A DNA stretch of 64,000 nucleotides from positions 93,549-157,548 of the forward strand of contig JADGBR010000003.1 in assembly GCA_015231405.1 (NCBI GenBank), written 5' to 3'. Each line of letters begins with the position of its first letter. Within the stretch, counting starts at the first letter, position 1. The stretch is from Candidatus Omnitrophota bacterium. GTDB taxonomy: Bacteria > Omnitrophota > Gorgyraeia > Tantalellales > Tantalellaceae. This document shows, piece by piece, positions 1 to 64,000 of the stretch. The notes beneath the pieces were generated by a model. It was not told the origin of the DNA, did not search any database, and saw nothing but the letters and a program-made list of their open reading frames with translations. The translations under genes and the position numbers were made by a program.

Positions 1-8
1 TACGTGAA

Positions 9-395
9 GTGCTGGGGAATTTCGCGAAAATGAACAAAGAGGATTCCGCTTATGTCTCTTCGGGGATCGCTCAGGCTGTCGAATCATTCCGCGGAGCGTT
101 AACGGGACTCTTTCCCTATAAAGGCCAGATACTCGAGAAGATCTCAGAAAAGGAAGTGCTAATTAACCTCGGGTCAGCTTATGGGATCAGGCCGGGTGAC
201 AGGCTCGTCGTTTATCGCCAGCTTCCGGCGAGGGTAGATCCTAATACCGGGATGGCCATAGACGAGAGGATCCCCGGGGTATTCCTGACCGTTAAAGATG
301 TCACTTCGGGCATATCCTGTACCGCCAAGGGGAAGGCGTCCGATATCCGGGGGCTTGAGATAGGGACGGTGGTTTCGACGGCCGGGGCGCGATAA
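9..395 (+). CDS. hypothetical protein, 5'-truncated at the window edge (C-terminal about 128 aa visible)
   Basis: The ORF is open to position 1 with no upstream in-frame stop. It has no recognisable catalytic motif. It is co-directional with downstream genes. Confidence 0.4.
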   Translation: MLGNFAKMNKEDSAYVSSGIAQAVESFRGALTGLFPYKGQILEKISEKEVLINLGSAYGIRPGDRLVVYRQLPARVDPNTGMAIDERIPGVFLTVKDVTSGISCTAKGKASDIRGLEIGTVVSTAGAR

Positions 396-420
396 GCCCC
401 CGGGAAAGAAAGGGTGAGGC

Positions 421-1326
421 ATGATAAGAACCGAGACGGGTGTTCCCGGCAATAAGGCATATCCTTCCTTCAGGAAAATAACTCTCGAAGACAAACCCTT
501 CATAGAGAAGGCGCTGGCGATCGATCCGCCCGAAATATCAGAGATGACTTTCACCAATATCTATTCCTGGAGAGAACCCGAGAGGACGGAGATCGCTTTT
601 TTTGACGGGGCAGTCATTTTTCGGTCGATGGCGGGCGATATTATCCGCTATTACGCTTCTTCCGGCGATCATGATCCTCGGCTGTTCATGTCGGGTATAC
701 TTGAATATGATCATGGCGTATTTGTCCCGGTTCCGGAAAGGACGGCCGCTATGCTCTCCAAAGACGCGAGGTTCAGCGTCAGGGAAGACCGGGATAATTT
801 CGATTATCTATACAGGATGGAAGACCTCGTCGTTTTGCCCGGGAAAAAGTTTGACGGGAAAAGGAATCTCATAAGGAAATTCAAAACGGCGCACGCGTTC
901 GAGTATCTTCCGGTGGACGGCGGGAACGCCGGAGAGTGCCTGGGGTTCGAGGAGGCATGGTGCGATATTAAGGAATGCGACAAGGATAAGGGCCTTTCGG
1001 AAGAGCGGGTGGCTTTTCAGGAAATGGTAAGGCACTCGACCGCGTTCGGTCTTACGGGCGGGATGATAAAGATCGGAGGGAAAATATCCGCGGTCGCGAT
1101 ATCCGGGAAATTGAACGCGAACACCATGGTTATGTACATATTGAAAGCCGACCCGGGCGTAGCGGGACTCTATCAGACGATGATGAACGAGTTCCTGGCC
1201 AGGAACTCGGGTAGTGCGGAATTCGTGAATCTCGAACAGGACCTCGGGATCGATGGTCTCCGTAAAGCTAAATTGTCTTTCCATCCGGTCAGAATGATAA
1301 AGAAATACGAAGTATCGCTGAAATAA
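421..1326 (+). CDS. DUF2156 family protein, related to the C-terminal domain of phosphatidylglycerol lysyltransferase (MprF)
   Basis: 301-aa ORF, with an SD-like gggtgagg before the ATG. Family-typical segments are DNFDYLY...LxGKKFxxKRNLIRKFK and the downstream acyltransferase-like core. I recognise the family by eye; there was no database search. Confidence 0.55.
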   Translation: MIRTETGVPGNKAYPSFRKITLEDKPFIEKALAIDPPEISEMTFTNIYSWREPERTEIAFFDGAVIFRSMAGDIIRYYASSGDHDPRLFMSGILEYDHGVFVPVPERTAAMLSKDARFSVREDRDNFDYLYRMEDLVVLPGKKFDGKRNLIRKFKTAHAFEYLPVDGGNAGECLGFEEAWCDIKECDKDKGLSEERVAFQEMVRHSTAFGLTGGMIKIGGKISAVAISGKLNANTMVMYILKADPGVAGLYQTMMNEFLARNSGSAEFVNLEQDLGIDGLRKAKLSFHPVRMIKKYEVSLK

Positions 1327-1366
1327 ATAGGTCAAAGCGCGGCAAATATCAAAACAGGAGGTAAGT

Positions 1367-1792
1367 ATGGGCTCAGCGTTAAAAATCGAGGCACTCGAGT
1401 TCGCGAGGGGCGCTAACGTTTCCGTTCTGGCGACGGGGTCGGGAGCAAAAAGGGTCAATGCCAGGGTTATGCAGATCGTGAAAGTCGATGACGATTTTAC
1501 CGTATGGTATTCCACATACGGCGCTTCGGATAAGATATCTGAGTTAAAGAACGACCCCAGAACATGCGTAATAATGAGCAATTATAAGGTTATGACCGAT
1601 CTCCGGTTCCACGGGACCACCGAGATAATAACCGACCAGAAGACCAAAGACAGGCTTTGGCAGGATGAATGGACCCGTTATTACCCCAAAGGGAAGACCG
1701 ACCCGAATTACACGATACTTAAATTCACCCCGGGTGAGGTAGAGTTCCGGAACATGAATAAGTATGGGATGGAAGCGAAGAAGTTAAAATAG
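1367..1792 (+). CDS. pyridoxamine 5'-phosphate oxidase-like FMN-binding protein (general stress protein 26 family)
   Basis: 141 aa, with RBS aggagg 8 nt upstream. The motif pattern VSVLAT...RVM..V.VDDDFTVWYST...K..E...NP...VIM...LRFHGTAEII.D...KDRLW...YPKG..DPNYTILKFTP fits the small PNPOx-like stress proteins. Confidence 0.6.
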   Translation: MGSALKIEALEFARGANVSVLATGSGAKRVNARVMQIVKVDDDFTVWYSTYGASDKISELKNDPRTCVIMSNYKVMTDLRFHGTTEIITDQKTKDRLWQDEWTRYYPKGKTDPNYTILKFTPGEVEFRNMNKYGMEAKKLK

Positions 1793-1994
1793 AACAGGAT
1801 AAAGAATACACCTGAACGTCCTGATGATGTAACAATTTATGCTGACTTTCATCATGCTAGCGGCGAGGTGTGGACATCTTCTTCACGCCTTCGGCACGAA
1901 GCATGGAACTCTTTGAATGTCAGCAAGGTTCTTGACACTATGAACGTCCTCTTGCGGTGGGCTTAACCCTTGGGCTTGTGGTATACTGTATTGA

Positions 1995-3689
1995 ATGTTT
2001 GGAAAAGAGCTCAAGAGGTTTTTCGTGTTTTCGGTCAAGTATCCGGCGGCCTTCCTTTTAATGGCTTTCCTGATCATTCCGGACAATGTTTTTGCGGCTG
2101 TCCTGAATGATCTCTATCGGCCCATTCTTCCTCAAAAAATGTTCCTGTACTCCGGTAAAACCCGGCTATTGAGCACCGATGAGGACGGGATACACGGGCT
2201 CGACCCTTTCGGGAAGTTCGATTCGCGGCCCTTGACCGTCGATACGACGAACCGTCTATCCGCGTCAATTATGGATAACTGGGAGATCTCTTTTTCAAGC
2301 TCCGAGTATCTGCCTGCGCATTATTCAAGAAAGACATATTCAACCAACAGCTCGCTTAATATCACCCAGGAATACGATCTTGATTCGTTCAGGGATTATT
2401 CCATAGGTTCCAGGGTGAGGGTGAATAACTGTCTTGAATTATTCGGCTCTGTCGGGGCGAGATGGGGCAAGACCAACTGGGACCTTTATTCGTCGACGAC
2501 TACGCGGTTCGCTCACATATTGTCCCGCTATTCTTACGCGGATCTGGGCGCACGTTATCTTTCCGATGGAGGGAATAACGACCCCGGGAAAAACCTTTCT
2601 CTCGTATTCAGGCCGCTATTATGCCCCGGCCAGGTCAACGTGGAGACGGGGATATCCGCCGACAGGGGGACGATAGACCGCGAATATTATTATTACACTA
2701 ACGGCGGTGGCAGTACATTTTATTACGAATTCGACCACAGGCTCAAGCCTTCGTTCAATACTTACGCGCGTATCAGAACGGGCGTCGGCGGCGATATGGA
2801 AATGGGCTCCGGAATAAAGTTCAGGACGCCGCTTATTTATCGCTATACGTACAAGCTGAAAACCGTAAGCACGGGGCTTATGTCATCCGTCTCGGGGGAA
2901 TATTCGCAGTTCAACGATTTTACCGTTCCCCTCGACATGGTCTATCGCAATTCCGAAAGGTTCGAGACGCGCATATCCGCGGATACAAGGGTAACCGTAC
3001 AAAGGCTTAAATATAGGTCCGGAGCGACGACCGGCGTGATAACTGGATATCCCCAAAAAGATCTGACGGCTTTGAGCTCAAACCCGCGCGCGGACTTTTT
3101 TTATTTGCTGGGGGATTGTACGGCGGCGAAGCGCGAGAAGTTCGATCTTATCGCCCGACCGGGCCTTGCTAAGGGCCAGCTCTTGCTCAACGCCGGATCG
3201 GAGATGGACCTGGCAGCGATAATGAGGGATACCGATCATGACACATTGAACCTGATAGACCCCTATAGCGTCTTTTCGGGTCCGCTCGATTATTTTTCCC
3301 CGGGTAACGAGCAGTATGCCTTTTTTCTTGGGAATACTTCTAATTACGCGGCTAATGTGCTCCCTCAAAATTATTGGAAATATTATTTCGGCGGAAGATA
3401 CGGGTTGTCTAAGGGAGAGGAAATAAGAGTTAATATGGGTTTTTCGTCGCCTAGCTCCCTTGAACATTACACGCTGAACGATCTCAAGAAACGGTGGTAT
3501 AGATTTTGCCCGGGATATTTCTATGAGTTTGGTTATGATATGCGCCTCTCGGACAGGGCGTCATTCTCGGTCAGGTCAAGATATGTCCCTGAATACGCGA
3601 CATTTTTGATCATTGAAGGGGATCAAAGACAGTATTCATCATTGACGGAATATTTGGATGTCGCCCTATCACTGGATATCCAGTTCTAG
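1995..3689 (+). CDS. putative outer-membrane beta-barrel protein (secreted, unknown function)
   Basis: The N-terminal signal peptide is KRFFVFSVKYPAAFLLMAFLIIPDNVFA|AV. The long ORF has alternating hydrophobic and aromatic patterning and ends in an aromatic ...SLDIQF, as OMP barrels usually do. A possible promoter with an extended -10 (tgtggtatact) lies about 15 nt upstream. Confidence 0.45.
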   Translation: MFGKELKRFFVFSVKYPAAFLLMAFLIIPDNVFAAVLNDLYRPILPQKMFLYSGKTRLLSTDEDGIHGLDPFGKFDSRPLTVDTTNRLSASIMDNWEISFSSSEYLPAHYSRKTYSTNSSLNITQEYDLDSFRDYSIGSRVRVNNCLELFGSVGARWGKTNWDLYSSTTTRFAHILSRYSYADLGARYLSDGGNNDPGKNLSLVFRPLLCPGQVNVETGISADRGTIDREYYYYTNGGGSTFYYEFDHRLKPSFNTYARIRTGVGGDMEMGSGIKFRTPLIYRYTYKLKTVSTGLMSSVSGEYSQFNDFTVPLDMVYRNSERFETRISADTRVTVQRLKYRSGATTGVITGYPQKDLTALSSNPRADFFYLLGDCTAAKREKFDLIARPGLAKGQLLLNAGSEMDLAAIMRDTDHDTLNLIDPYSVFSGPLDYFSPGNEQYAFFLGNTSNYAANVLPQNYWKYYFGGRYGLSKGEEIRVNMGFSSPSSLEHYTLNDLKKRWYRFCPGYFYEFGYDMRLSDRASFSVRSRYVPEYATFLIIEGDQRQYSSLTEYLDVALSLDIQF

Positions 3690-3721
3690 ATAGAACTGGA
3701 TATCCGGATATAAAGTGGATA

Positions 3722-4372
3722 TTAAAAAGGCGACGGTTCTGGTTGTGGTTCAGGATCAGGCTGTGGTGTTGGAGTTGGAGTCGGCTCAGGATCGGGAACC
3801 GGAGTCGGATCGGGAACCGGAGTCGGATCGGGAACCGGAGTCGGATCGGGAGCCGGAGTCGGATCGGGAGCCGGAGTCGGATCGGGAGCCGGAGTCGGAT
3901 CGGGAGCCGGAGTCGGGTCAGGACCCGGAGAGTTATCTCTCATGACTCTTCCTCTATTTCCGGTAGTTTCCTTTCTGTCCGAGTCCTTATCGTGTCCATA
4001 CGGGGCGATCATCGCAACCTTTCCCATATTTCCTTGCTCACGCTTATCTCGAGGATGAAAACCCCAGTTAGATCTCATTTCTCGCATTTCTTTTACTTCG
4101 CCTCTTTCACTTCGATCAATATGTGACATTTCCTTACGATCTTGCACTATTTCTTTGCGTATTTCTTTGCGTATTTCTTTGTTTTCCCTGATACTTTCTC
4201 TGATCTCTTTCATCTCAGAACCTTTTCCATGATCCTCGTCATTACGCCCGTTATTTTCTTTAAGATCATTTTTATCATTCTTATCCTCTTTATCATTTTT
4301 CGCCAGACAAAACGAAATACTAAAAGAACATAAAAACCACCCCGCTAACATTATAATTAAAATCTTTTTCAT
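3722..4372 (-). CDS. secreted low-complexity protein: signal peptide, K/E/D/R-rich region and C-terminal (PDPTP[AV])n repeat tail
   Basis: On the minus strand, the ORF has a clear signal peptide (MKKILIIMLAGWFLCSFSISFCLA) and an RBS gagaggtga directly upstream. The C-terminal 60 aa are encoded by an 18-bp tandem repeat. The overlapping + strand ORFs (DREPES repeats) are frame artefacts of the same repeat. Confidence 0.6.
   Translation of the reverse strand: MKKILIIMLAGWFLCSFSISFCLAKNDKEDKNDKNDLKENNGRNDEDHGKGSEMKEIRESIRENKEIRKEIRKEIVQDRKEMSHIDRSERGEVKEMREMRSNWGFHPRDKREQGNMGKVAMIAPYGHDKDSDRKETTGNRGRVMRDNSPGPDPTPAPDPTPAPDPTPAPDPTPAPDPTPVPDPTPVPDPTPVPDPEPTPTPTPQPDPEPQPEPSPF
3789..3932. repeat. 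18-bp in-frame tandem repeat: ggatcggga[a/g]ccggagtc x7, plus one degenerate copy
   Basis: Counted directly from the sequence: three aacc units then four agcc units. It encodes TPVPDP/TPAPDP on the minus strand. Confidence 0.9.
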
Positions 4373-4647
4373 AGCTCACCTCTCAAGTTATACTAAGATA
4401 AAGTAAGAAATAACATAAAAACAATACTATCTAAATCTTTATACCTAACATTAAGTATACACTATTAGGAGGGTATATGCAACTTTCGAAAAAAAACCAT
4501 ACAGGTCCGATGAAAGTTTTCGATCGGTTTAATTTTCCTAAAGCCTAAGTCAGGACTGCCGAACTCGTCGAAAAAATTAACGCTGCCTGGATGGCGTTAA
4601 AAAAAACATAAGTTAAGATTATTAAAAGTAAATATTCTAGCGTGGTA

Positions 4648-4656
4648 TGTTATAAT
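4648..4656 (+). promoter_or_regulatory. possible extended -10 element (tgtTATAAT) in the AT-rich divergent intergenic region
   Basis: tggtatgttataatg lies 15 nt upstream of the ATG at 4672. There is no SD, so a leaderless or short-leader transcript is possible. It could also be a chance AT-rich match. Confidence 0.25.
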
Positions 4657-4671
4657 GTTGGCCTTATTATC

Positions 4672-7600
4672 ATGGAAAAATTATTTAGATATATTTCTTG
4701 GGTTGTGGTCCTAGCGTTTGTCTGTAGGTTAACTTCGCCCGAAGTAACATTTGCCGGAACGGATACTGCCTGCGAAATCGCGCTTAGTCCACCTTCGCGG
4801 TTAAAACCTCCCTGTGAAATAGTATGGACAGTTGGGCAGAAAGGGGGATATGAGTACGACATTGTTACCAACGATCATCCTGATATGGAAAAAGCATGGC
4901 GGGATGTGGAGAAAAATGAGGTTAAAAAGCTGGATGGAAAACTGAACGGGGAAGACACGATAATTGAAATGCTAGGAGGGCGGGTACCAGGAGGGGCCTT
5001 TAGGAACAGGTTCGCTCTGGCGGATATCGGCTGTCTTATGGCGCAGATGATCGCGATAACGAACGAACATAAGATCGAAGATCCGGCAAAGATACTTATC
5101 CCTTTAACGCTTAAACATCTTGGACGTAAGAACGGTTTAGAGGAAGTTCTTCTCGAAGGGTTTAATATCGGCGGGATAGAGGCTGTAAGGGAAGGCGGCG
5201 CGGTAACGAAATTCAGGATGCCTGTCATGAGAAATAACATTCCGGTATGGTGGCTTTGTTTTGAGCCTGCCACTATAAAAGACCCTCCCGAAGTTCCGGA
5301 TCTCGGTGTAAATATTACGACAGAGCCGTTCGGCGAGGCCGAAGACAACAAGGCCAGGGAACCGCTAAAAACCCAACCTTATCAGGACTTCATGCGCCAG
5401 GGGAACGGAGGCGTAATGCCTCTGGGGGATGATCCATTATCCGCGAATACGTCGCGAGATCTGCATCTTAAACGGCTCTGGGATCCGGAGGGTAATTCCG
5501 GCGGTAAAGAGCTGGATAACCTGGATAAGTATTTCAGCAGGGTGCCGCGTTCCTATAAGAACATACCCGACCTCGGCTCGGGCCTCCTGTCAAAGAGACT
5601 GGCCCATCCTTTGAGGGATAAACGGATGATAGAACGCTCGCAAGAGGGGATAAGGGCGATAGCGGATATGCCCGGAGAGGACCGGGAAGATCTATACAAA
5701 CATTTGGACCTCTTCTACAAGTATTTTGACGATTTCACTTATTCCTGGTTCCATAGTGATGGCGGCCGAAATCGTGATCAATACAGGAAAAGTTTGTTTT
5801 TTCTCTCTAAAATAGCGGATGAGCTCGAAGCTGTCCGCGGAATACTCAACGCCAAAGGCCGGAAGGGTAAATTTGTCCTTCCCGAAAAGATCGAGAAACT
5901 GCTTAAAGATAAGAACTTTTCGAAGGTGCGCGAATATTTCGCGAATTATCCGCTTGGAGAGGATGATATGCCGGGTCGCGATCTCGACTGGTTACATGAA
6001 TCGGCAAGGGCTTTAAGGGAAGGCTGGGGCCGCACCGATCATGAACGATACTTTTGGAGGGGGATCCCGCTGACACCGTTCTGGCAAGGCATAACAGGTT
6101 ATGATGAAAGGGACCGTAAAGGGGAATTTACTCCCGCTGTTATGAGGCGAATAGAAGAGTTCGAAAAGCTTGAAGAGGCTTTGAAAAAAGAGCCCAATGA
6201 ACGGATAGGGAATTTGCCGCGGCGTATCACGGAAAATATGAACGAGCTCCTTTTCGCGCTGGGCGGAGCGAATATGATCGAGGAAGGCCATTATTCAATT
6301 CCGGAAGGGACCGACGGGTCGGGCATCATACATCTTGAAAAGGCATGGAACCCGGTTGCCGGAACTTATGATCGTACCGATAAACTGGATATAGATCTCG
6401 GTGCGGATTCAAATTTTCTGGGTCTTACGGGTCCGAATGAGGTCGGTAAAAGCACTGCTATTGAGATGACGGCGCTATGCGTCCTGTATTACCAGATGGG
6501 GCTCCCTATACCGGCTCAGGCGGGGAAGATAGGGATATTCAGGAATATTTATACTGCCGTTCCAGGTTATGAAACACTTGAACCCGGGGAAAGCCAGCAT
6601 ACCGGCCTCATTAAGAGACTGACGGAGATAATAAAGATCGCCGGGCCCCGCGACCTGGTGCTTATAGACGAGGCCCATATGGGGTCGGACTATAAGGACC
6701 TTACGGCCTTAACGACCGTTCTCATGGAGGACCTAGTAGCTACCGGCGCGACGGTGCTCTACGCGACCCATCTCAAGAGCGCTATGCGAAGGATAGCCCA
6801 AAGCGATCCGCGGATAAATCCTAAACAGATCGTTCTAGTCGACGACGAGGACGGCATAGCGCATCGCGTCATGCTGCCGGGTATAGCGGAAAGGAGTTTA
6901 TCAATAAGAACGCTCGAATCGCTGGATTATCCTCCCGAAGTATTGAAGTGGACGGAGGAATATTATGACGCTATTTTGAGCGGTACTCCCGTTCCCGGAA
7001 CTGCCGAACGTCCGGTTATAACCAAGCGTAAACAAAAGCCCGTCCGCAAAAAAGAGGATGATAGAGGCGAAGCCATAGCCATGGAAGCCGCGAAGGCGTT
7101 GTTCCCCCAGAAGAATTTTTATTATGAGCTCGAGCTGGTCGCGTACCGGTTCGCCAGGGAAGATATCATTAAGTGGGATTCCGTCCCCGGAGCTATTGAC
7201 CTCAAAAAAGCCTTGTTCAAAAGGCCTGTTATCAGGAAATACGAGCCCGAAAAATTCGATGACATCGCCGTTTGCGTAGCGGCCCTTGATAGGATGAATA
7301 ACAGCGTGGTGAATAACTTAAAACGCAAAGCGGCTATGCTCAAAAAGATCCGAAAAGAAGGGCTGATGGATCATACTAAACCTGATGACATGAAAAGCAT
7401 GGTCGAGTTCCTTCATAAAAGTGTTGAACGTTTTAAAGGTTTCGACTTTGCCGATAGTTTTAAGGTATACGGCTGGGTAGAAGACCCTGAAACCGGAAGA
7501 AGAATGGACAGGGTGCCGGTCAACACGCCCAGAGAGATCAGAAAACACTATAGACAAAGCGTGAGACAACTGAAACACGAGTACGATACCCTCATGGGAT

Positions 7601-9012
7601 CTTTTTCCCTCCCGGAATTACGTAGGCTGGATTATCTGTCGGGTATAGCCGAGTCGATGCGCGAGAACGACCTTCATTTCGTTGAGCATTTAGGGGAAGG
7701 AGAGACTTTCAGCGTCAAGAACGCCCGTTCACCCTTTATCCCCAGGGATAAAGTCGTCGCTTTAGACTTAGAAGGGGATAGCGCTCACCCTGAGTTCATA
7801 ATAACCGGTCCGAATAAGAGCGGGAAGACGATGTCTATAAGGACTTTGGAGTCACTGGTGTATTTGGCCCGGTTGGATCTCCCGGTGCCGGCCCTGATGA
7901 GAATACCAAAATATGATAAGATGCTTACGTTTTTCGGAGGCAAAGAGGATATGGCCGGAGGCGATTCGTATTTCAGGGACGTCGCGGAGCGGCTTAACTC
8001 TATCCTGAACCAGGCGACATCGGGTTCGCTCGTCATAATGGATGAGTTGCATGGCAGCGACTACTGGGAACTTTCGGCGCTGCAGGCCGCGGTCATAAAA
8101 TATCTGGACGCCATAGGCGCTACCGTGATCCTTGTAACTCATATGCGTGAGGGTCTCGGGATGGCGCGCGAGATAAAGTCAGTGAAGTTCCTTAAGACCG
8201 GTGTCAGGCAGATCTCCGACGGAAGCCTCAAATACGATTATTCGATATCGGAAGATCCTTATCTCGAAGCTAAAAGTTTCGGAGTGGAAAGCGTTAAAGG
8301 TCTTTTAACGGCGAAACAATACAACCGGGTGCTTTCGATAAGGGCGTCAATGGAAAGGGAGGAGGGGAAAAAGGCCCCCGCCGGACCCGCGAGCGGACGG
8401 AATAACCCCGATGAATTCGTCCGTTCCGAAAGCGCGCGCGCGGCGGATCTGAGGGACGCGCTGAACTATGTCATAGGGAAGGAAATGGCCGAGACTTCGG
8501 GTATCGTAGCTCTCGGCACGGGCTGGATAAAGGGGTACGGTAAAGGGCTCTTACAGCATGATGGCCTGAACCCGCTTATTACGTCCTTGAAGGGTTTTTG
8601 CGAGGACCGGATGATACCTTTTGTCGTCGGAGAGGACGACGAACTGCCGGCACTGATAGAGGCGGAAAAAGAGCGCCGTGGAATGCCGGAAAACGCTAAG
8701 GGTATCATTCTCGCGGGCGTGAGCCGTGATGGTGACATGTCGGTCGCGGTCAGAGAACTTCTCGGAAATAAGGATCACACCGTAGTAGGGATCGACGGAC
8801 GCGAATTAACGACCGATAGTTACATAAGGATCCTGGAGATGCTCACAATAGCTCTTAATATTTCCATAGGGATAAAACCATCATTAGACAATGCCAGCAT
8901 GGACATTTTCCCGCCCGATGAGAACCACCCAATATACATCCTCACCCCCCACGCCCTGCCTATGAATTATTTCGAGTTAAAAGCCGTTTACGAAGCCCAG
9001 AAATTCGCGTGA
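4672..9012 (+). CDS. membrane-anchored or secreted protein with two tandem MutS2-like ABC ATPase domains (MutS domain V x2)
   Basis: The ORF is uninterrupted for 4.3 kb. The N-terminal hydrophobic segment is MEKLFRYISWVVVLAFVCRL. Module 1 runs IHLEKAWNPVAG...FLGLTGPNEVGKSTAIEMTALCVLYYQMGLPIPAQAGKIGIFRNIYTAV...LVLIDEAHMGSDYKDLTAL...VLYATHL. Module 2 runs NARSPFIP...FIITGPNKSGKTMSIRTLESLVYLARLDLPVPA...LVIMDELHGSDYWELSAL...VILVTHM. Both follow the MutS/MutS2 pattern GPNxxGKST ... hhhMDEhGRGT ... FATH. I see no Smr domain. The start is taken at the second in-frame ATG, where the signal-like segment begins. Confidence 0.7.
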   Translation: MEKLFRYISWVVVLAFVCRLTSPEVTFAGTDTACEIALSPPSRLKPPCEIVWTVGQKGGYEYDIVTNDHPDMEKAWRDVEKNEVKKLDGKLNGEDTIIEMLGGRVPGGAFRNRFALADIGCLMAQMIAITNEHKIEDPAKILIPLTLKHLGRKNGLEEVLLEGFNIGGIEAVREGGAVTKFRMPVMRNNIPVWWLCFEPATIKDPPEVPDLGVNITTEPFGEAEDNKAREPLKTQPYQDFMRQGNGGVMPLGDDPLSANTSRDLHLKRLWDPEGNSGGKELDNLDKYFSRVPRSYKNIPDLGSGLLSKRLAHPLRDKRMIERSQEGIRAIADMPGEDREDLYKHLDLFYKYFDDFTYSWFHSDGGRNRDQYRKSLFFLSKIADELEAVRGILNAKGRKGKFVLPEKIEKLLKDKNFSKVREYFANYPLGEDDMPGRDLDWLHESARALREGWGRTDHERYFWRGIPLTPFWQGITGYDERDRKGEFTPAVMRRIEEFEKLEEALKKEPNERIGNLPRRITENMNELLFALGGANMIEEGHYSIPEGTDGSGIIHLEKAWNPVAGTYDRTDKLDIDLGADSNFLGLTGPNEVGKSTAIEMTALCVLYYQMGLPIPAQAGKIGIFRNIYTAVPGYETLEPGESQHTGLIKRLTEIIKIAGPRDLVLIDEAHMGSDYKDLTALTTVLMEDLVATGATVLYATHLKSAMRRIAQSDPRINPKQIVLVDDEDGIAHRVMLPGIAERSLSIRTLESLDYPPEVLKWTEEYYDAILSGTPVPGTAERPVITKRKQKPVRKKEDDRGEAIAMEAAKALFPQKNFYYELELVAYRFAREDIIKWDSVPGAIDLKKALFKRPVIRKYEPEKFDDIAVCVAALDRMNNSVVNNLKRKAAMLKKIRKEGLMDHTKPDDMKSMVEFLHKSVERFKGFDFADSFKVYGWVEDPETGRRMDRVPVNTPREIRKHYRQSVRQLKHEYDTLMGSFSLPELRRLDYLSGIAESMRENDLHFVEHLGEGETFSVKNARSPFIPRDKVVALDLEGDSAHPEFIITGPNKSGKTMSIRTLESLVYLARLDLPVPALMRIPKYDKMLTFFGGKEDMAGGDSYFRDVAERLNSILNQATSGSLVIMDELHGSDYWELSALQAAVIKYLDAIGATVILVTHMREGLGMAREIKSVKFLKTGVRQISDGSLKYDYSISEDPYLEAKSFGVESVKGLLTAKQYNRVLSIRASMEREEGKKAPAGPASGRNNPDEFVRSESARAADLRDALNYVIGKEMAETSGIVALGTGWIKGYGKGLLQHDGLNPLITSLKGFCEDRMIPFVVGEDDELPALIEAEKERRGMPENAKGIILAGVSRDGDMSVAVRELLGNKDHTVVGIDGRELTTDSYIRILEMLTIALNISIGIKPSLDNASMDIFPPDENHPIYILTPHALPMNYFELKAVYEAQKFA

Positions 9013-9109
9013 TCGAAGTCAGCGTAAAAGGTCGCACTATCGTTCGCGGAACATCCTGTCGTCTGGCCTGAGGTTGTAGTATAATGCTCGGAACAAAAAA
9101 GGAGGGGTC

Positions 9110-9388
9110 ATGGTCAAGGCTGCGGCGAGGCATATTCTGGTGGAGACTAAGAAACAGGCGGAGGATATAAAGTCGAAGATCGCGAAGGGTGAGGATTTCG
9201 GAGAGATGGCAAAAAAATTTTCTCAGTGCCCTTCGGGTAAACAGGGCGGGAAACTCGGCGAGTTCACTCCGGGCCAAATGGTAAAAGAATTCGATCTGGT
9301 TGTTTTCTCCGCCGAAGTTGGAAAGGTCCACGGCCCGGTCCAGACCGAGTTCGGGTATCATCTCATAGAGATCACCAGAAGGGGATAA
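9110..9388 (+). CDS. ppiC: parvulin-type peptidyl-prolyl cis-trans isomerase (PpiC/Par10-like)
   Basis: 92 aa. A strong RBS aaaggagg and a -10 tataat sit upstream. The sequence is typical for a single-domain parvulin: HILV...FxxxAxxxSxCPSGKQGGxLGEFTPGQMVKEF...GYHLIEI. Confidence 0.85.
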   Translation: MVKAAARHILVETKKQAEDIKSKIAKGEDFGEMAKKFSQCPSGKQGGKLGEFTPGQMVKEFDLVVFSAEVGKVHGPVQTEFGYHLIEITRRG

Positions 9389-9469
9389 TAATGCCCTCAT
9401 ATTTACCGAAAATATAAAAGGATCGGGCAGGATCAGTTTGATCCGGGAGAGAAGGCCCGAAGGCAGAAC

Positions 9470-10660
9470 ATGGAACTGGTCATACACAGAGACGAAAAAA
9501 AGATCGGTGGGAGTTTGGTCGAGATACGTTCGGGTTCGTCTCGGATCGTCGTCGATCCGGGTCTTCCTTATGAGGGAGAGGCTAGGGGCGTGGATGGGGT
9601 TCTCGTTTCGCGCGCAGATCCCGATCATTACTTGTTACAGGGGCATATAAGCCCGGATATACCCGCATATATGAGCCGGGGGGCTAAAGAGCTTATCGAT
9701 ATCACGGGGATGTTCAGTTCTCTAAAGTCGCGCTTGGGCAATGTCTCAGTTATATCGAAGCCCGGGCCTTTTGCCGTTGGGGAGTTCATGATCACCCCTT
9801 ATCCGGTTGACCATTCCGCTTTCGACGCGCTGGCGTTCCTGATAGAAGCCGGAGGCAAGAGGGTGTTCTATTCAGGGGATTTCCGCGGGCATATGGGGAA
9901 AAGCCTTCTTTTTGCCCGTATGGTCAAGGACCCGCCGATTGGTGTGGATTGTTTTCTTATGGGAGGGACGACGCACATGCGCGGTGAAAGTGATTTCCCG
10001 GACGAACGAGCTGTCGAGCGGAGGATAGAAGAGATATTAAAGGGAAAAGGGAATATTAAATTCCTTTTCGCTTCATCCGTGAACATCGACAGGCTCCTCT
10101 CCGCTTACAGGGCTTGCCATCGCACCGGCTCCATCTTTGTCATCGATCTGTATACGGCGTATATCCTGGACAAGCTTCGGAAAGTCTATAAAAACATCCC
10201 TGAGTTCGACCCGAAGAACATGGCCGTCAGGTTCACAAGAGCCTACGCCGATAAACTCGAGGAGGCGGGATTGAGGGACCTCCTTTATGTTTATAATAAG
10301 AGGAAGATAGACATTTTCGATATCGGGAGGAAAAAGGAAAGGATACTCATGTTGGCCGGCGACAACCCGGTATTCCCTGTGACGCTTAAGGAGCTGGGGG
10401 GATCTGAAGGCGCTAAAATAGTATATTCCATGTGGGAGGGTTATCTCACCGAAAAGTTCAGGGCTTACGCGGCGGGGAAAGGCATATCCATCGAAACGGT
10501 GCATACGAGCGGCCACGCTGATGCAGACGATCTTAAAAAGTTCGCCTCCGCGATGAACCCAAAGACCCTCATTCCTATCCACACGCCGGACCCCGATCAG
10601 TATCCCGCGCTTTTTAATAACGTGAAAGTCCTCGCGGATAAAGAAATATTTTGCGTTTGA
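9470..10660 (+). CDS. MBL-fold metallo-hydrolase of the beta-CASP (RNase J/CPSF-like) family with an atypical motif 2
   Basis: 396 aa. The C-terminal beta-CASP motif C is ETVHTSGHADADDL...LIPIHT. Motifs VDHSAF, YSGDF and GGTTHM are present. The canonical HxHxDH is replaced by SRADPDH, so the two His are missing. Confidence 0.55.
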   Translation: MELVIHRDEKKIGGSLVEIRSGSSRIVVDPGLPYEGEARGVDGVLVSRADPDHYLLQGHISPDIPAYMSRGAKELIDITGMFSSLKSRLGNVSVISKPGPFAVGEFMITPYPVDHSAFDALAFLIEAGGKRVFYSGDFRGHMGKSLLFARMVKDPPIGVDCFLMGGTTHMRGESDFPDERAVERRIEEILKGKGNIKFLFASSVNIDRLLSAYRACHRTGSIFVIDLYTAYILDKLRKVYKNIPEFDPKNMAVRFTRAYADKLEEAGLRDLLYVYNKRKIDIFDIGRKKERILMLAGDNPVFPVTLKELGGSEGAKIVYSMWEGYLTEKFRAYAAGKGISIETVHTSGHADADDLKKFASAMNPKTLIPIHTPDPDQYPALFNNVKVLADKEIFCV

Positions 10661-10696
10661 CAAAATCACGCGGTATGGTAAAATATCAATGGCAAC

Positions 10697-10743
10697 GAAG
10701 CCCTTGAGGACGATGATGTTCTTCAAGGGCTTTTTATTTTTAT
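10697..10743 (+). terminator. Rho-independent terminator (hairpin gaagcccttgagga...tcttcaagggc followed by tttttattttt)
   Basis: A GC-rich stem-loop is followed by a T tract on the + strand, downstream of the MBL gene. Confidence 0.7.
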
Positions 10744-10774
10744 GGCCCCGGTGAAGGGGAGTAAGCGCGGCAAT

Positions 10775-10810
10775 GAAGCCCGGTGATCCTGATCACCGGG
10801 CTTTTTTTTA
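10775..10810 (+). terminator. second tandem Rho-independent terminator (gaagcccggtgatc..gatcaccgggc followed by T8)
   Basis: An 11-bp perfect stem is followed by tttttttt. Confidence 0.75.
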
Positions 10811-10861
10811 TACGTGATTGCCCAATATTTGGGCTGTTTCTGTGTAAAAAGGAGTGTGGTT

Positions 10862-11092
10862 ATGTACGCCGAGAAGATAGGAAAAGATATCGACGAGATG
10901 TTCTTCCTGGGGAATAAGAGGAACGTGTACGACAAGGTCATCACCAGTACCGAGAAGATGCTTATCGAAAAGTCGCTCGAGCGTTCTTACGGTAACCAGT
11001 CGCTTGCCGCGAAACTTCTCGGAGTTAACAGGAATACTTTACGGGCAAAAATAAAAAAATTCGGGATAAAATCCGACAGATATAAGATATAA
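10862..11092 (+). CDS. fis: Fis-family small HTH DNA-binding protein
   Basis: 77 aa from the ATG preceded by aaaaaggag. The C-terminal HTH GNQSLAAKLLGVNRNTLRAKIKKFGI matches the Fis/NtrC-type HTH. The palindrome gcccaatatttgggc in its leader may be an operator. Confidence 0.7.
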   Translation: MYAEKIGKDIDEMFFLGNKRNVYDKVITSTEKMLIEKSLERSYGNQSLAAKLLGVNRNTLRAKIKKFGIKSDRYKI

Positions 11093-11127
11093 TAACCATT
11101 CTGGGAAGAAAAGGAGAACGGAAAGAA

Positions 11128-14100
11128 ATGAGAAATGAGAATTATCCCGAAAAACAGGGATTGTACGATCCGCGTTTCGAGCATGACAGCTGCGGCGTGG
11201 GTTTTGTGTGCGATATCGCCGGAAAAAGGTCGAATGACATAGTCAGGAAAGGGCTTGAAGTGCTCGAGCATATGAGCCACCGCGGCGCGGTCGGTGCTGA
11301 CCCCCAGACCGGGGACGGCGCGGGTATACTTATCCAGATGCCTGATGAGTTCTACCGTGAGGAATGCTCGAAGGCCGGAATAAAACTTCCCGAGCCTGGG
11401 CTATATGGCGCGGGGCTGGTGTTTTTTCCGGCGAACGATAAGGACCGGTTAAAAGCCGGGGATATTTTAGGGAAAGTGATAACGGAAGAGGGAGGAGTAC
11501 TTCTGGGCATGAGAGATGTTCCCCAGGATCCGTCTATTATAGGTAAGGGCGCCAGGGACACCAGGCCCATCATAAAACAGGTGTTCATAGGTTCAGTCAT
11601 CCGGCCTGAGGATGAGCTCTCTTTTGAGAGGAAACTATACATTATCAGGAAAAGGATAGAGAACGCCGTGGCGGCGTCGGATATAGAAAAGAAGGGGAGT
11701 TTTTATGTTCCGAGCCTATCATCCAGGACGATCAGCTATAAAGGGCTCCTAATGCCGCACCAGGTGATGGGTTTTTATAAGGATCTCGGCGACCCAAGGG
11801 TTAAGAGCGCGGTCGCCCTGGTCCATTCCAGATATTCAACGAACACTTTCCCGACATGGGACCTGGCTCAACCTTTCAGGTTCCTCGCCCATAACGGCGA
11901 GATCAATACGCTACGCGGCAATATCAACTGGTTCCACGCCAGGGAAAGGCTCCTTGAGAGTGAACTATTCGGCAAAGATATCGAAAAGATCAAGCCGGTG
12001 CTCGTCGAGGGCAAGAGCGACTCCGCTATTATAGACAACGCTTTCGAGCTTCTGGTCCTCGCGGGCAGGTCGCTCCCGCACGCGATGATGATGCTGATAC
12101 CGCCTGCTTTCGAGGGTAATAATGAGATATCGGGCGACCTCAGGGAATTTTACCGGTTTCACGCCTGTTTCATGGAACCGTGGGACGGGCCCGCCGCGAT
12201 AGCGTTCACCGACGGCAGAGAGATAGGAGCTATCCTCGACAGGAATGGTCTCAGGCCGGCCAGGTATATCATAACGAAGAGCGGAATGGTCGTAATGGCG
12301 TCCGAGATGGGCGTTCTGGACATTGACCCTTCCGATATTAAAGTTTCCGGAAGGATCGAGCCGGGTAAAATGTTCTTTATAGATACCGTCCGGGGCAAGG
12401 TCGTCGACGACGCGGAAATAAAGAGTCAGGTGGCGTCGCGAAAACCTTACGGCGAGTGGAACAAGAAGAACATGCTTCTCTTGTCAAGTCTTCCCGCTAA
12501 GGGCGACGCCGGAAAATGTGTTGACGTCCGGGGGCTTCTTAAAGCCTTCGGGTACACCCGCGAAGATCTGGCTATGATAGTGAAACCTATGGCGGAAGAA
12601 GGGAAGGAGCCAGTGGGCTCAATGGCCGTGGATATACCTCACGCCTTCCTTTCGGCGAAGCCCCAGATACTTTACAATTATTTCAAACAGCTTTTCGCTC
12701 AGGTAACGAACCCGGCTATCGATCCCATAAGGGAGGAGATAGTCATGAGCCTTGAGAGCTATGTCGGACCGGAAAAGAACCTTCTCGAGGAAACGCCCGG
12801 ACATTGCCATAAACTTGTCATCGATAGGCCCGTCCTCACCGACGAGGCGCTTAAGAAGATCGAAGGGATAAATGAAGGCGGTTTTAGGGCCAAAAAGATA
12901 TCCATTCTTTTCAAGGCGGGAGACAGGGAAGATTTTAACGCCGCTCTCGGAAGAATATCGTCCGAAGCTGAGGCGGCTATCGCTAGCGGGTATTCGTTCG
13001 TTATCCTTTCGGACCGGGGCGTATCGAAAGATAAGGCGGCTCTCCCGGCGCTCCTGGCGGCGTCTTCGGTACATCATCATCTCGTACGCGGGGAGCTGCG
13101 CACCCAGGTTGCCCTCATAGTGGAAAGCGCCGAACCCCGTGAAGTGCATCATCTCGCGCTTCTTTTCGGCTACGGAGCTGACGCGGTTAACCCGTATCTG
13201 GCCTATGAGGCGATAAAATATATTATCGACGAAGGAACGTTGGACCTCCCATACGAAAAGGCGCTTAAGAATTACAGGAAAGCCTGCGACGAGGGGATCT
13301 TAAAGATACTTTCCAAAATGGGTATTTCGACCCTCCGGAGCTATCGGGGCGCCCAGATATTCGAGGCGCTCGGCGTGGGAGGAGAGGTAGTAGACAAATA
13401 TTTCACGGGCACGGTCACGAGGATCGGAGGTATAGGGCTCGACGAGATATTCCGTGAAACTGACGAAAGACACTCATCTGCTTATCTAGTCGCGAAAGAT
13501 GGGGTTCGTCTTCTGGATACCGGAGGAGTGTACCAGTGGAGGAGGGACGGCGAGTTCCATCTCTGGCGTCCGGAAAGCATATCGGCGCTTCAGGATTCGG
13601 CGCGGAAAGGGGATTACGGGATATATAAGGAATTCGCGGGATACATTAACGATCAGAGAGCGAACCCGACGACCCTTAGATCCCTTTTTAAATTCAGGCA
13701 GGCAAAAGCGGTCCCGATAGAAGAGGTCGAGCCCGCGAGCGGGATAGTTAAAAGGTTCGCGACCGGCGCCATGAGTTTCGGGTCGATAAGCCGCGGGGCG
13801 CATGAATCCATAGCGATAGCATTGAACAGGCTCGGCGGAAGGTCGAATACCGGCGAGGGCGGAGAGGACCCTGCAAGGTTCAAGCCTTACGCGAACGGCG
13901 ATTCCGCGAGGAGCTCGATAAAACAGGTAGCCTCCGGAAGGTTCGGAGTGACGTCGAATTATCTTATCAACGCGGACGAGATACAGATCAAGATATCCCA
14001 GGGCGCTAAGCCCGGCGAAGGCGGACAGCTCCCTGGCCATAAGGTGAGCGCCATTATCGCCAGGACCCGTTACACTACTCCCGGAGTGACGCTTATTTCT

Positions 14101-15648
14101 CCCCCGCCGCATCACGATATATATTCGATAGAGGACCTGGCCCAGCTCATTTTCGATCTCAAGAACGCGAACCCGACGGCCAGGATAAGCGTTAAGCTCG
14201 TTTCCGAAGTCGGAGTAGGGACTATCGCCGCGGGCGTGGCCAAAGGGCACGCCGACATGATACTCATTTCCGGAGGCGACGGCGGTACAGGCGCGTCGCC
14301 GAGGAGTTCACTTAGGCACGCGGGGCTTCCGTGGGAACTCGGTATATCCGAGACCCATCAGACGCTGGTCCTGAACGATCTCAGGTCGCGTGTCCGGTTG
14401 CAGACAGACGGGCAGATACGGACTGGAAGGGACGTAGCTATCGCCGCGTTACTGGGTGCTGAGGAATACGGGCTCTCGACGGCTGTACTAGTTACCCTGG
14501 GTTGCGTAATGCTCCGGCACTGCCATCTCAATAACTGCTCCGTGGGCGTGGCTACCCAGGACGATATACTTGAGAAGCGGTTCAGCGGCCGGCCGGAATA
14601 CGTGGTCAATTATCTTACTTTTATTGCCACGGAACTCAGGGAAATAATGTCTCAGATAGGAATAAGGAACGTGAACGAGATGATAGGCAGGACCGATCTT
14701 CTCGAGGTCGCGTCGGATATCGTTCCAAAAAAAGCCAGAGGAATGGATCTTTCAAAAATATTATACCGTCCGAAAATGCCGGCGAGCGTAGGCGTGTTCT
14801 CGTCTAAGAAGCAGGACCATGCCGTCGATAAGGTCCTCGACAGGGAACTTATAAGGCTATCTAAAGCGGCGCTCGAAAAAGGCGAAAAGGTCATCGCGAA
14901 TTTATCAATCAGGAACTTTAACAGGACAACAGGCGCTATGCTGAGTTCCGAGGTTTCGCGTTTGAACGGCGAGTCCGGCCTTCCCGAAGACACTATTAAA
15001 TGCTCATTTAAGGGTGTCGCGGGGCAGAGCTTTGGAGCGTTCCTGGCGAAAGGAGTGACCTTTGAGCTGGAGGGCCTGGCCAACGATTATGTGGGTAAGG
15101 GTATTTCCGGAGGGAAGATGATCATATACCCTTACAGAAAATCGGATTATATCCCTTCGGAAAATATTCTGATAGGGAATACCTCGTTCTACGGAGCCAT
15201 TGCCGGAGAGGCATATATCATGGGTAAGGCCGGCGAAAGGTTCTGTATAAGGAACTCCGGGCTTAACGCGGTCGTCGAGGGAGTCGGCGACCACGGCTGC
15301 GAGTATATGACGGGCGGCAAGGTTGTAATACTCGGGGAGACTGGAAGGAATTTCGGGGCGGGGATGTCAGGGGGGGCGGCGTACATCTACGATAAGGGCG
15401 AAAAATTCCGGGCGAGGTGTAACATGAGCATGGTCGAGCTGGAAACTCTACAGGATGAAGACCGTACCGATGTACATGATCTCTTGTATAATCATCATAA
15501 GTATACCGGGAGCGCCCTGGCTCTGGGTATACTCGGGAAATTCAGTTCCGAGATCAAAAAATTCGTCAAAGTGATGCCGCTCGAATATAAAAAGATACTC
15601 GAGTCGAAGAAAGCCGAGCTTGAGCTCCTGGAGGTATCCGATGGGTGA
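11128..15648 (+). CDS. gltB: glutamate synthase large subunit
   Basis: 1506 aa. The N-terminal amidotransferase motif is CGVGFVCDI...LEHMSHRGA. The FMN and GXGXG central and C-terminal domains are recognisable throughout. The RBS is aaaggag. Confidence 0.95.
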   Translation: MRNENYPEKQGLYDPRFEHDSCGVGFVCDIAGKRSNDIVRKGLEVLEHMSHRGAVGADPQTGDGAGILIQMPDEFYREECSKAGIKLPEPGLYGAGLVFFPANDKDRLKAGDILGKVITEEGGVLLGMRDVPQDPSIIGKGARDTRPIIKQVFIGSVIRPEDELSFERKLYIIRKRIENAVAASDIEKKGSFYVPSLSSRTISYKGLLMPHQVMGFYKDLGDPRVKSAVALVHSRYSTNTFPTWDLAQPFRFLAHNGEINTLRGNINWFHARERLLESELFGKDIEKIKPVLVEGKSDSAIIDNAFELLVLAGRSLPHAMMMLIPPAFEGNNEISGDLREFYRFHACFMEPWDGPAAIAFTDGREIGAILDRNGLRPARYIITKSGMVVMASEMGVLDIDPSDIKVSGRIEPGKMFFIDTVRGKVVDDAEIKSQVASRKPYGEWNKKNMLLLSSLPAKGDAGKCVDVRGLLKAFGYTREDLAMIVKPMAEEGKEPVGSMAVDIPHAFLSAKPQILYNYFKQLFAQVTNPAIDPIREEIVMSLESYVGPEKNLLEETPGHCHKLVIDRPVLTDEALKKIEGINEGGFRAKKISILFKAGDREDFNAALGRISSEAEAAIASGYSFVILSDRGVSKDKAALPALLAASSVHHHLVRGELRTQVALIVESAEPREVHHLALLFGYGADAVNPYLAYEAIKYIIDEGTLDLPYEKALKNYRKACDEGILKILSKMGISTLRSYRGAQIFEALGVGGEVVDKYFTGTVTRIGGIGLDEIFRETDERHSSAYLVAKDGVRLLDTGGVYQWRRDGEFHLWRPESISALQDSARKGDYGIYKEFAGYINDQRANPTTLRSLFKFRQAKAVPIEEVEPASGIVKRFATGAMSFGSISRGAHESIAIALNRLGGRSNTGEGGEDPARFKPYANGDSARSSIKQVASGRFGVTSNYLINADEIQIKISQGAKPGEGGQLPGHKVSAIIARTRYTTPGVTLISPPPHHDIYSIEDLAQLIFDLKNANPTARISVKLVSEVGVGTIAAGVAKGHADMILISGGDGGTGASPRSSLRHAGLPWELGISETHQTLVLNDLRSRVRLQTDGQIRTGRDVAIAALLGAEEYGLSTAVLVTLGCVMLRHCHLNNCSVGVATQDDILEKRFSGRPEYVVNYLTFIATELREIMSQIGIRNVNEMIGRTDLLEVASDIVPKKARGMDLSKILYRPKMPASVGVFSSKKQDHAVDKVLDRELIRLSKAALEKGEKVIANLSIRNFNRTTGAMLSSEVSRLNGESGLPEDTIKCSFKGVAGQSFGAFLAKGVTFELEGLANDYVGKGISGGKMIIYPYRKSDYIPSENILIGNTSFYGAIAGEAYIMGKAGERFCIRNSGLNAVVEGVGDHGCEYMTGGKVVILGETGRNFGAGMSGGAAYIYDKGEKFRARCNMSMVELETLQDEDRTDVHDLLYNHHKYTGSALALGILGKFSSEIKKFVKVMPLEYKKILESKKAELELLEVSDG

Positions 15649-17086
15649 TCCAAAAGGTTTTTTGAAATTGGAAAGGAAAACCTCGGCGTACAGGGAAGTA
15701 TGCGAGAGGGTAGCCGATTATAAAGACGTCACGATAATGCGTTCGGACGATGAGTCCGGGGCCCAGGCCTCGAGATGCATGGACTGCGGTACGCCGTTCT
15801 GCCACTGGGGTTGTCCCGTAGGGAACTATATCCCGGAATGGAACGACCTTATGTACCATAAACAGTGGGATAAGGCTTTCGCCCTTCTTGACGCGACCAA
15901 TAATCTGCCCGAGATAACGGGGCGGGTCTGCCCGGCCACCTGCGAATACGCCTGCGTCCTGGGGATAAACGACGATCCCGTGACGATAAGGGAGAACGAG
16001 CTCGCCGCGGTTGAACACGCTTTTAAAAGCGGCGCCATAAAAGCGCTTAAACCTCTCTCGGAGACCGGGAAGAAGGTCGCCGTTATAGGTTCCGGACCGT
16101 CAGGCCTCGCCGCGGCTCAGCAGTTAAGGCGCGCGGGCCATCAGGTGACCGTTTTCGAGAAAGCTGACAGGATCGGCGGTCTCCTAAGGTACGGTATACC
16201 CGATTTCAAGCTCGAAAAGAATATCGTGGACAGGCGCGTCGAACTTATGATAAAAGGAGGTATCGGGTTCAAAGCGGGAACGAATGTCGGCAGGGATATT
16301 AAAGTTAAGGATATTCTCGCCGGGTTTGACGCCATATGCCTTACCGGCGGGGCCGGCAAGCCCAGGGATATCGAGATCGAAGGGCGTGAGCTTAAGGGGA
16401 TTTATTTCGCTATGGATTATCTCGCCCAGTCCAATAAAAGGGTGGCGGGAGATAAGATATCAGCCGACACATTGATAGACGCTAAGGGGAAAAAGGTCGT
16501 CGTGATAGGCGGAGGGGATACCGGCTCCGATTGCGTAGGAACGGCTTACCGCCAGGGCGCCGTGTGTGTGGTGCAGATAGAGGTAATGCCTATGCCGCCG
16601 GAATGCCGGACGGATGAGCACCCCTGGCCGAAATACCCGCTCGTACTCAAAACGACTTCAAGCCACGAGGAAGGAGCTTCCAGGAACTGGAGCGTTCTGA
16701 CGAAAAAGTTCGTCGGGGAGAACGGGAGACTCAAAAAATTATCGTGCGGGAAAGTAGAGTTCGAGAAGAGCGGTCCGAGCGCATGCCCCGTTATGAAAGA
16801 GGTGCCGGGAAGCGATTTCGACATAGAGGCCGACATGGCGATACTGGCCGTAGGTTTTCTCGGACCTGTCCGGGAAGGCCTTCTCGCGGAACTCGGAGTG
16901 GAGCTCGATAAAAGGGGCAACGTTAAGACCGGGGACGACCATAAGACATCCATCGACAAGGTCTTCGCCGCCGGCGATATGCGCCGCGGCCAGTCTCTCG
17001 TCGTATGGGCGATATCCGAAGGCCGCCGGGCGGCGCATCATATAGACAAATATCTGATGGGTAAAAGCGACCTCCCGGTCATGTGA
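15641..17086 (+). CDS. gltD: glutamate synthase small subunit (NADPH-dependent, FAD/NAD-binding with Fe-S cysteines)
   Basis: ATGgGTGA overlaps the gltB stop, which indicates translational coupling. There are Cys clusters CMDCGTPFCHWGCP and CPATCEYAC, a GSGPSGLAAA dinucleotide-binding motif, and a C-terminal AAGDMRRGQSLVVWAI. Confidence 0.93.
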   Translation: MGDPKGFLKLERKTSAYREVCERVADYKDVTIMRSDDESGAQASRCMDCGTPFCHWGCPVGNYIPEWNDLMYHKQWDKAFALLDATNNLPEITGRVCPATCEYACVLGINDDPVTIRENELAAVEHAFKSGAIKALKPLSETGKKVAVIGSGPSGLAAAQQLRRAGHQVTVFEKADRIGGLLRYGIPDFKLEKNIVDRRVELMIKGGIGFKAGTNVGRDIKVKDILAGFDAICLTGGAGKPRDIEIEGRELKGIYFAMDYLAQSNKRVAGDKISADTLIDAKGKKVVVIGGGDTGSDCVGTAYRQGAVCVVQIEVMPMPPECRTDEHPWPKYPLVLKTTSSHEEGASRNWSVLTKKFVGENGRLKKLSCGKVEFEKSGPSACPVMKEVPGSDFDIEADMAILAVGFLGPVREGLLAELGVELDKRGNVKTGDDHKTSIDKVFAAGDMRRGQSLVVWAISEGRRAAHHIDKYLMGKSDLPVM

Positions 17087-17110
17087 TTCGTGATCCGTGA
17101 TTCGGGTTGC

Positions 17111-17186
17111 GTAGGGGCGGCCCTTGTGGCCGCCCTTAAACGATGGTCATCAATTTTATTAGGGCGGCCACAAGGGCCGTCCCTAC
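17111..17186. repeat. 25-bp near-perfect inverted repeat (gtaggggcggcccttgtggccgccc / gggcggccacaagggccgtccctac) with a 26-nt loop, between gltD and pyrG
   Basis: The arms are read directly from the sequence. No T tract follows. The motif cgtaggggcggcccttg recurs at 29567 and 32368. Confidence 0.8.
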
Positions 17187-17209
17187 GGGTATAAACGAAA
17201 AGGATAACA

Positions 17210-18850
17210 ATGACAAAATATATTTTCGTGACGGGTGGAGTTGTTTCGAGTCTGGGTAAAGGCATTGCCGCCGCGTCCATCGGCAAGCTCATGGAGTGGA
17301 ACGGCTACAAGGTCGCGATGATCAAATGCGACCCTTATATCAACGTCGACCCGGGCACGATGAACCCCTACCAGCACGGCGAAGTGTATGTCACCGATGA
17401 CGGCGCCGAAACAGACCTCGATCTCGGGCATTATTTCCGTTACACGAATTCACCCCTAGGGAGGATAAGCAACGTAACGACCGGAAAGGTATACCAGACC
17501 GTCATAACGAAAGAGCGCCGCGGCGATTTCCTGGGCGGCACCGTACAGGTTATCCCGCATATAACGAACGAGATAAAAAGCGAGATACGGGACGTGGTCA
17601 AAAAATATTCGCCCGATATCCTCATCGTTGAGATAGGCGGCACCGTCGGCGACATAGAAGGCATGCCTTTCCTTGAGGCCATACGCCAGATGAAACTTGA
17701 GGAAGGCGCGAAGAACGCTCTTAATATCCATCTGACGCTCGTACCATTCATTAAGGCCGCCGGAGAGATAAAGACAAAGCCCACACAGCATTCTGTAGGG
17801 AAGATGAGGGAGATAGGGATACAGCCTGAGATACTGATGATAAGGACCGAGATACCTCTTTCCGACGATGCCCGTTACAAAATATCCCTTTTCTGCAATG
17901 TCGAGAAGAGCTGCGTCATCGAGGCGCTTGACGTCCCGGATATTTACGAGATACCGCTTATGTTCAGGAAGAACAAACTCGACAGCATAATATTGGACAA
18001 ATTATGTCTGAAACCGAAAAAGAAGGTCTCGTCCGGTCAGTGGGAAAAGGTGGTCCACATAAGGAAGACCGCGAAACAGGAAGTGCGGATAGGCGTGGTA
18101 GGCAAATATATCACTCTCCAGGACGCCTATAAATCCATCGACGAGGCCCTGAAACACGGCGCTATCGCCAATAACCTCAGGATAGATCTCGTCAAGATAG
18201 AATCCGATAATCTGGAAAAGAAGTCGCCCGCTGAGCTTGACAAATTCTTTGACGGCATAGACGGTATCCTTGTTCCGGGAGGTTTCGGGGTGAGAGGGAT
18301 AGAAGGAAAACTTACGACAGCGCGTTACGCGCGCGAGAAAGGCGTACCCTATTTCGGCATATGCCTGGGCATGCAGATAGCCGTCATCGAATTCGCGAGG
18401 AACGTCATGGGCCTGAAGGGCGCGAATTCGACCGAGTTCGACCCCAAAACGAAATACCCGGTCATTTCACTGCTTTCCGAACAGGAACACATAAAATTTC
18501 TGGGCGGCACTATGAGGCTCGGCGAGTACAAATGCGCACTTAAACCCGGCACAAAAGCCCGTTCAAGCTACGGCTCGAACGTGATATTCGAGCGCCACAG
18601 GCACAGGTACGAATTCAACAGCGCCTACAAGAACGAGTTCCAGAGAAAAGGTCTCATTGTCTCCGGCACCCATCCGAAAGGCAACCTCGTCGAGATGATA
18701 GAGATAAAATCCCACCCCTGGTTCGTCGCCGTCCAGTCCCATCCCGAGTTCAAATCAAAACCCGATAAAGTCCACCCCCTCTTCCGAGACTTCCTGAAAG
18801 CCGCATACGACTATAACCTCTCCAAAATAATGCCCGATAAATTCAACTGA
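17210..18850 (+). CDS. pyrG: CTP synthase
   Basis: 546 aa. It starts with the family-typical [19 protein letters not shown]. The C-terminal glutamine amidotransferase has GICLGMQ and the HPEF motif. Confidence 0.95.
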
Positions 18851-18853
18851 TTT

Positions 18854-18908
18854 CCGGGGTCAAAACTTCACATCTTACAGAATATTAAATGTGAAGCTTT
18901 GACCCCGG
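18854..18908. repeat. 20-bp inverted repeat (ccggggtcaaaacttcacat / atgtgaagctttgaccccgg) after pyrG; a terminator-like hairpin without a T tract
   Basis: It is a perfect palindrome as read. It possibly acts as a transcript-end or processing hairpin. Confidence 0.6.
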
Positions 18909-18948
18909 TTGAAGATGGGAATGGCCTGATCTTTATAGGGAAAGGTCC

Positions 18949-19719
18949 ATGAGTGAATTTGCACCCGTCCCCGTATATGATATACTTATCCCCATGGGAA
19001 AACCGGTTAAACAGGATGAATTCAAGCCTAATAATTTCTGGCTGGCGACTTTTCTTATAATTCTGGCCAATATCGCCGTTTTTGTTTACTTCGGGGAGTA
19101 TAGTAAATTCAAGGGGGCGGTTGACGCTTATGTCCTTACCCCGGCCAATCTTTTCAAGGAGCATCGGATATACACGATAATAACATCCGGGTTCATACAC
19201 AAGGACGTTAAACATCTTTTTTTCAACTGTCTCGGGATATTCATTTTCGGAGGGATAGTCGAGCGCAGGTTCGGGTTCTTTAAGACCATTTTCATCTATA
19301 TAGGGGCCCTGGTACTTTCCATGGCGATATCGATGTTCATATACCTCTACTATCTGCACAAGGGAGTGGCTTTGATAGGAGCTTCGGGGGCGGTTATGGG
19401 CATGATATCCGCGGCCATGCTGTCGGAGCCGTTCCTTATAACGTACGAGACTCTTTTGCCGATACCCGTTATGATAAAAGGGTGGATGTTCATCTATGCG
19501 GACGTATTGGGTTTCCTGGGCGGTGAAAAGGATGGTATCAGCCACCTGGCGCACATGATAGGTTTTCTTTCCATAGGGGTGATAATATATTTCCTTGACA
19601 AAAAAGACAGGCGGGTCTTTCTCCATGGGTTGATAATTAACCTTGCATCATTCGGACTATTCCTATATTTTAGGAAGTATATTGAATCGACTGACATTTT
19701 TAAAGTATTTTCACGTTAA
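18949..19719 (+). CDS. rhomboid-family intramembrane serine protease
   Basis: A multi-pass membrane profile, the active-site GASGAVMG (GxSG) and the downstream His in AHMIGF. The RBS is ggaaagg. Confidence 0.8.
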   Translation: MSEFAPVPVYDILIPMGKPVKQDEFKPNNFWLATFLIILANIAVFVYFGEYSKFKGAVDAYVLTPANLFKEHRIYTIITSGFIHKDVKHLFFNCLGIFIFGGIVERRFGFFKTIFIYIGALVLSMAISMFIYLYYLHKGVALIGASGAVMGMISAAMLSEPFLITYETLLPIPVMIKGWMFIYADVLGFLGGEKDGISHLAHMIGFLSIGVIIYFLDKKDRRVFLHGLIINLASFGLFLYFRKYIESTDIFKVFSR

Positions 19720-19763
19720 CTATTGTAAAGCCACTCTCGTCTCTTTTTGCAATAACTTTACGA

Positions 19764-19792
19764 TTGACATAGCCCCCCTTTTATTTTATACT
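19764..19792 (+). promoter_or_regulatory. sigma70-like promoter TTGACA-17-TATACT upstream of the arg operon
   Basis: Consensus hexamers with 17-nt spacing are read directly at 19764-19769 and 19787-19792. Confidence 0.45.
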
Positions 19793-19831
19793 TCAACTTT
19801 ACGCTATCAGATAAGAAGTTCAACTGTCGGG

Positions 19832-19858
19832 GGTCAGGCATCTTAGCCTGACCTTTTT
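19832..19858 (+). terminator. terminator-like hairpin (ggtcaggc atctta gcctgacc + ttttt) in the argC leader
   Basis: A perfect 8-bp stem with a T5 tract. It lies between the putative promoter and the argC ATG, so it could be an attenuator, or it could be the rhomboid gene terminator. Confidence 0.45.
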
Positions 19859-19926
19859 GATTTAGAGCTATCGGCTAAAGGGATCTTAAAAGCTGATAGC
19901 TGAAAGCTAAGTTTAAAGGAGCGAAA

Positions 19927-20937
19927 ATGGTCAGGGTAGCGGTAGTAGGCGCGACGGGGTATACGGGAGAAGAACTTATAGAATGTCTTTTAAGGAATTC
20001 TAATGTCGAGATAACTTCACTCTCGGCATTGATCGATAAACCCACCAAGTTCTCTTCTCTGCACCCGAGATTCGCCGGTCGGACCGACATAACATGCAAG
20101 GAACTCAATGTGGATGAGGTGGCGGAAAAGGCAGATGTCGTTTTTCTCGCTTTGCCGCACACTTTATCCATGAAGTTCGCGCCTCAATTGCTCGCTAAGG
20201 GCAAGAGGGTCATAGATCTGTCCGCGGATTACAGGCTTCCGGCTGATGTTTATGAAAAATGGTACACGGGGCATCTCGACAAAGGCAACATAGAGAAGGC
20301 CGTGTACGGGCTTCCGGAGTTGAACAGGAAAAAAATAAAGGGTGCGGCCTTTATCTCTAATCCGGGATGCTATCCCACAAGCGTTATTTTGGCGCTTTTG
20401 CCGCTTATTAAGCTTATTACCGCGGAGGGCGTAGAGCCGATAATCGATTCCAAGAGCGGGGCTACGGGTGCCGGGAGAAAAGCCGCGCTTAGCTTATGTT
20501 TCGGAGAGGTCGACCAGAACCTCAGGTGCTATAAAGCTAACGAACATCAGCATATGCCTGAGATGGAACATGTTCTATCTAATGCGGCGGGAAAAGCGGT
20601 GAAGCTGCATTTTACGCCGCATCTTCTGCCGATACGTAGGGGTATAATGTCGACCATTTATCTGAAGGGCGAATCTTTTAAGGACGCCGGTAAATTGCAT
20701 GGCCTTATGACGGAGTATTATAGGAACGAGCCTTTTGTCAGGATAAGGCCTTTCGGGACGTTCCCGGAGATACTTGAAGTGGCCGGAACGAATTACTGCG
20801 ACATAGGCATAAAGCACGCCGGCGGCATTACGATCATAGTGTCGGTCATAGATAACCTTTTAAAAGGCGCCAGCGGTCAAGCTACGCAGAACCTGAACAT
20901 TATGTGCGGATTCGACGAACGGACAGGGCTTATTTGA
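19927..20937 (+). CDS. argC: N-acetyl-gamma-glutamyl-phosphate reductase
   Basis: 336 aa. The N-terminal NAD-binding motif is VAVVGATGYTGEEL. The active-site region is PGCYPTS. The RBS is aaaggag. Confidence 0.93.
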   Translation: MVRVAVVGATGYTGEELIECLLRNSNVEITSLSALIDKPTKFSSLHPRFAGRTDITCKELNVDEVAEKADVVFLALPHTLSMKFAPQLLAKGKRVIDLSADYRLPADVYEKWYTGHLDKGNIEKAVYGLPELNRKKIKGAAFISNPGCYPTSVILALLPLIKLITAEGVEPIIDSKSGATGAGRKAALSLCFGEVDQNLRCYKANEHQHMPEMEHVLSNAAGKAVKLHFTPHLLPIRRGIMSTIYLKGESFKDAGKLHGLMTEYYRNEPFVRIRPFGTFPEILEVAGTNYCDIGIKHAGGITIIVSVIDNLLKGASGQATQNLNIMCGFDERTGLI

Positions 20938-20940
20938 AAC

Positions 20941-20990
20941 GTAGGACGTGAGACGTAGGACGTCCTACGTCCCACATCCTACGTCCTACG
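20941..20990. repeat. palindromic heptamer-repeat hairpin (gtaggacg / gtgagacg units mirrored)
   Basis: As read: gtaggacgtgagacgtaggacgtcctacgtcccacatcctacgtcctac. Confidence 0.8.
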
Positions 20991-21027
20991 TTAACTCATG
21001 GGTTGTCGATCACGACGAGAAGGGTGG

Positions 21028-22218
21028 AATATGGGGACAAAACTACCGAAGGGATTCACGGCAAACGGCATTCACTCGGGGCTGAAAAAGAAGAGGAAGG
21101 ACCTTTCCCTTTTCTTTTCGAGCGAGCTTTGCGAGTTCGCCGCGCTTTTCACTAAAAATGTGGTCAAAGCCGCGCCGATAATAGTCGGTGAGGATATCCT
21201 CGAACGCTCGAAAGGGTTGAGGGCGGTAATAGTCAATTCAGGTAACGCGAACTGTATGACAGGTGACGAGGGTATTAAGGACGCTAAAAGGATGTGCTCA
21301 ATAACGGCTAAGGCCCTGGGTGTTAAGGAGAACGAAGTATTCGTGTCCTCTACAGGGATAATAGGCCGGCGTATGGACCTCACCCCGGTCGAGAAAGGCA
21401 TGAAGGACCTGGTGGGCGGATTGTCAGTGGATGGGTTCCAGCTGGCCGCCGAAGGGATAATGACGACGGATAAATTCATGAAGGTAGCTACGGCGGAGTT
21501 TAAACTGAACGGAAAGAAAGTGATCATTTCGGGAGTGACGAAAGGGGCCGGCATGGTAAAGCCGGAAATGGCTACCATGCTCGCGTATATTCTCACGGAC
21601 GCGTCGATCTCGAAGAGCGCCCTTCTTAACCTGCTCAAGGAAGTGAACGACGAGACATTCAACGCCATAACAGTGGACGGCGATATGAGTACCAACGATA
21701 CGGTTGTTTTACTGGCGAACGGCAAAGCCGGGAACAGGAAGATAGAATCGGGGGATAGCGGGTACTTGCTGTTCAAGGAGCACCTGGCGGATGTTATGAC
21801 ACGCCTTGCAAAGATGATAGTCGAGGACGGTGAAGGCGCCTCGAGGATAATGGACATCAAAGTGAAAGGGGCTGGGACTAAAAAGGAAGCCAGGCAGGTA
21901 GCCGGGGCTATAGCCGATTCTCTTCTCCTCAAGTGCGCCGTGCATGGCGGCGACCCCAACTGGGGAAGAGTGGCCGCGGCGGCTGGAGCCGCCGGCGTGG
22001 ATTTCGACCCGGATAAAATGGAGATAGCGCTCGACAATGTGGTCTTTTTCAGGAACGCGAAGTGCATAGTGCCGTCCAAAGCTAAGAGGAACAAGGTATT
22101 TAAGGGTAAAGAGGTCGAGATAACGGTCGATCTCCACGAAGGGCAGTGCGATGCCAGAATGTGGGCGAGCGATATGACGAGGGAGTATATAAAGATCAAC
22201 TCGTTCTATTCGACATAG
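21028..22218 (+). CDS. argJ: bifunctional ornithine acetyltransferase / N-acetylglutamate synthase
   Basis: The self-cleavage and active-site region is ATMLAYILTDA. The N-terminal is GF.A.GI. The start is taken at the ATG with RBS gaagggtgg (MGTKLPKGF) rather than at the upstream in-frame ATG. Confidence 0.9.
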   Translation, partial: NMGTKLPKGFTANGIHSGLKKKRKDLSLFFSSELCEFAALFTKNVVKAAPIIVGEDILERSKGLRAVIVNSGNANCMTGDEGIKDAKRMCSITAKALGVKENEVFVSSTGIIGRRMDLTPVEKGMKDLVGGLSVDGFQLAAEGIMTTDKFMKVATAEFKLNGKKVIISGVTKGAGMVKPEMATMLAYILTDASISKSALLNLLKEVNDETFNAITVDGDMSTNDTVVLLANGKAGNRKIESGDSGYLLFKEHLADVMTRLAKMIVEDGEGASRIMDIKVKGAGTKKEARQVAGAIADSLLLKCAVHGGDPNWGRVAAAAGAAGVDFDPDKMEIALDNVVFFRNAKCIVPSKAKRNKVFKGKEVEITVDLHEGQCDARMWASDMTREYIKINSFYST

Positions 22219-22254
22219 GGATTGCTTCGGGCACTTCGTGCCCTCGCAATGACG
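22219..22254. repeat. fragment of the MITE-like intergenic element (3' core half: gattgcttcgggcacttcgtgccctcgcaatgacgg)
   Basis: It is identical to the core 3' half of the full copies at 25364, 29590 and 36284. It accounts for the spurious MLRALRALAMT N-terminal extension of the argB ORF. Confidence 0.8.
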
Positions 22255-22269
22255 GAAATAAAGGACAAT

Positions 22270-23130
22270 ATGCAGGAAGCGATAAGAAAGAGCGAGGTGC
22301 TGATAGAGGCGTTGCCGTATATAAAGAAATTTTACGGCAAGATCGTGGTCATTAAGTACGGCGGCAGTTCCATCCACAGGGAAGAGGAAAGGGACAAGGT
22401 CCTCCAGGATATTATTTTCATGAAATACGCCGGGATGAAGCCGATACTTGTCCATGGCGGCGGACCTAACATCAGCCAGAAGCTTAAGGAAGCTAACATA
22501 GTCACCCAGTTCATAGACGGGCTCAGGGTGACCTGCGAAAGGACCATGGGGATCGTGGATTCGGTCCTTACCGGTATTAACAGGGACCTTGTCGCGGAGA
22601 TCAACCAGCTAGGGGGAGAAGCGTTCGGCTTGTCGGGAAAAGAGAATAATCTTATCCAGACAAGGCCCAAGGACGGGGCTAATGGGTTGGGATATGTAGG
22701 GACTATTAACGCGGTTGATACTACCATTATAGCCAGACTTATAGAAACGAACATGATACCCGTCGTCTCTCCGGTCGGTAAGGGCGACGACGATAAATTA
22801 TATAACGTGAACGCGGACGAAGCGGCGTACAGTGTGGCGTCTGCGCTCAGGGCTGAAAAGATAGTTTTTATGACGGATGTGATCGGCGTTATGGCGAACA
22901 AGGACGACGCCGGTTCGCTCTATCATTCGCTTACGGCCGATAACGTGAAGAAGCTTATCAATGACGGAGTGATAACCGGGGGAATGCTGCCCAAAGTGAA
23001 CGCCTGTTTAAGGGCCATCGAGGGCGGAGTGCAGAAAGCGCATATAGTACTGGCCGGTCTTCCGCACGCGCTTCTTCTCGAGATATTCACAGATAAAGGT
23101 ATCGGAACGGAGATAGTGGGGAGTAAGTAG
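22270..23130 (+). CDS. argB: acetylglutamate kinase
   Basis: The motifs are IKYGGS and VLVHGGGP, and the amino-acid kinase fold is recognisable. The start is moved to the ATG after the repeat fragment (MQEAIRKSEVL...). Confidence 0.9.
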   Translation: MQEAIRKSEVLIEALPYIKKFYGKIVVIKYGGSSIHREEERDKVLQDIIFMKYAGMKPILVHGGGPNISQKLKEANIVTQFIDGLRVTCERTMGIVDSVLTGINRDLVAEINQLGGEAFGLSGKENNLIQTRPKDGANGLGYVGTINAVDTTIIARLIETNMIPVVSPVGKGDDDKLYNVNADEAAYSVASALRAEKIVFMTDVIGVMANKDDAGSLYHSLTADNVKKLINDGVITGGMLPKVNACLRAIEGGVQKAHIVLAGLPHALLLEIFTDKGIGTEIVGSK

Positions 23131-23225
23131 ATTGTGCACCCTCCTTCGCCAAGGCTTCGGAGGGCAGGCGGGTGCACGGGTTGTTGTAAAGGACCATAGT
23201 CCATGGTCCATGGTCCATGGTCAAA
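23131..23225. repeat. composite intergenic hairpins: gtgcaccctcc...ggagggcaggcgggtgcac, then a (ggaccatgg)-type palindrome
   Basis: Read directly. The ggaccatgg-type palindrome also occurs at 26839-26873 and 53144-53184. Confidence 0.8.
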
Positions 23226-23249
23226 CGGTGTTGATACAAAGGAAGCAAA

Positions 23250-24437
23250 ATGAACTTATCTGAAATAAAGGAACTATACGGCAATTACGTCCTGAATACC
23301 TATTTCAAACAGGATCTCTGTCTCGTTAAGGGCAGGGGCGCGAAGGTCGAGGACTCGGAGGGGAAGAAGTATCTGGATTTCTTTCCGGGCTGGGCCGTGA
23401 GCGGTATCGGGCATTGTCACCCGCTCGTCGTGAAAAGGGTGAAGGAACAGCTCTCTAAAATAATGCATGTCTCGAATAATTTTTACAGCGAGCTTCAGCC
23501 GCTTCTGGCTAAAAAAATAATCGAGTATTCTTTCCCCGGCAGGGTCTTTTTCGCGAATAGCGGGGCCGAGGCCAACGAAGGCGCGATAAAACTGGCGAGG
23601 AAATACGGCTCCGCTTCCGGGCGGTACGAGATCATCACCATGGAGAAGTCTTTTCACGGACGTACGATGGCGGCTATCAGCGCGACCGGGCAGGATAAGG
23701 TAAAGCACGGGTTCGAGCCGCTCCTTGAAGGGTTTAAACACGTGCCTTTTAACGATATAAATGCCGTTCTTCAAGCCGTTACGCCTAAAACGGTAGCCGT
23801 GATGGTTGAGCCCATACAGGGTGAAGGCGGGATAAACGTTCCTGACAAGGAATATATGAAGGCTCTTTCGGCTATATGTAAAGAGAAGGATCTGCTCCTC
23901 ATCCTGGACGAAGTTCAGACCTGCATGGGCCGTACGGGCGAGATGTTCGCGTACAGGCTCTTTGATGTCGAGCCCGCGGCGATAACGCTCGCGAAATCGC
24001 TTGGGGGAGGCATGCCCATAGGGGCGCTTGTCGTGGCCGAACGGTTCAAGGATGTTCTTGTTCCTGGAAATCACGCCTCGACTTTCGGCGGGAGCCCCAT
24101 AGTATGCTCGGCGGCTTTGGCGGTATTCGAGGCTATCGAGAACGAAGGGCTTCTTGAAAATACGCGTTCCATGGGTGAATATCTCAGGGAAAAGCTGGAG
24201 AAGATAAAGAAAAAGACCGGTCTTATAAGCAAGGTGAAGGGACACGGCCTCATGGTGGGCGTCGAGCTCAATATGGAGGATGGCGGTCCTCTCGCGGTAA
24301 AATGCCTCGGAGGCGGTCTTCTCATAAACTGCACACAGAAGAATATTCTCCGGATAATGCCGCCGATGAATGTCGGTAAAAAGGATATAGATAAGGCCAT
24401 GAAAATACTCCAAAAAGCCATGGAGTCGACACAGTAA
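23250..24437 (+). CDS. argD: acetylornithine aminotransferase (class III PLP-dependent)
   Basis: 395 aa. The motifs are FANSGAEANEGAIKLAR, ILDEVQTCMGRTG and LAKSLGGGMPIGA. The RBS is aaaggaag. Confidence 0.9.
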   Translation: MNLSEIKELYGNYVLNTYFKQDLCLVKGRGAKVEDSEGKKYLDFFPGWAVSGIGHCHPLVVKRVKEQLSKIMHVSNNFYSELQPLLAKKIIEYSFPGRVFFANSGAEANEGAIKLARKYGSASGRYEIITMEKSFHGRTMAAISATGQDKVKHGFEPLLEGFKHVPFNDINAVLQAVTPKTVAVMVEPIQGEGGINVPDKEYMKALSAICKEKDLLLILDEVQTCMGRTGEMFAYRLFDVEPAAITLAKSLGGGMPIGALVVAERFKDVLVPGNHASTFGGSPIVCSAALAVFEAIENEGLLENTRSMGEYLREKLEKIKKKTGLISKVKGHGLMVGVELNMEDGGPLAVKCLGGGLLINCTQKNILRIMPPMNVGKKDIDKAMKILQKAMESTQ

Positions 24438-25354
24438 TGAATAAGGACCTGGTAACGATATCGAGTTTGAGCGAATCCGAGATAAGGGAGCTCCTGGTCC
24501 TTACGGGTAAGCTCAAGAAGTCCCCTTTCCTAATGGGAGAGCCGTTAAAACAGAGGACGCTGGCGCTTCTTTTTCAGAAGCCCTCGAACCGGACGCGCAT
24601 ATCTTTCGAGGTCGCTATGACCCATCTCGGCGGATATACGTTATACCTGAGCCCCGGAGAGATCGACATGGGAAGGCGTGAGCCGCCCAAGGACGTGGCC
24701 CAGGTCCTTTCACGCTACGTGGATTGCATAGTGGCGAGGGTATACGCCCACGACGATATAATCACGCTTGCCGAAAATTCGAGCGTCCCGGTGATAAACG
24801 GCCTTTCGGACAGGGCGCATCCGTGCCAGGCGCTATCCGATATTTTTACGGTATTGGAAAAATTCGGGACCTTCAAAGGGATAAAGCTCGCTTATGTGGG
24901 CGACGGGAACAATGTCCTTAATTCGCTCATGATAGCCTGCGCCAAGGTTGGCCTGGATATCGTTACGGCTACGCCCCGCGGGTATGAGCCGACGGAATCT
25001 ATTGTTAGCGAGGGTATCGAGATAGCCGCGAAGACCGGCTCTTCCGTCAAGGTGATGAAAGATCCGTTCGAAGCGGTGCGCGGCGCGGACATCGTTTACA
25101 CAGACGTCTGGGTCAGTATGGGGCAGGAAGACGAAAGGGATAAGAGGCTTAAGGATTTCAGGGACTACCAGATAAACGAGAAGTTAATGAAAAGTACGGA
25201 AAAAAAGACGCTTCTCATGCATTGTCTACCGGCGCATCGCGGCGAAGAGGTAACGGACGTCATAGACGGTCCGAACTCGATCATATACGATCAGGCGGAG
25301 AACCGCATGCATATGCAGAAGGCGATATTATATACTTTGTTGGCAAAAAGATAA
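24437..25354 (+). CDS. argF: ornithine carbamoyltransferase
   Basis: The carbamoyl-phosphate binding motif is SNRTRISFE. The ornithine site is HCLPAHRGEEV. The ATG overlaps the argD TAA by one nucleotide (taATG). Confidence 0.93.
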   Translation: MNKDLVTISSLSESEIRELLVLTGKLKKSPFLMGEPLKQRTLALLFQKPSNRTRISFEVAMTHLGGYTLYLSPGEIDMGRREPPKDVAQVLSRYVDCIVARVYAHDDIITLAENSSVPVINGLSDRAHPCQALSDIFTVLEKFGTFKGIKLAYVGDGNNVLNSLMIACAKVGLDIVTATPRGYEPTESIVSEGIEIAAKTGSSVKVMKDPFEAVRGADIVYTDVWVSMGQEDERDKRLKDFRDYQINEKLMKSTEKKTLLMHCLPAHRGEEVTDVIDGPNSIIYDQAENRMHMQKAILYTLLAKR

Positions 25355-25363
25355 GTAACCAGT

Positions 25364-25534
25364 CAGATTGTGTCGCAATTCGAATATTAGCTCAATTCGT
25401 CATTGCGGGGAGTGAGCGACGAAGGAGCGAATGACGAAGCAATCCCTGTAAAAATAATTTATAGAGATTGCTTCGGGCACTTCGTGCCCTCGCAAAGACG
25501 GTCATTTTGTTGAAAATTGTTATTGTGACAAAGT
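25364..25534 (+). mobile_element. MITE-like nonautonomous element, copy 1 (3' terminal inverted repeat degenerate)
   Basis: 5' TIR cagattgtgtcgcaat; internal aattcgaatattagc; double-palindromic core (tcgtcattgcgggg..gacgaagcaatcc ... gattgcttcgggcacttcgtgccctcgcaaagacgg); 3' end ttgttattgtgacaaagt. It is alignable end to end with copies at 29590 and 36284. Confidence 0.75.
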
Positions 25535-25618
25535 ATGAGTGGCCAGTAAACAGATGCAATAAAGACAGGGCGTTTAACGCTCTGGTTACTATTTCGTAAC
25601 ATTTATGGAGGATGGAGC

Positions 25619-26791
25619 ATGTCTAAGAAGAAAGTAGTACTCGCGTATTCCGGCGGGCTCGACACATCAGTGGCGATACGCTGGCTGATGGATAAGGGGT
25701 ATGAGGTTATCTGCTACATGGCGGATGTCGGGCAGGGGGCGGATACTAAGGACGCCAGGGACAGGGCTTTTAAAATAGGGGCGAAAAAATGTTTCGTGGG
25801 CGACCTTAAGAAGAAGTTCGTCACGGATTACGTGTTTCCCGCGATCAAGGCCGGGGCGCTCTACCAGGGAAAGTACAACCTGGCGACAGCCCTTTCGAGG
25901 CCCATAATAGCCGACGCCATGGTCGAAGTCGCGAAAAAGGAAAAAGCCGATTTTGTCGCGCACGGCTGCACCGGTAAAGGCAATGACCAGGTCAGGTTCG
26001 AGGTGACGTTCCACGTTAAAGCGCCGGGTATCAAGGTGTTCGCTCCTGTACGCGAATGGGAGCTTAAAACCCGCGAGGATGAGATCGACTACGCGGCTAA
26101 AAAAGGTATCCCGATAAACCAGACAAAGAAGAAACTTTATTCCATAGACCACAACCTCTGGGGGATAAGCGTAGAAGGCGGCCCTCTCGAGGACCCGTGG
26201 CTGGAGCCGCTGGACAATACCTATGTATCCGTCGTGCCGCCGGAGAAGGCGCCGTCCAAGCCGGAATACGTGAGCGTCTCTTTTAAAAAAGGCGTACCGG
26301 TTGCTGTCAACGGAAAGACCATGGACCCGGTCGAGCTGATCATGAAACTGAATAAGATAGGCGCAAAACACTCACTCGGCAGGATAGACATGATAGAGGA
26401 CAGGTTGGTTGGTATCAAATCGCGCGAATTGTACGAAGCTCCCGCGTCGGCGATACTTTACGAAGCCCATACGGCGCTCGAGGAACTCGCGCTCGACAGG
26501 GAGACCAGGCGCTTCAAAAAAGGCGTTTCGGACTGTTATTCGGAGCTCGTGTATTACGGGCTTTGGTTCACTCCTCTTAAAGTCGCGCTGGACGCTTTCG
26601 TCGACGTCACACAGGAAAGGGTCACCGGTGAAGTGAGGATAAAGATGTATAAAGGTAAAGCCTCGGTAGCTTCGAGGAAAAGCCCGTTCTCGAGATATTC
26701 GAAGAAGCTGGCGACTTACGGCGAAGGCGACGTCTTCGACCAGTCGCTCGCGAAAGGATTTATAGACATTTGGGCAATGCCTTACAAATGA
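25619..26791 (+). CDS. argG: argininosuccinate synthase
   Basis: The N-terminal PP-loop is AYSGGLDTSV. The motif is AHGCTGKGNDQVRFE. The RBS is ggaggatggagc. Confidence 0.93.
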   Translation: MSKKKVVLAYSGGLDTSVAIRWLMDKGYEVICYMADVGQGADTKDARDRAFKIGAKKCFVGDLKKKFVTDYVFPAIKAGALYQGKYNLATALSRPIIADAMVEVAKKEKADFVAHGCTGKGNDQVRFEVTFHVKAPGIKVFAPVREWELKTREDEIDYAAKKGIPINQTKKKLYSIDHNLWGISVEGGPLEDPWLEPLDNTYVSVVPPEKAPSKPEYVSVSFKKGVPVAVNGKTMDPVELIMKLNKIGAKHSLGRIDMIEDRLVGIKSRELYEAPASAILYEAHTALEELALDRETRRFKKGVSDCYSELVYYGLWFTPLKVALDAFVDVTQERVTGEVRIKMYKGKASVASRKSPFSRYSKKLATYGEGDVFDQSLAKGFIDIWAMPYK

Positions 26792-26809
26792 GTAATGGGA
26801 TAAGCGTAA

Positions 26810-26873
26810 GGTCGAAGGTGGAAGGTCGAAGGTCGAGGGGCCATGGTCTATGGTCCATAGTCCATGGTCTGAC
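26810..26873. repeat. heptamer tandem repeat (ggtcgaa/ggtggaa x4) followed by a ggccatggtctatggtccatagtccatggtc palindrome
   Basis: Read directly between argG and argH. Confidence 0.8.
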
Positions 26874-26885
26874 AAGGAGGCTAAA

Positions 26886-28265
26886 ATGAGCGCGAAGCTG
26901 TGGGGCGGGCGTTTCCGGAAGGACTCGATGGACTCACTTGTCATGAAATTCACTTCCAGCCTCGATGTGGACAAGATCCTCTTGAAGTATGACTGTTTGA
27001 GCACAAAGGTCCATGTGGAGATGCTCGAGAAAACGGGATATGTCACCCCAAAAGAGAGAAAGGAGATAACCCGGGCTCTCGACCTCCTCATTAAAGACCA
27101 TGATAAGATACTCGCCGGCGTGAAAGGCTACGAGGATATACATTCTTTTGTCCAGGACTTCGTCGAGTCTAAGGCACCCCAGGCGGCGAAAAAAATGCAT
27201 ACGGGGAGGTCCAGGAACGAGCAGGTGGTCAACGACGTGAGGCTCTACTGTATGGAAGAGATAACGGCGATACGGCGCCTTATAGCGGAACTCGAGATGT
27301 CGCTGGTCGAACTCGCCGAGGAGAACATAAAGGTCATCATCCCGGGATACACCCACTTGAACCATGCCCAGCCGATACTTTTTTCGCATCTCGTTATGTC
27401 ATATGTCGAGATGCTTGAAAGGGACTCTTCGAGACTTCTGGACGCCAGGAAGCGCGTCGATATGTCAGTGATGGGTTCGGGCGCGATAGCCGGTTCCGCT
27501 CTCAGGCTGGACAGGGAGTTCACCGCCCGAAAGTCAGGTTTCAGCGGGATATCGGCCAATAGTATCGATTCGGTCAGTGACAGGGATTTTATTGTCGAGA
27601 TAGTCTCGGCGATAAGCATGCTGGGCGTGCATCTTTCGAGGATCAGCGAGGACTTCATCCTATATTCGACGGGCGAGTTCGGTTTTATAGACATAGGGGA
27701 AGAGTATTGTACCGGGAGCTCTCTCATGCCGCAGAAGAAAAATGCGGACGTACTTGAGCTGGCTAGGGGCCGATCATCGTTCTTTATAGGAGCGCTCGCT
27801 TCGCTCCTTACTCTTCTCAAGGGACTGCCGCACGCCTATAACAGGGACCTGCAGGAGGACAAGAGGCATCTTTTCGAGTCGGTCTCGGCCGTAAAGGACG
27901 AGCTCCTTGTTCTATCGAGGCTGGTCGGGACGATCACCGTGGAAGAGGCCGGCATCGCCGCGCAGATGGACGACGAGTTCCTTCTCTCGACCGACGTCGC
28001 CGAGTATCTGGTGGAAAAGGGCATGCCTTTTAGGGAAGCCCACGCGGTCGTGGGGGCCATGGTCAGGTATTGCATCGATAACGGCAAGGGATTTACCGGG
28101 CTGGATGTTCGAGAGCTCAAGGGGTTTTCGGAGGTTATCGGCGGCGACATATCCCGGATACTCAGCCACGAGTATTCCGTAAAGAACAAAAAAACGCCCG
28201 GCGGGACAAATCCCCGACATGTCGGGAAAGAGATAAAACGCTGGAAACGAAAACTGGAGATATAA
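26886..28265 (+). CDS. argH: argininosuccinate lyase
   Basis: It begins MSAKLWGGRF, and the fumarate lyase signature GSSLMPQKKN is present. The start is chosen at the ATG with RBS aaggagg rather than at the upstream ATG, which lies within the repeat. Confidence 0.93.
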   Translation: MSAKLWGGRFRKDSMDSLVMKFTSSLDVDKILLKYDCLSTKVHVEMLEKTGYVTPKERKEITRALDLLIKDHDKILAGVKGYEDIHSFVQDFVESKAPQAAKKMHTGRSRNEQVVNDVRLYCMEEITAIRRLIAELEMSLVELAEENIKVIIPGYTHLNHAQPILFSHLVMSYVEMLERDSSRLLDARKRVDMSVMGSGAIAGSALRLDREFTARKSGFSGISANSIDSVSDRDFIVEIVSAISMLGVHLSRISEDFILYSTGEFGFIDIGEEYCTGSSLMPQKKNADVLELARGRSSFFIGALASLLTLLKGLPHAYNRDLQEDKRHLFESVSAVKDELLVLSRLVGTITVEEAGIAAQMDDEFLLSTDVAEYLVEKGMPFREAHAVVGAMVRYCIDNGKGFTGLDVRELKGFSEVIGGDISRILSHEYSVKNKKTPGGTNPRHVGKEIKRWKRKLEI

Positions 28266-28268
28266 TTT

Positions 28269-29519
28269 ATGAATGACTTCACGTATAAGGACAACGCTCT
28301 GTATTGCGAGAACGTGCCTGTCAAGGCGATAGCGGATAAGTTCCCGACGCCGTTTTACCTGTACAGCTACGCCACATTTATGGACCATTTCAGGAAGATA
28401 AAAAAAGCTTTCGAAGCGGTAGATCCGCTTATCTGTTTTTCGATGAAGTCGAACTCGAATCTCAGTATAGCCAGAGCGCTGGTCAGGGAAGGGGCCGGGC
28501 TCGATATCGTTTCGGGAGGGGAGCTTTTCAAGGCTCTCAAGGTTGGGTGCCCCGCTGATAGGATAGTTTACGCGAGCGTTGGGAAGACCGAAGCGGAGAT
28601 AGAGTCCGCGATAAGGAGCAACATCCTTTTTTTTAACGTCGAGTCAGTGCCGGAACTTATCATGATAGACACCGTGTCGCGCAGGCTGAAAGAGAAGCCG
28701 AGGGTCGCTCTCAGGGTCAACCCGGACGTTTCGGCCGATACGCACGAATACATAACTACCGGAAAAAAGGAAAACAAGTTCGGGATAGATTTTACGACCG
28801 CCGAGGATATTTTCGATAACGAGAACAAGTACTCGAATGTAAGTCTTGAAGGCATACACGTACATATAGGCTCGCAGATAACCGATACCGAGCCTTTTGT
28901 GAAAGCGATATCGAAGGTGATAGAATTCCTGGAGAAGAGCGCCGTTTCCGTTAAGTGGCTCAATATAGGAGGCGGGTTCGGCATAACCTACGGCCAGGAG
29001 AAAGCCAAGACCGCGGAAGAATTCGCCTCCAGGATCATTCCGCTTGTAAAGGGTAAGGGGTTCAGGCTGATACTCGAGCCGGGCAGGTTCATCATAGGTA
29101 ACGCGGGTATACTGGTGGCGAAGGTGCTGTACATAAAGACAACTTCGGGTGGTAAACGTTTCGCGATAGTGAACGCCGGCATGAACGACCTTATAAGGCC
29201 GAGCCTGTATGACGCCTATCACGAAATAACGCCGGTAGTTAAGCTCCGGTCGGAAACGCACATGTATGATATAGTCGGCCCGATATGCGAAAGCGGGGAT
29301 TTTCTGGGCAAGAACAGGGAACTGCCGGAGCTTGTGGAGGACGAATATCTCGCTGTGATGTCGACCGGCGCTTACGGTTTCGCGATGGCGTCGAATTATA
29401 ATTCACGTCCGAGGCCGGCGGAGCTTCTGGTGAAGAACGGCAGGGTCAGGGTCATACGCCGCGCGGAGACGTATAAAGACCTGATCAGCTGCGAGAAGAT
29501 GCTTAAGGAGTTAAAGTAG
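28269..29519 (+). CDS. lysA: diaminopimelate decarboxylase
   Basis: A PLP-dependent decarboxylase of the alanine-racemase fold: FYLYS...CFSMKSN, HVHIGSQ, and GGGFGITY followed by the C-terminal beta-domain EPGR. Confidence 0.9.
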   Translation: MNDFTYKDNALYCENVPVKAIADKFPTPFYLYSYATFMDHFRKIKKAFEAVDPLICFSMKSNSNLSIARALVREGAGLDIVSGGELFKALKVGCPADRIVYASVGKTEAEIESAIRSNILFFNVESVPELIMIDTVSRRLKEKPRVALRVNPDVSADTHEYITTGKKENKFGIDFTTAEDIFDNENKYSNVSLEGIHVHIGSQITDTEPFVKAISKVIEFLEKSAVSVKWLNIGGGFGITYGQEKAKTAEEFASRIIPLVKGKGFRLILEPGRFIIGNAGILVAKVLYIKTTSGGKRFAIVNAGMNDLIRPSLYDAYHEITPVVKLRSETHMYDIVGPICESGDFLGKNRELPELVEDEYLAVMSTGAYGFAMASNYNSRPRPAELLVKNGRVRVIRRAETYKDLISCEKMLKELK

Positions 29520-29533
29520 GGACGACTGGTTTT

Positions 29534-29589
29534 GTGCACGGGTTTGGAAAAGTGCACGGGTGCACGTGTTCAACGTAGGGGAGGCCCTT
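29534..29589. repeat. intergenic repeats: gtgcacggg direct repeats, then gttcaacgtaggggaggcccttgcag (family shared with 32368 and 17111)
   Basis: Read directly after the lysA stop. Confidence 0.75.
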
Positions 29590-29767
29590 GCAGGCTGTGT
29601 CGCAATTCGAATATTAGCATAATTCGTCATTGCGAGGAGTGAGCGACGAAGGAGCGAACGACGAAGCAATCCCTGTGAAAATAATAAGTTACAGAGATTG
29701 CTTCGGGCACTTCATGCCCTCGCAATGACGGCCAATTTGTTCGAAATTGTTATTACGACACAGTCTG
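29590..29767 (+). mobile_element. MITE-like element, copy 2 (178 bp; TIRs caggctgtgtcgcaat / attacgacacagtctg)
   Basis: A full-length copy with the internal double palindrome. The ORF caller extended dapF into it (MLRALHALAMT...). Confidence 0.8.
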
Positions 29768-29793
29768 TTGTGGCCGCCCTTGACGAGGTAAAA

Positions 29794-30615
29794 ATGATAT
29801 TTAAATACAACATTAATTTCACAAAAGCAGTCGCGACGGGCAATGATTTTATCATTCTTGACGACAAAGACGGTAGGATCGGGAAGCGGAAGTTGGATTA
29901 TGCGGAGCTCGCCAGGGATCTTTGCAGGAGGAGCCTGTCGGTCGGGGCGGACGGGATACTGGTCCTTGAAGGCTCTAAAAAGTCCGATTTCAGGATGCGG
30001 ATATTCAATCCCGACGGGTCCGAGGCTGATATGTGCGGGAACGGCGCCAGGTGCAGCTCCATGTACGCGAGCCTGAACGGATGGGGGGATACTCTCAAGT
30101 TCGAGACCGGAGCCGGGATAATAAAAGCCGAGGTTAAAGGCGGTAATATCAAACTTAAAATGAGCGACCCGTCGGATATCAGGCTTGGGATCGCCATTGA
30201 TGTCCTGGGATGCAAACTTAAGATAAATTTCGTCAATACCGGAGTGCCTCACACTGTGGTCTTGGTCGAAGACTTGAATAGCTGCCAGGTGAAAGAGACC
30301 GGGCGCGCGATAAGGGAACATGCTTATTTTACCCCTGAGGGGACCAACGTGAATTTTGTCGAGGCCGAAGAGCGCGGGAAACACCGCGTGAGGACTTACG
30401 AGAGGGGCGTCGAGGATGAGACGCTGGCCTGCGGCACCGGGAGCGTGGCTTCGGCCATAATACTCTATCTTCGCGGGAAAGCCGTTTCGCCCGTAAAGAT
30501 GCTGACCAAAAGCGGTGAAACGCTTGTCGTCTGTTTTAGAAAGTCCGGGAAAAACCGGGTTAAAGATGTTTACCTGGAAGGTCCCGCGCAATTAGTTTAC
30601 GAAGGGAGGGTTTAG
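29794..30615 (+). CDS. dapF: diaminopimelate epimerase
   Basis: It starts MIFKYNINFTKAVATGNDFIILDD (the NDF motif). The catalytic Cys motifs are NPDGSEADMCGNGARC and GVEDETLACGTGSVA. The start is moved downstream of the MITE. Confidence 0.9.
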   Translation: MIFKYNINFTKAVATGNDFIILDDKDGRIGKRKLDYAELARDLCRRSLSVGADGILVLEGSKKSDFRMRIFNPDGSEADMCGNGARCSSMYASLNGWGDTLKFETGAGIIKAEVKGGNIKLKMSDPSDIRLGIAIDVLGCKLKINFVNTGVPHTVVLVEDLNSCQVKETGRAIREHAYFTPEGTNVNFVEAEERGKHRVRTYERGVEDETLACGTGSVASAIILYLRGKAVSPVKMLTKSGETLVVCFRKSGKNRVKDVYLEGPAQLVYEGRV

Positions 30616-30617
30616 TC

Positions 30618-31490
30618 ATGTTCAAGGGTTCATTTGTGGCGCTCGCTACGCCGTTCAAAAAGGGCAAAGTCGACGAAAAAGCGTACAGGGCGCTTATCGA
30701 GTTCCAGATAAAGAACGGCACCGACGGTATTGTGCCATGCGGTTGTACGGGCGAGGCCGCGACGCTTTCGATCGAGGAGCAGAAAAGCGTCATAAAAATA
30801 GCGCTTGAAACCATAGGTAAAAGGGCGAAGGTCGTGGCCGGTACCGGTTCGAATTGTACGCACGAGGCTATGGAACTGACGATGTTCGCTAAGAAAGCGG
30901 GTTGCGACGGTGCTCTCATCATAACCCCTTACTACAATAAGCCGACGCCTGAAGGACAGTACAGGCATTACAGGGATATAGCGGAGAAATCCCAGCTCCC
31001 GATAATGCTTTACAACGTGCCTTCGCGTACGGGACTTTGCCTTTCACCGGAAACGGTAGCTCGTTTATCCAAAGTCGAGAACATCGTCGCGATAAAGGAA
31101 GCGGCCGGCAGCGTTCAGCAGGTGATGGATATAATCTCGTTATGCGATATCACAGTAATGAGCGGGGACGACGCGATGACCCTCCCATTTATGGCGGTTG
31201 GGGCTATGGGCGTGGTAAGCGTTGTCGCTAATATCATCCCGGATAAAATACACAAGCTGACGAAAAACTATCTCGACGGAAAGATAGACTCAGCGAAGAA
31301 GGTCCATTACGAAATACTCGGACTCGTAAAGGCCATGTTCATCGAGACCAACCCGATACCTGTCAAGACGGCATTAAGCCTTATGGGCATGATCGGCGAG
31401 GAATGGCGTATGCCGCTCTGCGAGATGATGCCGGAGAACCGCGCGAAACTTCGTGATGTGCTTGTTAAGTATGGGCTTATTAGGAAGTGA
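30618..31490 (+). CDS. dapA: 4-hydroxy-tetrahydrodipicolinate synthase
   Basis: The DapA/NAL family is recognised from GSFVALATPF, GTDGIVPCGCTGEAATLS and the active-site Lys region VAIKEAAG. Confidence 0.9.
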   Translation: MFKGSFVALATPFKKGKVDEKAYRALIEFQIKNGTDGIVPCGCTGEAATLSIEEQKSVIKIALETIGKRAKVVAGTGSNCTHEAMELTMFAKKAGCDGALIITPYYNKPTPEGQYRHYRDIAEKSQLPIMLYNVPSRTGLCLSPETVARLSKVENIVAIKEAAGSVQQVMDIISLCDITVMSGDDAMTLPFMAVGAMGVVSVVANIIPDKIHKLTKNYLDGKIDSAKKVHYEILGLVKAMFIETNPIPVKTALSLMGMIGEEWRMPLCEMMPENRAKLRDVLVKYGLIRK

Positions 31491-31514
31491 AGAGTAAGAC
31501 CGGATTAAGAGAGC

Positions 31515-31607
31515 AATACTTCGTCATTGCGAGGAGCGACCGAAGGGAGAGACGAAGCAATCCAAATAGATTGCTTCGTTGGCCTTTGGCCTCCTCGCAA
31601 TGACGGG
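31515..31607. repeat. core-only variant of the MITE-like element (double palindrome without TIRs)
   Basis: As read: cttcgtcattgcgaggagcgaccgaagggagagacgaagcaatcc..gattgcttcgttggcctttggcctcctcgcaatgacggg. It sits between dapA and dapB. Confidence 0.7.
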
Positions 31608-31622
31608 AAATGGAGGTTGTAT

Positions 31623-32366
31623 ATGATCCGACTCGGAATATGCGGCGCATGCGGTAAGATGGGAAAGATGATAGCCAACCTCGCCGCTAAAGATAAGGAA
31701 TTCAGGATAGTTACGGCCCTCGAAAGGGAAGGCCATGAGTTGGCGGGGAAGGACTTGAAAACGGCGATCGGAATAGATGCCCCGGGGGTAAAGGTAACAA
31801 CGGACCTTAACGCCGCGTTCACGGGGATAGACTGTATGATAGATTTTACTCTGCCGGAGCCCACTCTTACGCATCTTAAAGCCGCGGTCAGTCACAAAGT
31901 CGCTATGGTCATAGGTACCACCGGGCTTAAGGCCGAGGATGAAAAACTCATTTCCGAAGCGGCTAAGACCATCCCGATAATATTTTCGCCGAACATGGCC
32001 CCGGGGGTTCACCTGCTTTTCAATATCGTCGCCGCCGCGGCAAAGGCCCTCGGTAAGGATTTCTCGATATCGGTTGACGAGACGCATCACGTGCATAAGA
32101 AAGACTCACCGAGCGGTACGGCCAAAATGATAGCGAAGGTGATAAAGGAAGCCTCGGGTAAGGACGTTCCGGTAGAGGCTTTCCGTGAAGGCGAAGTCGT
32201 GGGAAATCACGGTATAATCTTTAAAAGCGAATTCGAGACCCTCGAAATAAGGCATGACGCCAAGACGCGCGAAGTTTTCGCCGCGGGGTCGTTAAAGGCC
32301 GCAAAGTTCCTGGCGGGGAAGCCCGCGGGGTTGTATCGTATGGCGGACGCGTTAGGTCTTTCGTAA
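31623..32366 (+). CDS. dapB: 4-hydroxy-tetrahydrodipicolinate reductase
   Basis: It starts MIRLGICGACGKMGKMI (NAD(P)-binding). The E.HHxxKxDxPSGTA motif is DETHHVHKKDSPSGTA. The RBS is ggagg. The start is moved out of the repeat. Confidence 0.88.
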   Translation: MIRLGICGACGKMGKMIANLAAKDKEFRIVTALEREGHELAGKDLKTAIGIDAPGVKVTTDLNAAFTGIDCMIDFTLPEPTLTHLKAAVSHKVAMVIGTTGLKAEDEKLISEAAKTIPIIFSPNMAPGVHLLFNIVAAAAKALGKDFSISVDETHHVHKKDSPSGTAKMIAKVIKEASGKDVPVEAFREGEVVGNHGIIFKSEFETLEIRHDAKTREVFAAGSLKAAKFLAGKPAGLYRMADALGLS

Positions 32367-32367
32367 T

Positions 32368-32452
32368 GTTCAACGTAGGGGCGGCCCTTGCATGTCCTCC
32401 GAAGCCGGATAATATCTATTGATTCGGCGAAGGAGGATGGCCGCCCTAAATA
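32368..32452. repeat. intergenic palindromic element gttcaacgtaggggcggcccttgca ... ggatggccgccctaaata with nested hairpins
   Basis: Read directly after the dapB stop. Confidence 0.7.
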
Positions 32453-32510
32453 AGGCGTTTCGTTGGATTGGGAACGCCATGCGTAATACGGTATATAAAA
32501 AAGGAGCCGA

Positions 32511-33680
32511 ATGAATATCGAGTTTTCCGAGAGATTGAAACAACTTCCGCCGTATCTATTCGGCGAGATTGATAAGGCTAAGAAGAAAGCCATGGACGAG
32601 GGGCGGCCCGTGATCGACCTGGGCGTGGGCGACCCGGATACTCCGACGCCGGATATTATCGTGAAAAAATTGCAGGAGGCTTCGACCGACCCTTCGACGC
32701 ACAAATACGCGCTAAATAAAGGGCTAAGATCTCTCAGGGTCGCTATGGCCGAATGGTACAAGAAGAGGTTCGGTGTTATTCTTGACCCGGATACGGAGAT
32801 CCTCCCTTTAATGGGTTCGAAGGACGGGATAGCCCATATACCGATGGCTTTCGTTAATCCCGGTGACGCGGTCCTCGCTTCAAACCCCGGCTACCCGCCA
32901 TATATCTCGGGTGCGATATTCGCCGGAGGAGAAGCGCATATGCTGCCGCTATTAAAAGAGAACAGTTTTATCCCTGACCTCGACCGCGTCGATAAGAGCG
33001 TGGCGAAGCGCTCGAAGCTCATGCACATCAATTATCCCAACAATCCGACCGGTGCCGTATGCGGCAAGGATTTTTACGCTAGGACGGTCGAGTTCGCCCA
33101 AAAGAACGGCACTATCGTCTGTTCGGACGCGGCTTATACGGAACTTTCTTACGACGGCTATAACCCTCCGAGTTTTCTCGAGGTCCCGGGGGCCAAAGAG
33201 GTGGGCATAGAGTTCCACTCGCTTTCCAAGACTTTCAATATGACCGGATGGCGCGTGGGCATGGCCGTTGGCAACGCTAAAGTGCTGGAAGGGCTGGGAA
33301 ACGTTAAATCGAATATAGACTCCGGTATTTTTACGGCGGTGCAGGTAGCGTCCATAGAGGCCCTCAAGAACTCAGAGAGCATAAAGGCCCGGATGAATAA
33401 GGTATATACCGAAAGGCGCGACACGTTGGTCGACGGGTTGAACAGGATAGGCTGGATAGTGGATAAACCTAAAGCCGCGTTCTACGTATGGGCGCCTGTC
33501 TTCGGGAAATATGATTCCGCCGCGCTCGCCAAGGCGATGCTGGAAAAAGCCGATCTCATAATCACTCCCGGGAACGGTTTTGGAAAATACGGTGAAGGCT
33601 ATGTCCGTTTCGCGCTTACCGTAGGCGTGGATAAGCTCAAGGAAGCGGTCGAACGGATAAGGCGCAGTTTTTTTGTATAG
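32511..33680 (+). CDS. dapL: LL-diaminopimelate aminotransferase-type class I PLP aminotransferase
   Basis: N-terminal RLKQLPPYLFGEIDKAKKKAMDEGRPVIDLGVGDPDTPTP. The PLP lysine region is SLSKTFNMTGWRVG. The call fits its position within a lysA-dapF-dapA-dapB run and the absence of dapD/dapC/dapE here. Confidence 0.75.
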   Translation: MNIEFSERLKQLPPYLFGEIDKAKKKAMDEGRPVIDLGVGDPDTPTPDIIVKKLQEASTDPSTHKYALNKGLRSLRVAMAEWYKKRFGVILDPDTEILPLMGSKDGIAHIPMAFVNPGDAVLASNPGYPPYISGAIFAGGEAHMLPLLKENSFIPDLDRVDKSVAKRSKLMHINYPNNPTGAVCGKDFYARTVEFAQKNGTIVCSDAAYTELSYDGYNPPSFLEVPGAKEVGIEFHSLSKTFNMTGWRVGMAVGNAKVLEGLGNVKSNIDSGIFTAVQVASIEALKNSESIKARMNKVYTERRDTLVDGLNRIGWIVDKPKAAFYVWAPVFGKYDSAALAKAMLEKADLIITPGNGFGKYGEGYVRFALTVGVDKLKEAVERIRRSFFV

Positions 33681-33685
33681 AGGTT

Positions 33686-33756
33686 CCGTGGGACGTGGGA
33701 CGTAGGACGTGGGACGAAAAGTTAACGTCCTACGTCCTACATCCCGTGTCCTACGG
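33686..33756. repeat. palindromic heptamer-repeat hairpin (gtgggac/gtaggac units mirrored around aaaagttaa)
   Basis: As read: ccgtgggacgtgggacgtaggacgtgggacgaaaagttaacgtcctacgtcctacatcccgtgtcctacgg. Confidence 0.85.
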
Positions 33757-33758
33757 TA

Positions 33759-34274
33759 ATGAATATGTCAAAAGTCTACTTATCGATAGGTTCGAACATC
33801 GGCGACAGGTACGAGAACTGTAACGAGGCGGTGCGCCTCGTAGGAGGGACCCAGGGGATAGAGATACAGAGAGTATCCTCTTTATACCTGACGAAGCCCG
33901 TGGGAGGTCCCCCGAACCAGCGGGAGTACATGAACGGTGTCGTAGAGATGGAAACCGTTCTTCTCCCCGAAGCGTGCCTTGACGTTCTCAAGGATATAGA
34001 GAAACAAATGGGCCGAACCCCAGCCGAAAAAGACCATCCGCGTATCATTGATATAGATATCTTATTCTATGACTCCCTGGTCATGGAAGAACCCGACCTC
34101 ATTATCCCGCATCCCGGAGCCCATACAAGGGAATTCGTTCTCAGGGGATTGAACGAGCTGGCTCCCGATATGGTTCACCCTTATATGGGAGCGACGATGG
34201 CGGAGTTATACGCTAGTGTCAAGGGAGAGAGTGAAGTGGGGAGTAGGCGGAGTAACGTGGGACGTACGACGTAG
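33759..34274 (+). CDS. folK: 2-amino-4-hydroxy-6-hydroxymethyldihydropteridine pyrophosphokinase
   Basis: HPPK motifs: VYLSIGSNIGDR, GPPNQREYMNGVVEMET, RIIDIDILFYD, PHPGAHTREFVL. The C-terminal codons run into the heptamer repeat. Confidence 0.88.
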   Translation: MNMSKVYLSIGSNIGDRYENCNEAVRLVGGTQGIEIQRVSSLYLTKPVGGPPNQREYMNGVVEMETVLLPEACLDVLKDIEKQMGRTPAEKDHPRIIDIDILFYDSLVMEEPDLIIPHPGAHTREFVLRGLNELAPDMVHPYMGATMAELYASVKGESEVGSRRSNVGRTT

Positions 34275-34307
34275 GACGTAGGACGTAGGACGTGGGACGT
34301 CCTATTT
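34254..34307 (+). repeat. tandem heptamer array (gtgggac/gtacgac/gtaggac x6) ending in the hairpin aggacgtgggacgtcct + T tract; a terminator-like element
   Basis: Read directly. It overlaps the folK stop and precedes panC. Confidence 0.75.
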
Positions 34308-34315
34308 TAAAAGTT

Positions 34316-35161
34316 ATGATAACGATAACGACTATAAAAGACATGCGGGATTACTCGGCCGAGGTGCGGCGGAATGGGAAGACCATTGGGTTCGTTCCTA
34401 CTATGGGGTATCTTCATGAAGGGCATCTCGGCCTTGTCCGGGAGTCGGTCCTTACCAGTTTCAGGACGGTAGCTAGCATTTTCGTCAATCCCGCTCAATT
34501 CGGACCGAACGAGGACCTCGATAAATATCCGCGTAATACAGAAAAAGATAAAGAACTTCTTGAAGGTGTAAAGGCCGATGTTCTTTTTTTTCCTTCCGTC
34601 AGGGAGATGTATCCGGAAGGATACTCTACCTACGTGACGGTCGAAGGCGCTCTCACCGATACTTTATGCGGGGCTTTGAGGCCCGGCCATTTCAGGGGCG
34701 TCGCTACCGTCGTACTTAAACTTCTTAATATTGTCGATCCCGACAGGGCCTTTTTCGGTCAGAAGGACGCCCAGCAGGCTATTGTCATAAAGCGGATGGC
34801 TAAAGATCTCGATCTCCGGGCGGATATCAGGGTAATGCCGATAATCAGGGACGAGGACGGACTCGCCATGAGCTCAAGGAATGTTTATCTTTCCCCCATT
34901 GAGAGGGCGAAAGCTACGGTTATTTATAAGTCGTTATCGGCGGCCGTAGACCTTGTTAAAAAAGGCGAACGCTCGGTCCGCGAGATAAAACTGGCTATGA
35001 GCGCTATGCTTGAGGCGGAAGGGGTAAGGACTGATTATATCGCCGCTGTAGGCGCGGATGATCTCCGGCCGGTCGAAAAAATAAAAGGGAGGACCCTTAT
35101 CGCCGTCGCGGCGTGGGTCGGTTCGACGCGGCTTATTGATAACGTGATCGTTGAAAGGTAG
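34316..35161 (+). CDS. panC: pantoate--beta-alanine ligase
   Basis: The HIGH-class motif is GFVPTMGYLHEGHLGL. The motif is FGQKDAQQA. The start is at MITITTIKD. An upstream in-frame ATG at 34292 is also possible. Confidence 0.88.
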   Translation: MITITTIKDMRDYSAEVRRNGKTIGFVPTMGYLHEGHLGLVRESVLTSFRTVASIFVNPAQFGPNEDLDKYPRNTEKDKELLEGVKADVLFFPSVREMYPEGYSTYVTVEGALTDTLCGALRPGHFRGVATVVLKLLNIVDPDRAFFGQKDAQQAIVIKRMAKDLDLRADIRVMPIIRDEDGLAMSSRNVYLSPIERAKATVIYKSLSAAVDLVKKGERSVREIKLAMSAMLEAEGVRTDYIAAVGADDLRPVEKIKGRTLIAVAAWVGSTRLIDNVIVER

Positions 35162-35328
35162 TAGTTAGCGGTTGCTTGCGGTAGTTATAGAAATAGAAAT
35201 AGTAGGCGCGGACCCCCGTGTCCGCGCGTGAAAGAGATTAATCAACGAATTTATACCCCGGCACGGGGGCCGGGGTCTACTGTTTTTATTTTGTCCGACA
35301 ACCGACAACTGACGAGGAGGCATGACTG

Positions 35329-36264
35329 GTGACCGACGCGCGTTTCGATCAGAAGTACAAAGAACATCTTCAGCGTAAGATCAAGGACCTCAAGGACAAG
35401 CATGACGCGGTGATACTGGCGCATAATTACCAGCGCGACGAGGTGCAGGAGATCGCGGATATAACCGGGGACTCTTACGCCCTCGCGGTGGCGGCGACGA
35501 AAGTGAAACAGAAAGTCATAGTTTTCTGCGGGGTGTCGTTCATGGCCGAGAGCGCGGCCATCCTTAATCCCGATAAGACCGTCCTTCTCCCTGTAGCCGA
35601 GGCGGGCTGTCCGCTCGCCGAGATGATAACCGTTGAAAAACTCCGGCTTAAGAAGAACGAATATCCTGAAGCCGCCGTCGTCTGTTACGTTAACACCTCC
35701 GCTTCCGTTAAAGCGGAAAGCGACATATGCTGTACTTCGTCGAACGCGATAAAGGTGGTCAAGTCGATGAAAGAGGAGAAAATAATTTTTGTCCCGGACA
35801 AGAATCTTGGCAGATACGTGAGGGAACACGTTCCTGAAAAGGAGCTCATTCTCTGGGACGGATATTGCGTGACGCATCAGCGCCTGACCAGGGAAATGGT
35901 CGAGAAGACGAAGAAGCTCTGCCCCAACGCGCTTTTCCTCGCGCACCCGGAATGCCGTAAAGAGGTACTGGAACTCGCGGATTATACCGGGAGTACCGCT
36001 GGAATCGTCAATTATGTTAAAGATTCGAACCATAAGGAATTCATAATAGGTACGGAAAAGGGTATCATCTATAAGCTGCAGGCGGACAGCCCCGACAAAA
36101 AATTCTATCTACCCACGGATAATTTCATATGCGCGAACATGAAACTTACGACGCTCGGCTGGGTCGCGCGGTCGCTCGAACAGATGGTCTATCATGTAAC
36201 CGTCCCGGAAGATATCGCAGATAAAGCCCGTAAGGCGCTTGAGCGGATGATTGCGGTTAAGTAG
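35329..36264 (+). CDS. nadA: quinolinate synthase
   Basis: The GTG start has a strong RBS gaggagg 8 nt upstream. The NadA motifs are ILAHNYQ and the Fe-S ligands in FCGVSFMAES, YVNTSA and CVTHQ. Confidence 0.9.
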   Translation: MTDARFDQKYKEHLQRKIKDLKDKHDAVILAHNYQRDEVQEIADITGDSYALAVAATKVKQKVIVFCGVSFMAESAAILNPDKTVLLPVAEAGCPLAEMITVEKLRLKKNEYPEAAVVCYVNTSASVKAESDICCTSSNAIKVVKSMKEEKIIFVPDKNLGRYVREHVPEKELILWDGYCVTHQRLTREMVEKTKKLCPNALFLAHPECRKEVLELADYTGSTAGIVNYVKDSNHKEFIIGTEKGIIYKLQADSPDKKFYLPTDNFICANMKLTTLGWVARSLEQMVYHVTVPEDIADKARKALERMIAVK

Positions 36265-36283
36265 GAAGTGTATAGTAAGTAGT

Positions 36284-36460
36284 CAGACTGTGTAGCAATT
36301 CGAATATTAGCTTAATTCGTCATTGCGAGGAGTGAACGACGAAGGAGCGAATGACGAAGCAATCCCTGTAAAAACAATAAGTTACAGAGATTGCTTCGGG
36401 CACTTCGTGCCCTCGCAATGACGGCCAATTTGTTCAAAACTGTTATTGCGACACAGTCTG
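36284..36460 (+). mobile_element. MITE-like element, copy 3 (177 bp; TIRs cagactgtgtagcaat / attgcgacacagtctg)
   Basis: The best-preserved copy. Its 16-bp termini are perfect reverse complements apart from one mismatch. It lies between nadA and nadX. Confidence 0.85.
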
Positions 36461-36573
36461 AGTAAGGAGTAGGGAGTAAAGAGAAAATACGGGCTGTCCT
36501 TACAAACACGTCTGCAAATTTTACTGCATACTCCTTTCTGCCTACTGCATACTATTGTAAATGGGCTAAGAAT

Positions 36574-37386
36574 ATGAATAAAATAACTATCGGAATGATC
36601 GGTTGCGGGAACATCGGCGGAGCGATAGTTAAGGCCGTCAACGAGAGATTTGCCGCGAATATCCGCGAAACCGTTATCTATGACCTGGACGCCGCGAAAA
36701 TGTCCTCGATAAAAAAGAACTTTCCCACGGTAAGAGAGGCACCCGGCATAGACGAACTTATCGCTCTCTCCGACCTCGTTTTTGAGGCTGTATCCCCGGC
36801 GGTAGCTGCGTCGGTACTCGGGAAATGCGTCAGCGGGGGTAAAGACGTCATGATAATGAGCATCGGCGGCGTAATAGGGAACGAGAAACTCATCGATGAG
36901 GCCAGGAGTAAAGGTGTTAAGGTCATACTTCCGTCCGGGGCCATAGCGGGGCTTGACGCCGTTAAGGCCATGAAAATATCCGGTATAGACAGCGTTACGC
37001 TCACGACCCGTAAGCCCCCCAAGTCTCTTAAAGGCGCTAAATATCTCGAAGAGAAAGGAATCGACCCGGATTCGATAAAGAAAGAGACCGTTATCTTCGA
37101 CGGAGCGGCTCTTGAAGCCATAAAAGCCTTTCCGCAGAATATTAACGTTTCGGCCATTCTCTCTCTGGCCGGCATAGGCCCCGAAAAGACCCGTGTCCGC
37201 ATCATTTCGTCCCCGGAATATACCACAAATTCGCACGAGGTTACGGTAAAAAGTAAAGCCGGCACACTGACCGCGCTTACCGATAACGTACCCTCGCCGT
37301 CAAACCCCAAAACGAGCTACCTAGCCATATTATCCGCCATCTCCGCGATCGAGGACTACTTCTCCTCGGTCAGGCTAGGTAATTAG
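36574..37386 (+). CDS. nadX: L-aspartate dehydrogenase
   Basis: 270 aa. N-terminal Rossmann IGMIGCGNIGGAIV. The size and the motifs IMSIGG and ALAGLDA fit the NadX/Asp-DH family. Its position next to nadA fits the NadX/NadA route, since no nadB is present. Confidence 0.7.
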   Translation: MNKITIGMIGCGNIGGAIVKAVNERFAANIRETVIYDLDAAKMSSIKKNFPTVREAPGIDELIALSDLVFEAVSPAVAASVLGKCVSGGKDVMIMSIGGVIGNEKLIDEARSKGVKVILPSGAIAGLDAVKAMKISGIDSVTLTTRKPPKSLKGAKYLEEKGIDPDSIKKETVIFDGAALEAIKAFPQNINVSAILSLAGIGPEKTRVRIISSPEYTTNSHEVTVKSKAGTLTALTDNVPSPSNPKTSYLAILSAISAIEDYFSSVRLGN

Positions 37387-37448
37387 GGACGTCACCCGAT
37401 TAATTATTAATTCAACCTGGTAACATTCTGGTAACAGTAGTTACACCG

Positions 37449-37627
37449 ACAAGCTGGCCGGGACGTCTCGGCCAGGGACGTTCGGCCTGCTCCAGCGGCA
37501 GTCCTCACTCTCTGAGCTCGGTTTTACCGGAGGGATACGCACCGATAGGAACAGCGAATCCCTCCGGACCAAGCTAAAACCGAGCTCACAAGCCCTGGCC
37601 GAAACATCCCGGCCAGCTTGTTCAGCG
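37449..37627. other. about 180-nt highly structured element (candidate ncRNA, or a palindromic repeat) upstream of the giant gene
   Basis: The nested perfect helices are acaagctggccggga/tcccggccagcttgt (15 bp), cggccaggg/ccctggccg (9 bp), gagctcggtttta/taaaaccgagctc (13 bp) and ccggagggat/atccctccgg (10 bp). There is a 36-nt asymmetric internal loop and a 21-nt apical loop. The strand is undetermined. Confidence 0.35.
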
Positions 37628-37824
37628 ATAATAATACCCACAACGACCCAACTACTCGAATAAACCCCCGTTGCTCTCAGAAGTTAGGGCGAGGAGGTGC
37701 ACTTTTGTATCAAACGTTAAGACAACAAAATTCAGCATACCATCTATTGTATTTGTTAACCATATGGGTATATTTAATAAGAATGTAATTAATAACAATT
37801 GTGAAGGGAAAACTGTGCCCAATT

Positions 37825-40800
37825 ATGAATAACTTTAATAAACAATTAATACTAAGAATTATCTCCTTGTCCACCGCTATCGTATTTCTGTTCCAGAGTA
37901 CGGTATACGGGGAAGCTCCGGCAATTACGGAAAGGTCGATAGAAAAGATAATTATCCCGGGGGAACTGGCTTCTGTGAAAAGCTCGAGCTTCACGGGGGG
38001 CGGGGATATTATCGTCCATATACAGGACGCGCATTGCGATCTTAACGGACAGCTTGCCATATCCAAAATACTTGAATATCTGGAAAAGAGATACGCCCTT
38101 AAGGATATTTATCTTGAAGGAGGGTCCGGAGGGTATGACCTTTCGATATTTAAAAGCATAGCGGATACCGGTGTCAGGCGGCAGGTTTCGGAAAAGTTCC
38201 TTGCTATGGGAGAGATAAGTGCGGCGGAATATTACGCAGTGAACGCGGATATAGCGCCTCTCCTTCAAGGCGTCGAGGACCCTGAACTGTATATCAGGAA
38301 CCTCGACGTATACAGGGGATCAAAGCTATATCGTGATAAAGCCCTGGAAATAGTGAACGCGGCCGGCAAGCGTTTGGACGAGCTCAAAACCCGGATAATG
38401 GGAAAAGAGCTTTTGGAACTGGAAACAAAATACGCCGCTTATTCGAACGATTCTCTTAAGATCAGGGATTACCTGGCATATCTATTCGTCGCAGCCGCTA
38501 AAACCGGATGCGATATCGGCGGTCTTCCGGAAGGGATATCACGATTGAAGAGCGTTCTCGACTCTGAGGAAAAAGTCAATTTCGGCAAGGCCGAAATTGA
38601 CCGGGAAAAGCTTTTGGGCATTCTTTTGGCGAGGTTGCCAGAGACGCGGAAAGAAGATCTTGTAAGGATGGTAGTCGCCTTCAAGCGCGGGGAGATATCG
38701 GGAGCGGAGTTTTACGGGTACCTTACAAAGAGAGCCGAAGAATCCGGCGTGGACGTCTCGTCCCAAATGAAAGATCTCGTGGCCTATGCCGGGTATGTCA
38801 GGGATTACGCCGAAATAGACAGGTCTTCGATCATGGACGGTATCGAGGCTCTTAAGACCGCTATATCCGAAAAATTTATTACCCGGGATGAAGAAAGAAC
38901 GCTTATCCGGCTCGATGAAGGGTTCGGGATGATCAAAAAGATATTCAATTTCAGCGTAACGAGCTCGGAATACAAAAAAGCCCTTAGTATGGATATCGCT
39001 GAGATGTATGGGGAGCTAGAGGCGCTTAACGGGAAGGGAGAGAACTCCGTGGACGCTCCGGAGCTTAAAGACTATTTCGATAGGATCAAGCCTTTTTATG
39101 AACACTCACTTCGAAGGGATGAGGTATTCATTGGCAATATACCCAGTGGGAACAAAGGCTCAGCCCCCCGCGTCATCGCTCTCGTTACCGGAGGGTTCCA
39201 TTCGGAAAACCTGTATGAGTTATTCAAAAAAAGAGGGTTTTCATATATTTCTGTCATACCTGAATTTTCGATATCCGAAGGTGAGAACCGCTATTTTGAT
39301 ATCCTTTCGGGCGAACAGTGCGGGCTTTCAAAAAGGATAAGTGCGGCCGTATCGTCTCTTCAGGTGGCGAGCAAATTGAACTTAGGGCTTGGAACAAAAA
39401 TATGGGGCGAGAGGGGCATCGAGGATTTCGAGGCGGCGCTGTATACGGAAGCGCTGGCCGAAAGCGGGTACAGGGTAGAGATAACGGATGAAAGCACCGG
39501 GGAGGTCGTATTCTCTAACGGGGACGAAAAAAACACCCTAATAAAGATCGGCAAAAACCGATTTTTATCGGACGTCCATCAAGAGTTCATCGATAAGGTC
39601 ATGACGGAAGACGAGAAGAATTACCGTGACCTTAACCCTATGGAAAGAAGCGCGGCCGAAAGGGCAGTTAGAGATATTATCGCGATAATGCCGGATACCA
39701 CGACACAGGATAGATCGGCCCGGTCGTCAGTTGAGGGACTGCTTGGGGTTAAGGCGCTTACCGGAAAAGAAGGCATCCGCGTATCGCTGAAACTTGAAGA
39801 AAGTAGACGCGACGGGCATGCCGGGGGCTGGGGAATAAGGATACGTGAGGAGCTCACCGACGAAGACGCGGTCTATAAAGTGATAAGGCATGAGATCCTT
39901 GCGGGGTTACTCAGGAATCACTCTATGGTCGGGGCGGTCGAAGGGTTTATGGATACGGATGAAACCCAAAGCGCCAGGGCATTCATGGCCGACGCGGAGA
40001 ACCGGCATGAAGGGATGAATGCCCTGTGGGATATCGAAGACAACGCGCGGCATAACATCGAAAGGGATCATTCGACTAAGGGCGGCGAAAAAGAGATAAA
40101 GGACGAGGATGTGCGTGAAATACTCGCCGAAAGGAAGTTCCTTGAACCGTCCGAAAGAGAAGAGCTGGTCAGGTTCATTATGGGATTTCATAAAGATTAT
40201 GACAAATACCTGAGCGTGATGAGGTCGAATAGCCCGGATCCTGCTAGATATAAAATATCTATCAGGGAGATAAAACGGTTCGCCGTGGAGGTCGAGAGGA
40301 TATTTAAAAAAGTGCTGAGCGAGAAAGAGACACGCGTGGAAGCGCTTAGTGTCGCCCGCGGGCAGTCTCTTTTTAATGTATACCTGGATTTTGTGGCCGG
40401 TGACGAAATAGTGGAGGCGAATAGGCGTACAGGGTATAAATTCCCTGATGTGGAATTGGGAGTGTGGAGTCAGAACCTTATCACGAGCTATGGGGCAGCT
40501 GATCGTTATTATGTAGATGGCCTCGCGAGAAAAGGCGAACAATTCGATACTAATATTTTCCAGAACACTGAGAGGAAACTGGGATACGCCCTGGAAAGCG
40601 GCATGCCGTCGCTTTTTATCAAGAACGATAACTCCCTTGGGGCCTTCGAGCAAGCGCTTTCAAAATATGTTTCCGAGAACAACGCCGAACTCCATTCCAT
40701 GCAGTGCACCCCATACAGCGACACGACCCAGCTCCTTGGCGGATATGTCCCCCGGGAAAGGGTGAATAAGGGCGAGGCGTACAAAATAATAGAGGGGATA

Positions 40801-43800
40801 ATAGGGGATGACGCCGAGATACGCGGAATACTCGAAAAACTCCTTTCGAGAGAACCCCTCGATAAGGAAATACGGGATTTTAAGGAACTATACGCTAAAA
40901 AAGAAGCCGACGGGTTAATTATAGCCGCGGCGATGGTCAAAAAGAACCCGGATAACTGGCGGAAGAAGCTGGTTTACGAAAAGGGGCTATTGGCCCGTAT
41001 CATCGAAAAATGCAATAAGGAGGGTGGTAAGACATTTATCCTTAACCTTGAGAACGTCGAGGCCCTGCCCGGGAGGGTGCGAGCCCAGCTTAATACGTTC
41101 CTACTTAACGGCGAAATGAGAGTTCCCGGGGCGGACTCGGAAGAGATGCGAAAACTGGTCATGCCGTCTAACCTCAGGATAATAGCGACGATGGGCGAAG
41201 GGTCGGTCCTCGAGGACGGAGCTTTTTATGACAGGTTCGTGAGGAAAAGCGTCGGCGAATGCGATCCCGGAGATCTCAGGGAAGCTATCGAGCGGGACTA
41301 TCCCGGCTTTCCGGAAAGCGTTGTCAAATTGCTCATAATAACATATCACAAATTCAGGGAAAAAGGGATCGAATGCACTGCCAGGGATTTTTTGAATATC
41401 TCGGGTTATGTGTACGGGAGAGCGAAAAACGGGAGTGTCCAAAAAATGTTCAAAGCAGCGGTGGAGGAGATCATCGGCTATTTTACCGTAAGGGACGAAA
41501 ACAGGTATTCATTCACCGATTACGCCGTGGAAATAGAAGCGGCGGCCGAAAATAGCTTTGACGCAAATTTTCTCAGGAAAGTCGGCCCGTCCATCAGGGA
41601 GATGGACCCGTTTGAGATAAAGATAGAATATTCCAAGGGAAGAAAAGAGCTGGTGGTGAACGGGATAGGCCTCCCGGTCAGAAAGGAGATGGGGTCTGCC
41701 ATGCAAGGGGTCATAGACGCCATGAATAAAGCGTCGGAAGGGTTGCCTGAAGAGTTGGCGATAAAACAGGCCCTTGTTGACGAGCTGGATTTTGTGCTCA
41801 CAAAAGATTCAAAAAAGATGTTATGGGCCGTCGCGCGCGCGTATAAGTACGGCAACGGTTTCGTCTGCCTCGAGGGTGTTACCGGAGCAGGTAAGACTTA
41901 TACCGCCGAGATGCTGAGTAAACTCATAGATTTCAAGCGTCCCCAAGGTGAAAGCCGTTTTTACTCCGAACCCGTCGACGCCCAGACGAAAATATCCAGG
42001 TATGTCGGCATGTTCAGGACGGATGAATACGGCTACTATTCGCTCGATAAGACAACCCCTTTCCTCGATATCATAGAGAACGGCGGCGTCGCGGCCATAT
42101 CCGAGATGAACACGGCCGTCAAGGACGACTACGCCAAGCTCGGCTGGTGGTTCAACCAGTTCGCCCGCGGCGACGAAGTCATTTCATTGACGGAATACCC
42201 GGGTTACGGCCCTCTCGGGGCGATGAGCCGTACGGTGAAGAGAAACCCGAGATGTATAGTGATCGTCGACATCAACCCCGAGGATTATGAGGCGAGGGGA
42301 AAACTTCCGGAGGAATTGAGGTCTTATGCCCAAAGGGTATCGGTATCCAAGACCGAAAATAAAGATGACCTTGAATTCGCCGCGTGGGCCTTTCTTAAAC
42401 AGATAACGGATGATAGGAAACGCTGGGCCATTGCTAAACAATTAGCTCTTTATCATCAGGCGCTGGAGGCTGAAGTGATAGCCGCCAATGGAAGAGGTGA
42501 AAGGCATCCGCCGTTAAGTTTCAGGGAGCTTAAAAGGATTTGTAAGGGCGTGAATAATGACTCTGACGTCTTTGCCGCTATAAAAGATGTAAGGGCCCTG
42601 ATCGGGAAGTACTATATCCCGGCGTTCAGGTCAAAAGAAAAACAAGCTGAACTGAGAGACCAGTTCGGAATAAAGGACTATAGCCCTGAAAAAGTGGTAG
42701 AAGAGCTTATTCTCGCTCCGGCCGGAGAAAGGTCCCCTCCGGCGATGGTATTTACATCCGCCGAAGACGATCCGATGGCGGAGCTTGATACCATTACAAA
42801 AGATAAGGACATGGTCACCGTTGAAAAGACTTTGATCACACTTTTTATCGACGAGTTTAAACTTTTGGGCGGATATGTGCCGGTCTCTAACGACTTAACC
42901 CCTGAAAAAGCGGCTGAGCGCATCGGCGTATACTCGAAAGAAGCTCCGGAAAATATAGGATATCTGGGGGAACTATTTCAGGAAATCGCCCAAAAACCTC
43001 TTCCCGCAGATCTGGAACAACTTACCCATCCTGAAGTGCTGAGTCTCGCCGCTGCCCTGGATTCGCTCCGAAACGGCCGTGACTGGCGCGAAAAACTGCG
43101 TTGGGAAAGAGGGATAATACCTCGTCTGATGAAAGAAGCGAGAGAAAACCCAACCAGGACATACATTCTCGCCCTCGAGAATTTTCACAGGATCCGCCCG
43201 GGCGTGGCCGTAGCCTTGAACAGCATCCTCCAGGAAGGCGAATATTACGACCCGGTCTCGAAAAAGAAAGAGACCGTTCCGCCTAACCTCAGGTTCTACG
43301 CGACCGCGATAGAGGAAGCCGAGCTCCCCATATCCATGGCGGAGGAATCGAGGTGGGTGAGGATACATAAGGGGATGAAAACTCAGGGTGAAAAGAAAAG
43401 TGAATTGATCGAATATGCCCGGAAACTCGTTTTGGAAAAGATCAACGCCGGGGAACTACAGTTTGTCGGTAATTATTCCCCCATTGGGTTTACTCGTAGT
43501 GAACAGGCTTTAACCGTGTCTGAAACGATCGTCAGTTCCATCGGAGATGAATTCTTGGAGCTATTCAATGTACCGCAACATAAGGAATACATAGATTCCG
43601 TTATAAACCAGGCTTTTTCTGAAGGGCCGGTAACTACCTCTGAGAGGTGGATTTATGCCCAAAGAATGAGCAAGTATTTGGTATATGGGGCTGCGATGAA
43701 AGCATCTGATAAAGCGGAACATTTTGAAAAAGGTAAACCTTCGCTATGTCCGAGATTATCCGAAAAGGATCAAGACATAAATCTATACGCCATTAAAATG

Positions 43801-46800
43801 TCCAAGAGAAGGATGGAGTGGCGTATTTATGCCGAATTCATCGAATTGTTCGATAGGAACTTTTTCGATTACATAAGCGAAATAAAAGATATGATGTCCA
43901 TGCCTGATATTCTTGCTTGCGTAGACGGGATAATTGAAGAATACGCTGAATATCATGAAAGTCTGAAACCCGGTATGGTCATTGGTAACTATGATTTATT
44001 GCAGAAAATATCGTTAAGGCAGATCAATAAATACATAAGCCGCAACTGTTTTGATAATAATCTTGCTGATAAAACCCCTATGGCAGGCTCGACAGCTAAT
44101 CTCCTCGAAGAAGTCGACGAACTCGTCGAGATCGAAGCCGCTACCTTCCAGGCTTTCAAGAACGGCAAAGTCGTCATTTACGAAGGCGCTCCCGGCGGCG
44201 GCAAGACCGACATGGGTATAGACGTAGCGAACCGCATGGGCCTTAAGAACTTCGTCTATTCCTGCCATGGGAGAGTTCACTCATCTGACCTTCTCGGCGG
44301 GTTCAGACAGGACAAAAGGGGCAATTTCATTTTTACCGGCGAGCCGGACGACGCCGGCAATTTTAAATATAACCCGTTCCTCCAAATGCTCACCCACGGA
44401 GGCGTATTCATATTCGACGAAGGGGCCATAGGCAAAAGGTCACAGGAACTTCTCAGTCTCCTCTCTGGCATCGCGAGGGGCGATAAAGACTTCTTCGTTA
44501 ACGAGCTCCCCGGAAAACCGGCGAGAAAACTTGAGGTCCATAAAGATTTTCACATAATAATTACGATGAACCCCGCCGAAGATACTCCCGGCCGCGAGCC
44601 ACTGCCGCTCGAACTCTATAACCACGCGAGAAGGATCTGGGTGCCGGGGAAAATGTCGGAAGAGTCTTACCGGAAGATAATCACGCGCTTCTTCAAAGAC
44701 GCTTGCGCCAGAAATAAAGTAAACCCTGAGGATATCTTCGCCTCCAACGAAAAAAGCCGCAAAATGTTCTCGGACCTCATAACCGAGATCCATTTCATCA
44801 TCAACGAAATGGTAGGCGAAAGCGTGAGCCTTGAAGAGAGCACAAACCTTCATCTTCTTACACTCAGAGATATGAAGAAACTGGTTAAAGACTTCGTGAA
44901 ACTCTACGCCGCCGGGGTGGATAAAACGGAAGCGCTGAGGCTAGCCATAAGAACAGAATACTTAAGTCAGTTCGACGCGAGATCCGACCGCAACCTCATC
45001 AAGCTCCGTCTCGACGGTACTTTCCTCGGCGCCGGCAAAAAGGAGATGGCCGACCAATTCCAAACCGAAAAAATATACCTGGGGACGGTGATATCGACCA
45101 TGGGGAAACCAGTCGACCCGGAGACGCTTAAGCTGATAGACAGGAAACGGCAAAAACAAGGTGAGCTGCAAACTCCCGGAATGAGGACGGAAAAACCATT
45201 ATCTCCATTTGAGCCCGGTAATGTTGCCCGCCTCCCCGGCGACGTTTTAAAGAAGCCCGCCAGATTCGCGAAAGACTGGCGGGAGATAAATGGGGATCCG
45301 GGTATCGATCAGGGACGGGAACGGGGGACGGTCGAGGTGGCCGAAGAGAAGTCTTTGGCGCTTTTTGACAGGTTCAGCCCTACCGACGGTGAAGCGGTCT
45401 ATTGGAAGGAAACAGCGAAGGATCGTATAGCCACACCCCAGACCGTTGTTCCGCTAGAAGGCCCGGGTGAACTACCAGCCGATCTGGATACCCGAATGGC
45501 ATTCGAGCAAAAAGCCTTTACCTATAGTGAGACTGTTCCCGAGATCATCGCGGGAAAGTTGGGCGAGGGTAAGGGCGTTATGAACGCTTTATACTCCGAA
45601 TGGTCAATTACGGAACTTTACAAGACATTGAAGATTGGAGATAAGCGTGTTACGGGTATAGAGGTAATAGAGATCGGAGGCGAAGAATGCCTGGTCACAT
45701 CGGCCGGTAAGGCTGTTCAGGTGTGGCGGAAGACGCCCTCGGGATGGGATGTAACGACGCTTCTCGGGAGTACCCGGGGTATCAACGTTTTAAGAACGAT
45801 AAAGCGCGGCGGTAAAACATGCATAGTGACAGGTTCTGTCTCTGGTCTAGTGATGATGTGGGAACCGGACGGAGGCGGGTGGAAAGCTACTCGGTTATAC
45901 GGCTATGCCGGCAATGACGTAACAGCTTTAGCCGTTATGAGGAGAGTTGTCGACGGAGAGGAAAAAGAATGCCTGGTTACCGGCGGAAGTGACGGGAAGA
46001 TCTATCTATACGAGGAAGGTAAAGACGGGTGGGGATACACTTGTTTTAAAGTGGGATCGGAGCCTATACTCAGTCTGGAAGTCATGAAATTTAAAGACAA
46101 GGGTAACAGTATTGTAGCGGCCGGCGGATACGGTACCGTAAAGGCTCTATATTCTCCTGGCGGGAATGACTGGGCCGGGGAGTATGTTTTCAGCGAGAGG
46201 TGGTCTACGGGATCTTTTATCTGCCCCGATAAAACTGAGAACGGAACGTTTTTTACGAGCGGGTACGTCGATAATGTGACGGATATGTCGGGTGTCTGGC
46301 GCTTCGAGCCGGGCGCGACGGACAATGCGGGTGTTATTTACGACGCACATGCTAAAGGAGCCGTCCGGGACATGAAAGGATTCGGGCTTAACGGTGAAAA
46401 TATGTACGTTTCGGCGGGTCTTGACGGTAGGATCATATTATGGAAAGAGGCAAAAGAGAAACCCGCTTCCGGTGAACAGCCGTCGCTTATGCCGATAAAC
46501 GTCCTCTTTGAAAAAGAAGACGTAAAGTTCAATAAACTCCTGGTCACCGACATCGAGATAGGAGGTAAATCACGGAAATGCGTCCTCGCCGGGACCACGA
46601 CCGGCGAGGTCATGATCTTCAACCTCGAGCAGGAGAAGTATATCGAGGAGAACAAGCGGCGCCTCGCTCCGGAGGATCCGGAAGCCGCTCTGCCCGTGCC
46701 GGAAAAGCCCGAACTCCCGTACGGTTTGGGCGAAGAAGCTATTTTCAGGCCTACTGAATTCGCGGATGCGGGGCGGATATTCGATAGGGAGATAACGGGG

Positions 46801-49800
46801 GATGAGATAGACGCGATGAGTGCCGGACTGGTCGCGAAGGCCGGGCGAATGGTGTCGAAAGAGGTCCCTTCAAGAAGCGTAACGGGCGGAGCGGATATGC
46901 CCCGTCAAAAAGACATTGCATGCTATAAAACTGACGAATTCGAGGATGCTTTAGGTGCTCCTGTGGAAGAGAAAGCGTCCTTTTCTGATATGCCGGATGA
47001 CATGGAAGGGTTAATGGATGGAGAGAAATACTTCATGTATATTGAGCGGAATAAATACGCGGACGTCTTGAAAAATACGACTTTTAGACAAAAAGATAAA
47101 AGATTAAGCGAGCTGATCAATAAAATAGACCTGAAATGCAAAGTTAGCGGCATCAAGGTGTTTAAGGTCGGGAGCAAAGAGTGTATCGCTTATAGCGATT
47201 ATAACGGATGGTTAAGGATAATCGATTTCTCTACAGGGACGGTGCTGAACATAAAAGCCAATTCATCGATCATTTGCGGTATTTACAGCATGGAAATATT
47301 ACAACACGGAGATGAGACCGTCATAGTTACCTCCGGCGAGAAGAATAAACTTCGCAGATGGTCGATGACTGAAAAAGGGCTTACCGAAGGGAAAGTCACC
47401 GTCAGGAGTATGGATATATATACAGGGGAAATACCGATACGCAAAATGCGAAAGGGCGGGAAAGAATGTATCGTTGTCTGCGGAAGGGACAATACGATAA
47501 TGATCATTGAAGAGTTCGTTCAAGAAGATAATGCCGGGCGTGTAGTGGATAAGATAAAACGAACGATACTCGCGTCCAGGAATTGGCAGCTTAATCGTTT
47601 TTCTGTTTTGGAAGAGCTTGACGGTAACGACAGTATTGTCGCTTCTCATTCGACTCACACCGGGCAGCCTGACGGGGCTGACGCGTTGTGTCTGTGGAGT
47701 AATACCGGGGACGGATGGGATATGAAAATGATCGAGCCGGTGGATGGTTCGGGGAATGAAGTTAAAAGGCAAAATGATGTCCCGTTCATCGAGGGTGAAG
47801 AATGCCAGCTCCTGGACACGATATCGCTTTCCGGGGGTGGCAATAACTTGATAGTTACGGCTCCCAAGGATCCGGGCAATGAGATACTCGCTAAACATCT
47901 CAGGATATACAAAATGGACGGGAAAAGCGGTTGGGAAGTAATGAATTTATACGGTGTATTTGAAGGATACACAGCTCCCTCGGGACGTGATCTGATCGGA
48001 AAGGTTCAAAATGTGAAAACAGTCAAAGCCGGCGGGAGATCGTACGTTTTGATCAACGATATTCTTCAAAATCTGAGAGTTTGTGATTTTGCCTCGAATA
48101 CGGTCAGAATTTTGGAAATAGTCGATGAAGATCAGCTACATTGGAATTCAATAGTAGGAGCCGAGGGAATGGAGACGGGGGGATTATTAGTGACTTGTTC
48201 GAATGGAGGCGAACTGAAATTCTGGGACTTAAACCTTCAAGATAAAATAAAATACGAGAAAGTTGCCGTCGCGGCTGCGAAGTCGGGGTCGGGTGAGGGT
48301 GATGCCTTTCCTTCTCCTTCCGATGAAGCGTATCCCGAGATCGAGCTTCCGGAAGAGCCGGCTATTAACGAGACGCGTCTTGCGCTGAAACTTTCCGGGC
48401 GGGTGCTGCTTATCGCGCAGCCGGGGGCTAGGGAGAAGGTTATCGTTGATGAATCGGCGAAGCGCGAAGGGATAAAGGACGTGTATTCCATTGAAGGCAG
48501 TCCGTCGCTCACCGTTTTCGATATGTTCGGCGGGCTTTTTCCTCTGCTTGAGGGTGAGGAAAGGCCGTCCGGGGAGGATCTGGTCTTTAAAAAAGGATTT
48601 TTCACAAGGCACATGATCACCGAGGAGGAATATCTTAGGGATTACGGCGAGGATGACGAGCCCCGGCTTCTTGTCATACACAATATTGACGCCGTGCCCG
48701 AGAAAGTCAGGGCGGCGGTCAATAATCTTCTCCTTAACGGCTTCATAGAGATACCCGGCGAGGGTGAGAACGGCCGGCTTTATCTTCCGGAGAACATAAA
48801 GATCATAGCCACGATAAACGCTAACAGCCAGCGGGATTTCTCGAGCGCTTTCCCAAACAGGTTTACCCGGGTCAACGCATCGGAAATGGAAACGTCGCCT
48901 TACTGGCTTAGCCAGTTCGTTCAATATGTGATGAGGGTTTACGGGTTCGATAATGAGCTGGCCGGAAGCATCGAGATGGTGCATTGCATGATAAAAAGGC
49001 TGGAGGACGGAGGCAGTTTCTGGCCTTCGGGTTACGTGTACGGGTTCACGGTCAAAGACGCTTTGACGGCGGCGAAATTCATTTCGCTCGGGCTAAAAGA
49101 AAGGGCAATGTTAGGGCAGGCTGTTACTAAGAAGGATGAGACGGAAATAGCCGTAAGGGAGATCATCAGGGCTTACGGTTTACGTCTTAAACAGAGCGAT
49201 AAAGATTATGACAATTTTGTGGACCTGATCCTGAAGAGGATATTCGACCACGATAAAGATATGGTCGACGCCGTTTCGGGCGAGATAAGGATATCCGGCG
49301 GGAAATTGTCATCCATATCGGATATCCCGGTGAACCCGACCCAGAAAGGTAAACACCCGTACGCGATAGACAAGAATTACAGGCTGACCATGGTGAAAAG
49401 CATCGTCCGTACCATATCCGGCGTTCTACGCGGATTCCAGGCCGGGAAGATCGTCTCCCTGACCGGCGAAACCGGCGTCGCCAAGACCACGATAGGAGTC
49501 GCGCTCGCTGAAAGCCTGGGGATGGATAGCTATGTCTTCAGCATGCATAAAGATGTTAAGTCTTACGATTTTACGGCAGGTATCAGGGCGACAGATGCCG
49601 GTCAGTACCGGCTTGACTTGTCGGATTTCGCCGAAAAATTAAAGTCCGGGAACACCGTCCTTGTTGTCGACGAAGCTAACATTAAACCCGAGATATTATG
49701 GATACTCTCAGGGATCGCCCGCGGCGAGAGGAAATTCTCCATCGAAGTGCCCGGAGAAAAGCCTATAGAATTCCGGCTCGGAGATAACATATATATCCTC

Positions 49801-52800
49801 TTTACGATGAATCCCGAGGATTACGAAGGCGGAAGGGATATCATCCCACAGCCTGTCAAGGAGGATATATTCAATATATGGGCCCCGTCGGAGTATCCGG
49901 ACCCGGAGCTTACGGCGATCGTCAACGAGTTCTTCGACGGGTATAGCGTTCTTGATAATATTAAGGAGGAAAAAAAGAAGGAAGAGATAGAAGGCATGGA
50001 TCTGGACGAGAGGATGCTCCGGCTTTTCAAATACTTGCGCCATGGCTACGCTCTTACGACCATAGAGGATATCGTCGCCTCTATAGAAGAGAAAGGTTTT
50101 AAGGCCGCGCTTATGGAATATCTCGCTGTAAAGCCGGCGGACGATACTAGAGAGGCTAAAAAAGCGGCAAGGAAAGAGGCCAAGGCGCGAAGAATAGAGC
50201 TCAAATCTATCGAGAAAGAAATGCTGGAACGCGGCGAGGTCAAAACGAAGATGGACAAAATAAGGTTCCTCGTCAAATCCTCATGGGATATTCAGAAAGA
50301 CTTGAACGACGAGGACGAGGTCGAGATAAAATTCAGTCTATTCACGTGGTGGAGCACGACGGTCGTGGAAAGGACGCGCGCCGGAGGGAGGGTTAAGGTC
50401 CGGGTAATTTATGTGCCTTTATATGAGCTTGTGAAGAGGAAGGGCGAGCCGGGAGCCGCACCAAAAGAGAAAAGCGAGGGGGTCATTGCCGCGGTTATTC
50501 TTCACGAGTTCAGGCACAAACTGTACTCACCCAGGTCCGAAGAATATCGGGATGAGATCAAACCGTTGTTGGAGGGGTCTCTTACCCCCGAAGAAATGGA
50601 GTTTTTCGCAAATCTTACCCGAGAGAAACAGAAGATCGACGGCGAGTTCATGGGGTTTGATAACCTGATCGAGGATATAAGGATAAATAACATAGAGAAC
50701 CCGAGACTGAAAGGGGAAAAAAGGCTTTTTAACGCGCTCTTGGAACATCAGTACGGGAATATCCTTGTTCCGGAGCCGGATATGCTCCCGAATATATTTG
50801 AGCGGGCGCAAATGGCGCCGCATACATTACTGCACGATGATCTTCTCGCCTATGGCGCTTTCGGACGGCACAGCTGGTATTTTGATTCGCTTCCGGACGA
50901 GCTAAGGGAGGATATAAGGAGCTTGACCGACGGCCCGGATTCTCCGGTTTACAGGGCTACACTCCATAGATCGGTAAAACCGGATCTCACAGGCGTCAAA
51001 AGTCACTTCGATATGAAAAAAGAAAAACTGAGAGCCGAGGCTGAACGGATCAAAGTTTTTCTTAAGGAGATAAACCCGGTTTTCCAGAAATGGCTTAAAA
51101 GAGCCGCGGAGGCCCCCAAAGATGGAGAAGCCGGCAAGGGAGGCGCGGGCGGAGCCCAGGGAGTGCCTTCGTTCATAGACCTCCCTCCGGAGTTCGCGGA
51201 TATGTTCGATAAGCCTGAAGGCGGCGAGGGAGAGGAAGGGTCAGAAGGCGGATCCAGCGTGAATATCGTGGGTGAGGATGGATCCCGGGAGGAATTAGGT
51301 GAGGGTGATGGGGAGGGGGCCGAAGAAGGCGAAGCGGATGGAACGGAAACCCCCGGAGGAATAGAAGAAGCTACTCCTTCCGCCGGTAACCCTGACCATA
51401 CTGAAGAAGGTGAAAAAGCCTCGGGCTCCGCAAAGCCGCCGCTACCCGGTGAAGGCGGCGAGGAGCCTTCGAGAGGCGACAAGTTCGACAAGAGCGTTAA
51501 GGATATCGAGAAGAAAAGGAAGGAAGAGCTTAAACAGGAGCCTTTCAACGAGCGTTTGACGGAAGTGAGTGAGGTGGCGAAAAGGCTGGCCAAAGGGTTT
51601 ATAAATATTTTCCGCGTGCCGGGCGAGCCGGATGTTGAGGAGACCCCCTTCGGCCGCATTATAAACGCCGTGCGTTATATCATCGGCAGCAATGTTCCGT
51701 TCGACGAAGACGCCGATACTTTGGGCGCGCCCGACCTCGCGTTCGGCATGACTATCGACGCGAGCGGAAGCATGGTAGACGCTTACCCGGCGCTTAAACG
51801 CCTGAGCGCTATACTCTTATCCGCTTTTCAGCAGATAGGTAATAAGGCGGAACTGTCCATCACGATGGATAATAAGGAAGTATCGACCATAAAAAGTTTC
51901 AGCCAGAAATTCAAGCAGGAACACCTTAACGCCATGCAGACAAAAATAGAGGATAAAATAGGGGAGGGCGGTAACGGCATACATCTCTACGACACGATGA
52001 TGGAGATAATCAATAAGTATAAAGGGTGCAGGAAGAATAATAAGCTGGAGGTGATATTTACCGACGCGGGCGATACGGGTAAGGATCTGTACCTGGATCG
52101 TGGCGGGAAATTGTGCTGCACCGAAAGGCTGGACGAAGCTTTCAAAAAAGCGAAAAGCATGGGGATAACTATTATCGGCGTAGGTTTTGGCGACAGTTAT
52201 GTCGAGGTTTTTGATAGTTACCTTAACCTCAATAAGGACAATGTCGACGCCATAGTCGGCGCGATGCTATCCATAGGGAGCGTCAAAGCCAAAACCGGTA
52301 AAGTCCCGTCGGGTGACCTTTCGGAAGTACTTGACCTCGGGAAAAGCGGGACTTTGAAAAGCGGGGCATCCGGGAGATCAAGGCTTTCGGGGGAAAGGAA
52401 ATATACGGTCGTAAAGATGAGCGAAGCGCCGAAAGCGAATAATTTATCCGAAACTCGTAACTTATCGACGACTGTCTCCCCGCGGACAAAGGCTATGTCC
52501 GAACTATGGAAGAACATGACAAGGGATATAGTCATCCTTCCCGAGACCGAACTTTACACTTCCGACGAAATGGGCGCGAGGAAAAACGCTAGAGTACTCG
52601 ATAAAAAATACGCTCAGACCACCGTTACGTTCGGGTACGCCTATAACGGTGATTGGAAAAATAACCTGAAGGGCGTAATGGAGAAAGCAAAAGAACAGCT
52701 ATCCGGAGACCTCGCGAAGGGTGATTCCAAGACCAGGGCGATAGTGTATGTGCCGGAAGAGGCTGACGGTGATCTCATGGAAGCCATGTTCGGCGAGCTG

Positions 52801-53139
52801 GAGATCGGAGAAACGCTTAAGGAAAGAATTACCGTCGTCAGGGAAAGAAACCTTGAGAATGATATCCCCATCGAGGTCGCGCGGCATATAACCCTCGGCA
52901 AGGTCCTCCTTAACTATGAAAGGTTCAGAAAAAAAGATTTCGATATAGAGATGAACGCCGGAGAAATATCCGCCCTTATAGGCATGGTGAGAGACGCTGT
53001 AAAAGGTCACGGGAATATAACTCTCGCCTTCGTAGAGGAACTAGTTAAAGGCCTCGCCGTATTTGAGGCTGAAAAGTTCGCCTTCACGACAATAACCGAC
53101 TGGAAAGCGCGCGAAGAGAAGTTCATTAAGTCGGTGTAA
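37825..53139 (+). CDS. giant midasin/MoxR-like protein: signal/anchor + about 1000-aa N-terminal region + six AAA_5-type ATPase modules (three active, three degenerate) + WD40-like beta-propellers + D/E-rich tract + C-terminal VWA (MIDAS) domain
   Basis: The ORF is uninterrupted for 15.3 kb. The N-terminus is MNNFNKQLILRIISLSTAIVFLFQSTVYG. The Walker A motifs are GVTGAGKT (nt 41875), GAPGGGKT (nt 44185) and GETGVAKT (nt 49465), with Walker B IFDEG and VVDEAN. Dynein/midasin-type sensor segments are ...LNGEMRVPG...NLRIIATM, FHIIITMNPAED and IYILFTMNPEDY. The acidic tract is nt 51190-51480. The MIDAS motif is DASGSM...TDAGDTG (nt 51757). Confidence 0.85.
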   Translation: MNNFNKQLILRIISLSTAIVFLFQSTVYGEAPAITERSIEKIIIPGELASVKSSSFTGGGDIIVHIQDAHCDLNGQLAISKILEYLEKRYALKDIYLEGGSGGYDLSIFKSIADTGVRRQVSEKFLAMGEISAAEYYAVNADIAPLLQGVEDPELYIRNLDVYRGSKLYRDKALEIVNAAGKRLDELKTRIMGKELLELETKYAAYSNDSLKIRDYLAYLFVAAAKTGCDIGGLPEGISRLKSVLDSEEKVNFGKAEIDREKLLGILLARLPETRKEDLVRMVVAFKRGEISGAEFYGYLTKRAEESGVDVSSQMKDLVAYAGYVRDYAEIDRSSIMDGIEALKTAISEKFITRDEERTLIRLDEGFGMIKKIFNFSVTSSEYKKALSMDIAEMYGELEALNGKGENSVDAPELKDYFDRIKPFYEHSLRRDEVFIGNIPSGNKGSAPRVIALVTGGFHSENLYELFKKRGFSYISVIPEFSISEGENRYFDILSGEQCGLSKRISAAVSSLQVASKLNLGLGTKIWGERGIEDFEAALYTEALAESGYRVEITDESTGEVVFSNGDEKNTLIKIGKNRFLSDVHQEFIDKVMTEDEKNYRDLNPMERSAAERAVRDIIAIMPDTTTQDRSARSSVEGLLGVKALTGKEGIRVSLKLEESRRDGHAGGWGIRIREELTDEDAVYKVIRHEILAGLLRNHSMVGAVEGFMDTDETQSARAFMADAENRHEGMNALWDIEDNARHNIERDHSTKGGEKEIKDEDVREILAERKFLEPSEREELVRFIMGFHKDYDKYLSVMRSNSPDPARYKISIREIKRFAVEVERIFKKVLSEKETRVEALSVARGQSLFNVYLDFVAGDEIVEANRRTGYKFPDVELGVWSQNLITSYGAADRYYVDGLARKGEQFDTNIFQNTERKLGYALESGMPSLFIKNDNSLGAFEQALSKYVSENNAELHSMQCTPYSDTTQLLGGYVPRERVNKGEAYKIIEGIIGDDAEIRGILEKLLSREPLDKEIRDFKELYAKKEADGLIIAAAMVKKNPDNWRKKLVYEKGLLARIIEKCNKEGGKTFILNLENVEALPGRVRAQLNTFLLNGEMRVPGADSEEMRKLVMPSNLRIIATMGEGSVLEDGAFYDRFVRKSVGECDPGDLREAIERDYPGFPESVVKLLIITYHKFREKGIECTARDFLNISGYVYGRAKNGSVQKMFKAAVEEIIGYFTVRDENRYSFTDYAVEIEAAAENSFDANFLRKVGPSIREMDPFEIKIEYSKGRKELVVNGIGLPVRKEMGSAMQGVIDAMNKASEGLPEELAIKQALVDELDFVLTKDSKKMLWAVARAYKYGNGFVCLEGVTGAGKTYTAEMLSKLIDFKRPQGESRFYSEPVDAQTKISRYVGMFRTDEYGYYSLDKTTPFLDIIENGGVAAISEMNTAVKDDYAKLGWWFNQFARGDEVISLTEYPGYGPLGAMSRTVKRNPRCIVIVDINPEDYEARGKLPEELRSYAQRVSVSKTENKDDLEFAAWAFLKQITDDRKRWAIAKQLALYHQALEAEVIAANGRGERHPPLSFRELKRICKGVNNDSDVFAAIKDVRALIGKYYIPAFRSKEKQAELRDQFGIKDYSPEKVVEELILAPAGERSPPAMVFTSAEDDPMAELDTITKDKDMVTVEKTLITLFIDEFKLLGGYVPVSNDLTPEKAAERIGVYSKEAPENIGYLGELFQEIAQKPLPADLEQLTHPEVLSLAAALDSLRNGRDWREKLRWERGIIPRLMKEARENPTRTYILALENFHRIRPGVAVALNSILQEGEYYDPVSKKKETVPPNLRFYATAIEEAELPISMAEESRWVRIHKGMKTQGEKKSELIEYARKLVLEKINAGELQFVGNYSPIGFTRSEQALTVSETIVSSIGDEFLELFNVPQHKEYIDSVINQAFSEGPVTTSERWIYAQRMSKYLVYGAAMKASDKAEHFEKGKPSLCPRLSEKDQDINLYAIKMSKRRMEWRIYAEFIELFDRNFFDYISEIKDMMSMPDILACVDGIIEEYAEYHESLKPGMVIGNYDLLQKISLRQINKYISRNCFDNNLADKTPMAGSTANLLEEVDELVEIEAATFQAFKNGKVVIYEGAPGGGKTDMGIDVANRMGLKNFVYSCHGRVHSSDLLGGFRQDKRGNFIFTGEPDDAGNFKYNPFLQMLTHGGVFIFDEGAIGKRSQELLSLLSGIARGDKDFFVNELPGKPARKLEVHKDFHIIITMNPAEDTPGREPLPLELYNHARRIWVPGKMSEESYRKIITRFFKDACARNKVNPEDIFASNEKSRKMFSDLITEIHFIINEMVGESVSLEESTNLHLLTLRDMKKLVKDFVKLYAAGVDKTEALRLAIRTEYLSQFDARSDRNLIKLRLDGTFLGAGKKEMADQFQTEKIYLGTVISTMGKPVDPETLKLIDRKRQKQGELQTPGMRTEKPLSPFEPGNVARLPGDVLKKPARFAKDWREINGDPGIDQGRERGTVEVAEEKSLALFDRFSPTDGEAVYWKETAKDRIATPQTVVPLEGPGELPADLDTRMAFEQKAFTYSETVPEIIAGKLGEGKGVMNALYSEWSITELYKTLKIGDKRVTGIEVIEIGGEECLVTSAGKAVQVWRKTPSGWDVTTLLGSTRGINVLRTIKRGGKTCIVTGSVSGLVMMWEPDGGGWKATRLYGYAGNDVTALAVMRRVVDGEEKECLVTGGSDGKIYLYEEGKDGWGYTCFKVGSEPILSLEVMKFKDKGNSIVAAGGYGTVKALYSPGGNDWAGEYVFSERWSTGSFICPDKTENGTFFTSGYVDNVTDMSGVWRFEPGATDNAGVIYDAHAKGAVRDMKGFGLNGENMYVSAGLDGRIILWKEAKEKPASGEQPSLMPINVLFEKEDVKFNKLLVTDIEIGGKSRKCVLAGTTTGEVMIFNLEQEKYIEENKRRLAPEDPEAALPVPEKPELPYGLGEEAIFRPTEFADAGRIFDREITGDEIDAMSAGLVAKAGRMVSKEVPSRSVTGGADMPRQKDIACYKTDEFEDALGAPVEEKASFSDMPDDMEGLMDGEKYFMYIERNKYADVLKNTTFRQKDKRLSELINKIDLKCKVSGIKVFKVGSKECIAYSDYNGWLRIIDFSTGTVLNIKANSSIICGIYSMEILQHGDETVIVTSGEKNKLRRWSMTEKGLTEGKVTVRSMDIYTGEIPIRKMRKGGKECIVVCGRDNTIMIIEEFVQEDNAGRVVDKIKRTILASRNWQLNRFSVLEELDGNDSIVASHSTHTGQPDGADALCLWSNTGDGWDMKMIEPVDGSGNEVKRQNDVPFIEGEECQLLDTISLSGGGNNLIVTAPKDPGNEILAKHLRIYKMDGKSGWEVMNLYGVFEGYTAPSGRDLIGKVQNVKTVKAGGRSYVLINDILQNLRVCDFASNTVRILEIVDEDQLHWNSIVGAEGMETGGLLVTCSNGGELKFWDLNLQDKIKYEKVAVAAAKSGSGEGDAFPSPSDEAYPEIELPEEPAINETRLALKLSGRVLLIAQPGAREKVIVDESAKREGIKDVYSIEGSPSLTVFDMFGGLFPLLEGEERPSGEDLVFKKGFFTRHMITEEEYLRDYGEDDEPRLLVIHNIDAVPEKVRAAVNNLLLNGFIEIPGEGENGRLYLPENIKIIATINANSQRDFSSAFPNRFTRVNASEMETSPYWLSQFVQYVMRVYGFDNELAGSIEMVHCMIKRLEDGGSFWPSGYVYGFTVKDALTAAKFISLGLKERAMLGQAVTKKDETEIAVREIIRAYGLRLKQSDKDYDNFVDLILKRIFDHDKDMVDAVSGEIRISGGKLSSISDIPVNPTQKGKHPYAIDKNYRLTMVKSIVRTISGVLRGFQAGKIVSLTGETGVAKTTIGVALAESLGMDSYVFSMHKDVKSYDFTAGIRATDAGQYRLDLSDFAEKLKSGNTVLVVDEANIKPEILWILSGIARGERKFSIEVPGEKPIEFRLGDNIYILFTMNPEDYEGGRDIIPQPVKEDIFNIWAPSEYPDPELTAIVNEFFDGYSVLDNIKEEKKKEEIEGMDLDERMLRLFKYLRHGYALTTIEDIVASIEEKGFKAALMEYLAVKPADDTREAKKAARKEAKARRIELKSIEKEMLERGEVKTKMDKIRFLVKSSWDIQKDLNDEDEVEIKFSLFTWWSTTVVERTRAGGRVKVRVIYVPLYELVKRKGEPGAAPKEKSEGVIAAVILHEFRHKLYSPRSEEYRDEIKPLLEGSLTPEEMEFFANLTREKQKIDGEFMGFDNLIEDIRINNIENPRLKGEKRLFNALLEHQYGNILVPEPDMLPNIFERAQMAPHTLLHDDLLAYGAFGRHSWYFDSLPDELREDIRSLTDGPDSPVYRATLHRSVKPDLTGVKSHFDMKKEKLRAEAERIKVFLKEINPVFQKWLKRAAEAPKDGEAGKGGAGGAQGVPSFIDLPPEFADMFDKPEGGEGEEGSEGGSSVNIVGEDGSREELGEGDGEGAEEGEADGTETPGGIEEATPSAGNPDHTEEGEKASGSAKPPLPGEGGEEPSRGDKFDKSVKDIEKKRKEELKQEPFNERLTEVSEVAKRLAKGFINIFRVPGEPDVEETPFGRIINAVRYIIGSNVPFDEDADTLGAPDLAFGMTIDASGSMVDAYPALKRLSAILLSAFQQIGNKAELSITMDNKEVSTIKSFSQKFKQEHLNAMQTKIEDKIGEGGNGIHLYDTMMEIINKYKGCRKNNKLEVIFTDAGDTGKDLYLDRGGKLCCTERLDEAFKKAKSMGITIIGVGFGDSYVEVFDSYLNLNKDNVDAIVGAMLSIGSVKAKTGKVPSGDLSEVLDLGKSGTLKSGASGRSRLSGERKYTVVKMSEAPKANNLSETRNLSTTVSPRTKAMSELWKNMTRDIVILPETELYTSDEMGARKNARVLDKKYAQTTVTFGYAYNGDWKNNLKGVMEKAKEQLSGDLAKGDSKTRAIVYVPEEADGDLMEAMFGELEIGETLKERITVVRERNLENDIPIEVARHITLGKVLLNYERFRKKDFDIEMNAGEISALIGMVRDAVKGHGNITLAFVEELVKGLAVFEAEKFAFTTITDWKAREEKFIKSV

Positions 53140-53143
53140 CGAC

Positions 53144-53205
53144 GGGACTGTGGACCCTAGACTATGGACCATGGACAATAGTCCGGCGTCCGGGTCAGCC
53201 GACCC
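53144..53205. repeat. ggaccatgg-type palindrome (gggactgtggaccctagactatggaccatggacaatagtcc) plus a small GC hairpin
   Basis: Read directly after the giant gene's stop. Confidence 0.75.
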
Positions 53206-53216
53206 GATCGCGGCAA

Positions 53217-53476
53217 GACTTACAATAACGGTTTTGGACAAACTGGCCGTAGAAACGAAGGCACGAAGTGCCCGTGGACAAAGGCCCGTCAAAGCGAAGG
53301 TACGAATTGCCTGTGAACAAATTGGACGTCATTGCGAGGGCACGCCTGCCTGCCGGCAGGCAGGAAGTGCCCGAAGCAATCTCTGTAAAAATAGCAATTC
53401 ACAGGGATTGCTTCGTCGTTCACTCCTTCGTCGCTCACTCCTCGCAATGACGGATCAAGCTAATATTTGAATTATG
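53217..53476 (-). mobile_element. MITE-like element, copy 4, inverted and rearranged (internal partial duplications and a cctgcctgccggcaggcagg insertion)
   Basis: It ends attatgacacagtctg, the reverse complement of the 5' TIR. Its core is the reverse complement of the other copies. A spurious 106-aa ORF lies inside it. Confidence 0.75.
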
Positions 53477-53593
53477 ACACAGTCTGCTCGCGGGAATGAC
53501 ACCCTTTTCTCTCAATGTGGCGGTAGAAGGTTCCCATCATTATCATCGCTAATTTGCTTTTCCCGGAAAATGCGTATATATTTGCCTTAGTTA

Positions 53594-56500
53594 ATGAGAA
53601 ACTTCGCTATACTACTGTTAATATCCTTCATTATCCTCGCAGCGTCGAGCGTGTCGTTCTCTGCCGAAGAATTAAAAACCGTTGAGTTGTACGGCGTCCA
53701 GGGTGACGTGCAGATATTCAAATCGGAGGATCAGACCTGGCACCCCGGGAGTTTGGGGATGAAGCTCATGCCGGGGTATAAGATAAAGACATTAGCCGAC
53801 TCTTACGCCGAGATATCCTTTGACCCAGAAAAAAAAGCGCGTATGCGCGTTGACCCCAATAGTGATCTTGTTGTGACTTTGGACAATGACCAGAAAGTTT
53901 TTCTCATGAACGGCGCGGTATTCACTAAGATCATGAAACTTGAACCCGGCCGTAAGTTTGAAGTGAGAACGCCGACAGCCGCGATAGGCGCACGCGGGAC
54001 AGGGTGGGGCACGGAGACTAACGGCGAGTGGACTAAGGCTGAGGCTTTTGAGAACGATATCTATATACGCGGCGTTGATGAGTCAGGCGAGCCCGGTGAG
54101 GAAGAAACGACGCTCAGCGAAGGCGATAAGATGACCGTCGACGAGGGCGGAGAGTTTTCAGAACCCGAAAAAATGACGGAAGAGGACGCCGCCCGCTGGG
54201 ACCAGGGGCGCGAGGACTTTGTCGGTGAAACGGTAAAGGAATTCCTGGAGACGTCCGGCGAAGAGGAAGGCGAGGAAAAGAAAGAGGAAGAGGAGGAAAA
54301 GGCGGCAGAAGAAGAAAAGGCTCCGGAAGAGGAAAAACCGGCCGAGAATGAAAAATCGGCTGAGGAGCAAAAAGGAGAGGATGAAGGCGCTTCTGACGAT
54401 AAAGGCGGATATGAAGGCGACGGTTCGAGCGATACGGGAGGTTTCGGCGATATAACGAACGACGATCCGAATAACTATAAGCCCGATGACGGTACAAATG
54501 ACAACGGCGGGGATAACGGTGGCGGGAGTCAGGTAACTGAATATTACGCCTACATATGCAATGCCAGCGACGTTATTGCCGTGAATTTATCGAACAGTTA
54601 TTCTACTGTAGGGCGGGTAAGCGGTCTTGCTAACCCGTCAGGAATAGTTGCGAATCCAACAGGTGATAAGGTGTGGTTCGTGGATACCAGTGGCGTTAAA
54701 ATCGTTGATAGAGCACAATTTGATAATGGTCATAAAACGAGTGTTGCCTTAACCAATGCTCGAAACATCGCGTTTTATCAAAGCGATGTCTATGTTGCAG
54801 TATATGAACCCGACCCTACTTCTACAGGGATCGATATCGCGAAAGTGGATGCTAATAGTACGATTCCATTGGCAACCCCGTTTGTCCAGCAAGAGCGGTT
54901 GCGGAACGCATCTGGGATCGCAGTTAATTCGGATGGAACATTTATTTATGCTTTGGGAACGGATAAAGATAATATGAATAAGCCGGCATTGTTCAAATTG
55001 GCTCGCGATACAGGGTCTATTCAGTCGACATCCGCGTCGTTGGCAACAGCTACTCCGTTTGATCTTGCTTATGTGCCCGGAAGCGAGCGTATTCTTGTGA
55101 CCTCCGAGCCTACAACCGGTGTAGGGATGGGTGGGTATCTGGATATTTTCGACAAGGATTGTTCCCCCGTATCCATTAATATCCAGGTTTCCGCTGTTGC
55201 CAATAATGGTCGGCGGGCCATAGCGATATCACCTGATGAAAAATTCGCCTATGTCGCGAGTGTGGATGATAATTCAGTTGCGCTTGTTGACTTAAGCGAT
55301 AACAGTATGATTAAATTAAAAGATCCTAATTATTACCAGTTCAATGCCCCTTCTGGTGTAGCGGTGCTTCCGGATGATAGTGGAAGTAAGATCTATGTGA
55401 CAAACAGCGGGAACAATACGATCACGGTTATCGATAGAACCGGTGATATTCACACTCAGGAAACAATTATTGATTTAGTGACCATCCCGGGATTGAGTTC
55501 TCCCGGTGACATATGCGTAGTTAAAGTGGCGACAACTCAGACCATCACCAAAACCTGCAACAAAAAACAAGCGAGCGTCGGAGATATCCTGACCTATACG
55601 CTTGACGTCCATAATGGTGAGGCGCAGTCCATGTCGAACGTTGTGGTCGCTGACGTAATGCCGGGGGCGTTCACATACATACAAGGCAGCGCTTTCGACC
55701 AGGACAGGAACGCTATACAGACTATGGTCGAAGGGAATAAACTTACCTTCAAGATCAACAGCCTCGCCGTCGGAGAACGCCAGTTCATTAAATACTCCGT
55801 GGTTGTCAATCCGGGCGTTATAGAAGGTGACTATGTCAATACCGCGTCAGCCTCCTCCACTCTCGCTAACGGGACAGCCTATAACTTCAACGTTTCAAAA
55901 TGCAGGGTCACTATCATTCCCGATCCACTGTTCGACGAAGGCACGATAATGGGCAAGGTGTTCTCGGACGGAAACGGTAACGGCGTCCAGGATAAAGGCG
56001 AGAAAGGCCTGCCGTTCGTAAGGCTTATGATGGAGGACGGTACGGCGGTCGTGACGGATAAATACGGTAAATACCATATCCCGGCGGTATACCCGACGAC
56101 GCATTTACTGAAAATTGACAAGAGTACTCTGCCGACAAACTCGGTCGTTACGACAGAATCGACGAGGACCATAAGGATGACCAATGGTCTCCTCGCTAAA
56201 GAGAGTTTCGGCGTTAAAGTTAACGAGAATACGCCAGGCGTAATTATCCCCATGCCGTCGAGGCCATTGGCGCCGAGAGAGGATAATCCCCTCCCTGGCT
56301 TATTCGAAAAATTCTCGATGGTGGCTTTGACTGAAGGCGAGGCTGTGGGATATCGTACTGAAGACGCCGCGGAGACATTAAAGAACGACGGCCGTTTCAA
56401 GAACATGGTCCATTATGACGGCCGTCTGGCGTATAACCTGGACGCGGTGGTGAAAGGCGATTACAAGGTGACGTCGTCCCTTGATACCGAAAGGAAGAAT

Positions 56501-58939
56501 AGATACCTTTTCAGGAACCTCGACCCGGATAAATATTACCCGACCTACGGCGACGATTCACAAATAGACTATTCCTCTACCAATACTTCGGGAGACCTGT
56601 ACCTAAAGGTAGCCAAAGACAGATCGTACGGGCTATTCGGCAATTACCGTACGGACCTCGGCTGGCCGTCCCTGGCGAAATACGACAAGACTCTGTACGG
56701 CGGCAAACTGAATATCGAGTCCAAGGAGAAGACGGCGTATAAGGACCCGATATACAAGGCGAAGGGCTTTATCGCCGAGGAGAAGAACGTAGCGGCGTTC
56801 GCGCGGTTCAGGGCGACTGGCACGTCGCTGTATTACCTGAAACATAACAACATAGTCGAAGGCTCGGAAACTCTTACCATGGAAGTGCAGGACAGGCTGT
56901 CGTCGCTGACGGTAAAGTCGGTGACCCTGTCGAGGGCGGATTACGACATAGATTATGACCGGGGTCGTATCATCCTCAAAAAGCCGGTACAAAGCGTGCA
57001 CGACTCGGGATCTATCATCTCGGACGCCATAAATAACGGCAACCCGGTGCATATGAACGTAGCGTACGAGTACGCGCCCGAGACGATGTCGAACGACAGG
57101 AATAACGGCGGAAGTTTCAGCATATCTCCGGTTAACGGTCTCATATTGGGCGGTACCTGCGTCGAGGAAAGGCGCGACGGAGCGGATTATGAGCTCGAGG
57201 GAGCGGGTGCGACCCTTAAGCTGAACGAGAACACTCAAATTTCCTGCGAGGCAGCCCAGAGTTACAGGCAGCAGTTGTCGATATGGTCGTCGAATAACGG
57301 GGGGCTTGATTTCAGCGACACGCCGATGGGCGAGACGGATTCGGGCAGGGCGTATTCGGTAAGCGGTAACTCGAAGCTCATGGATAAGATGCCGGCGACG
57401 GCGTATTACAAATTCGTCGACCAGAGTTTTTCGAACACGTCGGTCGTGAGCACCCAGGGCAAGGAAACGATCGGCGGCGGGATAGGTATTCCCGTGAACG
57501 ATAAGTTAAGGTTAGGGGTGCGGGAGGACGTCGCGAGGTCGCTTCGTCCGGAGCTCCTAAGCGTATCGAGCGACCAGAAAGGCCGGCTTGTGTATACGAG
57601 CACGGCGACGGCTGATTATAAAGCCACCGAGAAACTCGATCTGGCCGGGGAATACAGGTACGACAAGTCCGATGACGTGTCGTCCACGTTTTACCAGCGG
57701 GATATGCAGGCATTGGCCGGAAAAGCTTCTTACAAGGTGAACGACCGTCTGACGCTCATAACGCGTGACCAGATAACGCTGGAAGGTAAGGAGAATAACC
57801 AGGTAAGCGGGGGGTTCGGGTATAAGGCGGACGATAAGACGAACGTATCCATAATGGAAACGGTCGGGAATAGGGGAGACGGGACATTGCTGGGTATATC
57901 AAGGACGTTCAACGAGACGGACGAAATATACATGAATTATGACCTTCTGGATACCGGGACCAGGTCGGTGGTAGGCGATTCCCGGAAGTTTGATGAGACG
58001 ACACAAATAAGGAGGGAATCGTCAAAGTTCCAGGGTACCGGCCCCGGCCGGGATTCGGGATATCGCGACACATCTCTTTATGCTGAGGAAGAGGAAGGGG
58101 GGGATGGTTCGGGAGATCTTGTCTCAATGTCTAAGGAGATCAACCCGGGATCGACGGTTACCGGTGATTATGAACGGAGCCAGTTCTATAATAAAGGATA
58201 CTATACGACGCGTGACGCGGTAGCTGCGGGATACAGGAGTAAGCTGTCTGAGAAACTTGAATATTCGGTCAAAGGCGAATACTGGTACGACAAGAGCAGT
58301 AACGGTAAGGATTACCAGATCGGATCATACAATAATCTGAAATGGCTGATCGACCGGGACACGACGCTTAAAGCGAAAGCGTATTACGGCATAACGTTCG
58401 ACGACCTCATCTCGTCGAGAAGCGCGGAGTTCGGTGAGTTCGTTGTGGGCATGGGATACAGGCCGATAGACTATGACCGGTTCAACGCGCTAACACAATA
58501 CAAGTATCTATTGGACCAGCGTCCGCCGTCGCAGTATGGGATATTGAACGGTATAAAAGAAGACCGGGCGCATATAGCGAGTATCGAAGGCGCATACGAT
58601 ATAAACAGATATTTCCAGATAGTCGAGAAAGAAGCCGGGAAAGTTGTCGTGGACAAATGCGCGTCCGATAAACTGACGGTAGTCTATACGAATCTCATCG
58701 TGAACAGGCTGAATTATCATATAGACGACCAGTGGAATATCGGCGCCGAATACCGGATACTTTCGGAATTCGTCACCAAGACCCATAGGACCGGAGTTTA
58801 CGTCGAACTCGACCGCAACATAACGAAATTCATGCAGGTAGCCGTTGGTTACAACTTCGCCGATTTCGACGACGAGCTCACCTTGAACCGAGGCTATACC
58901 TACCAGGGCTGGACGGCGAAACTACGCGGGAAGTATTAG
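53594..58939 (+). CDS. large multidomain surface/outer-membrane protein: signal peptide, FecR domain, E/K-acidic and G/D-rich low-complexity tracts, YVTN-type beta-propeller, DUF11, SdrD-B-like (Cna-B) domain, and a long C-terminal putative beta-barrel region
   Basis: Signal MRNFAILLLISFIILAASSVSFSA. FecR-like LYGVQGDVQIF...W.PGSLGMKLMPGYKIKTLADSYAEISF...RVDPNSDLVV. YVTN-like repeats (KVWFVDTSG.., FIYALGTD.., FAYVASVDDNSVALVDL, KIYVTNSGNNTITVID). DUF11 TITKTC..VGDILTYTLDVHN...VVVADVMPGAFTY. SdrD-B-like GKVFSDGNGNGVQDKGEKGLPFVRLMMEDGTAVVTDKYGKYHI. The C-terminus ends ...GWTAKLRGKY. Confidence 0.8.
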   Translation: MRNFAILLLISFIILAASSVSFSAEELKTVELYGVQGDVQIFKSEDQTWHPGSLGMKLMPGYKIKTLADSYAEISFDPEKKARMRVDPNSDLVVTLDNDQKVFLMNGAVFTKIMKLEPGRKFEVRTPTAAIGARGTGWGTETNGEWTKAEAFENDIYIRGVDESGEPGEEETTLSEGDKMTVDEGGEFSEPEKMTEEDAARWDQGREDFVGETVKEFLETSGEEEGEEKKEEEEEKAAEEEKAPEEEKPAENEKSAEEQKGEDEGASDDKGGYEGDGSSDTGGFGDITNDDPNNYKPDDGTNDNGGDNGGGSQVTEYYAYICNASDVIAVNLSNSYSTVGRVSGLANPSGIVANPTGDKVWFVDTSGVKIVDRAQFDNGHKTSVALTNARNIAFYQSDVYVAVYEPDPTSTGIDIAKVDANSTIPLATPFVQQERLRNASGIAVNSDGTFIYALGTDKDNMNKPALFKLARDTGSIQSTSASLATATPFDLAYVPGSERILVTSEPTTGVGMGGYLDIFDKDCSPVSINIQVSAVANNGRRAIAISPDEKFAYVASVDDNSVALVDLSDNSMIKLKDPNYYQFNAPSGVAVLPDDSGSKIYVTNSGNNTITVIDRTGDIHTQETIIDLVTIPGLSSPGDICVVKVATTQTITKTCNKKQASVGDILTYTLDVHNGEAQSMSNVVVADVMPGAFTYIQGSAFDQDRNAIQTMVEGNKLTFKINSLAVGERQFIKYSVVVNPGVIEGDYVNTASASSTLANGTAYNFNVSKCRVTIIPDPLFDEGTIMGKVFSDGNGNGVQDKGEKGLPFVRLMMEDGTAVVTDKYGKYHIPAVYPTTHLLKIDKSTLPTNSVVTTESTRTIRMTNGLLAKESFGVKVNENTPGVIIPMPSRPLAPREDNPLPGLFEKFSMVALTEGEAVGYRTEDAAETLKNDGRFKNMVHYDGRLAYNLDAVVKGDYKVTSSLDTERKNRYLFRNLDPDKYYPTYGDDSQIDYSSTNTSGDLYLKVAKDRSYGLFGNYRTDLGWPSLAKYDKTLYGGKLNIESKEKTAYKDPIYKAKGFIAEEKNVAAFARFRATGTSLYYLKHNNIVEGSETLTMEVQDRLSSLTVKSVTLSRADYDIDYDRGRIILKKPVQSVHDSGSIISDAINNGNPVHMNVAYEYAPETMSNDRNNGGSFSISPVNGLILGGTCVEERRDGADYELEGAGATLKLNENTQISCEAAQSYRQQLSIWSSNNGGLDFSDTPMGETDSGRAYSVSGNSKLMDKMPATAYYKFVDQSFSNTSVVSTQGKETIGGGIGIPVNDKLRLGVREDVARSLRPELLSVSSDQKGRLVYTSTATADYKATEKLDLAGEYRYDKSDDVSSTFYQRDMQALAGKASYKVNDRLTLITRDQITLEGKENNQVSGGFGYKADDKTNVSIMETVGNRGDGTLLGISRTFNETDEIYMNYDLLDTGTRSVVGDSRKFDETTQIRRESSKFQGTGPGRDSGYRDTSLYAEEEEGGDGSGDLVSMSKEINPGSTVTGDYERSQFYNKGYYTTRDAVAAGYRSKLSEKLEYSVKGEYWYDKSSNGKDYQIGSYNNLKWLIDRDTTLKAKAYYGITFDDLISSRSAEFGEFVVGMGYRPIDYDRFNALTQYKYLLDQRPPSQYGILNGIKEDRAHIASIEGAYDINRYFQIVEKEAGKVVVDKCASDKLTVVYTNLIVNRLNYHIDDQWNIGAEYRILSEFVTKTHRTGVYVELDRNITKFMQVAVGYNFADFDDELTLNRGYTYQGWTAKLRGKY

Positions 58940-59128
58940 TGAGCGACTTGGGCCTGAAGGAGATGGGGTTCTTCGTACGGCACATGGCCTGTCCCCCAAC
59001 CAAAATCGCCTTATGCGTGGACCCTGGAAATATTACATTGCACAGCACATGCCTAACTAGAAGTTCGCAAAGTGCCGGTAGAAGGTTCCCATCTCCTTCA
59101 CGCCATCGGCGAGCGACTAACCGACCTT

Positions 59129-59161
59129 GACAAAATACTCCCCCTCTTGTAATATACGTTA
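59129..59161 (+). promoter_or_regulatory. sigma70-like promoter TTGACA-17-TAATAT with a roughly 100-nt AT-rich leader
   Basis: Read directly as ccTTGACAaaatactccccctcttgTAATATacg. It is followed by RBS acaggagg and then the ATG at 59256. Confidence 0.5.
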
Positions 59162-59255
59162 GTTACTTTACAGACTTCCTTATATCGACAAATAATATCG
59201 TTTTTCAACACGTGTAAACTTTTTATTTTTTTAGCCTTTTTTACAGGAGGATACC

Positions 59256-60416
59256 ATGGGAATGTGGGTTGGGATGGGCAGGAAAGCCAGGCGCAGTTAC
59301 GGGTTCGACGAGATCGCTCTTGTTCCCGGGAGTTTGACGATAAACCCGGACGACGTCGATACGTCTTGTGAGATAGGCGGCATTAAATTCGCCATCCCGA
59401 TAATGGCTTCTTCCATGGACGGCGTGGTAGATGTCAACTTCGCGATATCTCTCGGCAAGATAGGAGGGGTGGCCGTTCTTCACCTGGAAGGAGTTTCGAC
59501 GCGTTACGAGGATCCAGCCGAGGCCGTCGAGAGGATCGTGAACGCCGACGTGACTGAGGTCACGAAGGTCATACAGGACGTTTACTCCAAACCCATAAAG
59601 AAAGACCTTGTTTCAAGGCGGATCGACGAGCTCAAGAAAGCTAAAGTCCCGGCAGTAGTGAGTTGTAACCCGCAGGTGGCCGGCGAGTTCGGGCCGATAG
59701 CGCGCGAGGCAGGATGCGATATTTTCATCGTGCAGTCCACCGTCATAACCGTAAGGCACGAGTCCAGTAAGTACAAGTCGCTGGACCTTACCAGATTCTG
59801 CAAGGATATGAAGATACCGGTACTTTTGGGCAATTGCGTCGATTATCAGGTGGCGCTCGAGCTTATGGAGACCGGCTGCCAGGGAATATTCGTCGGGATA
59901 GGGCCGGGGACGGCTTGTACATCCCGGGGAGTTCTCGGGATAGGTGTTCCTCAGATAACGGCGACCTGTGACGCGGCCGCGGCCAGAGATTTTTATTACA
60001 AAAGGACCGGGAAATATTTTTCGATAATCACGGACGGGGGCATGGCTACCGGAGGGGATATTTGCAAGGCTTTCGCGGCCGGAGCTGACGCGGTGATGCT
60101 GGGGAACGCCTTCGCGCGCAGCAAGGAAGCGCCCGGAAAGGGATATCACTGGGGAATGGCGATGCCTCACCCGAACCTGCCGAGAGGGACGAGGATAAGG
60201 GTCGGCACATCCGGGTCTTTGCAGGAGATCCTTTTCGGCCCGGCGCAGACTGACGATGGGACGCAGAACCTGATGGGGGCCCTTGCGACGAGTATGGGCA
60301 ATCTTGGCGCGCACAATATCAAGGAAATGCAGCTTGTAAGGATGATAATCGCTCCGTCCATCCAGACCGAGGGCAAGGTCTACCAGACCGCGCAGCGGGT
60401 GGGGATGCGTAAATAA
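59256..60416 (+). CDS. IMP dehydrogenase/GMP reductase family protein lacking the CBS subdomain (GuaB1-like)
   Basis: 386 aa. The TIM-barrel IMPDH-family motifs are present: FDEIALVPG, IPIMASSMDGV, and the catalytic Cys loop GIGPGTACTSRGVLGIGVPQITA. There is no CBS pair insertion. Confidence 0.65.
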   Translation: MGMWVGMGRKARRSYGFDEIALVPGSLTINPDDVDTSCEIGGIKFAIPIMASSMDGVVDVNFAISLGKIGGVAVLHLEGVSTRYEDPAEAVERIVNADVTEVTKVIQDVYSKPIKKDLVSRRIDELKKAKVPAVVSCNPQVAGEFGPIAREAGCDIFIVQSTVITVRHESSKYKSLDLTRFCKDMKIPVLLGNCVDYQVALELMETGCQGIFVGIGPGTACTSRGVLGIGVPQITATCDAAAARDFYYKRTGKYFSIITDGGMATGGDICKAFAAGADAVMLGNAFARSKEAPGKGYHWGMAMPHPNLPRGTRIRVGTSGSLQEILFGPAQTDDGTQNLMGALATSMGNLGAHNIKEMQLVRMIIAPSIQTEGKVYQTAQRVGMRK

Positions 60417-60418
60417 CG

Positions 60419-60519
60419 GTGATGGGTGATGAGTGATGGGTTTTTGGGATAAATTTCTGAAAACTTTCGTGTATGCAGGACGACCCGACACCCATCATTC
60501 GTCACTCGTCACCCATCAC
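60419..60519. repeat. inverted heptamer-repeat arms (ggtgatgggtgatgagtgatggg ... cccatcattcgtcactcgtcacccatcac) flanking a 49-nt loop, upstream of dnaE
   Basis: Read directly. The left arm is followed by ttttt. Confidence 0.75.
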
Positions 60520-60532
60520 AGTTTCACATAAA

Positions 60533-63500
60533 ATGACGACAACAAGATCCGAGTTCGTTCACCTGCACGTGCATACGCAGTACAGCCTCCTTGACGGGGC
60601 CTGCCGATTGGATGACCTTCTAGACCTCGCAAAAACTTATAATATGCCCGCCTGCGCCATAACCGATCACGGCAACATGTTCGGCGCGATAGAGTTCTAC
60701 AAGAAAGCCGCTAAAAAGGGTATTAAGCCCATCATAGGCGCCGAGGTATATGTCGCCCCGAAAAGCCGGTTGGATAAAGTGAGCGACGACGAGATCGGCG
60801 TGGGTTTTCATCTTGTGCTTCTCGCCCGTGACATTACCGGATACAAGAACCTCATCCACATAATCTCGTCGGGTTTCATCGAAGGCTTTTATTACAAGCC
60901 GAGGGTAGACAGGGAGATACTTGGCCAGTACTCTGGGGGTCTCATCGCTTTGAGCGCCTGCCTGAAAGGGGAAGTCGCGTTCTATCTTGCCGCTGGAAAG
61001 CCGGAAAAAGCGGTCGAGTCGGCGAAGTTTTACGAACGGCTTTTCGGCAAGGACCATTTTTATCTGGAGATACAGGCTAACGGACTCCCGGAGCAGGAGA
61101 AGCTCAATAAGAAAATGATAAAATTCGCGCGGGAGAATTCCTTCGATCTTGTGGCGACTAACGACGTGCATTACCTGAAGAAAGGCGACGACAAGGCCCA
61201 TGACGTCCTGCTTTGTATCCAGACGCAGAGCGTCCTGGACGATAAGAACAGGATGCAGTTCAGGACCGACCAGCTGTATTTCAAATCCCCGGACGAGATG
61301 AAGGCGTTCTTTCCGGACGCTCCGGAAGCTCTCCGGAACACACTGAAGATAGCCGACAGCTGCGATCTGAAACTCGATATGGATAAACTTTTCCTTCCCC
61401 ATTTCGAGCCTCCCAACGGCGAGGATAACGTAACTTTTTTTAAGGACCTCATAAGGGAAGGGATAGCGAAGCGCTACAAGAACGCGACGGACGAGATAAA
61501 GAACCGCGTGAAACACGAATTCAGGATAATAGAGAAGCTCGGATATATAAGTTATTTTCTCATTGTGTGGGATTTTATCCGGAAGGCCCGGGAGTTGAAG
61601 ATCCCTGTCGGACCCGGAAGAGGTTCCGCCGCCGGGAGCATAATTTCCTACGCTTTGGGGATAACTAATATCGACCCTATCAAATACGGGTTGATCTTCG
61701 AAAGGTTCCTTAACCCCGACAGGGTCAGCATGCCGGATATCGATATAGATTTCTGTTTCGAAAGGCGCTCAGAGATAATAGATTACGTCATCAGCAAATA
61801 TTCCGAGGCGAACGTGGCGCAGATCATCACTTTCGGGACGATGAAGGCTAAGGCCGCTATAAGGGACGTCGGGCGCGTGATGGGCCTTCCTTACGCCGAT
61901 GTCGACAAGATAGCCAAGCTCGTTCCTGGTGATCTGGGGATCACGATAGATCAGGCGTTGGAGAAAGAGCCTGATCTAAGAACCGCGTACGACGAGGATC
62001 CGGTGATACACGAGCTCATCGACATATCTAATAAGCTGGAAGGGCTTAACCGTCACGCCTCGGTGCATGCCGCCGGGGTCGTGATATCCGATAGACCTTT
62101 AAGGGAAAGAGTGCCGCTATACCGGGCCGGTGACGGTCCGGTCACCACCGGATACACCATGGATTCGCTTACGGATATCGGCATGCTGAAAATGGATTTC
62201 CTCGGCTTAAAGACACTTACGGTTATTGACGGAACTATAAAGATAGCCAAGCGGACCAGGGACGTCGATATTGATATCGATGATCTTCCGGAATGCGACA
62301 CGAGGACCTTTGAACTCTTTTGTTCCGGCGCGACAGCGGGAGTGTTCCAGCTTGAGTCCAGCGGTATGCGCGATCTCCTGCGGAAGCTGAGGCCGGGTAA
62401 ATTCGAGGATATCATCGCCATACTGGCGTTGTACAGGCCCGGGCCTCTCGGCAGCGGCATGGTCGACAAGTTCATAAAAGGGAAGAACGGGACCATAGAG
62501 GTAAAATACGATCACCCGCTCCTTGAGCCTATCCTCAAGGAGACATACGGTATTATCGTCTACCAGGAACAGGTAATGCAGATAGTTTCCGCTTTGGCGG
62601 GTTTTACCATGGCCGAGGCCGATAATGTCAGGAAGGTCATGGGTAAGAAAAAGACCGACGCCATGCCGGCGATCAGGGCCAAATTCACCGAAGGCGCGGA
62701 CAAGAAGGGTATCGACAGGAAAACATCGGAGTTGATATTCGATCAGATAGAAGAGTTCGGAGGGTATGGTTTCAACAAATCCCATAGCGCCGCTTACGCC
62801 GTCATAAGCTATCAGACAGCTTATCTTAAGGCCAATTTTCCGGTCGAGTTCATGGCAGCCCTTCTGACCAGCGAGCGGAACAACAGCGAAAAGATAGCGG
62901 ATTATATAACCGAATCGCAGCATATGGGCATAGAGGTCCTCGCCGCTGATATCAACGAGAGTTTTAAGAATTTCACGGTCGTCGGAGGGAGCATAAGGTT
63001 CGGTCTGGTTGCCGTTAAGAATGTCGGAGAGGGAGCGGTCGAGCATATCATCGAAGTGCGCAGGGATAAGGGGAATTTCAAGACCGTCTTCGATTTCGCC
63101 GAAAAAGTCGATCCGCGCAACGTCAACAAGAAAGTAATGGAAAGCCTCGTGAAATGCGGGGCTTTCGATTCGACCGGGATAAAAAGAGCGCAGGCTATGA
63201 GCATGGTGGATCAACTTCTCGATATCTCTCAGAATATGCAGAAGGACAGGCATAACGGTCAGCGGACCTTCTTTGACGACGGCCAGTCAACGGGAGGTTT
63301 CAAAGAATCATATGATCTCCCGAATATACCTGAATGGGGGGAAAAAGAGCTTCTCGCCAACGAAAAAGAAATGTTGGGGTTCTACATATCCCGGCACCCT
63401 TTGAAAGCTTACGAGAAGATCCTCGACGCGTACTCGACCTGCAATACTTCCGAACTCGCGAGGTGCACGGAAGGGCAGAGGGTACTGGTGGGCGGGATGC

Positions 63501-63985
63501 TGTCTAAAGTCAAGATCACGGTGACAAAGGCGAAGGGCGAGAAAATGGCGATAGCCAGAATTGAGGACCTTTACGGCAGCGTGAGCGTTCTCATCTTCCC
63601 GAACTCCTACAGGGAGTCTTCGAAAATGATAATCGAGGATTCGGTCCTCTTTATCGACGGCCGGCTCAAGATCTCCGGCGAAGAAGAGCCGAAGATAATC
63701 GCTGAAAAGATCATACCGATAGAGAACATAAAAGAGCTTTTCACAAAATCGGTGCTTGTTAAATTGACCACCGTCGGCCTTGAAAAGCTCCAGATGATGA
63801 AGATAAAGGGAGTTATTCAGCAGCATAGAGGCAAGATCCCTATCTACATAGATCTTTGCACCCCGGAAGGCCGAAAGGTCAGGCTATCCACGGGCGAGGA
63901 TATATTCGTCACCCCGACGGACAACTTCCTTCAGGACATGGAAAAGCTGGTGGGGGCGGGGAATGTGAAGTTCCTTTCGAAGTAG
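60533..63985 (+). CDS. dnaE: DNA polymerase III alpha subunit
   Basis: The PHP domain starts MTTTRSEFVHLHVHTQYSLLDGA. The polymerase core motifs are GPGRGSAAGS, DIDIDF and YRPGP. The C-terminus has an OB fold. The start is moved to the ATG after the hairpin repeat. Confidence 0.95.
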   Translation: MTTTRSEFVHLHVHTQYSLLDGACRLDDLLDLAKTYNMPACAITDHGNMFGAIEFYKKAAKKGIKPIIGAEVYVAPKSRLDKVSDDEIGVGFHLVLLARDITGYKNLIHIISSGFIEGFYYKPRVDREILGQYSGGLIALSACLKGEVAFYLAAGKPEKAVESAKFYERLFGKDHFYLEIQANGLPEQEKLNKKMIKFARENSFDLVATNDVHYLKKGDDKAHDVLLCIQTQSVLDDKNRMQFRTDQLYFKSPDEMKAFFPDAPEALRNTLKIADSCDLKLDMDKLFLPHFEPPNGEDNVTFFKDLIREGIAKRYKNATDEIKNRVKHEFRIIEKLGYISYFLIVWDFIRKARELKIPVGPGRGSAAGSIISYALGITNIDPIKYGLIFERFLNPDRVSMPDIDIDFCFERRSEIIDYVISKYSEANVAQIITFGTMKAKAAIRDVGRVMGLPYADVDKIAKLVPGDLGITIDQALEKEPDLRTAYDEDPVIHELIDISNKLEGLNRHASVHAAGVVISDRPLRERVPLYRAGDGPVTTGYTMDSLTDIGMLKMDFLGLKTLTVIDGTIKIAKRTRDVDIDIDDLPECDTRTFELFCSGATAGVFQLESSGMRDLLRKLRPGKFEDIIAILALYRPGPLGSGMVDKFIKGKNGTIEVKYDHPLLEPILKETYGIIVYQEQVMQIVSALAGFTMAEADNVRKVMGKKKTDAMPAIRAKFTEGADKKGIDRKTSELIFDQIEEFGGYGFNKSHSAAYAVISYQTAYLKANFPVEFMAALLTSERNNSEKIADYITESQHMGIEVLAADINESFKNFTVVGGSIRFGLVAVKNVGEGAVEHIIEVRRDKGNFKTVFDFAEKVDPRNVNKKVMESLVKCGAFDSTGIKRAQAMSMVDQLLDISQNMQKDRHNGQRTFFDDGQSTGGFKESYDLPNIPEWGEKELLANEKEMLGFYISRHPLKAYEKILDAYSTCNTSELARCTEGQRVLVGGMLSKVKITVTKAKGEKMAIARIEDLYGSVSVLIFPNSYRESSKMIIEDSVLFIDGRLKISGEEEPKIIAEKIIPIENIKELFTKSVLVKLTTVGLEKLQMMKIKGVIQQHRGKIPIYIDLCTPEGRKVRLSTGEDIFVTPTDNFLQDMEKLVGAGNVKFLSK

Positions 63986-64000
63986 GAGGGAAGAAGGACC

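What the first reader, a model, noticed from the sequence alone, without database searches (positions are those of the whole stretch)
4672..9012. Membrane-anchored protein with two tandem MutS2-type ABC ATPase domains (an intramolecular MutS pseudo-dimer?)
Two complete copies of the MutS domain V core sit about 470 aa apart in one chain: GPNEVGKST ... LVLIDEAHMGSD ... YATH, and GPNKSGKTM ... LVIMDELHGSDY ... LVTH. Each is preceded by the MutS2-like connector IHLEKAWNPVAG / NARSPFIP. MutS ATPases act as dimers with composite sites, so a tandem fusion would dimerise within one polypeptide. I see no mismatch-binding, clamp or Smr domains. The N-terminus is a hydrophobic signal-like segment. This is not a repair MutS. 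It looks like a MutS-type ATPase motor recruited into a membrane-associated protein of unknown function.
Basis: partly seen in the sequence, partly recalled or inferred. Interest (0 to 1): 0.7.

Follow-up and report, generated by a model that had tools for sequence, protein, structure and literature searches.

The report
Single-chain twin MutS ATPase cassette
One 1446-residue protein of an uncultured Omnitrophota bacterium carries two MutS-type ATPase units fused in a single chain; this roughly 1000-residue "twin MutS" block recurs, always in the same order, inside the giant multi-domain proteins of that phylum, and it looks like a self-contained ATP-driven clamp rather than a DNA mismatch repair enzyme.

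Summary
The ORF at 4672..9012 (+), 1446 aa, has two MutS_V domains that each pass Pfam's threshold alone (80 and 73 bits against a cut-off of 30.2). Both keep the Walker A, Walker B, signature-Ser and His motifs. Pfam finds no MutS_I, II, IV or Smr.

New here:
- **A conserved cassette.** Residues ~235-1235 form a block found in 34 other cluster representatives at E<=1e-30. The order is always D1 then D2. Most copies sit in ORFs of 2,000 to more than 7,000 aa, and most named sources are Omnitrophota.
- **An old duplication.** D1s and D2s form separate clades (84% and 82% bootstrap), and their distance matrices correlate at r=0.92.
- **Asymmetric decay.** Some members have one dead half.
- **Shared end modules.** The flanking ~200-aa N- and C-terminal modules also occur in proteins whose middles are HATPase_c or methyltransferase domains.

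Not supported: a stable membrane anchor (the segment looks like a Sec signal peptide) and any link to the AAA gene. The cellular role is unknown.

The parts
4672..9012 (+). Complete ORF, 1446 aa plus stop. An alternative in-frame GTG start lies at 4642. The NCBI record MBF0215944.1 starts at M72, which is window position 4885.
   Evidence: Homologues align from residue 7-8 onward, so the longer start is the better one.
4672..4758 (+). Signal-peptide-like N-terminus, aa 1-29: MEKLFR, then the hydrophobic stretch YISWVVVLAFVC, then R...EVTFA|G.
   Evidence: heuristic only; no SignalP or DeepTMHMM was available. Similar N-termini occur in P0002-P0008 and P0120.
4771..5271 (+). N-module, aa ~34-200, with conserved ALSPP..KPPCEI, FRNR.A..D and ILIPL..KH motifs. 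No known family matches it.
   Evidence: It is 34-38% identical to the N-termini of P0002-P0008 and P0120, whose middles are different. Pfam finds nothing. The profile against PDB sequences gives a best E of 0.04.
5374..8376 (+). Twin-MutS cassette, aa ~235-1235. This is the unit that recurs in other proteins.
   Evidence: It aligns end to end with P0116 (51% identity over aa 193-1234) and P0117 (42% identity over aa 237-1234). One search found 34 proteins at E<=1e-30.
5419..6327 (+). Helical region before D1, aa 250-552, resembling the MutS core/lever. It contains the motifs PLSANTSRDLHL and GSGLLSKRLAHPLRDKRMIERSQEGIRAI (aa 302-330).
6328..6996 (+). D1, the first MutS_V ABC ATPase with its C-terminal helix-turn-helix, aa 553-775. 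Walker A K593, signature S641, Walker B D666/E667, H700.
6997..7071 (+). Basic, low-confidence linker between the units, aa 776-800 (..RPVITKRKQKPVRKKEDDRGE).
   Evidence: Model residues 587-594 have pLDDT below 50.
7072..7701 (+). Helical region before D2, aa 801-1010. It has long paired helices with a short beta-hairpin near aa 933-949.
   Evidence: AF2 secondary structure. It is homologous to the pre-D1 region only over the last ~41 residues.
7702..8355 (+). D2, the second MutS_V ABC ATPase with its helix-turn-helix, aa 1011-1228. Walker A K1052, signature S1099, Walker B D1124/E1125, H1157.
8425..9009 (+). C-module, aa 1252-1446, a flavodoxin-like alpha/beta domain. It always lies at the extreme C-terminus and ends ...YEAQKFA.

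Best explanation
**What the gene encodes.** It is a modular Omnitrophota protein built as: Sec-signal-like N-terminus, then an N-module, then a ~1000-aa 'twin-MutS' cassette, then a C-terminal flavodoxin-like module.

**What the cassette is.** It is a covalently fused, MutS2-like pseudo-heterodimer. It has two units, each a helical core/lever followed by a complete MutS domain V ABC ATPase. In ordinary MutS proteins these units are two separate subunits.

**Shown:**
- both ATPase domains are present and catalytically complete in this protein;
- the D1-D2 arrangement is old, is inherited as one unit, and is reused as a block in many giant proteins;
- repair-specific domains are absent.

**Supported by a model and by family patterns, but not proven:**
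- D1 and D2 pack head to tail within one chain, giving two composite ATP sites;
- the two sites are not equivalent.

**Inferred by analogy with MutS, MSH and MutS2:** ATP binding and hydrolysis at the two sites open and close the two helical arms. The cassette would then act as a self-contained ATP-gated clamp or switch on a macromolecule. Nucleic acid is the most likely substrate, but that is only a guess. The cassette would serve as one functional module among others that this protein family swaps between the same N- and C-terminal modules; the other modules include histidine-kinase-type ATPases, methyltransferases and kinases.

**Unresolved:** where the protein acts, whether exported, surface-bound or in the cytoplasm.
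For: **Two complete ATPase domains.** Two MutS_V domains each pass Pfam's threshold alone. Walker A, Walker B, signature Ser and the H-loop His are intact in both. Both domains match PDB MutS and MutS2 sequences.

**A recurring cassette.** The exhaustive search gave 34 proteins at E<=1e-30. These include P0116 and P0117, which align over the whole cassette. In 24 members where both halves could be mapped, the order is always D1-type then D2-type.

**Inheritance as a unit.**
- D1s form a clade with 84% bootstrap support and D2s with 82%. Their nearest outgroup is MutS2.
- The D1 and D2 identity matrices correlate at r=0.92, against a permutation maximum of 0.37.

**Asymmetry, as expected of an obligate pair.**
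- D2 keeps the [S]YF signature in nearly all 24 aligned members, whereas D1 has GYGYF (Ser lost) in the larger clade.
- P0122 has a dead D2. P0153 and P0155 have a dead D1 with an intact partner.

**Structure model.**
- AF2 of aa 201-1235 gives pLDDT 71 and pTM 0.69.
- Foldseek agrees on MutS and MSH.

**Independent recurrence.** Compact [MutS_III+MutS_V]x2 proteins exist in Muribaculaceae, so a fused MutS pair has evolved more than once.

**Modular family.** The N- and C-modules are shared with proteins that carry HATPase_c, methyltransferase, Kdo-kinase-like, PPDK_N-like or RpiB middles. P0120 (5257 aa) has all three elements.

**Taxonomy.** Eight of 12 genome loci are Candidatus Omnitrophota, and 11 of 12 lie in open frames from 1916 aa to more than 7329 aa.
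Against: - Profile-profile comparison did not recognise the helical regions as MutS III/IV. The positive control, MutS2 against MutS1, gave probability 97.6.
- The D1+D2 clade itself has only 56% bootstrap support, and the tree is simple NJ on 210 columns.
- No substrate evidence exists. There is no conserved neighbouring gene and no nuclease or known nucleic-acid-binding domain.
- A Sec-type signal peptide on an ATPase is hard to reconcile with an ATP-dependent function outside the cytoplasm.
- About half of the family lacks such a signal.
Confidence: 0.6

Rival explanations
1. The two ATPase domains do not pair with each other. Instead each pairs with the same or the other domain of a second chain (D1-D1', D2-D2', or a swapped D1-D2'). 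The protein would then work as a dimer or a chain-like oligomer, like ordinary MutS proteins.
For: All characterised MutS proteins dimerise between chains; this is established knowledge, illustrated by the PDB entries listed. The disordered ~25-aa linker would also permit domain swapping. No contact map was available.
Against: - The fixed D1-D2 order and the co-inheritance of the halves argue for a unit.
- Members with one dead half keep the other half intact, which suits a D1-D2 pair better than D1-D1'.
- The single-chain model has pTM 0.69 and matches twin-NBD proteins over about twice the length of single-NBD matches.
Confidence: 0.15
2. The protein is exported through Sec and acts outside the producer's cytoplasm. 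It would be a prey- or host-directed effector of a predatory or epibiotic Omnitrophota cell, and the twin-MutS clamp would use ATP in the target cell to grip its DNA, RNA or ribosomes.
For: - The target and about half of the family, including giant members, have signal-peptide-like N-termini with AxA-like sites.
- The family's other cargo domains (HATPase_c, methyltransferases, kinases) also need cytoplasmic cofactors, yet they sit behind the same signal-like N-terminus.
- Published work proposes host-dependent or predatory lifestyles and secreted giant proteins in this phylum (10.1101/2023.11.21.568195; 10.64898/2026.06.07.730766; PMC10066038, title and abstract).
Against: - The signal peptide call is heuristic only.
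- Cassette proteins without any signal exist: P0141, P0144, P0145, P0148, P0153 and P0155.
- No secretion-system genes lie next to the gene; its neighbours are housekeeping genes.
- No delivery domain was recognised.
Confidence: 0.2
3. It is simply this organism's divergent MutS2 or another DNA repair and recombination MutS, and the duplication has no special meaning.
For: The best NCBIfam hits are mutS2 and MutS. The top structural matches are MutS, MSH and MutS2.
Against: - Its scores lie far below the equivalog cut-offs: 169 against 400 for mutS2 and 141 against 641.7 for mutS1.
- It has no Smr, MutS_I, MutS_II or MutS_IV domain.
- It has a signal-like N-terminus and foreign end modules.
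- The same cassette is embedded in proteins of 2,000 to more than 7,000 aa.
Confidence: 0.03
4. The cassette is mainly a structural or regulatory scaffold. Nucleotide binding without productive turnover would only set its conformation, and it would do no mechanical work on a substrate.
For: Some members have lost the catalytic residues in one half. D1 of the larger clade has lost the signature Ser.
Against: In the target, and in nearly all of the 24 aligned members, Walker A Lys, Walker B Asp-Glu and the H-loop His are kept in both halves across 20-50% sequence identity. That indicates selection on catalysis.
Confidence: 0.1

Closest known systems
MutS2 / RqcU (B. subtilis, T. thermophilus, T. 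maritima; PDB 7qv3, 7vuf, 9kce)
   Same: - The domain V ATPase is the closest by tree and by NCBIfam.
- Both share the G[ST]D.xE..A motif after Walker B.
- Both lack mismatch-binding domain I.
   Different: - MutS2 is a homodimer of one unit per chain and carries KOW and Smr domains. Here two diverged units lie in one chain with no KOW or Smr.
- The target has a signal-like N-terminus and foreign end modules.
- Its TIGR01069 score of 169 is below the cut-off of 400.
Eukaryotic MutS heterodimers (MSH2-MSH6, MSH2-MSH3)
   Different: The MSH subunits are separate polypeptides with mismatch-binding and connector domains. Here the two units are fused and lack those domains.
Single-chain twin-NBD ABC proteins (ABCF: EttA, VmlR, LsaA; UvrA; ABCE1)
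   Different: They belong to different ABC subfamilies and have no MutS lever arms. The resemblance is in principle of construction, not in ancestry beyond the ABC fold.
Compact tandem [MutS_III+MutS_V]x2 proteins of Muribaculaceae (P0176, P0214)
   Same: These also have two MutS units in one chain, with both Walker A and Walker B motifs intact.
   Different: - Their halves are 52-57% identical to each other, so the duplication is recent. D1 and D2 here are about 23% identical.
- They have clear Pfam MutS_III hits and total ~830-880 aa.
- They show no specific relation to either the D1 or the D2 clade.
- No paper on them turned up in my searches, which were not aimed at them specifically.
Long and giant multi-domain proteins of Omnitrophota (West-Roberts et al. 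2023 preprint; 2026 preprint 'A complete-genome view of phylum Omnitrophota')
   Same: - Same phylum.
- Same domain vocabulary in relatives, namely HATPase_c, methyltransferase and PPDK_N.
- N-terminal signal peptides are frequent.
- The cassette is embedded in ORFs from 1916 aa to more than 7329 aa.
   Different: The target is short at 1446 aa. Neither paper mentions MutS; the term occurs zero times in each.
KamC (lysine 5,6-aminomutase reactivase ATPase, NF052383)
   Same: It is a MutS_V-type ATPase used for a purpose other than DNA repair. The target gives a partial hit at 108 bits.
   Different: The score is below the cut-off of 300. KamC has a single ATPase unit, and the target's gene neighbourhood holds no aminomutase.

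Membership tests
MutS superfamily (domain V ABC ATPase) | Pfam PF00488 MutS_V above the gathering score | tested here: met
   Met twice: 80.4 and 73.1 bits against a cut-off of 30.2.
MutS superfamily (domain V ABC ATPase) | Walker A GK[ST], Walker B DE, signature Ser and H-loop His | tested here: met
   D1 has K593, D666/E667, S641 and H700. D2 has K1052, D1124/E1125, S1099 and H1157.
MutS superfamily (domain V ABC ATPase) | Helical core/lever (domain III) preceding the ATPase | tested here: inconclusive
   Pfam MutS_III reaches only E 0.08 and hhalign is negative. The AF2 model, however, aligns 360-450 residues to single MutS or MutS2 chains.
MutS superfamily (domain V ABC ATPase) | Two ATPase domains paired head to tail with composite sites | tested here: inconclusive
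MutS1 (mismatch repair MutS, TIGR01070 / NF003810) | Equivalog score above the cut-off; domains I, II and IV present | tested here: not met
   141 bits against 641.7 and 161 against 480. No PF01624, PF05188 or PF05190 hit.
MutS2 (TIGR01069) | Equivalog score above the cut-off; C-terminal Smr (PF01713) | tested here: not met
   169 bits against 400. No Smr hit. True MutS2 hits all carry PF01713.
KamC reactivase ATPase (NF052383) | Equivalog score above the cut-off | tested here: not met
   107.7 bits against 300.
Known anti-phage defence proteins (PADLOC) | A significant full-length match to a defence-system model | tested here: not met
   Only a partial hit to mad8 (E 1e-7, 82 residues within the ATPase core).
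Twin-MutS cassette family (defined here) | D1-type then D2-type MutS_V in one chain, with starts ~400-540 aa apart and a shared pre-D1 motif (..G.PMPL..D.LSA.T..) | tested here: met
   The target is the query. 24 members were mapped. End-to-end alignment with P0116 and P0117.
N-module / C-module 'bookend' family (defined here) | A conserved ~170-aa module after a signal-like N-terminus, plus a conserved ~195-aa module at the extreme C-terminus | tested here: met
Sec-exported protein | A cleavable signal peptide recognised by a trained predictor, or shown experimentally | not testable with these tools
   Only a heuristic was possible: a positive n-region, 12 uncharged residues, then TFA|G.

The most novel reading that the evidence does not exclude
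The twin-MutS cassette is a single-chain, ATP-gated macromolecular clamp. Host-dependent or predatory Omnitrophota export it, alone (as here) or as one module of their giant proteins, and deliver it into other cells. There it uses the victim's ATP to grip DNA, RNA or ribosomes. The conserved N- and C-terminal modules would be the sorting or docking devices of a previously unrecognised cargo-swapping effector system.
Probability: 0.12. Interest if true: 0.85.

Novelty: new variant of a known kind. Interest (0 to 1): 0.62.

Why it matters
MutS proteins are the textbook case of an ATPase that works as a dimer with two unequal composite sites. A natural, conserved single-chain version would have three consequences.

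- **A tool for mechanism.** It fixes which half pairs with which, so each site can be mutated separately in one polypeptide.
- **A wider role for the MutS motor.** It shows the motor has been turned into a portable module, far from mismatch repair. Known non-repair uses are few; two examples are MutS2 in ribosome rescue and KamC.
- **A foothold in the giant proteins.** It gives a first recognisable, testable functional block in the largely unannotated giant proteins of Omnitrophota. The 1446-aa protein in this window is the smallest complete context in which to study that block. The shared N- and C-terminal modules also point to a cargo-swapping protein family that had no description in the libraries or papers I searched.

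Tried and rejected
- **Conserved gene neighbours.** None of the window's neighbours has a homologue near relatives. The apparent shared 438-aa upstream ORF in L015 and L016 is a coincidence with no similarity.
- **Link to the 5112-aa AAA_5 protein.** It has no homologue in 15 related loci, and ~29 kb of housekeeping genes separate it from the target.
- **Helical regions as MutS III/IV by hhalign.** Negative; only the last ~41 residues before each ATPase are alike.
- **C-module identity.**
  - Pfam finds nothing.
  - The PDB sequence profile gives a best E of 0.15.
  - It is not homologous to the other C-terminal tails of cassette proteins.
- **N-module identity.** Pfam finds nothing. The best PDB profile hit is T7 gp14 at E 0.04, which is not significant.
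- **Defence-system reading.** PADLOC gives only a partial ATPase-core hit.
- **Phage origin.** Viral contigs hold only single domain V matches of up to ~880 nt, never the cassette.
- **RNA elements and tRNAs in the window.** None found.
- **Tree building.** A first bootstrap run timed out and a second gave a meaningless comb because of NaN distances. Only one search is used.
- **afdb50 fold search.** The library was not available.
- **Literature.** Searches found no description of a tandem or single-chain MutS, nor of MutS domains in Omnitrophota proteins.

Full report
**1. The observation**

The + strand holds one uninterrupted ORF from ATG 4672 to the stop at 9010-9012, 1446 aa. An in-frame GTG at 4642 is a possible alternative start.

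Pfam reports MutS_V with two stretches (E 6e-43). When the protein is cut into pieces, each half passes the gathering score of 30.2 bits alone: aa 585-765 scores 80.4 bits and aa 1043-1209 scores 73.1 bits. There is no hit to MutS_I, II, IV or Smr, and only a weak MutS_III hit (E 0.08, aa 302-354). The two halves are 35% identical over 135 residues. Both match MutS and MutS2 chains in the PDB by sequence.

**2. Source and surroundings**

The only full-length database match is the protein itself, MBF0215944.1, 'MAG: hypothetical protein HQL30_03000, Candidatus Omnitrophica bacterium'. That record starts at M72. Homologues align from residue 7-8 onward, so the annotated start most likely cuts off the signal-like segment and part of a conserved module.

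The neighbouring genes are ordinary:
- an LPG_synthase_C protein;
- a PNPOx-like protein;
- an unannotated 564-aa protein whose N-terminus is hydrophobic and which ends in Phe;
- a proline-rich repeat protein on the other strand;
- downstream, a 92-aa parvulin PPIase, a metallo-beta-lactamase/RMMBL protein, GltB, GltD, PyrG, a rhomboid protease and Asd.

None of these neighbours, and no part of the 5112-aa AAA_5 protein 29 kb downstream, has a homologue in the related loci I fetched.

**3. The protein is modular**

The next-best hits of the whole protein (P0002-P0008, 900-1400 aa) contain no MutS domain at all. They share only the first ~200 residues (34-38% identity) and the last ~200 residues (47-50% identity).

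Their middles hold HATPase_c, SAM methyltransferases, a Kdo/WaaP-like kinase, a weak PPDK_N-like stretch that scores below Pfam's cut-off, or (in a fragment) RpiB. Profile searches with the two end modules found only about two dozen further proteins, mostly fragments, among 5.8 billion clusters. The named ones are Omnitrophota.

**4. The twin-MutS part is a conserved cassette**

An exhaustive phmmer search with aa 250-1235 against 1.84 billion representatives gave 34 proteins at E<=1e-30.
- P0116 (3486 aa) and P0117 (3547 aa, an Omnitrophota MAG) align with the target over the whole stretch, aa ~193/237 to 1234, at 51% and 42% identity.
- P0120 (5257 aa) has the same N-module, the cassette and the same C-module.

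In the 24 members where both halves could be mapped, a D1-type domain is always followed by a D2-type domain, with starts ~400-540 residues apart. A larger clade at 30-37% identity occurs in two forms: stand-alone proteins of ~1000-1240 aa, and blocks inside proteins of 2,200-7,400 aa.

In one-genome-per-species data, 12 loci were found. Eight are labelled Candidatus Omnitrophota and the rest are automatically named bins. In 11 of the 12 the cassette lies in an open frame from 1916 aa to more than 7329 aa. Viral contigs contain only single domain V genes.

**5. History of the two halves**

In a neighbour-joining tree of domain V (210 columns, 200 bootstraps):
- the D1s form a clade (84%);
- the D2s form a clade (82%);
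- D1+D2 group together weakly (56%), next to MutS2 rather than MutS1.

Pairwise identities among D1s and among D2s of the same proteins correlate at r=0.92, with a permutation maximum of 0.37. Within one protein, D1 and D2 are only 17-27% identical over the trimmed alignment. The fusion or duplication is therefore old, and the halves have been inherited together ever since.

Compact [MutS_III+MutS_V]x2 proteins of Muribaculaceae have halves 52-57% identical to each other. They show no specific relation to D1 or D2, so a fused MutS pair has arisen independently.

**6. Evidence on how it works**

Walker A Lys, Walker B Asp-Glu and the H-loop His are kept in both halves in nearly all members, including the target. 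This argues for real ATPase function at both sites.

The signature motif, which in ABC-type dimers acts on the ATP bound to the partner domain (established knowledge), behaves asymmetrically. D2 keeps SYF in nearly all members. D1 keeps the Ser in the target's clade (GESQH) but has lost it (GYGYF) in the larger clade. Some members have one completely dead half next to an intact one: P0122 has a dead D2, and P0153 and P0155 have a dead D1. This pattern is typical of obligate heterodimeric ABC pairs.

The AF2 model of aa 201-1235 has pLDDT 71 and pTM 0.69. That pTM is high for a 1035-residue multi-domain chain in which 177 residues have pLDDT below 50.

The simplest reading is that the model places D1 and D2 like the two NBDs of an ABC twin, that is, as an intramolecular head-to-tail pair. 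Foldseek agrees on MutS and MSH as the closest folds.

Two caveats apply. I could not inspect coordinates or PAE, and hhalign did not recognise the helical regions as MutS III/IV.

**7. Localisation**

The target's N-terminus has K3 and R6, then 12 uncharged hydrophobic residues, then TFA|G. There is no other TM-like segment. This resembles a cleavable Sec signal peptide more than a stable anchor.

Similar N-termini, often with AYA|S-type sites, occur in about half of the complete family members. The other half have none. An exported ATPase is puzzling, and the same puzzle has been noted for giant Omnitrophota proteins in general (10.64898/2026.06.07.730766). I leave the topology open.

**8. 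Comparison and verdict**

The protein belongs to the MutS superfamily through its two domain V ATPases. It fails the tests for MutS1, MutS2 and KamC and for known defence proteins.

It works most like a MutS2 or MSH dimer fused into one chain. In construction it parallels ABCF and UvrA twin-NBD proteins.

I found no paper describing a tandem or single-chain MutS, or MutS domains in Omnitrophota proteins.

I rate it a new variant of a known kind. The architecture and its conservation are well supported. The intramolecular pairing is likely. The substrate and the cellular role are unknown.

Noticed in passing
window 4672-5271 and 8425-9009; P0002-P0008, P0120: The first ~200 and last ~200 residues are conserved 'bookend' modules. 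They are shared with proteins whose middles are completely different (HATPase_c, methyltransferase, Kdo-kinase-like, PPDK_N-like, RpiB). This suggests a cargo-swapping protein family in Omnitrophota that matches no family in the libraries searched.
   Followed up: partly
window 4672-4884: The public annotation (MBF0215944.1) starts at M72. That start drops the signal-like segment and the conserved ALSPP..KPPCEI motif, both of which homologues align to, so the annotated start is probably wrong. An in-frame GTG at 4642 is another possible start.
   Followed up: yes
C-termini of TARGET, P0116, P0119, P0120, P0121, P0124, P0130, P0131, P0135, P0136, P0139: Eleven of ~25 cassette proteins with an intact C-terminus end in [S/A/F]A-COOH (..QKFA, ..LIAA, ..VISA, ..KIAA, ..AAAA, ..AQSA, ..ASSA). 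Their C-terminal ~230 residues are mostly not homologous to one another. This could be a degron (ssrA- or Prc-like) or a sorting signal.
   Followed up: partly
P0176 (879 aa, Muribaculaceae) and P0214 (832 aa): An independent family of compact tandem [MutS_III+MutS_V]x2 proteins in Bacteroidota. The two halves are 52-57% identical and both have intact Walker motifs.
   Followed up: partly
P0122, P0153, P0155: These family members have one catalytically dead half (Walker A Lys, Walker B and His lost) beside an intact half. P0122 has a dead D2; P0153 and P0155 have a dead D1.
   Followed up: partly
window 9110-9388 (+): A 92-aa parvulin-type PPIase (Rotamase, 88 bits) lies directly downstream of the target. 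A published survey notes a conserved Rotamase_2 PPIase near giant Omnitrophota genes.
   Followed up: no
window 37801-53139 (+) and 53594-58939 (+): A 5112-aa ORF carries two AAA_5 (dynein/MoxR-type) domains and WD40-like repeats; most of it is unannotated. It is followed by a 1781-aa ORF with FecR, DUF11, SdrD_B and an OmpL-like beta-barrel. I found no VWA domain at E<=1e-4.
   Followed up: no
window 1995-3689 (+) and 3722-4372 (-): Upstream lies a 564-aa protein with no Pfam match, a hydrophobic N-terminus and a C-terminal Phe (my guess: an outer-membrane barrel). Next to it is a 216-aa protein with a hydrophobic N-terminus and a long PDPTPA-type repeat.
   Followed up: no
window 1-64000: GC skew is positive in every 2-kb window, AT skew is positive in all but one, and most of the large ORFs with a Pfam match lie on the + strand. 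My reading is that the window lies on a leading strand. No tRNA and no Rfam family occurs in 64 kb.
   Followed up: no
window 8960-9628 (-): A 222-aa ORF on the opposite strand overlaps the end of the target and the PPIase gene. It has no Pfam match and is probably spurious.
   Followed up: partly
N-module profile (A2) vs PDB: The only hit of the N-module profile is phage T7 internal virion protein gp14, at E 0.04 over ~60 residues. This is not significant and is recorded only as a lead.
   Followed up: no

Follow-up and report, generated by a model that had tools for sequence, protein, structure and literature searches.

Several intergenic gaps of a Candidatus Omnitrophota genome are occupied by copies of a repeat of about 177 bp, which raises the question of what these sequences are: miniature transposable elements, hairpin repeats of the REP type, or signals kept by selection to punctuate operon transcripts. 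We analyzed them in a 64,000-nucleotide stretch of one contig (hereafter, the window) and compared them with other genomes, metagenomes, viral contigs and plasmids. We assign a probability of about 0.7 to the following reading: the repeats are non-coding, selfish elements made of two layers, a pair of CGTC-tagged hairpins lying within a transposable shell.

Copies of the element in the window

The elements and their immediate flanks are the following:

22219..22254, minus strand: single, complete CGTC-tagged unit (CGTC ATTGCGA GGGCACGAAGTGCCC GAAGCAAT CC), abutting the argJ stop codon
25364..25537, plus strand: copy 1 of the 177-bp composite element, in the argF-argG gap, partly decayed
25361-25363 and 25538-25540: AGT flanking copy 1
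29591..29767, plus strand: copy 2, in the lysA-dapF gap
29588-29590 and 29768-29770: TTG flanking copy 2
31522..31605, plus strand: core-only element, an inverted pair of CGTC-tagged units, in the dapA-dapB gap
36284..36460, plus strand: copy 3, in the nadA-nadX gap
36284-36299 and 36445-36460: terminal inverted repeats of copy 3
36281-36283 and 36461-36463: AGT flanking copy 3
53214..53486, minus strand: copy 4, 273 bp, inverted, between a 5112-aa gene and a 1781-aa gene

All three full copies reported in the preliminary description were recovered, with copy 1 ending at 25537 rather than 25534 and copy 2 starting at 29591 rather than 29590. The fourth, placed at 53217-53476, is indeed inverted and rearranged, and its true extent is slightly wider. 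The core-only copy was found again, whereas the supposed fragment at 22219-22254 is in fact a complete minus-strand hairpin unit. The 16-nt terminal repeat occurs seven times in the window at three mismatches or fewer (0.15 expected), and CCTCGCAATGACG occurs 11 times (1.6 expected). Divergence had been put at a few percent; this is too low, as copies 2 and 3 are 94% identical and the other pairs 87-91%.

Copy 1 is visibly decaying: its right terminal repeat has become CATACTTTGTCACAAT, its core units are mutated to GCGGGG and GCAAAGACG, and none of the mutations, which affect the two terminal repeats as well as the two core units, is compensated. In copy 4, the distal terminus has decayed, a subterminal segment is duplicated, a 20-nt palindromic insertion interrupts the mini-hairpin, and no clean 3-bp duplication is seen at the flanks. 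The core-only element is devoid of the terminal-repeat shell, and its variable hairpins, CCGAAGG and GGCCAAAGGCC, are unlike those of the other copies.

NCBIfam identifies the neighboring gene pairs as argJ-argB, argF-argG, lysA-dapF, dapA-dapB and nadA-nadX, in agreement with the placement originally given for the last four. Every copy lies in a short gap between co-directional genes, and five out of six share the same orientation relative to transcription. Reading through the elements had been said to add the same N-terminal extension to argB, dapF and dapB: the extension (MLRALRALAMT or MLRALHALAMT) is present on argB and dapF, but that of dapB differs in sequence.

The core: two inverted hairpin units with CGTC tags

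The core units of the four shell-bearing copies are located as follows:

36318..36365, plus strand: left core unit of copy 3, with CGTC tag, ATTGC..GCAAT stem and a long insert that holds a 15-nt tandem duplication (AGGAGCGAACGACGA, 2.1 times)
25398-25445, 29625-29672 and 53405-53452 (the last on the minus strand): equivalents of the left unit
36388..36423, minus strand: right core unit of copy 3, CGTC ATTGCGA GGGCAC-GAA-GTGCCC GAAGCAAT C
25465-25500, 29695-29730 and 53327-53382 (the last on the plus strand): equivalents of the right unit

Each unit is laid out as (C/T)GTC, ATTGC, GA, a variable and perfect mini-hairpin, GAA, GCAAT and C. The stem, which begins AT..AT, spans 5 bp (ATTGC/GCAAT); beyond it come a GA/GAA internal loop and another hairpin, whose length varies. 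All nine window units have the CGTC tag and a C directly after the stem; among all sampled units, the tag is CGTC in 355 of 464 and TGTC in 83. Of 157 distinct versions of the variable insert, 103 are perfect hairpins, where shuffling predicts about six; 40 different stem sequences are represented. In all five paired copies, the tags face outward, the spacer is 6-24 nt long and the two units of a pair differ. Folded as single-stranded DNA, a single unit presents a 4-nt unpaired tag followed by a hairpin, an outline that it shares with the Neisseria NTS. The two halves of the core are CGTC-tagged REP units (NTS/SRM), a known class linked to a GIY-YIG single-strand nuclease.

Di Nocera 2013 (PMC3733652) describes CGTC-tagged REPs with an unpaired terminal CGTC (variants TGTC and CCTC), a stem of 8-9 bp beginning A-T, T-A and a loop of 4-5 nt; most are arranged as tags-outward (HH) dimers, frequently heterodimers, in which the spacer is short. 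That study reports these REPs from five phyla, of which Omnitrophota is not one. Like those REPs, the window units have an unpaired CGTC or TGTC tag, a stem starting A-T, T-A and a short C-rich tail (CCA in the 31522 unit); they lie between co-directional genes, touching stop codons, and their pairs are tags-outward heterodimers whose short spacers have complementary ends. The pairs also sit in a longer palindrome, like the CGTC-1 dimers reported from H. neapolitanus. Unlike the REPs described there, however, the window units have a split stem, 5 bp plus the GA/GAA loop plus the variable second hairpin, and their outer palindrome is bounded by defined terminal repeats and target duplications.

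The likeness extends to the targets of the Ssn nucleases. These GIY-YIG enzymes, from Neisseria and other species, bind the NTS as single-stranded DNA and cut it a few bases upstream; a GTC 5' of the hairpin and a C 3' of it are critical for both cutting and binding; cutting has been shown but not joining, and the enzymes do not bind RNA (Chenal et al. 2025, PMC11893778). GTC immediately 5' and C immediately 3' of the hairpin are found in 9/9 window units, and the ATTGCGA-type unit is predicted to form a hairpin in single-stranded DNA. The degenerate SRM motif of that study, HGTCWYN(0-2)YYVSBRHN(0-5)WNVSBRGN(0-2)RNCYNB, has no match in the window, and canonical ATTGCGA-type units fail it as well; the Neisseria NTS used as a control matches. 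Gene-less pairs nested in a terminal-repeat shell with target duplications are not described by Chenal et al.

Core units and GIY-YIG genes in other genomes

The core motif is present in at least 120 viral contigs; alphaproteobacterial, gammaproteobacterial and cyanobacterial plasmids carry it as well. The 35-nt arm of the right core unit was found in 73 stretches from five phyla, near-identical in Omnitrophota, Planctomycetota, Chloroflexota, Nitrospirota and Auribacterota. The preliminary description held that a core palindrome repeated without terminal repeats would speak for a REP-like sequence rather than a MITE. Such palindromes occur twice in the window and at hundreds of sites in other phyla; the shell of the composite copies nonetheless bears terminal inverted repeats. 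In a Caldilineae MAG, the same pair lies within a different, unrelated shell; 13 of the 25 copies of this composite have perfect flanking repeats, which are 8-12 bp long and mostly 8-9 bp.

The window itself lacks an ssn gene. Elsewhere, ATTGCGA-type units bracket Ssn-like GIY-YIG genes of about 95 aa (loci L140, L164, L197, L199/L058, L198, L173 and L167), flanking both sides in an IS-like arrangement as at known ssn loci (cd10448-type GIY-YIG, about 95 aa). The bracketed proteins match Pfam GIY-YIG, and that of L197 is 43% identical to a gonococcal SsnA homologue (E = 3e-30). When 14 GIY-YIG homologues were sampled irrespective of repeats, 12-13 proved to have lineage-specific CGTC, TGTC or CCTC hairpins at their flanks. 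Since ATTGCGA-type units bracket such a gene in other genomes, the gene-less pair is best interpreted as a miniature form derived from a unit-ssn-unit element. Searching the literature for the sequence strings returned only chance primer matches.

The shell: terminal repeats and target duplications

The shell amounts to about 35 bp on each side and ends in the inverted repeat CAGACTGTGTCGCAAT. Between its two 16-nt arms, the number of complementary positions ranges from 12 to 15 among copies. The search for target-site duplications suggested in the preliminary description was successful: direct repeats of 3 bp (AGT, TTG and AGT) flank all three intact copies. The target of copy 3 is a heptamer array (AGTAAGT AGTAAGG AGTAGGG ...), and copy 2 splits a small GC-rich palindrome (GGGGAGGCC..GGCCGCCC) at its loop; this palindrome is related to a repeat at 32367-32392. 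When the element and one copy of the direct repeat are removed, the heptamer register is restored in copies 1 and 3 and the small palindrome in copy 2. With its terminal inverted repeats, 3-bp flanks and restored local structure, the 177-bp unit behaves as a small non-autonomous transposable element. As AGT accounts for two of the three duplications and recurs in the heptamer arrays, a target preference could mimic a duplication. In addition, the seven innermost nucleotides of each terminal repeat, TCGCAAT, coincide with the stem of the core unit, so that the shell may derive from a unit instead of being a transposase binding site.

The paired shell was not found in any other genome across the species genomes, metagenomes and viral contigs searched. 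A pattern combining the left end and subterminal sequence has no match in 185,579 species genomes and a single solo match in metagenomes (L121), probably unrelated. The terminal repeat alone has 11 solo matches in viral contigs, all inside coding-like DNA and none paired, which we attribute to chance, and the whole element has no match in plasmids. In another Omnitrophota MAG (L142), CAGACTGTGTCACAAT lies beside a core pair on one side only; we rejected this locus as a shell-bearing copy, as the terminal-repeat-like sequence has no partner on the opposite side. Our four shell-bearing copies all come from the window, and no empty, shell-only copy is present there or in the Caldilineae loci. No transposase gene occurs in the window. 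As a lead only, we take the element ends to be somewhat like those of the IS5 family (CTGT..GCAA), which a 3-bp duplication would fit.

The MITE label first given to these sequences is therefore only partly apt. It is borne out by the terminal inverted repeats, 3-bp duplications and restored structure, as well as by the size of the element and its several intergenic copies, all as in bacterial MITEs. But the core is a CGTC-tagged REP pair, a repeat of another class where a MITE would have a deleted transposase gene, and neither a cognate transposase nor a parent insertion sequence with the same ends was found in the window, species genomes, metagenomes or viral contigs.

Operon junctions and RNA signals

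The genes hosting the copies form a conserved arg-lys-dap-pan-nad string. Three related Omnitrophota genomes share this synteny, and their junctions overlap or span 4-30 bp; the elements present at relatives' junctions belong to unrelated families. Folded end to end, the window element has a predicted free energy of -45 kcal/mol as DNA and of -73 to -80 kcal/mol as RNA (z = -8 to -11).

Terminator and promoter roles were both considered and rejected. No T-run or terminator-like site is found at any copy, and the region holds 21 such sites against 16.7 expected; promoters are no more numerous than in shuffled sequence, and none falls on an element. Rfam returned nothing at gathering thresholds, for the whole window or for 11 loci with canonical units, and no relevant match at E <= 1 on 22-37 kb.

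Alternative explanations

The whole 177 bp could also be a single hairpin repeat akin to a REPIN, moved as single-stranded DNA by an Ssn-type nuclease or another single-strand enzyme, with the terminal inverted repeats as its outermost stem and no DDE-type transposase involved. Like a REPIN, the core consists of two inverted hairpin repeats that a short spacer joins into a larger, non-autonomous hairpin, and, as in the REPIN/RAYT system, the associated single-copy gene is itself flanked by repeats. The element folds end to end; its terminal repeat holds the unit stem (TCGCAAT/ATTGCGA) and, just before it, a TGTT similar to the TGTC tag; L142 has its terminal-repeat-like sequence on one side only; no transposase was found in the window, in species genomes or in viral contigs; and Di Nocera 2013 (PMC3733652) places REP pairs within longer palindromes with no empty target found. 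REPINs, however, have GTAG-type tags and a Y1 (IS200-like) transposase (Bertels and Rainey 2011, PMC3116915), whereas here the tag is CGTC and the partner gene in other genomes encodes a GIY-YIG nuclease. Neither REPINs nor single-strand "peel and paste" elements make target duplications, while 3/3 intact copies have them together with restored structure, Ssn cuts but has not been seen to join (PMC11893778), and the Caldilineae composite has classic 8-9-bp duplications. We regard this alternative as unlikely, if the most serious one.

Less probable still is that selection keeps the elements as RNA punctuation, that is, as processing sites, stabilizers or attenuators tuning the expression of neighboring genes. 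The confinement of every copy to short co-directional gaps, the orientation shared by 5/6 copies and the very stable RNA hairpin would all suit such a role; relatives carry other small repeats at junctions of the same operon, and REPs of other bacteria are located downstream of ORFs and proposed to act as RNA, according to Di Nocera 2013 (PMC3733652). Yet the same junctions function in relatives with overlapping genes or a few bases and no element at all, and where an element is present it comes from an unrelated family. Furthermore, the uncompensated mutations of copy 1 break its pairing, the elements have no terminator-like site, regional excess or Rfam match, and Ssn does not bind RNA (PMC11893778). 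The strong selection initially proposed is thus not upheld: given the tight junctions of relatives and the decay of copy 1 without compensation, these are most likely selfish insertions. The source being a metagenome-assembled genome, one may finally suspect that assembly or binning created the repeats, or that they resemble one another by chance, which we hold to be extremely improbable: the copies differ at 6-13% of positions, lie in unique, syntenic gene contexts, and contain motifs in numbers far above shuffles.

A probable two-layer selfish element

Under the two-layer reading, the inner layer would be the inverted, tags-outward pair of CGTC-tagged units, which an Ssn-family GIY-YIG nuclease would bind on single-stranded DNA and cut a few bases upstream, as we infer for the window units. 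The outer layer would have carried the whole 177-bp unit into at least three sites with a 3-bp target duplication, by cut-and-paste or copy-in, through a putative transposase acting in trans and encoded outside the window. Copies would be found in operon junctions because insertions are tolerated there, and would then decay. As the elements are transcribed within operons into what are predicted to be very stable RNA hairpins, effects on the mRNA are possible, presumably as a secondary consequence.

This reading accounts for the false N-terminal extensions of real genes and for common "hypothetical protein" artefacts in metagenome annotations (...LRALAMT..., ...RNDG... and VIASEAKQS). It also brings candidate phyla, and a unit shape lying outside the published search motif, into the nuclease-repeat system described in 2025, and the nuclease-target hairpin pair found inside two unrelated small transposons bears on how CGTC-type repeats multiply. 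More tentatively, we may hypothesize that ATTGCGA-type units form a major class of Ssn targets, uncatalogued because the published SRM motif misses it, exchanged across distant phyla, and that their gene-less pairs repeatedly become the interior of unrelated transposons. If so, one route would be homing of the pairs into transposon hairpin loops, another an advantage to transposons that carry a nuclease target, and a single-strand GIY-YIG nuclease system and a duplication-making transposase, with their different chemistries, would travel as one unit.

Copies of the element and their operon context

The family of ~177-bp repeats reported in the preliminary description is borne out: three copies of this length and an inverted, rearranged fourth are present, and their motifs recur far more often than chance predicts. 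With three or fewer mismatches, the terminal 16-mer CAGACTGTGTCGCAAT is present seven times in the window (0.15 expected), and CCTCGCAATGACG occurs 11 times (1.6 expected).

Copies of the element in the window, with the 3-bp direct repeats flanking intact copies
25364-25537: copy 1, ~177-bp class, argF/argG gap; AGT at 25361-25363 and 25538-25540
29591-29767: copy 2, ~177-bp class, lysA/dapF gap; TTG at 29588-29590 and 29768-29770
36284-36460: copy 3, ~177-bp class, nadA/nadX gap; AGT at 36281-36283 and 36461-36463
53214-53486: copy 4, inverted, 273 bp, rearranged
31522-31605: core-only copy, without terminal repeats
22219-22254: single complete unit, minus strand, directly adjoining the argJ stop codon

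NCBIfam assignments agree with the reported insertion between biosynthetic genes (argJ/argB, argF/argG, lysA/dapF, dapA/dapB and nadA/nadX), and mechanical ORFs run through the elements, so that argB and dapF receive the suspected spurious N-terminal extensions. The core-only copy indeed lacks terminal repeats. Two details require correction: the sequence at 22219-22254, described as a fragment, is one complete minus-strand unit, and a divergence of "a few percent" is too low, as pairwise identity among copies is 87-94%.

Insertion signature

Target-site duplications, which the preliminary description proposed looking for, are found as 3-bp direct repeats at all three intact copies; at copy 4, no clean duplication was seen. 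Removing the element and one repeat restores the heptamer register AACCAGT GGCCAGT at copy 1 and AGTAAGT AGTAAGG AGTAGGG AGTAAAG at copy 3, whose site belongs to a heptamer array with an inverse array 60 nt downstream. At copy 2, what the same operation restores is a small GC-rich palindrome; a second repeat, at 32367-32392, is related to it. Gene order in three related Omnitrophota genomes (DapF 61-63% identical) is that of the window, and their matching junctions overlap or are 4-30 bp long, so the window's large operon gaps are insertions.

Other repeats also occur in the window. Heptamer tandem arrays (for example, ACGTAGG, CCATGGT, AAGGTCG, GAGTAAG) fill many operon junctions, often followed by an inverse array, so that a hairpin is possible; similar arrays built of other heptamers are seen in the related genome L122.

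Heptamer arrays in the window
20939-20991
23194-23222
26808-26869
33687-33755
34255-34300
36460-36553
53151-53176
60418-60441

The second repeat, GTTCAACGTAGGGG(A/C)GGCCCTTGCA (29563-29590 and 32367-32392), opens a palindromic element in the dapB/aminotransferase gap, and the insertion site of copy 2 is an abbreviated form of this repeat. A short GTGCACGGGT-type repeat lies in the argB/argD and lysA/dapF gaps (23131-23185 and 29534-29562), and an 18-nt-period array (GGATCGGGAACCGGAGTC-like, at least nine copies) at 3717-3948. In L122, a different palindromic repeat (…GAAGTTCCGGGGACACGC…GCATGTCCCCGGAATATAC…; 11900-12070, 14620-14800, 17804-18058) occupies junctions of a conserved gene string also present in the window. 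At 37449-37621, three nested inverted repeats upstream of a 5112-aa gene together form a ~170-nt hairpin (outer arms 29 nt, 93% complementary). Compared with the related genomes L123 and L124, in which an IMPDH-like gene and/or dnaE directly follows nadX, the window has the 5112-aa and 1781-aa genes (37801-58939; DUF11, FecR and porin-like domains) as an insertion.

Anatomy and fold

Two units form the core, in inverted orientation and with their CGTC tags on the outside; both follow the order (C/T)GTC, ATTGC, GA, a variable mini-hairpin, GAA, GCAAT, C. On the minus strand, the right-hand one is CGTC ATTGCGA GGGCAC-GAA-GTGCCC GAAGCAAT C, and the left-hand insert contains a 15-nt tandem duplication. 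The outer ~35 bp of each side, here called the shell, end in the 16-bp inverted repeat, the inner 7 nt of which (TCGCAAT) are identical to the unit stem and are preceded by TGTT, resembling a TGTC tag. Folding spans the entire element, from one end to the other, as RNA at -73 kcal/mol on one strand (z = -8) and -80 on the other (z = -11), and as single-stranded DNA at -45 kcal/mol (z = -8.5).

The variable inserts form perfect hairpins in 103 of 157 distinct versions, where shuffling predicts about 6, and their stems come in 40 different sequences. Therefore, the second stem is conserved as structure, and the tag, first stem and internal loop as sequence, with the caveat that most sampled units were retrieved through patterns in which some of the conserved bases are preset (the window's nine units were not).

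The core in other genomes and its link to ssn-like genes

The core is not specific to its source genome. The motif GATTGCTTCG-N(0-30)-CCTCGCAATGACG matches viral contigs of high as well as low GC content, at least 120 of them, and the canonical form (CGTCATTGCGAG-CGAAG-CGAAGCAATCC, a ~20-nt loop, then GGATTGCTTCG-hairpin-CCTCGCAATGACG) is found on plasmids and chromids of Novosphingobium, Methylosinus, Methylocystis, Methylobacterium, Aulosira, Halomonas and Legionella. A search for the window element's exact 35-nt arm, three loop bases being left free, yielded 73 stretches, from MAGs of Omnitrophota, Planctomycetota, Chloroflexota, Nitrospirota and Auribacterota, and a core-only pair lies in the argG/argH gap of L123. 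In the fetched locus L147, a core pair is flanked by inverted heptamer arrays. Partial units (…GCCCTCGCAATGACG) stand in tandem outside a complete unit in L126, L138, L155, L159, L191, L194 and L197, as short arrays adjoining the pair or an ssn gene, with spacers of 11-12 nt in the clearest cases.

Two published repeat classes bear on the core. Di Nocera et al. (2013; PMC3733652) define CGTC-tagged REPs by a free CGTC tag, AT-initial stems and a CCA tail, describe them as mostly tags-outward dimers, mainly of Alphaproteobacteria, with "no dedicated transposase", and place some dimer families inside longer palindromes, with no empty version. Chenal et al. (2025; PMC11893778) showed that the flanks of genes for Ssn, a group of ~94-aa GIY-YIG proteins, carry NTS (CGTCATTCCCGCGMAVGCGGGAATCYRG), in Neisseria, or related motifs (SRM). 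Ssn proteins bind the hairpin as single-stranded DNA only, and their cut lies a few bases upstream of it; the GTC ahead of the hairpin and the C behind it are critical. As single-stranded DNA, the window's right-hand unit is predicted to leave a 4-nt tag free ahead of a two-part hairpin, the same outline as in NTS.

Independently of this literature, the fetched loci revealed ~95-aa GIY-YIG genes bracketed by ATTGCGA-type units (L140, L164, L197, L199/L058, L198, L173, L167), the gene nearly exactly filling the spacer (for example, ...GAAGCAATCTCTAA-gene-TAGAGATTGCTTC...). The protein of L197 shares 43% identity with the gonococcal SsnA homologue (E = 3e-30). Fourteen GIY-YIG homologues were picked on protein similarity alone (2 viral, 12 from plasmids or chromids), and 12-13 of them have CGTC-, TGTC- or CCTC-tagged hairpins on their flanks, with stems that vary by lineage. 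The most plausible reading of the window's gene-less pairs is therefore that they derive, as miniature forms, from a unit-ssn-unit element. No site in the window fits the published SRM search motif, a positive control having matched; ATTGCGA-type units are therefore a variant beyond the census of Chenal et al. Ssn-like genes with flanking hairpins also directly follow sufB in Azospirillum lipoferum (L205; between sufB and sufC) and Shinella sp. (L211), which hints at an insertion site that is common to both or used repeatedly.

The shell and a second composite

No transposase gene and no ssn gene lies within the window. The cognate transposase with matching ends that had been envisaged thus did not appear there, and no paired occurrence of the shell end pattern was found in another genome: it has no match in 185,579 species genomes, one solo match in metagenomes and only solo chance matches in viral contigs. 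In another Omnitrophota MAG (L142), CAGACTGTGTCACAAT adjoins just one side of a core pair. An independent composite, with the unit pair in an unrelated shell, is present in the Caldilineae MAG JBBIHX01 (L127-L192), as a ~150-bp element with roughly 35-40 copies in the fetched loci. It has 12-nt terminal inverted repeats (GANTCGGTTYCA...TGGAACCGANTC), the same hairpin unit pair in its interior and, in 13 of 25 scored copies, flanking repeats that are perfect over 8-12 bp (mostly 8-9 bp). Shell-only copies were found neither in the Caldilineae loci nor in the window.

Selfish insertion or punctuation

The copies, terminal repeats and 3-bp duplications uphold the proposed MITE-like family in part; however, the core is a widespread CGTC-REP/Ssn-motif pair also found without the shell. 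The element is such a pair nested in a small terminal-repeat, target-duplication element. The preliminary description also considered strong selection as transcriptional or RNA-processing punctuation. Against this, the elements show no terminator signs and match no known RNA family, the mutations of copy 1, which affect its two terminal repeats and its two core units, are uncompensated, and the corresponding junctions of relatives work without any element. We therefore favor selfish insertion at tolerated locations over selected punctuation. Hairpins as stable as these may affect operon mRNA.

Follow-up and report, generated by a model that had tools for sequence, protein, structure and literature searches.

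A giant Omnitrophota protein with six alternating AAA_5 modules and a tethered MIDAS-type VWA domain, a proposed bacterial counterpart of midasin

The window analysed in this study, a 64,000-nucleotide stretch of a Candidatus Omnitrophota contig, contains an open reading frame that runs uninterrupted for 15.3 kb on the + strand, from an ATG at position 37825 to a stop codon ending at 53139. Counted from this ATG, the product is 5,104 amino acids long; the earliest in-frame start is a GTG at 37801, further upstream. The translation is identical to a deposited protein (P0004 in our searches; NCBI MBF0215968.1, 'AAA family ATPase', from a Candidatus Omnitrophica metagenome-assembled genome), and the single unbroken frame proposed in the initial annotation of this DNA has thus been borne out. 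The features of the gene and of its 3' flank, in window coordinates, are as follows.

37825..53139, + strand: giant gene, 5,104 codons plus stop (NCBI MBF0215968.1)
37825..37911, + strand: signal-peptide-like or membrane-anchor segment, aa 1-29, with a hydrophobic core at aa 9-27 and the end ...VYG/EAP
37906..39384, + strand: N-terminal domain 'Nterm1', aa 28-520, common to 11 family members
39382..40614, + strand: region aa 520-930, partly acidic, conserved in the closest paralogues only
40612..41544, + strand: AAA module M1 (degenerate), from similarity to M3/M5, family HMM and motif statistics
41752..42744, + strand: AAA module M2, P-loop GVTGAGKT, family-conserved Walker B S-E
42742..43704, + strand: AAA module M3 (degenerate), from a Pfam AAA_5 stretch, similarity to M1 and motif statistics
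44062..45084, + strand: AAA module M4, fully canonical (GAPGGGKT, IFDEG, TMNP, GR)
45742..48324, + strand: two WD40-type beta-propeller regions, aa ~2640-3020 and 3110-3500, from Pfam WD40/beta-propeller matches
48322..49254, + strand: AAA module M5 (degenerate), from AF2 model, family HMM and motif statistics
49342..50334, + strand: AAA module M6 (GETGVAKT, VVDEAN, TMNP, GGR; Pfam AAA_5)
50332..51120, + strand: HExxH domain, mostly helical, HEFRH at aa 4227 with a downstream EDxR
51121..51486, + strand: disordered acidic/Gly-rich linker, aa 4433-4554, from composition and pLDDT <35
51502..52434, + strand: VWA domain with a helical N-terminal extension, DASGSM at aa 4645, TDAGDT at ~aa 4745
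52432..53136, + strand: C-terminal alpha/beta domain, aa 4870-5104, AF2 pLDDT ~80-90
53328..53451, no strand: palindromic intergenic repeat element, just 3' of the stop codon and outside the protein

Six AAA-like modules (aa ~930-1240, 1310-1640, 1640-1960, 2080-2420, 3500-3810 and 3840-4170) lie in a 4 + 2 arrangement, with ~1,080 aa separating M4 and M5. The six modules claimed initially are upheld by these positions and by the internal similarity of the protein. Odd modules resemble odd modules (z 15-23; M1-M3 z 23, M1-M5 z 15), with M3-M5 at z 6, and even modules resemble even modules (z 9-31), whereas odd and even modules share background similarity, except for M2-M3 (z 4.3). When odd and even profiles were compared by hhalign, the probability was 2%, although the alignment was collinear. 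From these repeats, the six AAA_5-class modules read as three copies of a two-module unit, each made of a degenerate and a P-loop module.

The even modules M2, M4 and M6 retain the P-loop, with Walker A motifs at aa 1351 (GVTGAGKT), 2121 (GAPGGGKT) and 3881 (GETGVAKT) and Walker B motifs at aa 2194 (IFDEG) and 3945 (VVDEA). M4 alone is fully canonical in both motifs: in M2, S-E replaces the D-E of Walker B (S in 28/30 and E in 30/30 family members), and in M6 the second Gly of the P-loop is replaced by Ala. Thus, of the three intact Walker A/B pairs described initially, the P-loops stand but only one pair is canonical throughout. The odd modules M1, M3 and M5 have neither the P-loop Lys nor a Walker B motif, and carry EN, EN and HN, respectively, at the Walker B position; the hhhhDE segment that the initial annotation ascribed to every module therefore fails for these three. 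What the odd modules do hold is the Arg of a (D/N/S)R(F/W) motif, present in all M1 (23/23) and M5 (41/41) sequences and in 10/11 M3 sequences, but not conserved in even modules. In M1, which has an ~80-aa helical insert after LLGGYVP, this invariant Arg lies in a DRF motif; in M3 the Arg of an SRW motif is conserved; and in M5, where a P-loop remnant (PGARE) survives, the motif FSSAF.NRF is invariant. Family-wide statistics show the P-loop Lys/Thr to be invariant in M2, M4 and M6, and D-E in M4 and M6. The set of ATP-site residues is thus split between modules, with P-loop, Walker B and TMNP Asn in the even ones and the (D/N/S)R(F/W) Arg in the odd ones, and this o-E-o-E-o-E pattern was read exactly in 24 of 43 long family members. 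Judged by sequence, the invariant Arg of the odd modules sits at the arginine-finger position of MoxR proteins. In RavA, the equivalent residue R170 is, we presume, the Arg of the ALYDR motif. R170 is the R-finger of that protein (PMC6987120).

Pfam AAA_5 (PF07728) exceeded its gathering cut-off of 22 bits, in agreement with the initial class assignment, but did so twice and not the six times expected. Its best stretches are in M3 (aa 1757-1824, 38.1 bits) and M6 (aa 3878-4001, 35.3 bits, E 1.4e-8). In scans of five individual odd-module sequences (this protein's M1, M3 and M5, and M5 of the homologues P0001 and P0002), AAA_5 was matched by two, with E values of 0.0055 or weaker; the protein's own M5 gave no AAA_5 match. 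M3 is assigned to the AAA class from its resemblance to M1 and from a single Pfam stretch, and M2 and M4 from the match of the even-module profile to midasin (below). A search of NCBIfam returned GvpN, TsaE and dTMP-kinase P-loop matches only, all of them sub-threshold. In an AF2 model of M5-M6 (pLDDT 78.5, pTM 0.74), M5 forms an alpha/beta domain with a helical lid, and Foldseek aligned the model with two adjacent dynein ring modules over ~570-620 columns (E 1e-17, TM 0.53). M5 and M6 are thus predicted to sit side by side as adjacent modules do in a dynein ring, and the ring arrangement first suggested has found support in the one pair that was modelled.

The N-terminal hydrophobic segment was also correctly identified at the outset, and aa 9-27 is the sole such segment of the whole protein; many family members have similar N-terminal segments. 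Both the positive-inside rule and its VYG/E site point to a Sec signal peptide. As there is no second hydrophobic segment, a Sec signal would place the ATPase outside the cytoplasm, away from ATP; the signal-like N-terminus thus counts against the ATP-driven mechanism proposed below. The Nterm1 domain that follows contains the invariant motifs IxDxH, EG and GGFH, which we take to be possibly ChaN/TraB/erythromycin-esterase-like, and had no match in Pfam. Its sole PDB match, to calmodulin, was marginal, covered the helical middle part and was set aside as helical-composition noise.

The long spacer of the initial annotation consists, between M4 and M5, of WD40-type propellers; from M6 to the acidic tract runs a conserved HExxH domain. 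Pfam WD40 (PF00400) scored 32.1 bits against a threshold of 27, with several further propeller families sub-threshold, and the close homologue P0001 has many propeller annotations. The propeller insert is present in P0001 and P0005 and absent in P0002, P0012 and P0013; in part of the family, the insert is found at the M3-M4 position or is missing. In the HExxH domain (AF2 pLDDT 75-94), the H, E, H, E and R residues are invariant in nine family members, and the motif is kept at a homologous locus, L001. The only database match was to WLM/Wss1 and was non-significant, no known peptidase family being significantly matched. We annotate this domain as a putative zincin-like metallopeptidase.

The 122-aa linker, with 27% D+E and 25% G, has a predicted disordered state (AF2 pLDDT <35). 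Within it lies the acidic tract that had been recognized initially (aa 4451-4530; 34% D+E, 22% G), and across the family the sequence of the linker is not conserved but its acidic/Gly character is retained. The VWA domain that had been proposed beyond it scored 18.1 bits with Pfam VWA on the single sequence, below the threshold of 23.8, and its assignment needed a family profile, which matched VWA domains at E 7.5e-13, and a structure model, for which the MIDAS domains of MDN1 and Rea1 together with NorD were closest; the VWA fold was confirmed in this way. The MIDAS motif was said to be intact. This holds for DASGSM and TDAGDT, the DxSGS and TD..D residues being invariant in homologues, but not for the middle-loop Thr, which is replaced here (GGNGI) and variable across the family. 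Furthermore, the VWA domain does not close the protein as first described, because the C-terminal domain (aa 4870-5104) follows it; this last domain was found in the closest relatives only.

An exhaustive HMMER search of 1.84 billion proteins recovered ~80 related clusters, mostly from Omnitrophota and with the same module order. A profile search of genome contigs with a narrow alignment yielded three loci only. MBF0215968.1 is not unique, therefore, but one of ~80 clusters whose members are on deposit as 'AAA family ATPase' or 'MoxR-like ATPase'. We found no paper describing the family, or prokaryotic midasin-like proteins, in the literature, so the architecture may still be called uncharacterized, as it was initially, although relatives had already been deposited. 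The M1-M6 order, the HExxH motif and the VWA domain recur across the family, which implies purifying selection on the architecture; inserts and N-terminal regions vary highly between members.

Beyond the family itself, the best matches among the 1.84 billion proteins were eukaryotic midasins, a rank that is inflated by the summing of scores over six modules. An even-module profile matched midasin at E 1.4e-67, hitting all six midasin AAA modules and reaching 44-49 bits for the three best single ones, against only 22-30 bits for NorQ, MoxR 2r44, McrB, dynein and Lon. Similarly, the family HMMs of M5 (E 1e-19 to 1e-26) and M1 (E ~1e-12) matched midasins; the M3 HMM was not significant by itself, and reversed and shuffled control sequences matched nothing with the odd-module HMMs. 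The small odd-module profile A6 found no match in the PDB, although the larger M1 and M5 HMMs did match midasins. Single-sequence searches of the PDB gave marginal NorQ and Lon matches only, NorQ being best for M4. M2, M4 and M6 match midasin AAA3-5 about equally, with no register or positional orthology emerging; in profile, BLAST and Pfam searches, the only matches to midasin fell within the AAA modules. Structures for comparison have been solved for only a few bacterial MoxR families, and among the solved proteins midasin is the closest relative for the AAA modules, by sequence profile, and for the VWA domain, by structure model.

One prokaryotic protein, P0065, lies closer to midasin. It has a prokaryotic gene context, scores up to 105 bits in single domains and is top-scoring with every module HMM except the non-significant one of M3, and in BLASTP it matched a fungal-type midasin at E 9e-67. 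Its six modules are all intact, GET..GKT alternating with GPTASGKT, an insert lies between modules 4 and 5, and the C-terminus has a DxSxS motif and a Pfam VWA domain on record. A period-2 similarity among modules is common to MBF0215968.1 and P0065; in midasin (AAA1/3/5 versus AAA2/4/6) it is weaker.

Midasin (Rea1/MDN1) is likewise a single chain of ~5,000 aa. It comprises six AAA_5 modules in tandem, a flexible region rich in acidic residues and, at the C-terminus, a VWA domain of the MIDAS type, and it shares with MBF0215968.1 the helical H2-region inserts in alternate modules and the period-2 similarity. Thus, the midasin order read into this protein initially (AAA ring, linker, D/E-rich region, MIDAS) holds for the modules, the acidic tract and MIDAS, but not for a midasin-type linker or N-terminal domain: in place of the ~1,700-aa helical linker there are only the ~260 aa of the HExxH domain between M6 and the acidic tract, and the N-terminal helical domain is absent. 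Other differences are that every second module is catalytically dead here, whereas midasin has nucleotide-binding motifs in AAA2-AAA5; that the acidic region has 122 aa here and several hundred in midasin; and that MBF0215968.1 has extra WD40 propellers inside the array, the HExxH domain, a further C-terminal domain and a signal-like N-terminus. Midasin binds the UBL domains of Rsa4/Ytm1 on pre-60S particles, but the bacterial host has no nucleolar ribosome assembly pathway and no evident UBL ligands of this type.

The MoxR-VWA pairs NorQ-NorD, RavA-ViaA, CbbQ-CbbO and CoxD-CoxE likewise combine an AAA_5/MoxR-class ring with a VWA/MIDAS adaptor, and by analogy are likely to act alike, the VWA engaging the ring while the ATPase pulls the linker (PMC13036017). 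However, these are homohexamers of a ~270-500-aa protein with a separate VWA protein, usually in the operon of a client enzyme, whereas here six modules, half of them degenerate, and the VWA are in one chain with no client gene nearby. The dynein heavy chain also has six different AAA modules per chain, some degenerate, and its stalk insert between AAA4 and AAA5 corresponds topologically to the propeller insert; dynein also gave the best Foldseek matches for the M5-M6 model. It has no VWA domain, however, its sequence similarity (28 bits) is far below that of midasin, its degenerate modules are AAA5 and AAA6 and do not alternate, and in part of our family the insert is elsewhere or missing. 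Mg-chelatase BchI/BchD (ChlI/ChlD) is a member of another AAA+ subfamily, the chelatase clade, with one module per chain and separate rings, not an alternating single-chain ring, and its structural similarity is far below that of midasin or NorD. Giant Omnitrophota proteins of the archaeovorin and dockerin types come from the same phylum, which has many very long ORFs, but exceed 20,000-30,000 aa and contain many transmembrane helices and SecA-like, carbohydrate-active and adhesion domains; a hexa-AAA_5/HExxH/VWA architecture is not described in the papers on these giants (PMC10066038; bioRxiv 10.1101/2023.11.21.568195).

On its sequence, then, MBF0215968.1 is best viewed as a bacterial counterpart of midasin, the eukaryotic motor of ribosome assembly, within an undescribed family of ~80 clusters. 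On balance, we think it fairly probable that the gene encodes a self-contained, one-chain mechanical remodelling machine of the MoxR/midasin class. The initial proposal of a single-chain MoxR-type hexamer fused to its VWA partner is supported by the VWA model, the predicted disorder of the linker and the predicted M5-M6 packing. None of the three outcomes that the initial annotation named as refuting it came about: AAA_5 and VWA matches are significant, the ORF is intact, and the MIDAS DxSGS and TD..D residues do not vary in homologues. The six modules would close as a single pseudo-hexameric ring in which composite ATP sites exist at only three interfaces, M2|M3, M4|M5 and M6|M1; there, the even module would give the P-loop and Walker B and the next odd module the invariant arginine finger. 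Most hydrolysis would take place at M4|M5; M6|M1 is probably active as well, and M2|M3 probably binds ATP with slow hydrolysis. In midasin, the MIDAS domain docks onto the ring and the flexible D/E region transmits force (PMC6286127), and a finger of the NorD VWA goes into the NorQ pore (PMC13036017). Similarly, the tethered VWA might use the metal site of its MIDAS to capture a protein ligand, and might dock on the ring, and ATP-driven ring motion might then pull the tether, such that the bound target is extracted, unfolded or repositioned. The propellers and N-terminal domain could be recruitment or positioning platforms at the membrane, and the HExxH domain may cut the engaged substrate. 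The mechanism assumes that the ring closes across the 1,080-aa propeller insert, the structure model covering one module pair. Further points against it are the non-conserved middle-loop Thr of MIDAS, the narrow basis of the M3 assignment, the non-significant peptidase match of the HExxH domain and a gene neighbourhood that gives no hint of a substrate.

Alternating P-loop and arginine-finger modules would offer a natural, covalently fixed model for partial ATP-site use in MoxR/midasin rings, of use in structural and single-molecule work. Together, the built-in HExxH domain and the propellers suggest, from sequence features, a protease-coupled remodeller with its own substrate platform. This work also gives a concrete architecture to large Omnitrophota proteins so far labelled only 'AAA family ATPase'.

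According to the published view, a six-tandem MoxR-type AAA protein arose early in eukaryotes and later diverged into dynein and midasin (PMC3495828). With six tandem AAA_5 modules and MIDAS, the present bacterial family either shifts that step back to prokaryotes or represents a remarkable case of parallel invention, and more midasin-like prokaryotic relatives also exist. It is possible, if somewhat unlikely, that the six-module chain with MIDAS arose once and that the MBF0215968.1 family, P0065-like proteins and midasin all descend from it, midasin being of prokaryotic origin or, in a variant, an ancient transfer from eukaryotes having occurred. This question concerns evolution and is compatible with the remodelling-machine mechanism. 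Midasin's standing as closest solved relative of modules and VWA and as best match after the family itself argues for common descent, as does P0065, which bridges the two in module HMMs, BLASTP, six intact modules, module 4-5 insert and C-terminal DxSxS. The shared period-2 similarity and the helical H2-region inserts in alternate modules, here M1 and M3 and in Rea1 AAA2L and AAA4L (PMC6286127), point the same way. However, the midasin rank is inflated as noted, solved MoxR families are few, positional orthology is lacking, and midasin's linker and N-terminal domain have no counterpart here; nor do the HExxH domain, propellers, signal-like N-terminus and dead odd modules have an equivalent in midasin, and a two-module unit could have been triplicated independently. 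More doubtful is the wider proposition that a single-chain AAA_5 hexamer ring with tethered MIDAS was not a eukaryotic invention, and that midasin, and via it the dynein ring, came from prokaryotic stock. On this view, such machines would form a varied family in Omnitrophota and related bacteria, from fully active forms that strongly resemble midasin (P0065, P0117) to the alternating dead/live form, and all of them would have arisen by triplication of a two-module unit.

A different function was also weighed: a fused MoxR-vWA-beta-propeller conflict system for defence or regulated cell death, in which the ATPase-VWA part gates the HExxH effector upon sensing an invader. The domain vocabulary of MoxR-class AAA, vWA, beta-propeller and peptidase is shared with such systems (PMC7159879, Kaur et al., 2020), several paralogues occur per genome (MBF0215968, MBF0215721 and MBF0215528, with accession numbers close together and the latter two on contigs of identical length), and members differ greatly in their inserts and N-terminal regions. 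But the ternary systems described by Kaur et al. (2020; PMC7159879) have single-module MoxR proteins, separate MoxR and vWA-propeller genes, variable effectors and a mobile neighbourhood, whereas ours is a single fused gene, without a recognized effector or VMAP/iSTAND component, among housekeeping genes (dapB, DAP aminotransferase, folK, panC, nadA, aspartate dehydrogenase, IMPDH-like and dnaE). The homologue P0013 is likewise a single gene among housekeeping genes; at neither locus did we find a conserved neighbouring or client gene hinting at a substrate, and PADLOC gave no meaningful match, a weak mad8 only. We consider this function unlikely.

Quite improbable, too, is an exported surface or adhesion giant, with adhesive VWA and WD40 domains and AAA modules that are structural relics or active only after delivery into a host or prey. 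The Sec-signal-like N-terminus with no other hydrophobic segment, and the frequency of such segments in the family, favour export, and Omnitrophota encode many giant, partly extracellular proteins with proposed roles in attachment or predation (PMC10066038; bioRxiv 10.1101/2023.11.21.568195), AAA_5 being among the frequent domains of these giants (bioRxiv 10.1101/2023.11.21.568195). Yet in ~30-50 divergent members the residues of the P-loop, Walker B and arginine finger vary little or not at all, exactly at the positions that three composite ATP sites would need, which is hard to explain without use of ATP.

Finally, although the source is a metagenome-assembled genome, an assembly chimera, multi-gene read-through or pseudogene, against which the initial annotation had cautioned, is practically discounted because the domain order repeats in dozens of independent assemblies from different sources, and also by the frame kept open over 15.3 kb, the identical protein on record from a 178-kb contig and the homologous locus L001, whose collinearity extends as far as the last residues even though a low-coverage assembly is expected to bring frameshifts. 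Downstream of the stop codon, the palindromic repeat may be a terminator or REP-like element, and a 106-aa ORF at 53150-53470 was rejected as a gene, being this repeat element in translation.

The giant protein is the product of a single 15.3-kb frame on the + strand, which proved to be uninterrupted as the initial annotation had described it, with GTG 37801 as the first in-frame start. From ATG 37825 to the stop codon, which ends at 53139, the frame encodes 5,104 aa. The same sequence, residue for residue, is already public as NCBI MBF0215968.1, which comes from a 178-kb contig and bears only the generic title 'MAG: AAA family ATPase [Candidatus Omnitrophica bacterium]'. A motif scan of the translation found one hydrophobic segment, the N-terminal one noted previously, and placed the acidic tract ahead of the C-terminal VWA domain, also as proposed. 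The features used here are:

37825-53139, + strand: gene for the giant protein
aa 9-27: hydrophobic segment
37906-39384, + strand: N-terminal domain, aa 28-520
40612-41544, + strand: AAA module M1
42742-43704, + strand: AAA module M3
aa 1351, 2121 and 3881: P-loops GVTGAGKT, GAPGGGKT and GETGVAKT
aa 2194 and 3945: Walker B motifs of D-E type, the only two
aa 4227: HExxH motif
aa ~4451-4530: acidic tract
aa 4645: DASGSM of the VWA domain

Six AAA_5 matches and a VWA match had been expected from Pfam. When overlapping pieces of the protein were run, AAA_5 was indeed recovered but passed the threshold only twice (aa 1757-1824 and aa 3878-4001), and VWA stayed below threshold (aa 4644-4792) with the single sequence. 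WD40 and beta-propeller families matched across ~aa 2670-3480, and WD40 propellers make up the ~1,080 aa that separate M4 from M5; what had been called a long spacer after the modules is instead an insert, folded and internal to the array of modules. No Pfam family matched the first 1,000 residues. Within them, the domain at aa 28-520, itself also without a Pfam match, is common to 11 family members, with the invariant motifs I-x-D-x-H, E-G and G-G-F-H and marginal calmodulin-like matches in its helical middle part. The pattern of these motifs may point to a resemblance to the ChaN/TraB/erythromycin-esterase superfamily.

The six modules fall into two alternating classes. In local alignments with shuffling controls, M1, M3 and M5 were similar to one another (z 23, 15 and 6), as were M2, M4 and M6 (z 17, 9 and 31), whereas odd-versus-even pairs were at background, with the exception of M2-M3 (z 4.3). 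With odd modules resembling odd and even resembling even, the giant is a two-module unit in three copies. The odd modules are collinear with the even ones in alignment, but their P-loops are degenerate (M5, for instance, has PGARE) and Walker B has E-N or H-N where D-E would stand, so the DE sensor segment once ascribed to every module does not extend to them. The claim of three modules with intact Walker A and B motifs holds for the three P-loops, but Walker B is of the D-E type in two only, M2 carrying S-E. Furthermore, M1 and M3, but not M5, contain a helical insert of ~80 aa immediately after the LLGGYVP strand, and these two inserts parallel the H2-alpha inserts AAA2L and AAA4L of Rea1, which regulate the Rea1 ring (PMC6286127). 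Family-wide column statistics for each module are given below.

Table. Conservation of ATP-site residues in the six modules across the family (P-loop; Walker B; Arg of (D/N/S)R(F/W)).
M1: without Lys; mostly D/E-N; invariant, 23/23
M2: G, K and T invariant, 30/30; S-E, with S 28/30 and E 30/30; not conserved
M3: without Lys; mostly E-N; 10/11
M4: canonical; D 53/54, E 52/54; not conserved
M5: without Lys; R/H-N; invariant, 41/41
M6: GETGxAKT, K 52/53; D-E 53/53; not conserved

In AAA+ rings, each ATP site is completed by the finger of the subunit that follows. We take R170 of RavA to be the R of ALYDR, at the motif position that matches the (D/N/S)R(F/W) Arg of the odd modules. R170 is the R-finger of RavA (PMC6987120). 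With P-loops in the even modules and fingers in the odd ones, the rule for AAA+ rings predicts, from conservation, three composite ATP sites (between M2 and M3, M4 and M5, and M6 and M1) and three dead interfaces. An AlphaFold2 (AF2) model of M5-M6, built from a 14-sequence alignment, was confident (pLDDT 78.5, pTM 0.74) and contained two alpha/beta-plus-lid modules. As Foldseek aligned this model with two neighbouring modules of the dynein motor ring (~570-620 columns, E 1e-17, TM 0.53), the pair is modelled as packing like ring neighbours, in agreement with the ring arrangement for which a structural check had been suggested.

The C-terminal part was also modelled. For aa 4170-5104, AF2 with eight sequences gave three confident domains, namely a helical HExxH domain, a VWA domain and a C-terminal alpha/beta domain, together with a disordered acidic/Gly-rich linker (~aa 4433-4554; 27% D+E, 25% G). 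A ten-sequence profile of the VWA region matched VWA and integrin I domains (E 7.5e-13); in it DxSGS and the Asp of TD..D, which belong to the proposed MIDAS motif, are invariant, and the middle-loop Thr shows no conservation. The three best structural matches of the VWA model are those that work with midasin or MoxR rings, by a modest margin.

Table. Structural matches of the VWA model, in order of rank.
Human MDN1 MIDAS domain (8ql1): 19.2
Rea1 MIDAS domain (6qta): 18.0
NorD VWA domain bound to NorQ (9qh8): 17.1
Generic VWF-A domains: <=17.1
BchD: 13.4

In the HExxH domain, the H, E and H and a downstream E..R are invariant; it had no significant match to any known family, WLM/Wss1 reaching only E 0.1-0.2.

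A word-indexed protein search was nearly blind to the family of the giant. With a three-sequence M5-M6 profile, an exhaustive HMMER search of 1.84 billion representatives reached 503 proteins when the cut-off was E<=1e-3; 171 of these remained at E<=1e-10 and 65 at E<=1e-30. Of the 150 top-ranked representatives, ~80 are large prokaryotic proteins, either whole (up to 7,600 aa) or in fragments, and those with names are nearly all 'AAA family ATPase' or 'MoxR-like ATPase' from Candidatus Omnitrophota; a genome scan added a homologue from an Auribacterota MAG. At least two further paralogues, MBF0215721.1 (P0006, 6,162 aa) and MBF0215528.1 (P0012, 4,144 aa), one with a 2,175-aa M4-M5 insert and the other without an insert, have accession numbers adjoining that of the giant. 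They probably share its MAG, and the family has thus probably expanded within one genome.

When the segments of the giant were mapped onto its homologues, a conserved plan emerged. A signal-like N-terminus and a variable N-terminal region precede M1-M2-M3-M4; M5-M6 come next, with or without an insert in between, and are followed by an HExxH domain (in closer relatives), an acidic/Gly-rich linker and the VWA domain. The strict odd-even-odd-even-odd-even order is present in 24/43 members of at least 2,500 aa, and in these each position is best matched by the module at the same position in the giant. In close relatives the large insert lies between M4 and M5; a second group has it between M3 and M4, and others lack it, such as P0012, whose M1-M6 span aa ~950-2610, and the homologues P0013 and P0002 (partial). 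The closest homologue, at locus L001, is 58% identical in M5-M6 and 28-50% identical in the C-terminal domains; although the low-coverage assembly has frameshifts, collinearity extends to the final residues, and HExxH, EDIRI, TIDASGSM and FTD..DT are kept. The recurrence of one architecture among relatives and the collinearity of this homologue argue strongly against a chimeric ORF and show purifying selection acting on the whole architecture.

How close is the giant to midasin? Against all PDB sequences, a six-sequence even-module profile matched midasin/Rea1/Mdn1 at E 1.4e-67, covering all six midasin AAA modules (44-49 bits for the three best single modules), with Lon, dynein, McrB, NorQ and 2r44, a MoxR protein, well behind at 22-30 bits. 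Larger family HMMs gave 45-77 bits per midasin module; the M5 HMM reached midasins at full-sequence E values of 1e-19 to 1e-26 and the M1 HMM at ~1e-12, and the M3 HMM (11 sequences) was not significant. Reversed and shuffled midasin controls gave no match to the module HMMs. In the exhaustive search, ~60 eukaryotic midasins came next after the family itself, a rank helped by the summing of scores over six modules. However, no positional correspondence was found between the modules of the giant and those of midasin, half of its modules are without P-loops, and it has neither the midasin linker nor the midasin N-terminal domain; on these three features it does not belong to the midasin family proper. 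The part of the original comparison that stands is that the giant would work like midasin/MoxR-VWA systems.

Another protein recovered by the exhaustive search, P0065 (MFC1753351.1, 4,005 aa; L007 212-12229, contig JBHPEX010000050.1), is far more midasin-like than the giant. It is labelled Thermoproteota, although the genes beside it on the compact contig resemble bacterial ones (ClpB-like, RadA-like and UvrD/AddB-like genes among them). Its six modules are intact, with GET..GKT alternating with GPTASGKT; an insert of ~650 aa separates modules 4 and 5, and a VWA domain with DxSxS lies at the C-terminus. P0065 matches fungal-type midasin at a BLASTP E of 9e-67, and is top-scoring with each module HMM of the giant except the non-significant M3. 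The matrix of z-scores between modules shows similarity with a period of two for the giant, for P0065 (odd 79-146, even 93-105, mixed 28-59) and, more weakly, for midasin (AAA1/3/5 39-69, AAA2/4/6 27-45, mixed 14-35). The even modules of the giant pair with the even modules of P0065, and the M5 and M1 HMMs give their top scores on its odd modules. These patterns are compatible with one ancestral triplicated di-module chain, whose register against midasin is not fixable, and convergence could also have produced them; common ancestry of the giant and midasin chains is possible, and has become more plausible. Midasin is also matched (E 4e-76) by P0117, a 3,145-aa 'HEAT repeat' protein from Omnitrophota.

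On balance, we lean towards the giant being a single-chain MoxR/midasin-type remodeller. Three ATP sites of its ring would be functional; the VWA/MIDAS domain, tethered by the flexible acidic linker, would bind a protein ligand and dock on the ring, and nucleotide-driven movements of the ring would pull the tether. Both Rea1 and NorQ-NorD offer precedents: the Rea1 ring serves as the docking site of its MIDAS domain, with a flexible D/E region proposed to transmit force (PMC6286127), and the NorQ pore is entered by a finger of the NorD VWA domain, a NorD linker being stretched by the ATPase (PMC13036017). The propellers, N-terminal domain and HExxH domain are plausible, if conjectural, recruitment and processing modules. 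The main difficulty is topology. An ATP-dependent machine should be cytoplasmic, yet the N-terminus looks like a Sec signal: positive residues precede its hydrophobic core and VYG/E follows, and the protein has no other hydrophobic segment.

As had been supposed, the protein appears to be uncharacterized: we found no description of a prokaryotic hexa-AAA_5/VWA protein in the literature, and annotation is generic. Bacterial proteins with several AAA_5 domains are listed in domain databases, so their existence is recorded, though not analysed. The origin of the six-module chain has been placed in early eukaryotes (PMC3495828), and AAA_5 is merely listed among the frequent domains of Omnitrophota giant proteins (bioRxiv 10.1101/2023.11.21.568195). 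We rate the giant as a MoxR/midasin-class AAA ring with a VWA adaptor, made distinctive by alternating dead and live modules and by its extra domains, and its bearing on AAA+ mechanism and on the origin of midasin and dynein as of fairly high interest.

The genomic neighbourhood consists of ordinary housekeeping genes: dapB-like, LL-DAP aminotransferase-like, folK, panC, nadA and aspartate dehydrogenase genes upstream and, downstream, genes for a FecR/DUF11/porin-like protein, an IMPDH-family protein and dnaE. The P0013 locus likewise has housekeeping neighbours and no conserved partner gene. Other features of the window are:

53594-58939, + strand, directly 3' of the giant gene: 1,781 aa, with FecR, lactonase-type propeller, DUF11, SdrD-B-like and OmpL-like beta-barrel porin (BBP2) matches; probably a surface or outer-membrane protein, and not kept beside the giant in the homologous loci compared
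53150-53470: 106-aa ORF right after the stop of the giant, rejected as a gene
25399-25499, 29626-29729, 31523-31604, 36319-36422 and 53328-53451: inverted pairs of a palindromic repeat element
22242: lone copy of the same element
4642-9012, + strand: 1,456 aa, with a MutS domain V ATPase (E 6.5e-43)

The repeat, GTCATTGCGAGG...CCTCGCAATGAC, has 11 matches in the window against 0.2 expected; its five pairs are mostly intergenic and mostly at gene ends, with outer ends 80-125 nt apart, and the spurious 106-aa ORF is the translation of the copy just 3' of the giant. The product of 4642-9012 has a second, weak AAA-like P-loop region (~aa 1053-1138) and is of unusual length for a MutS2-type protein.
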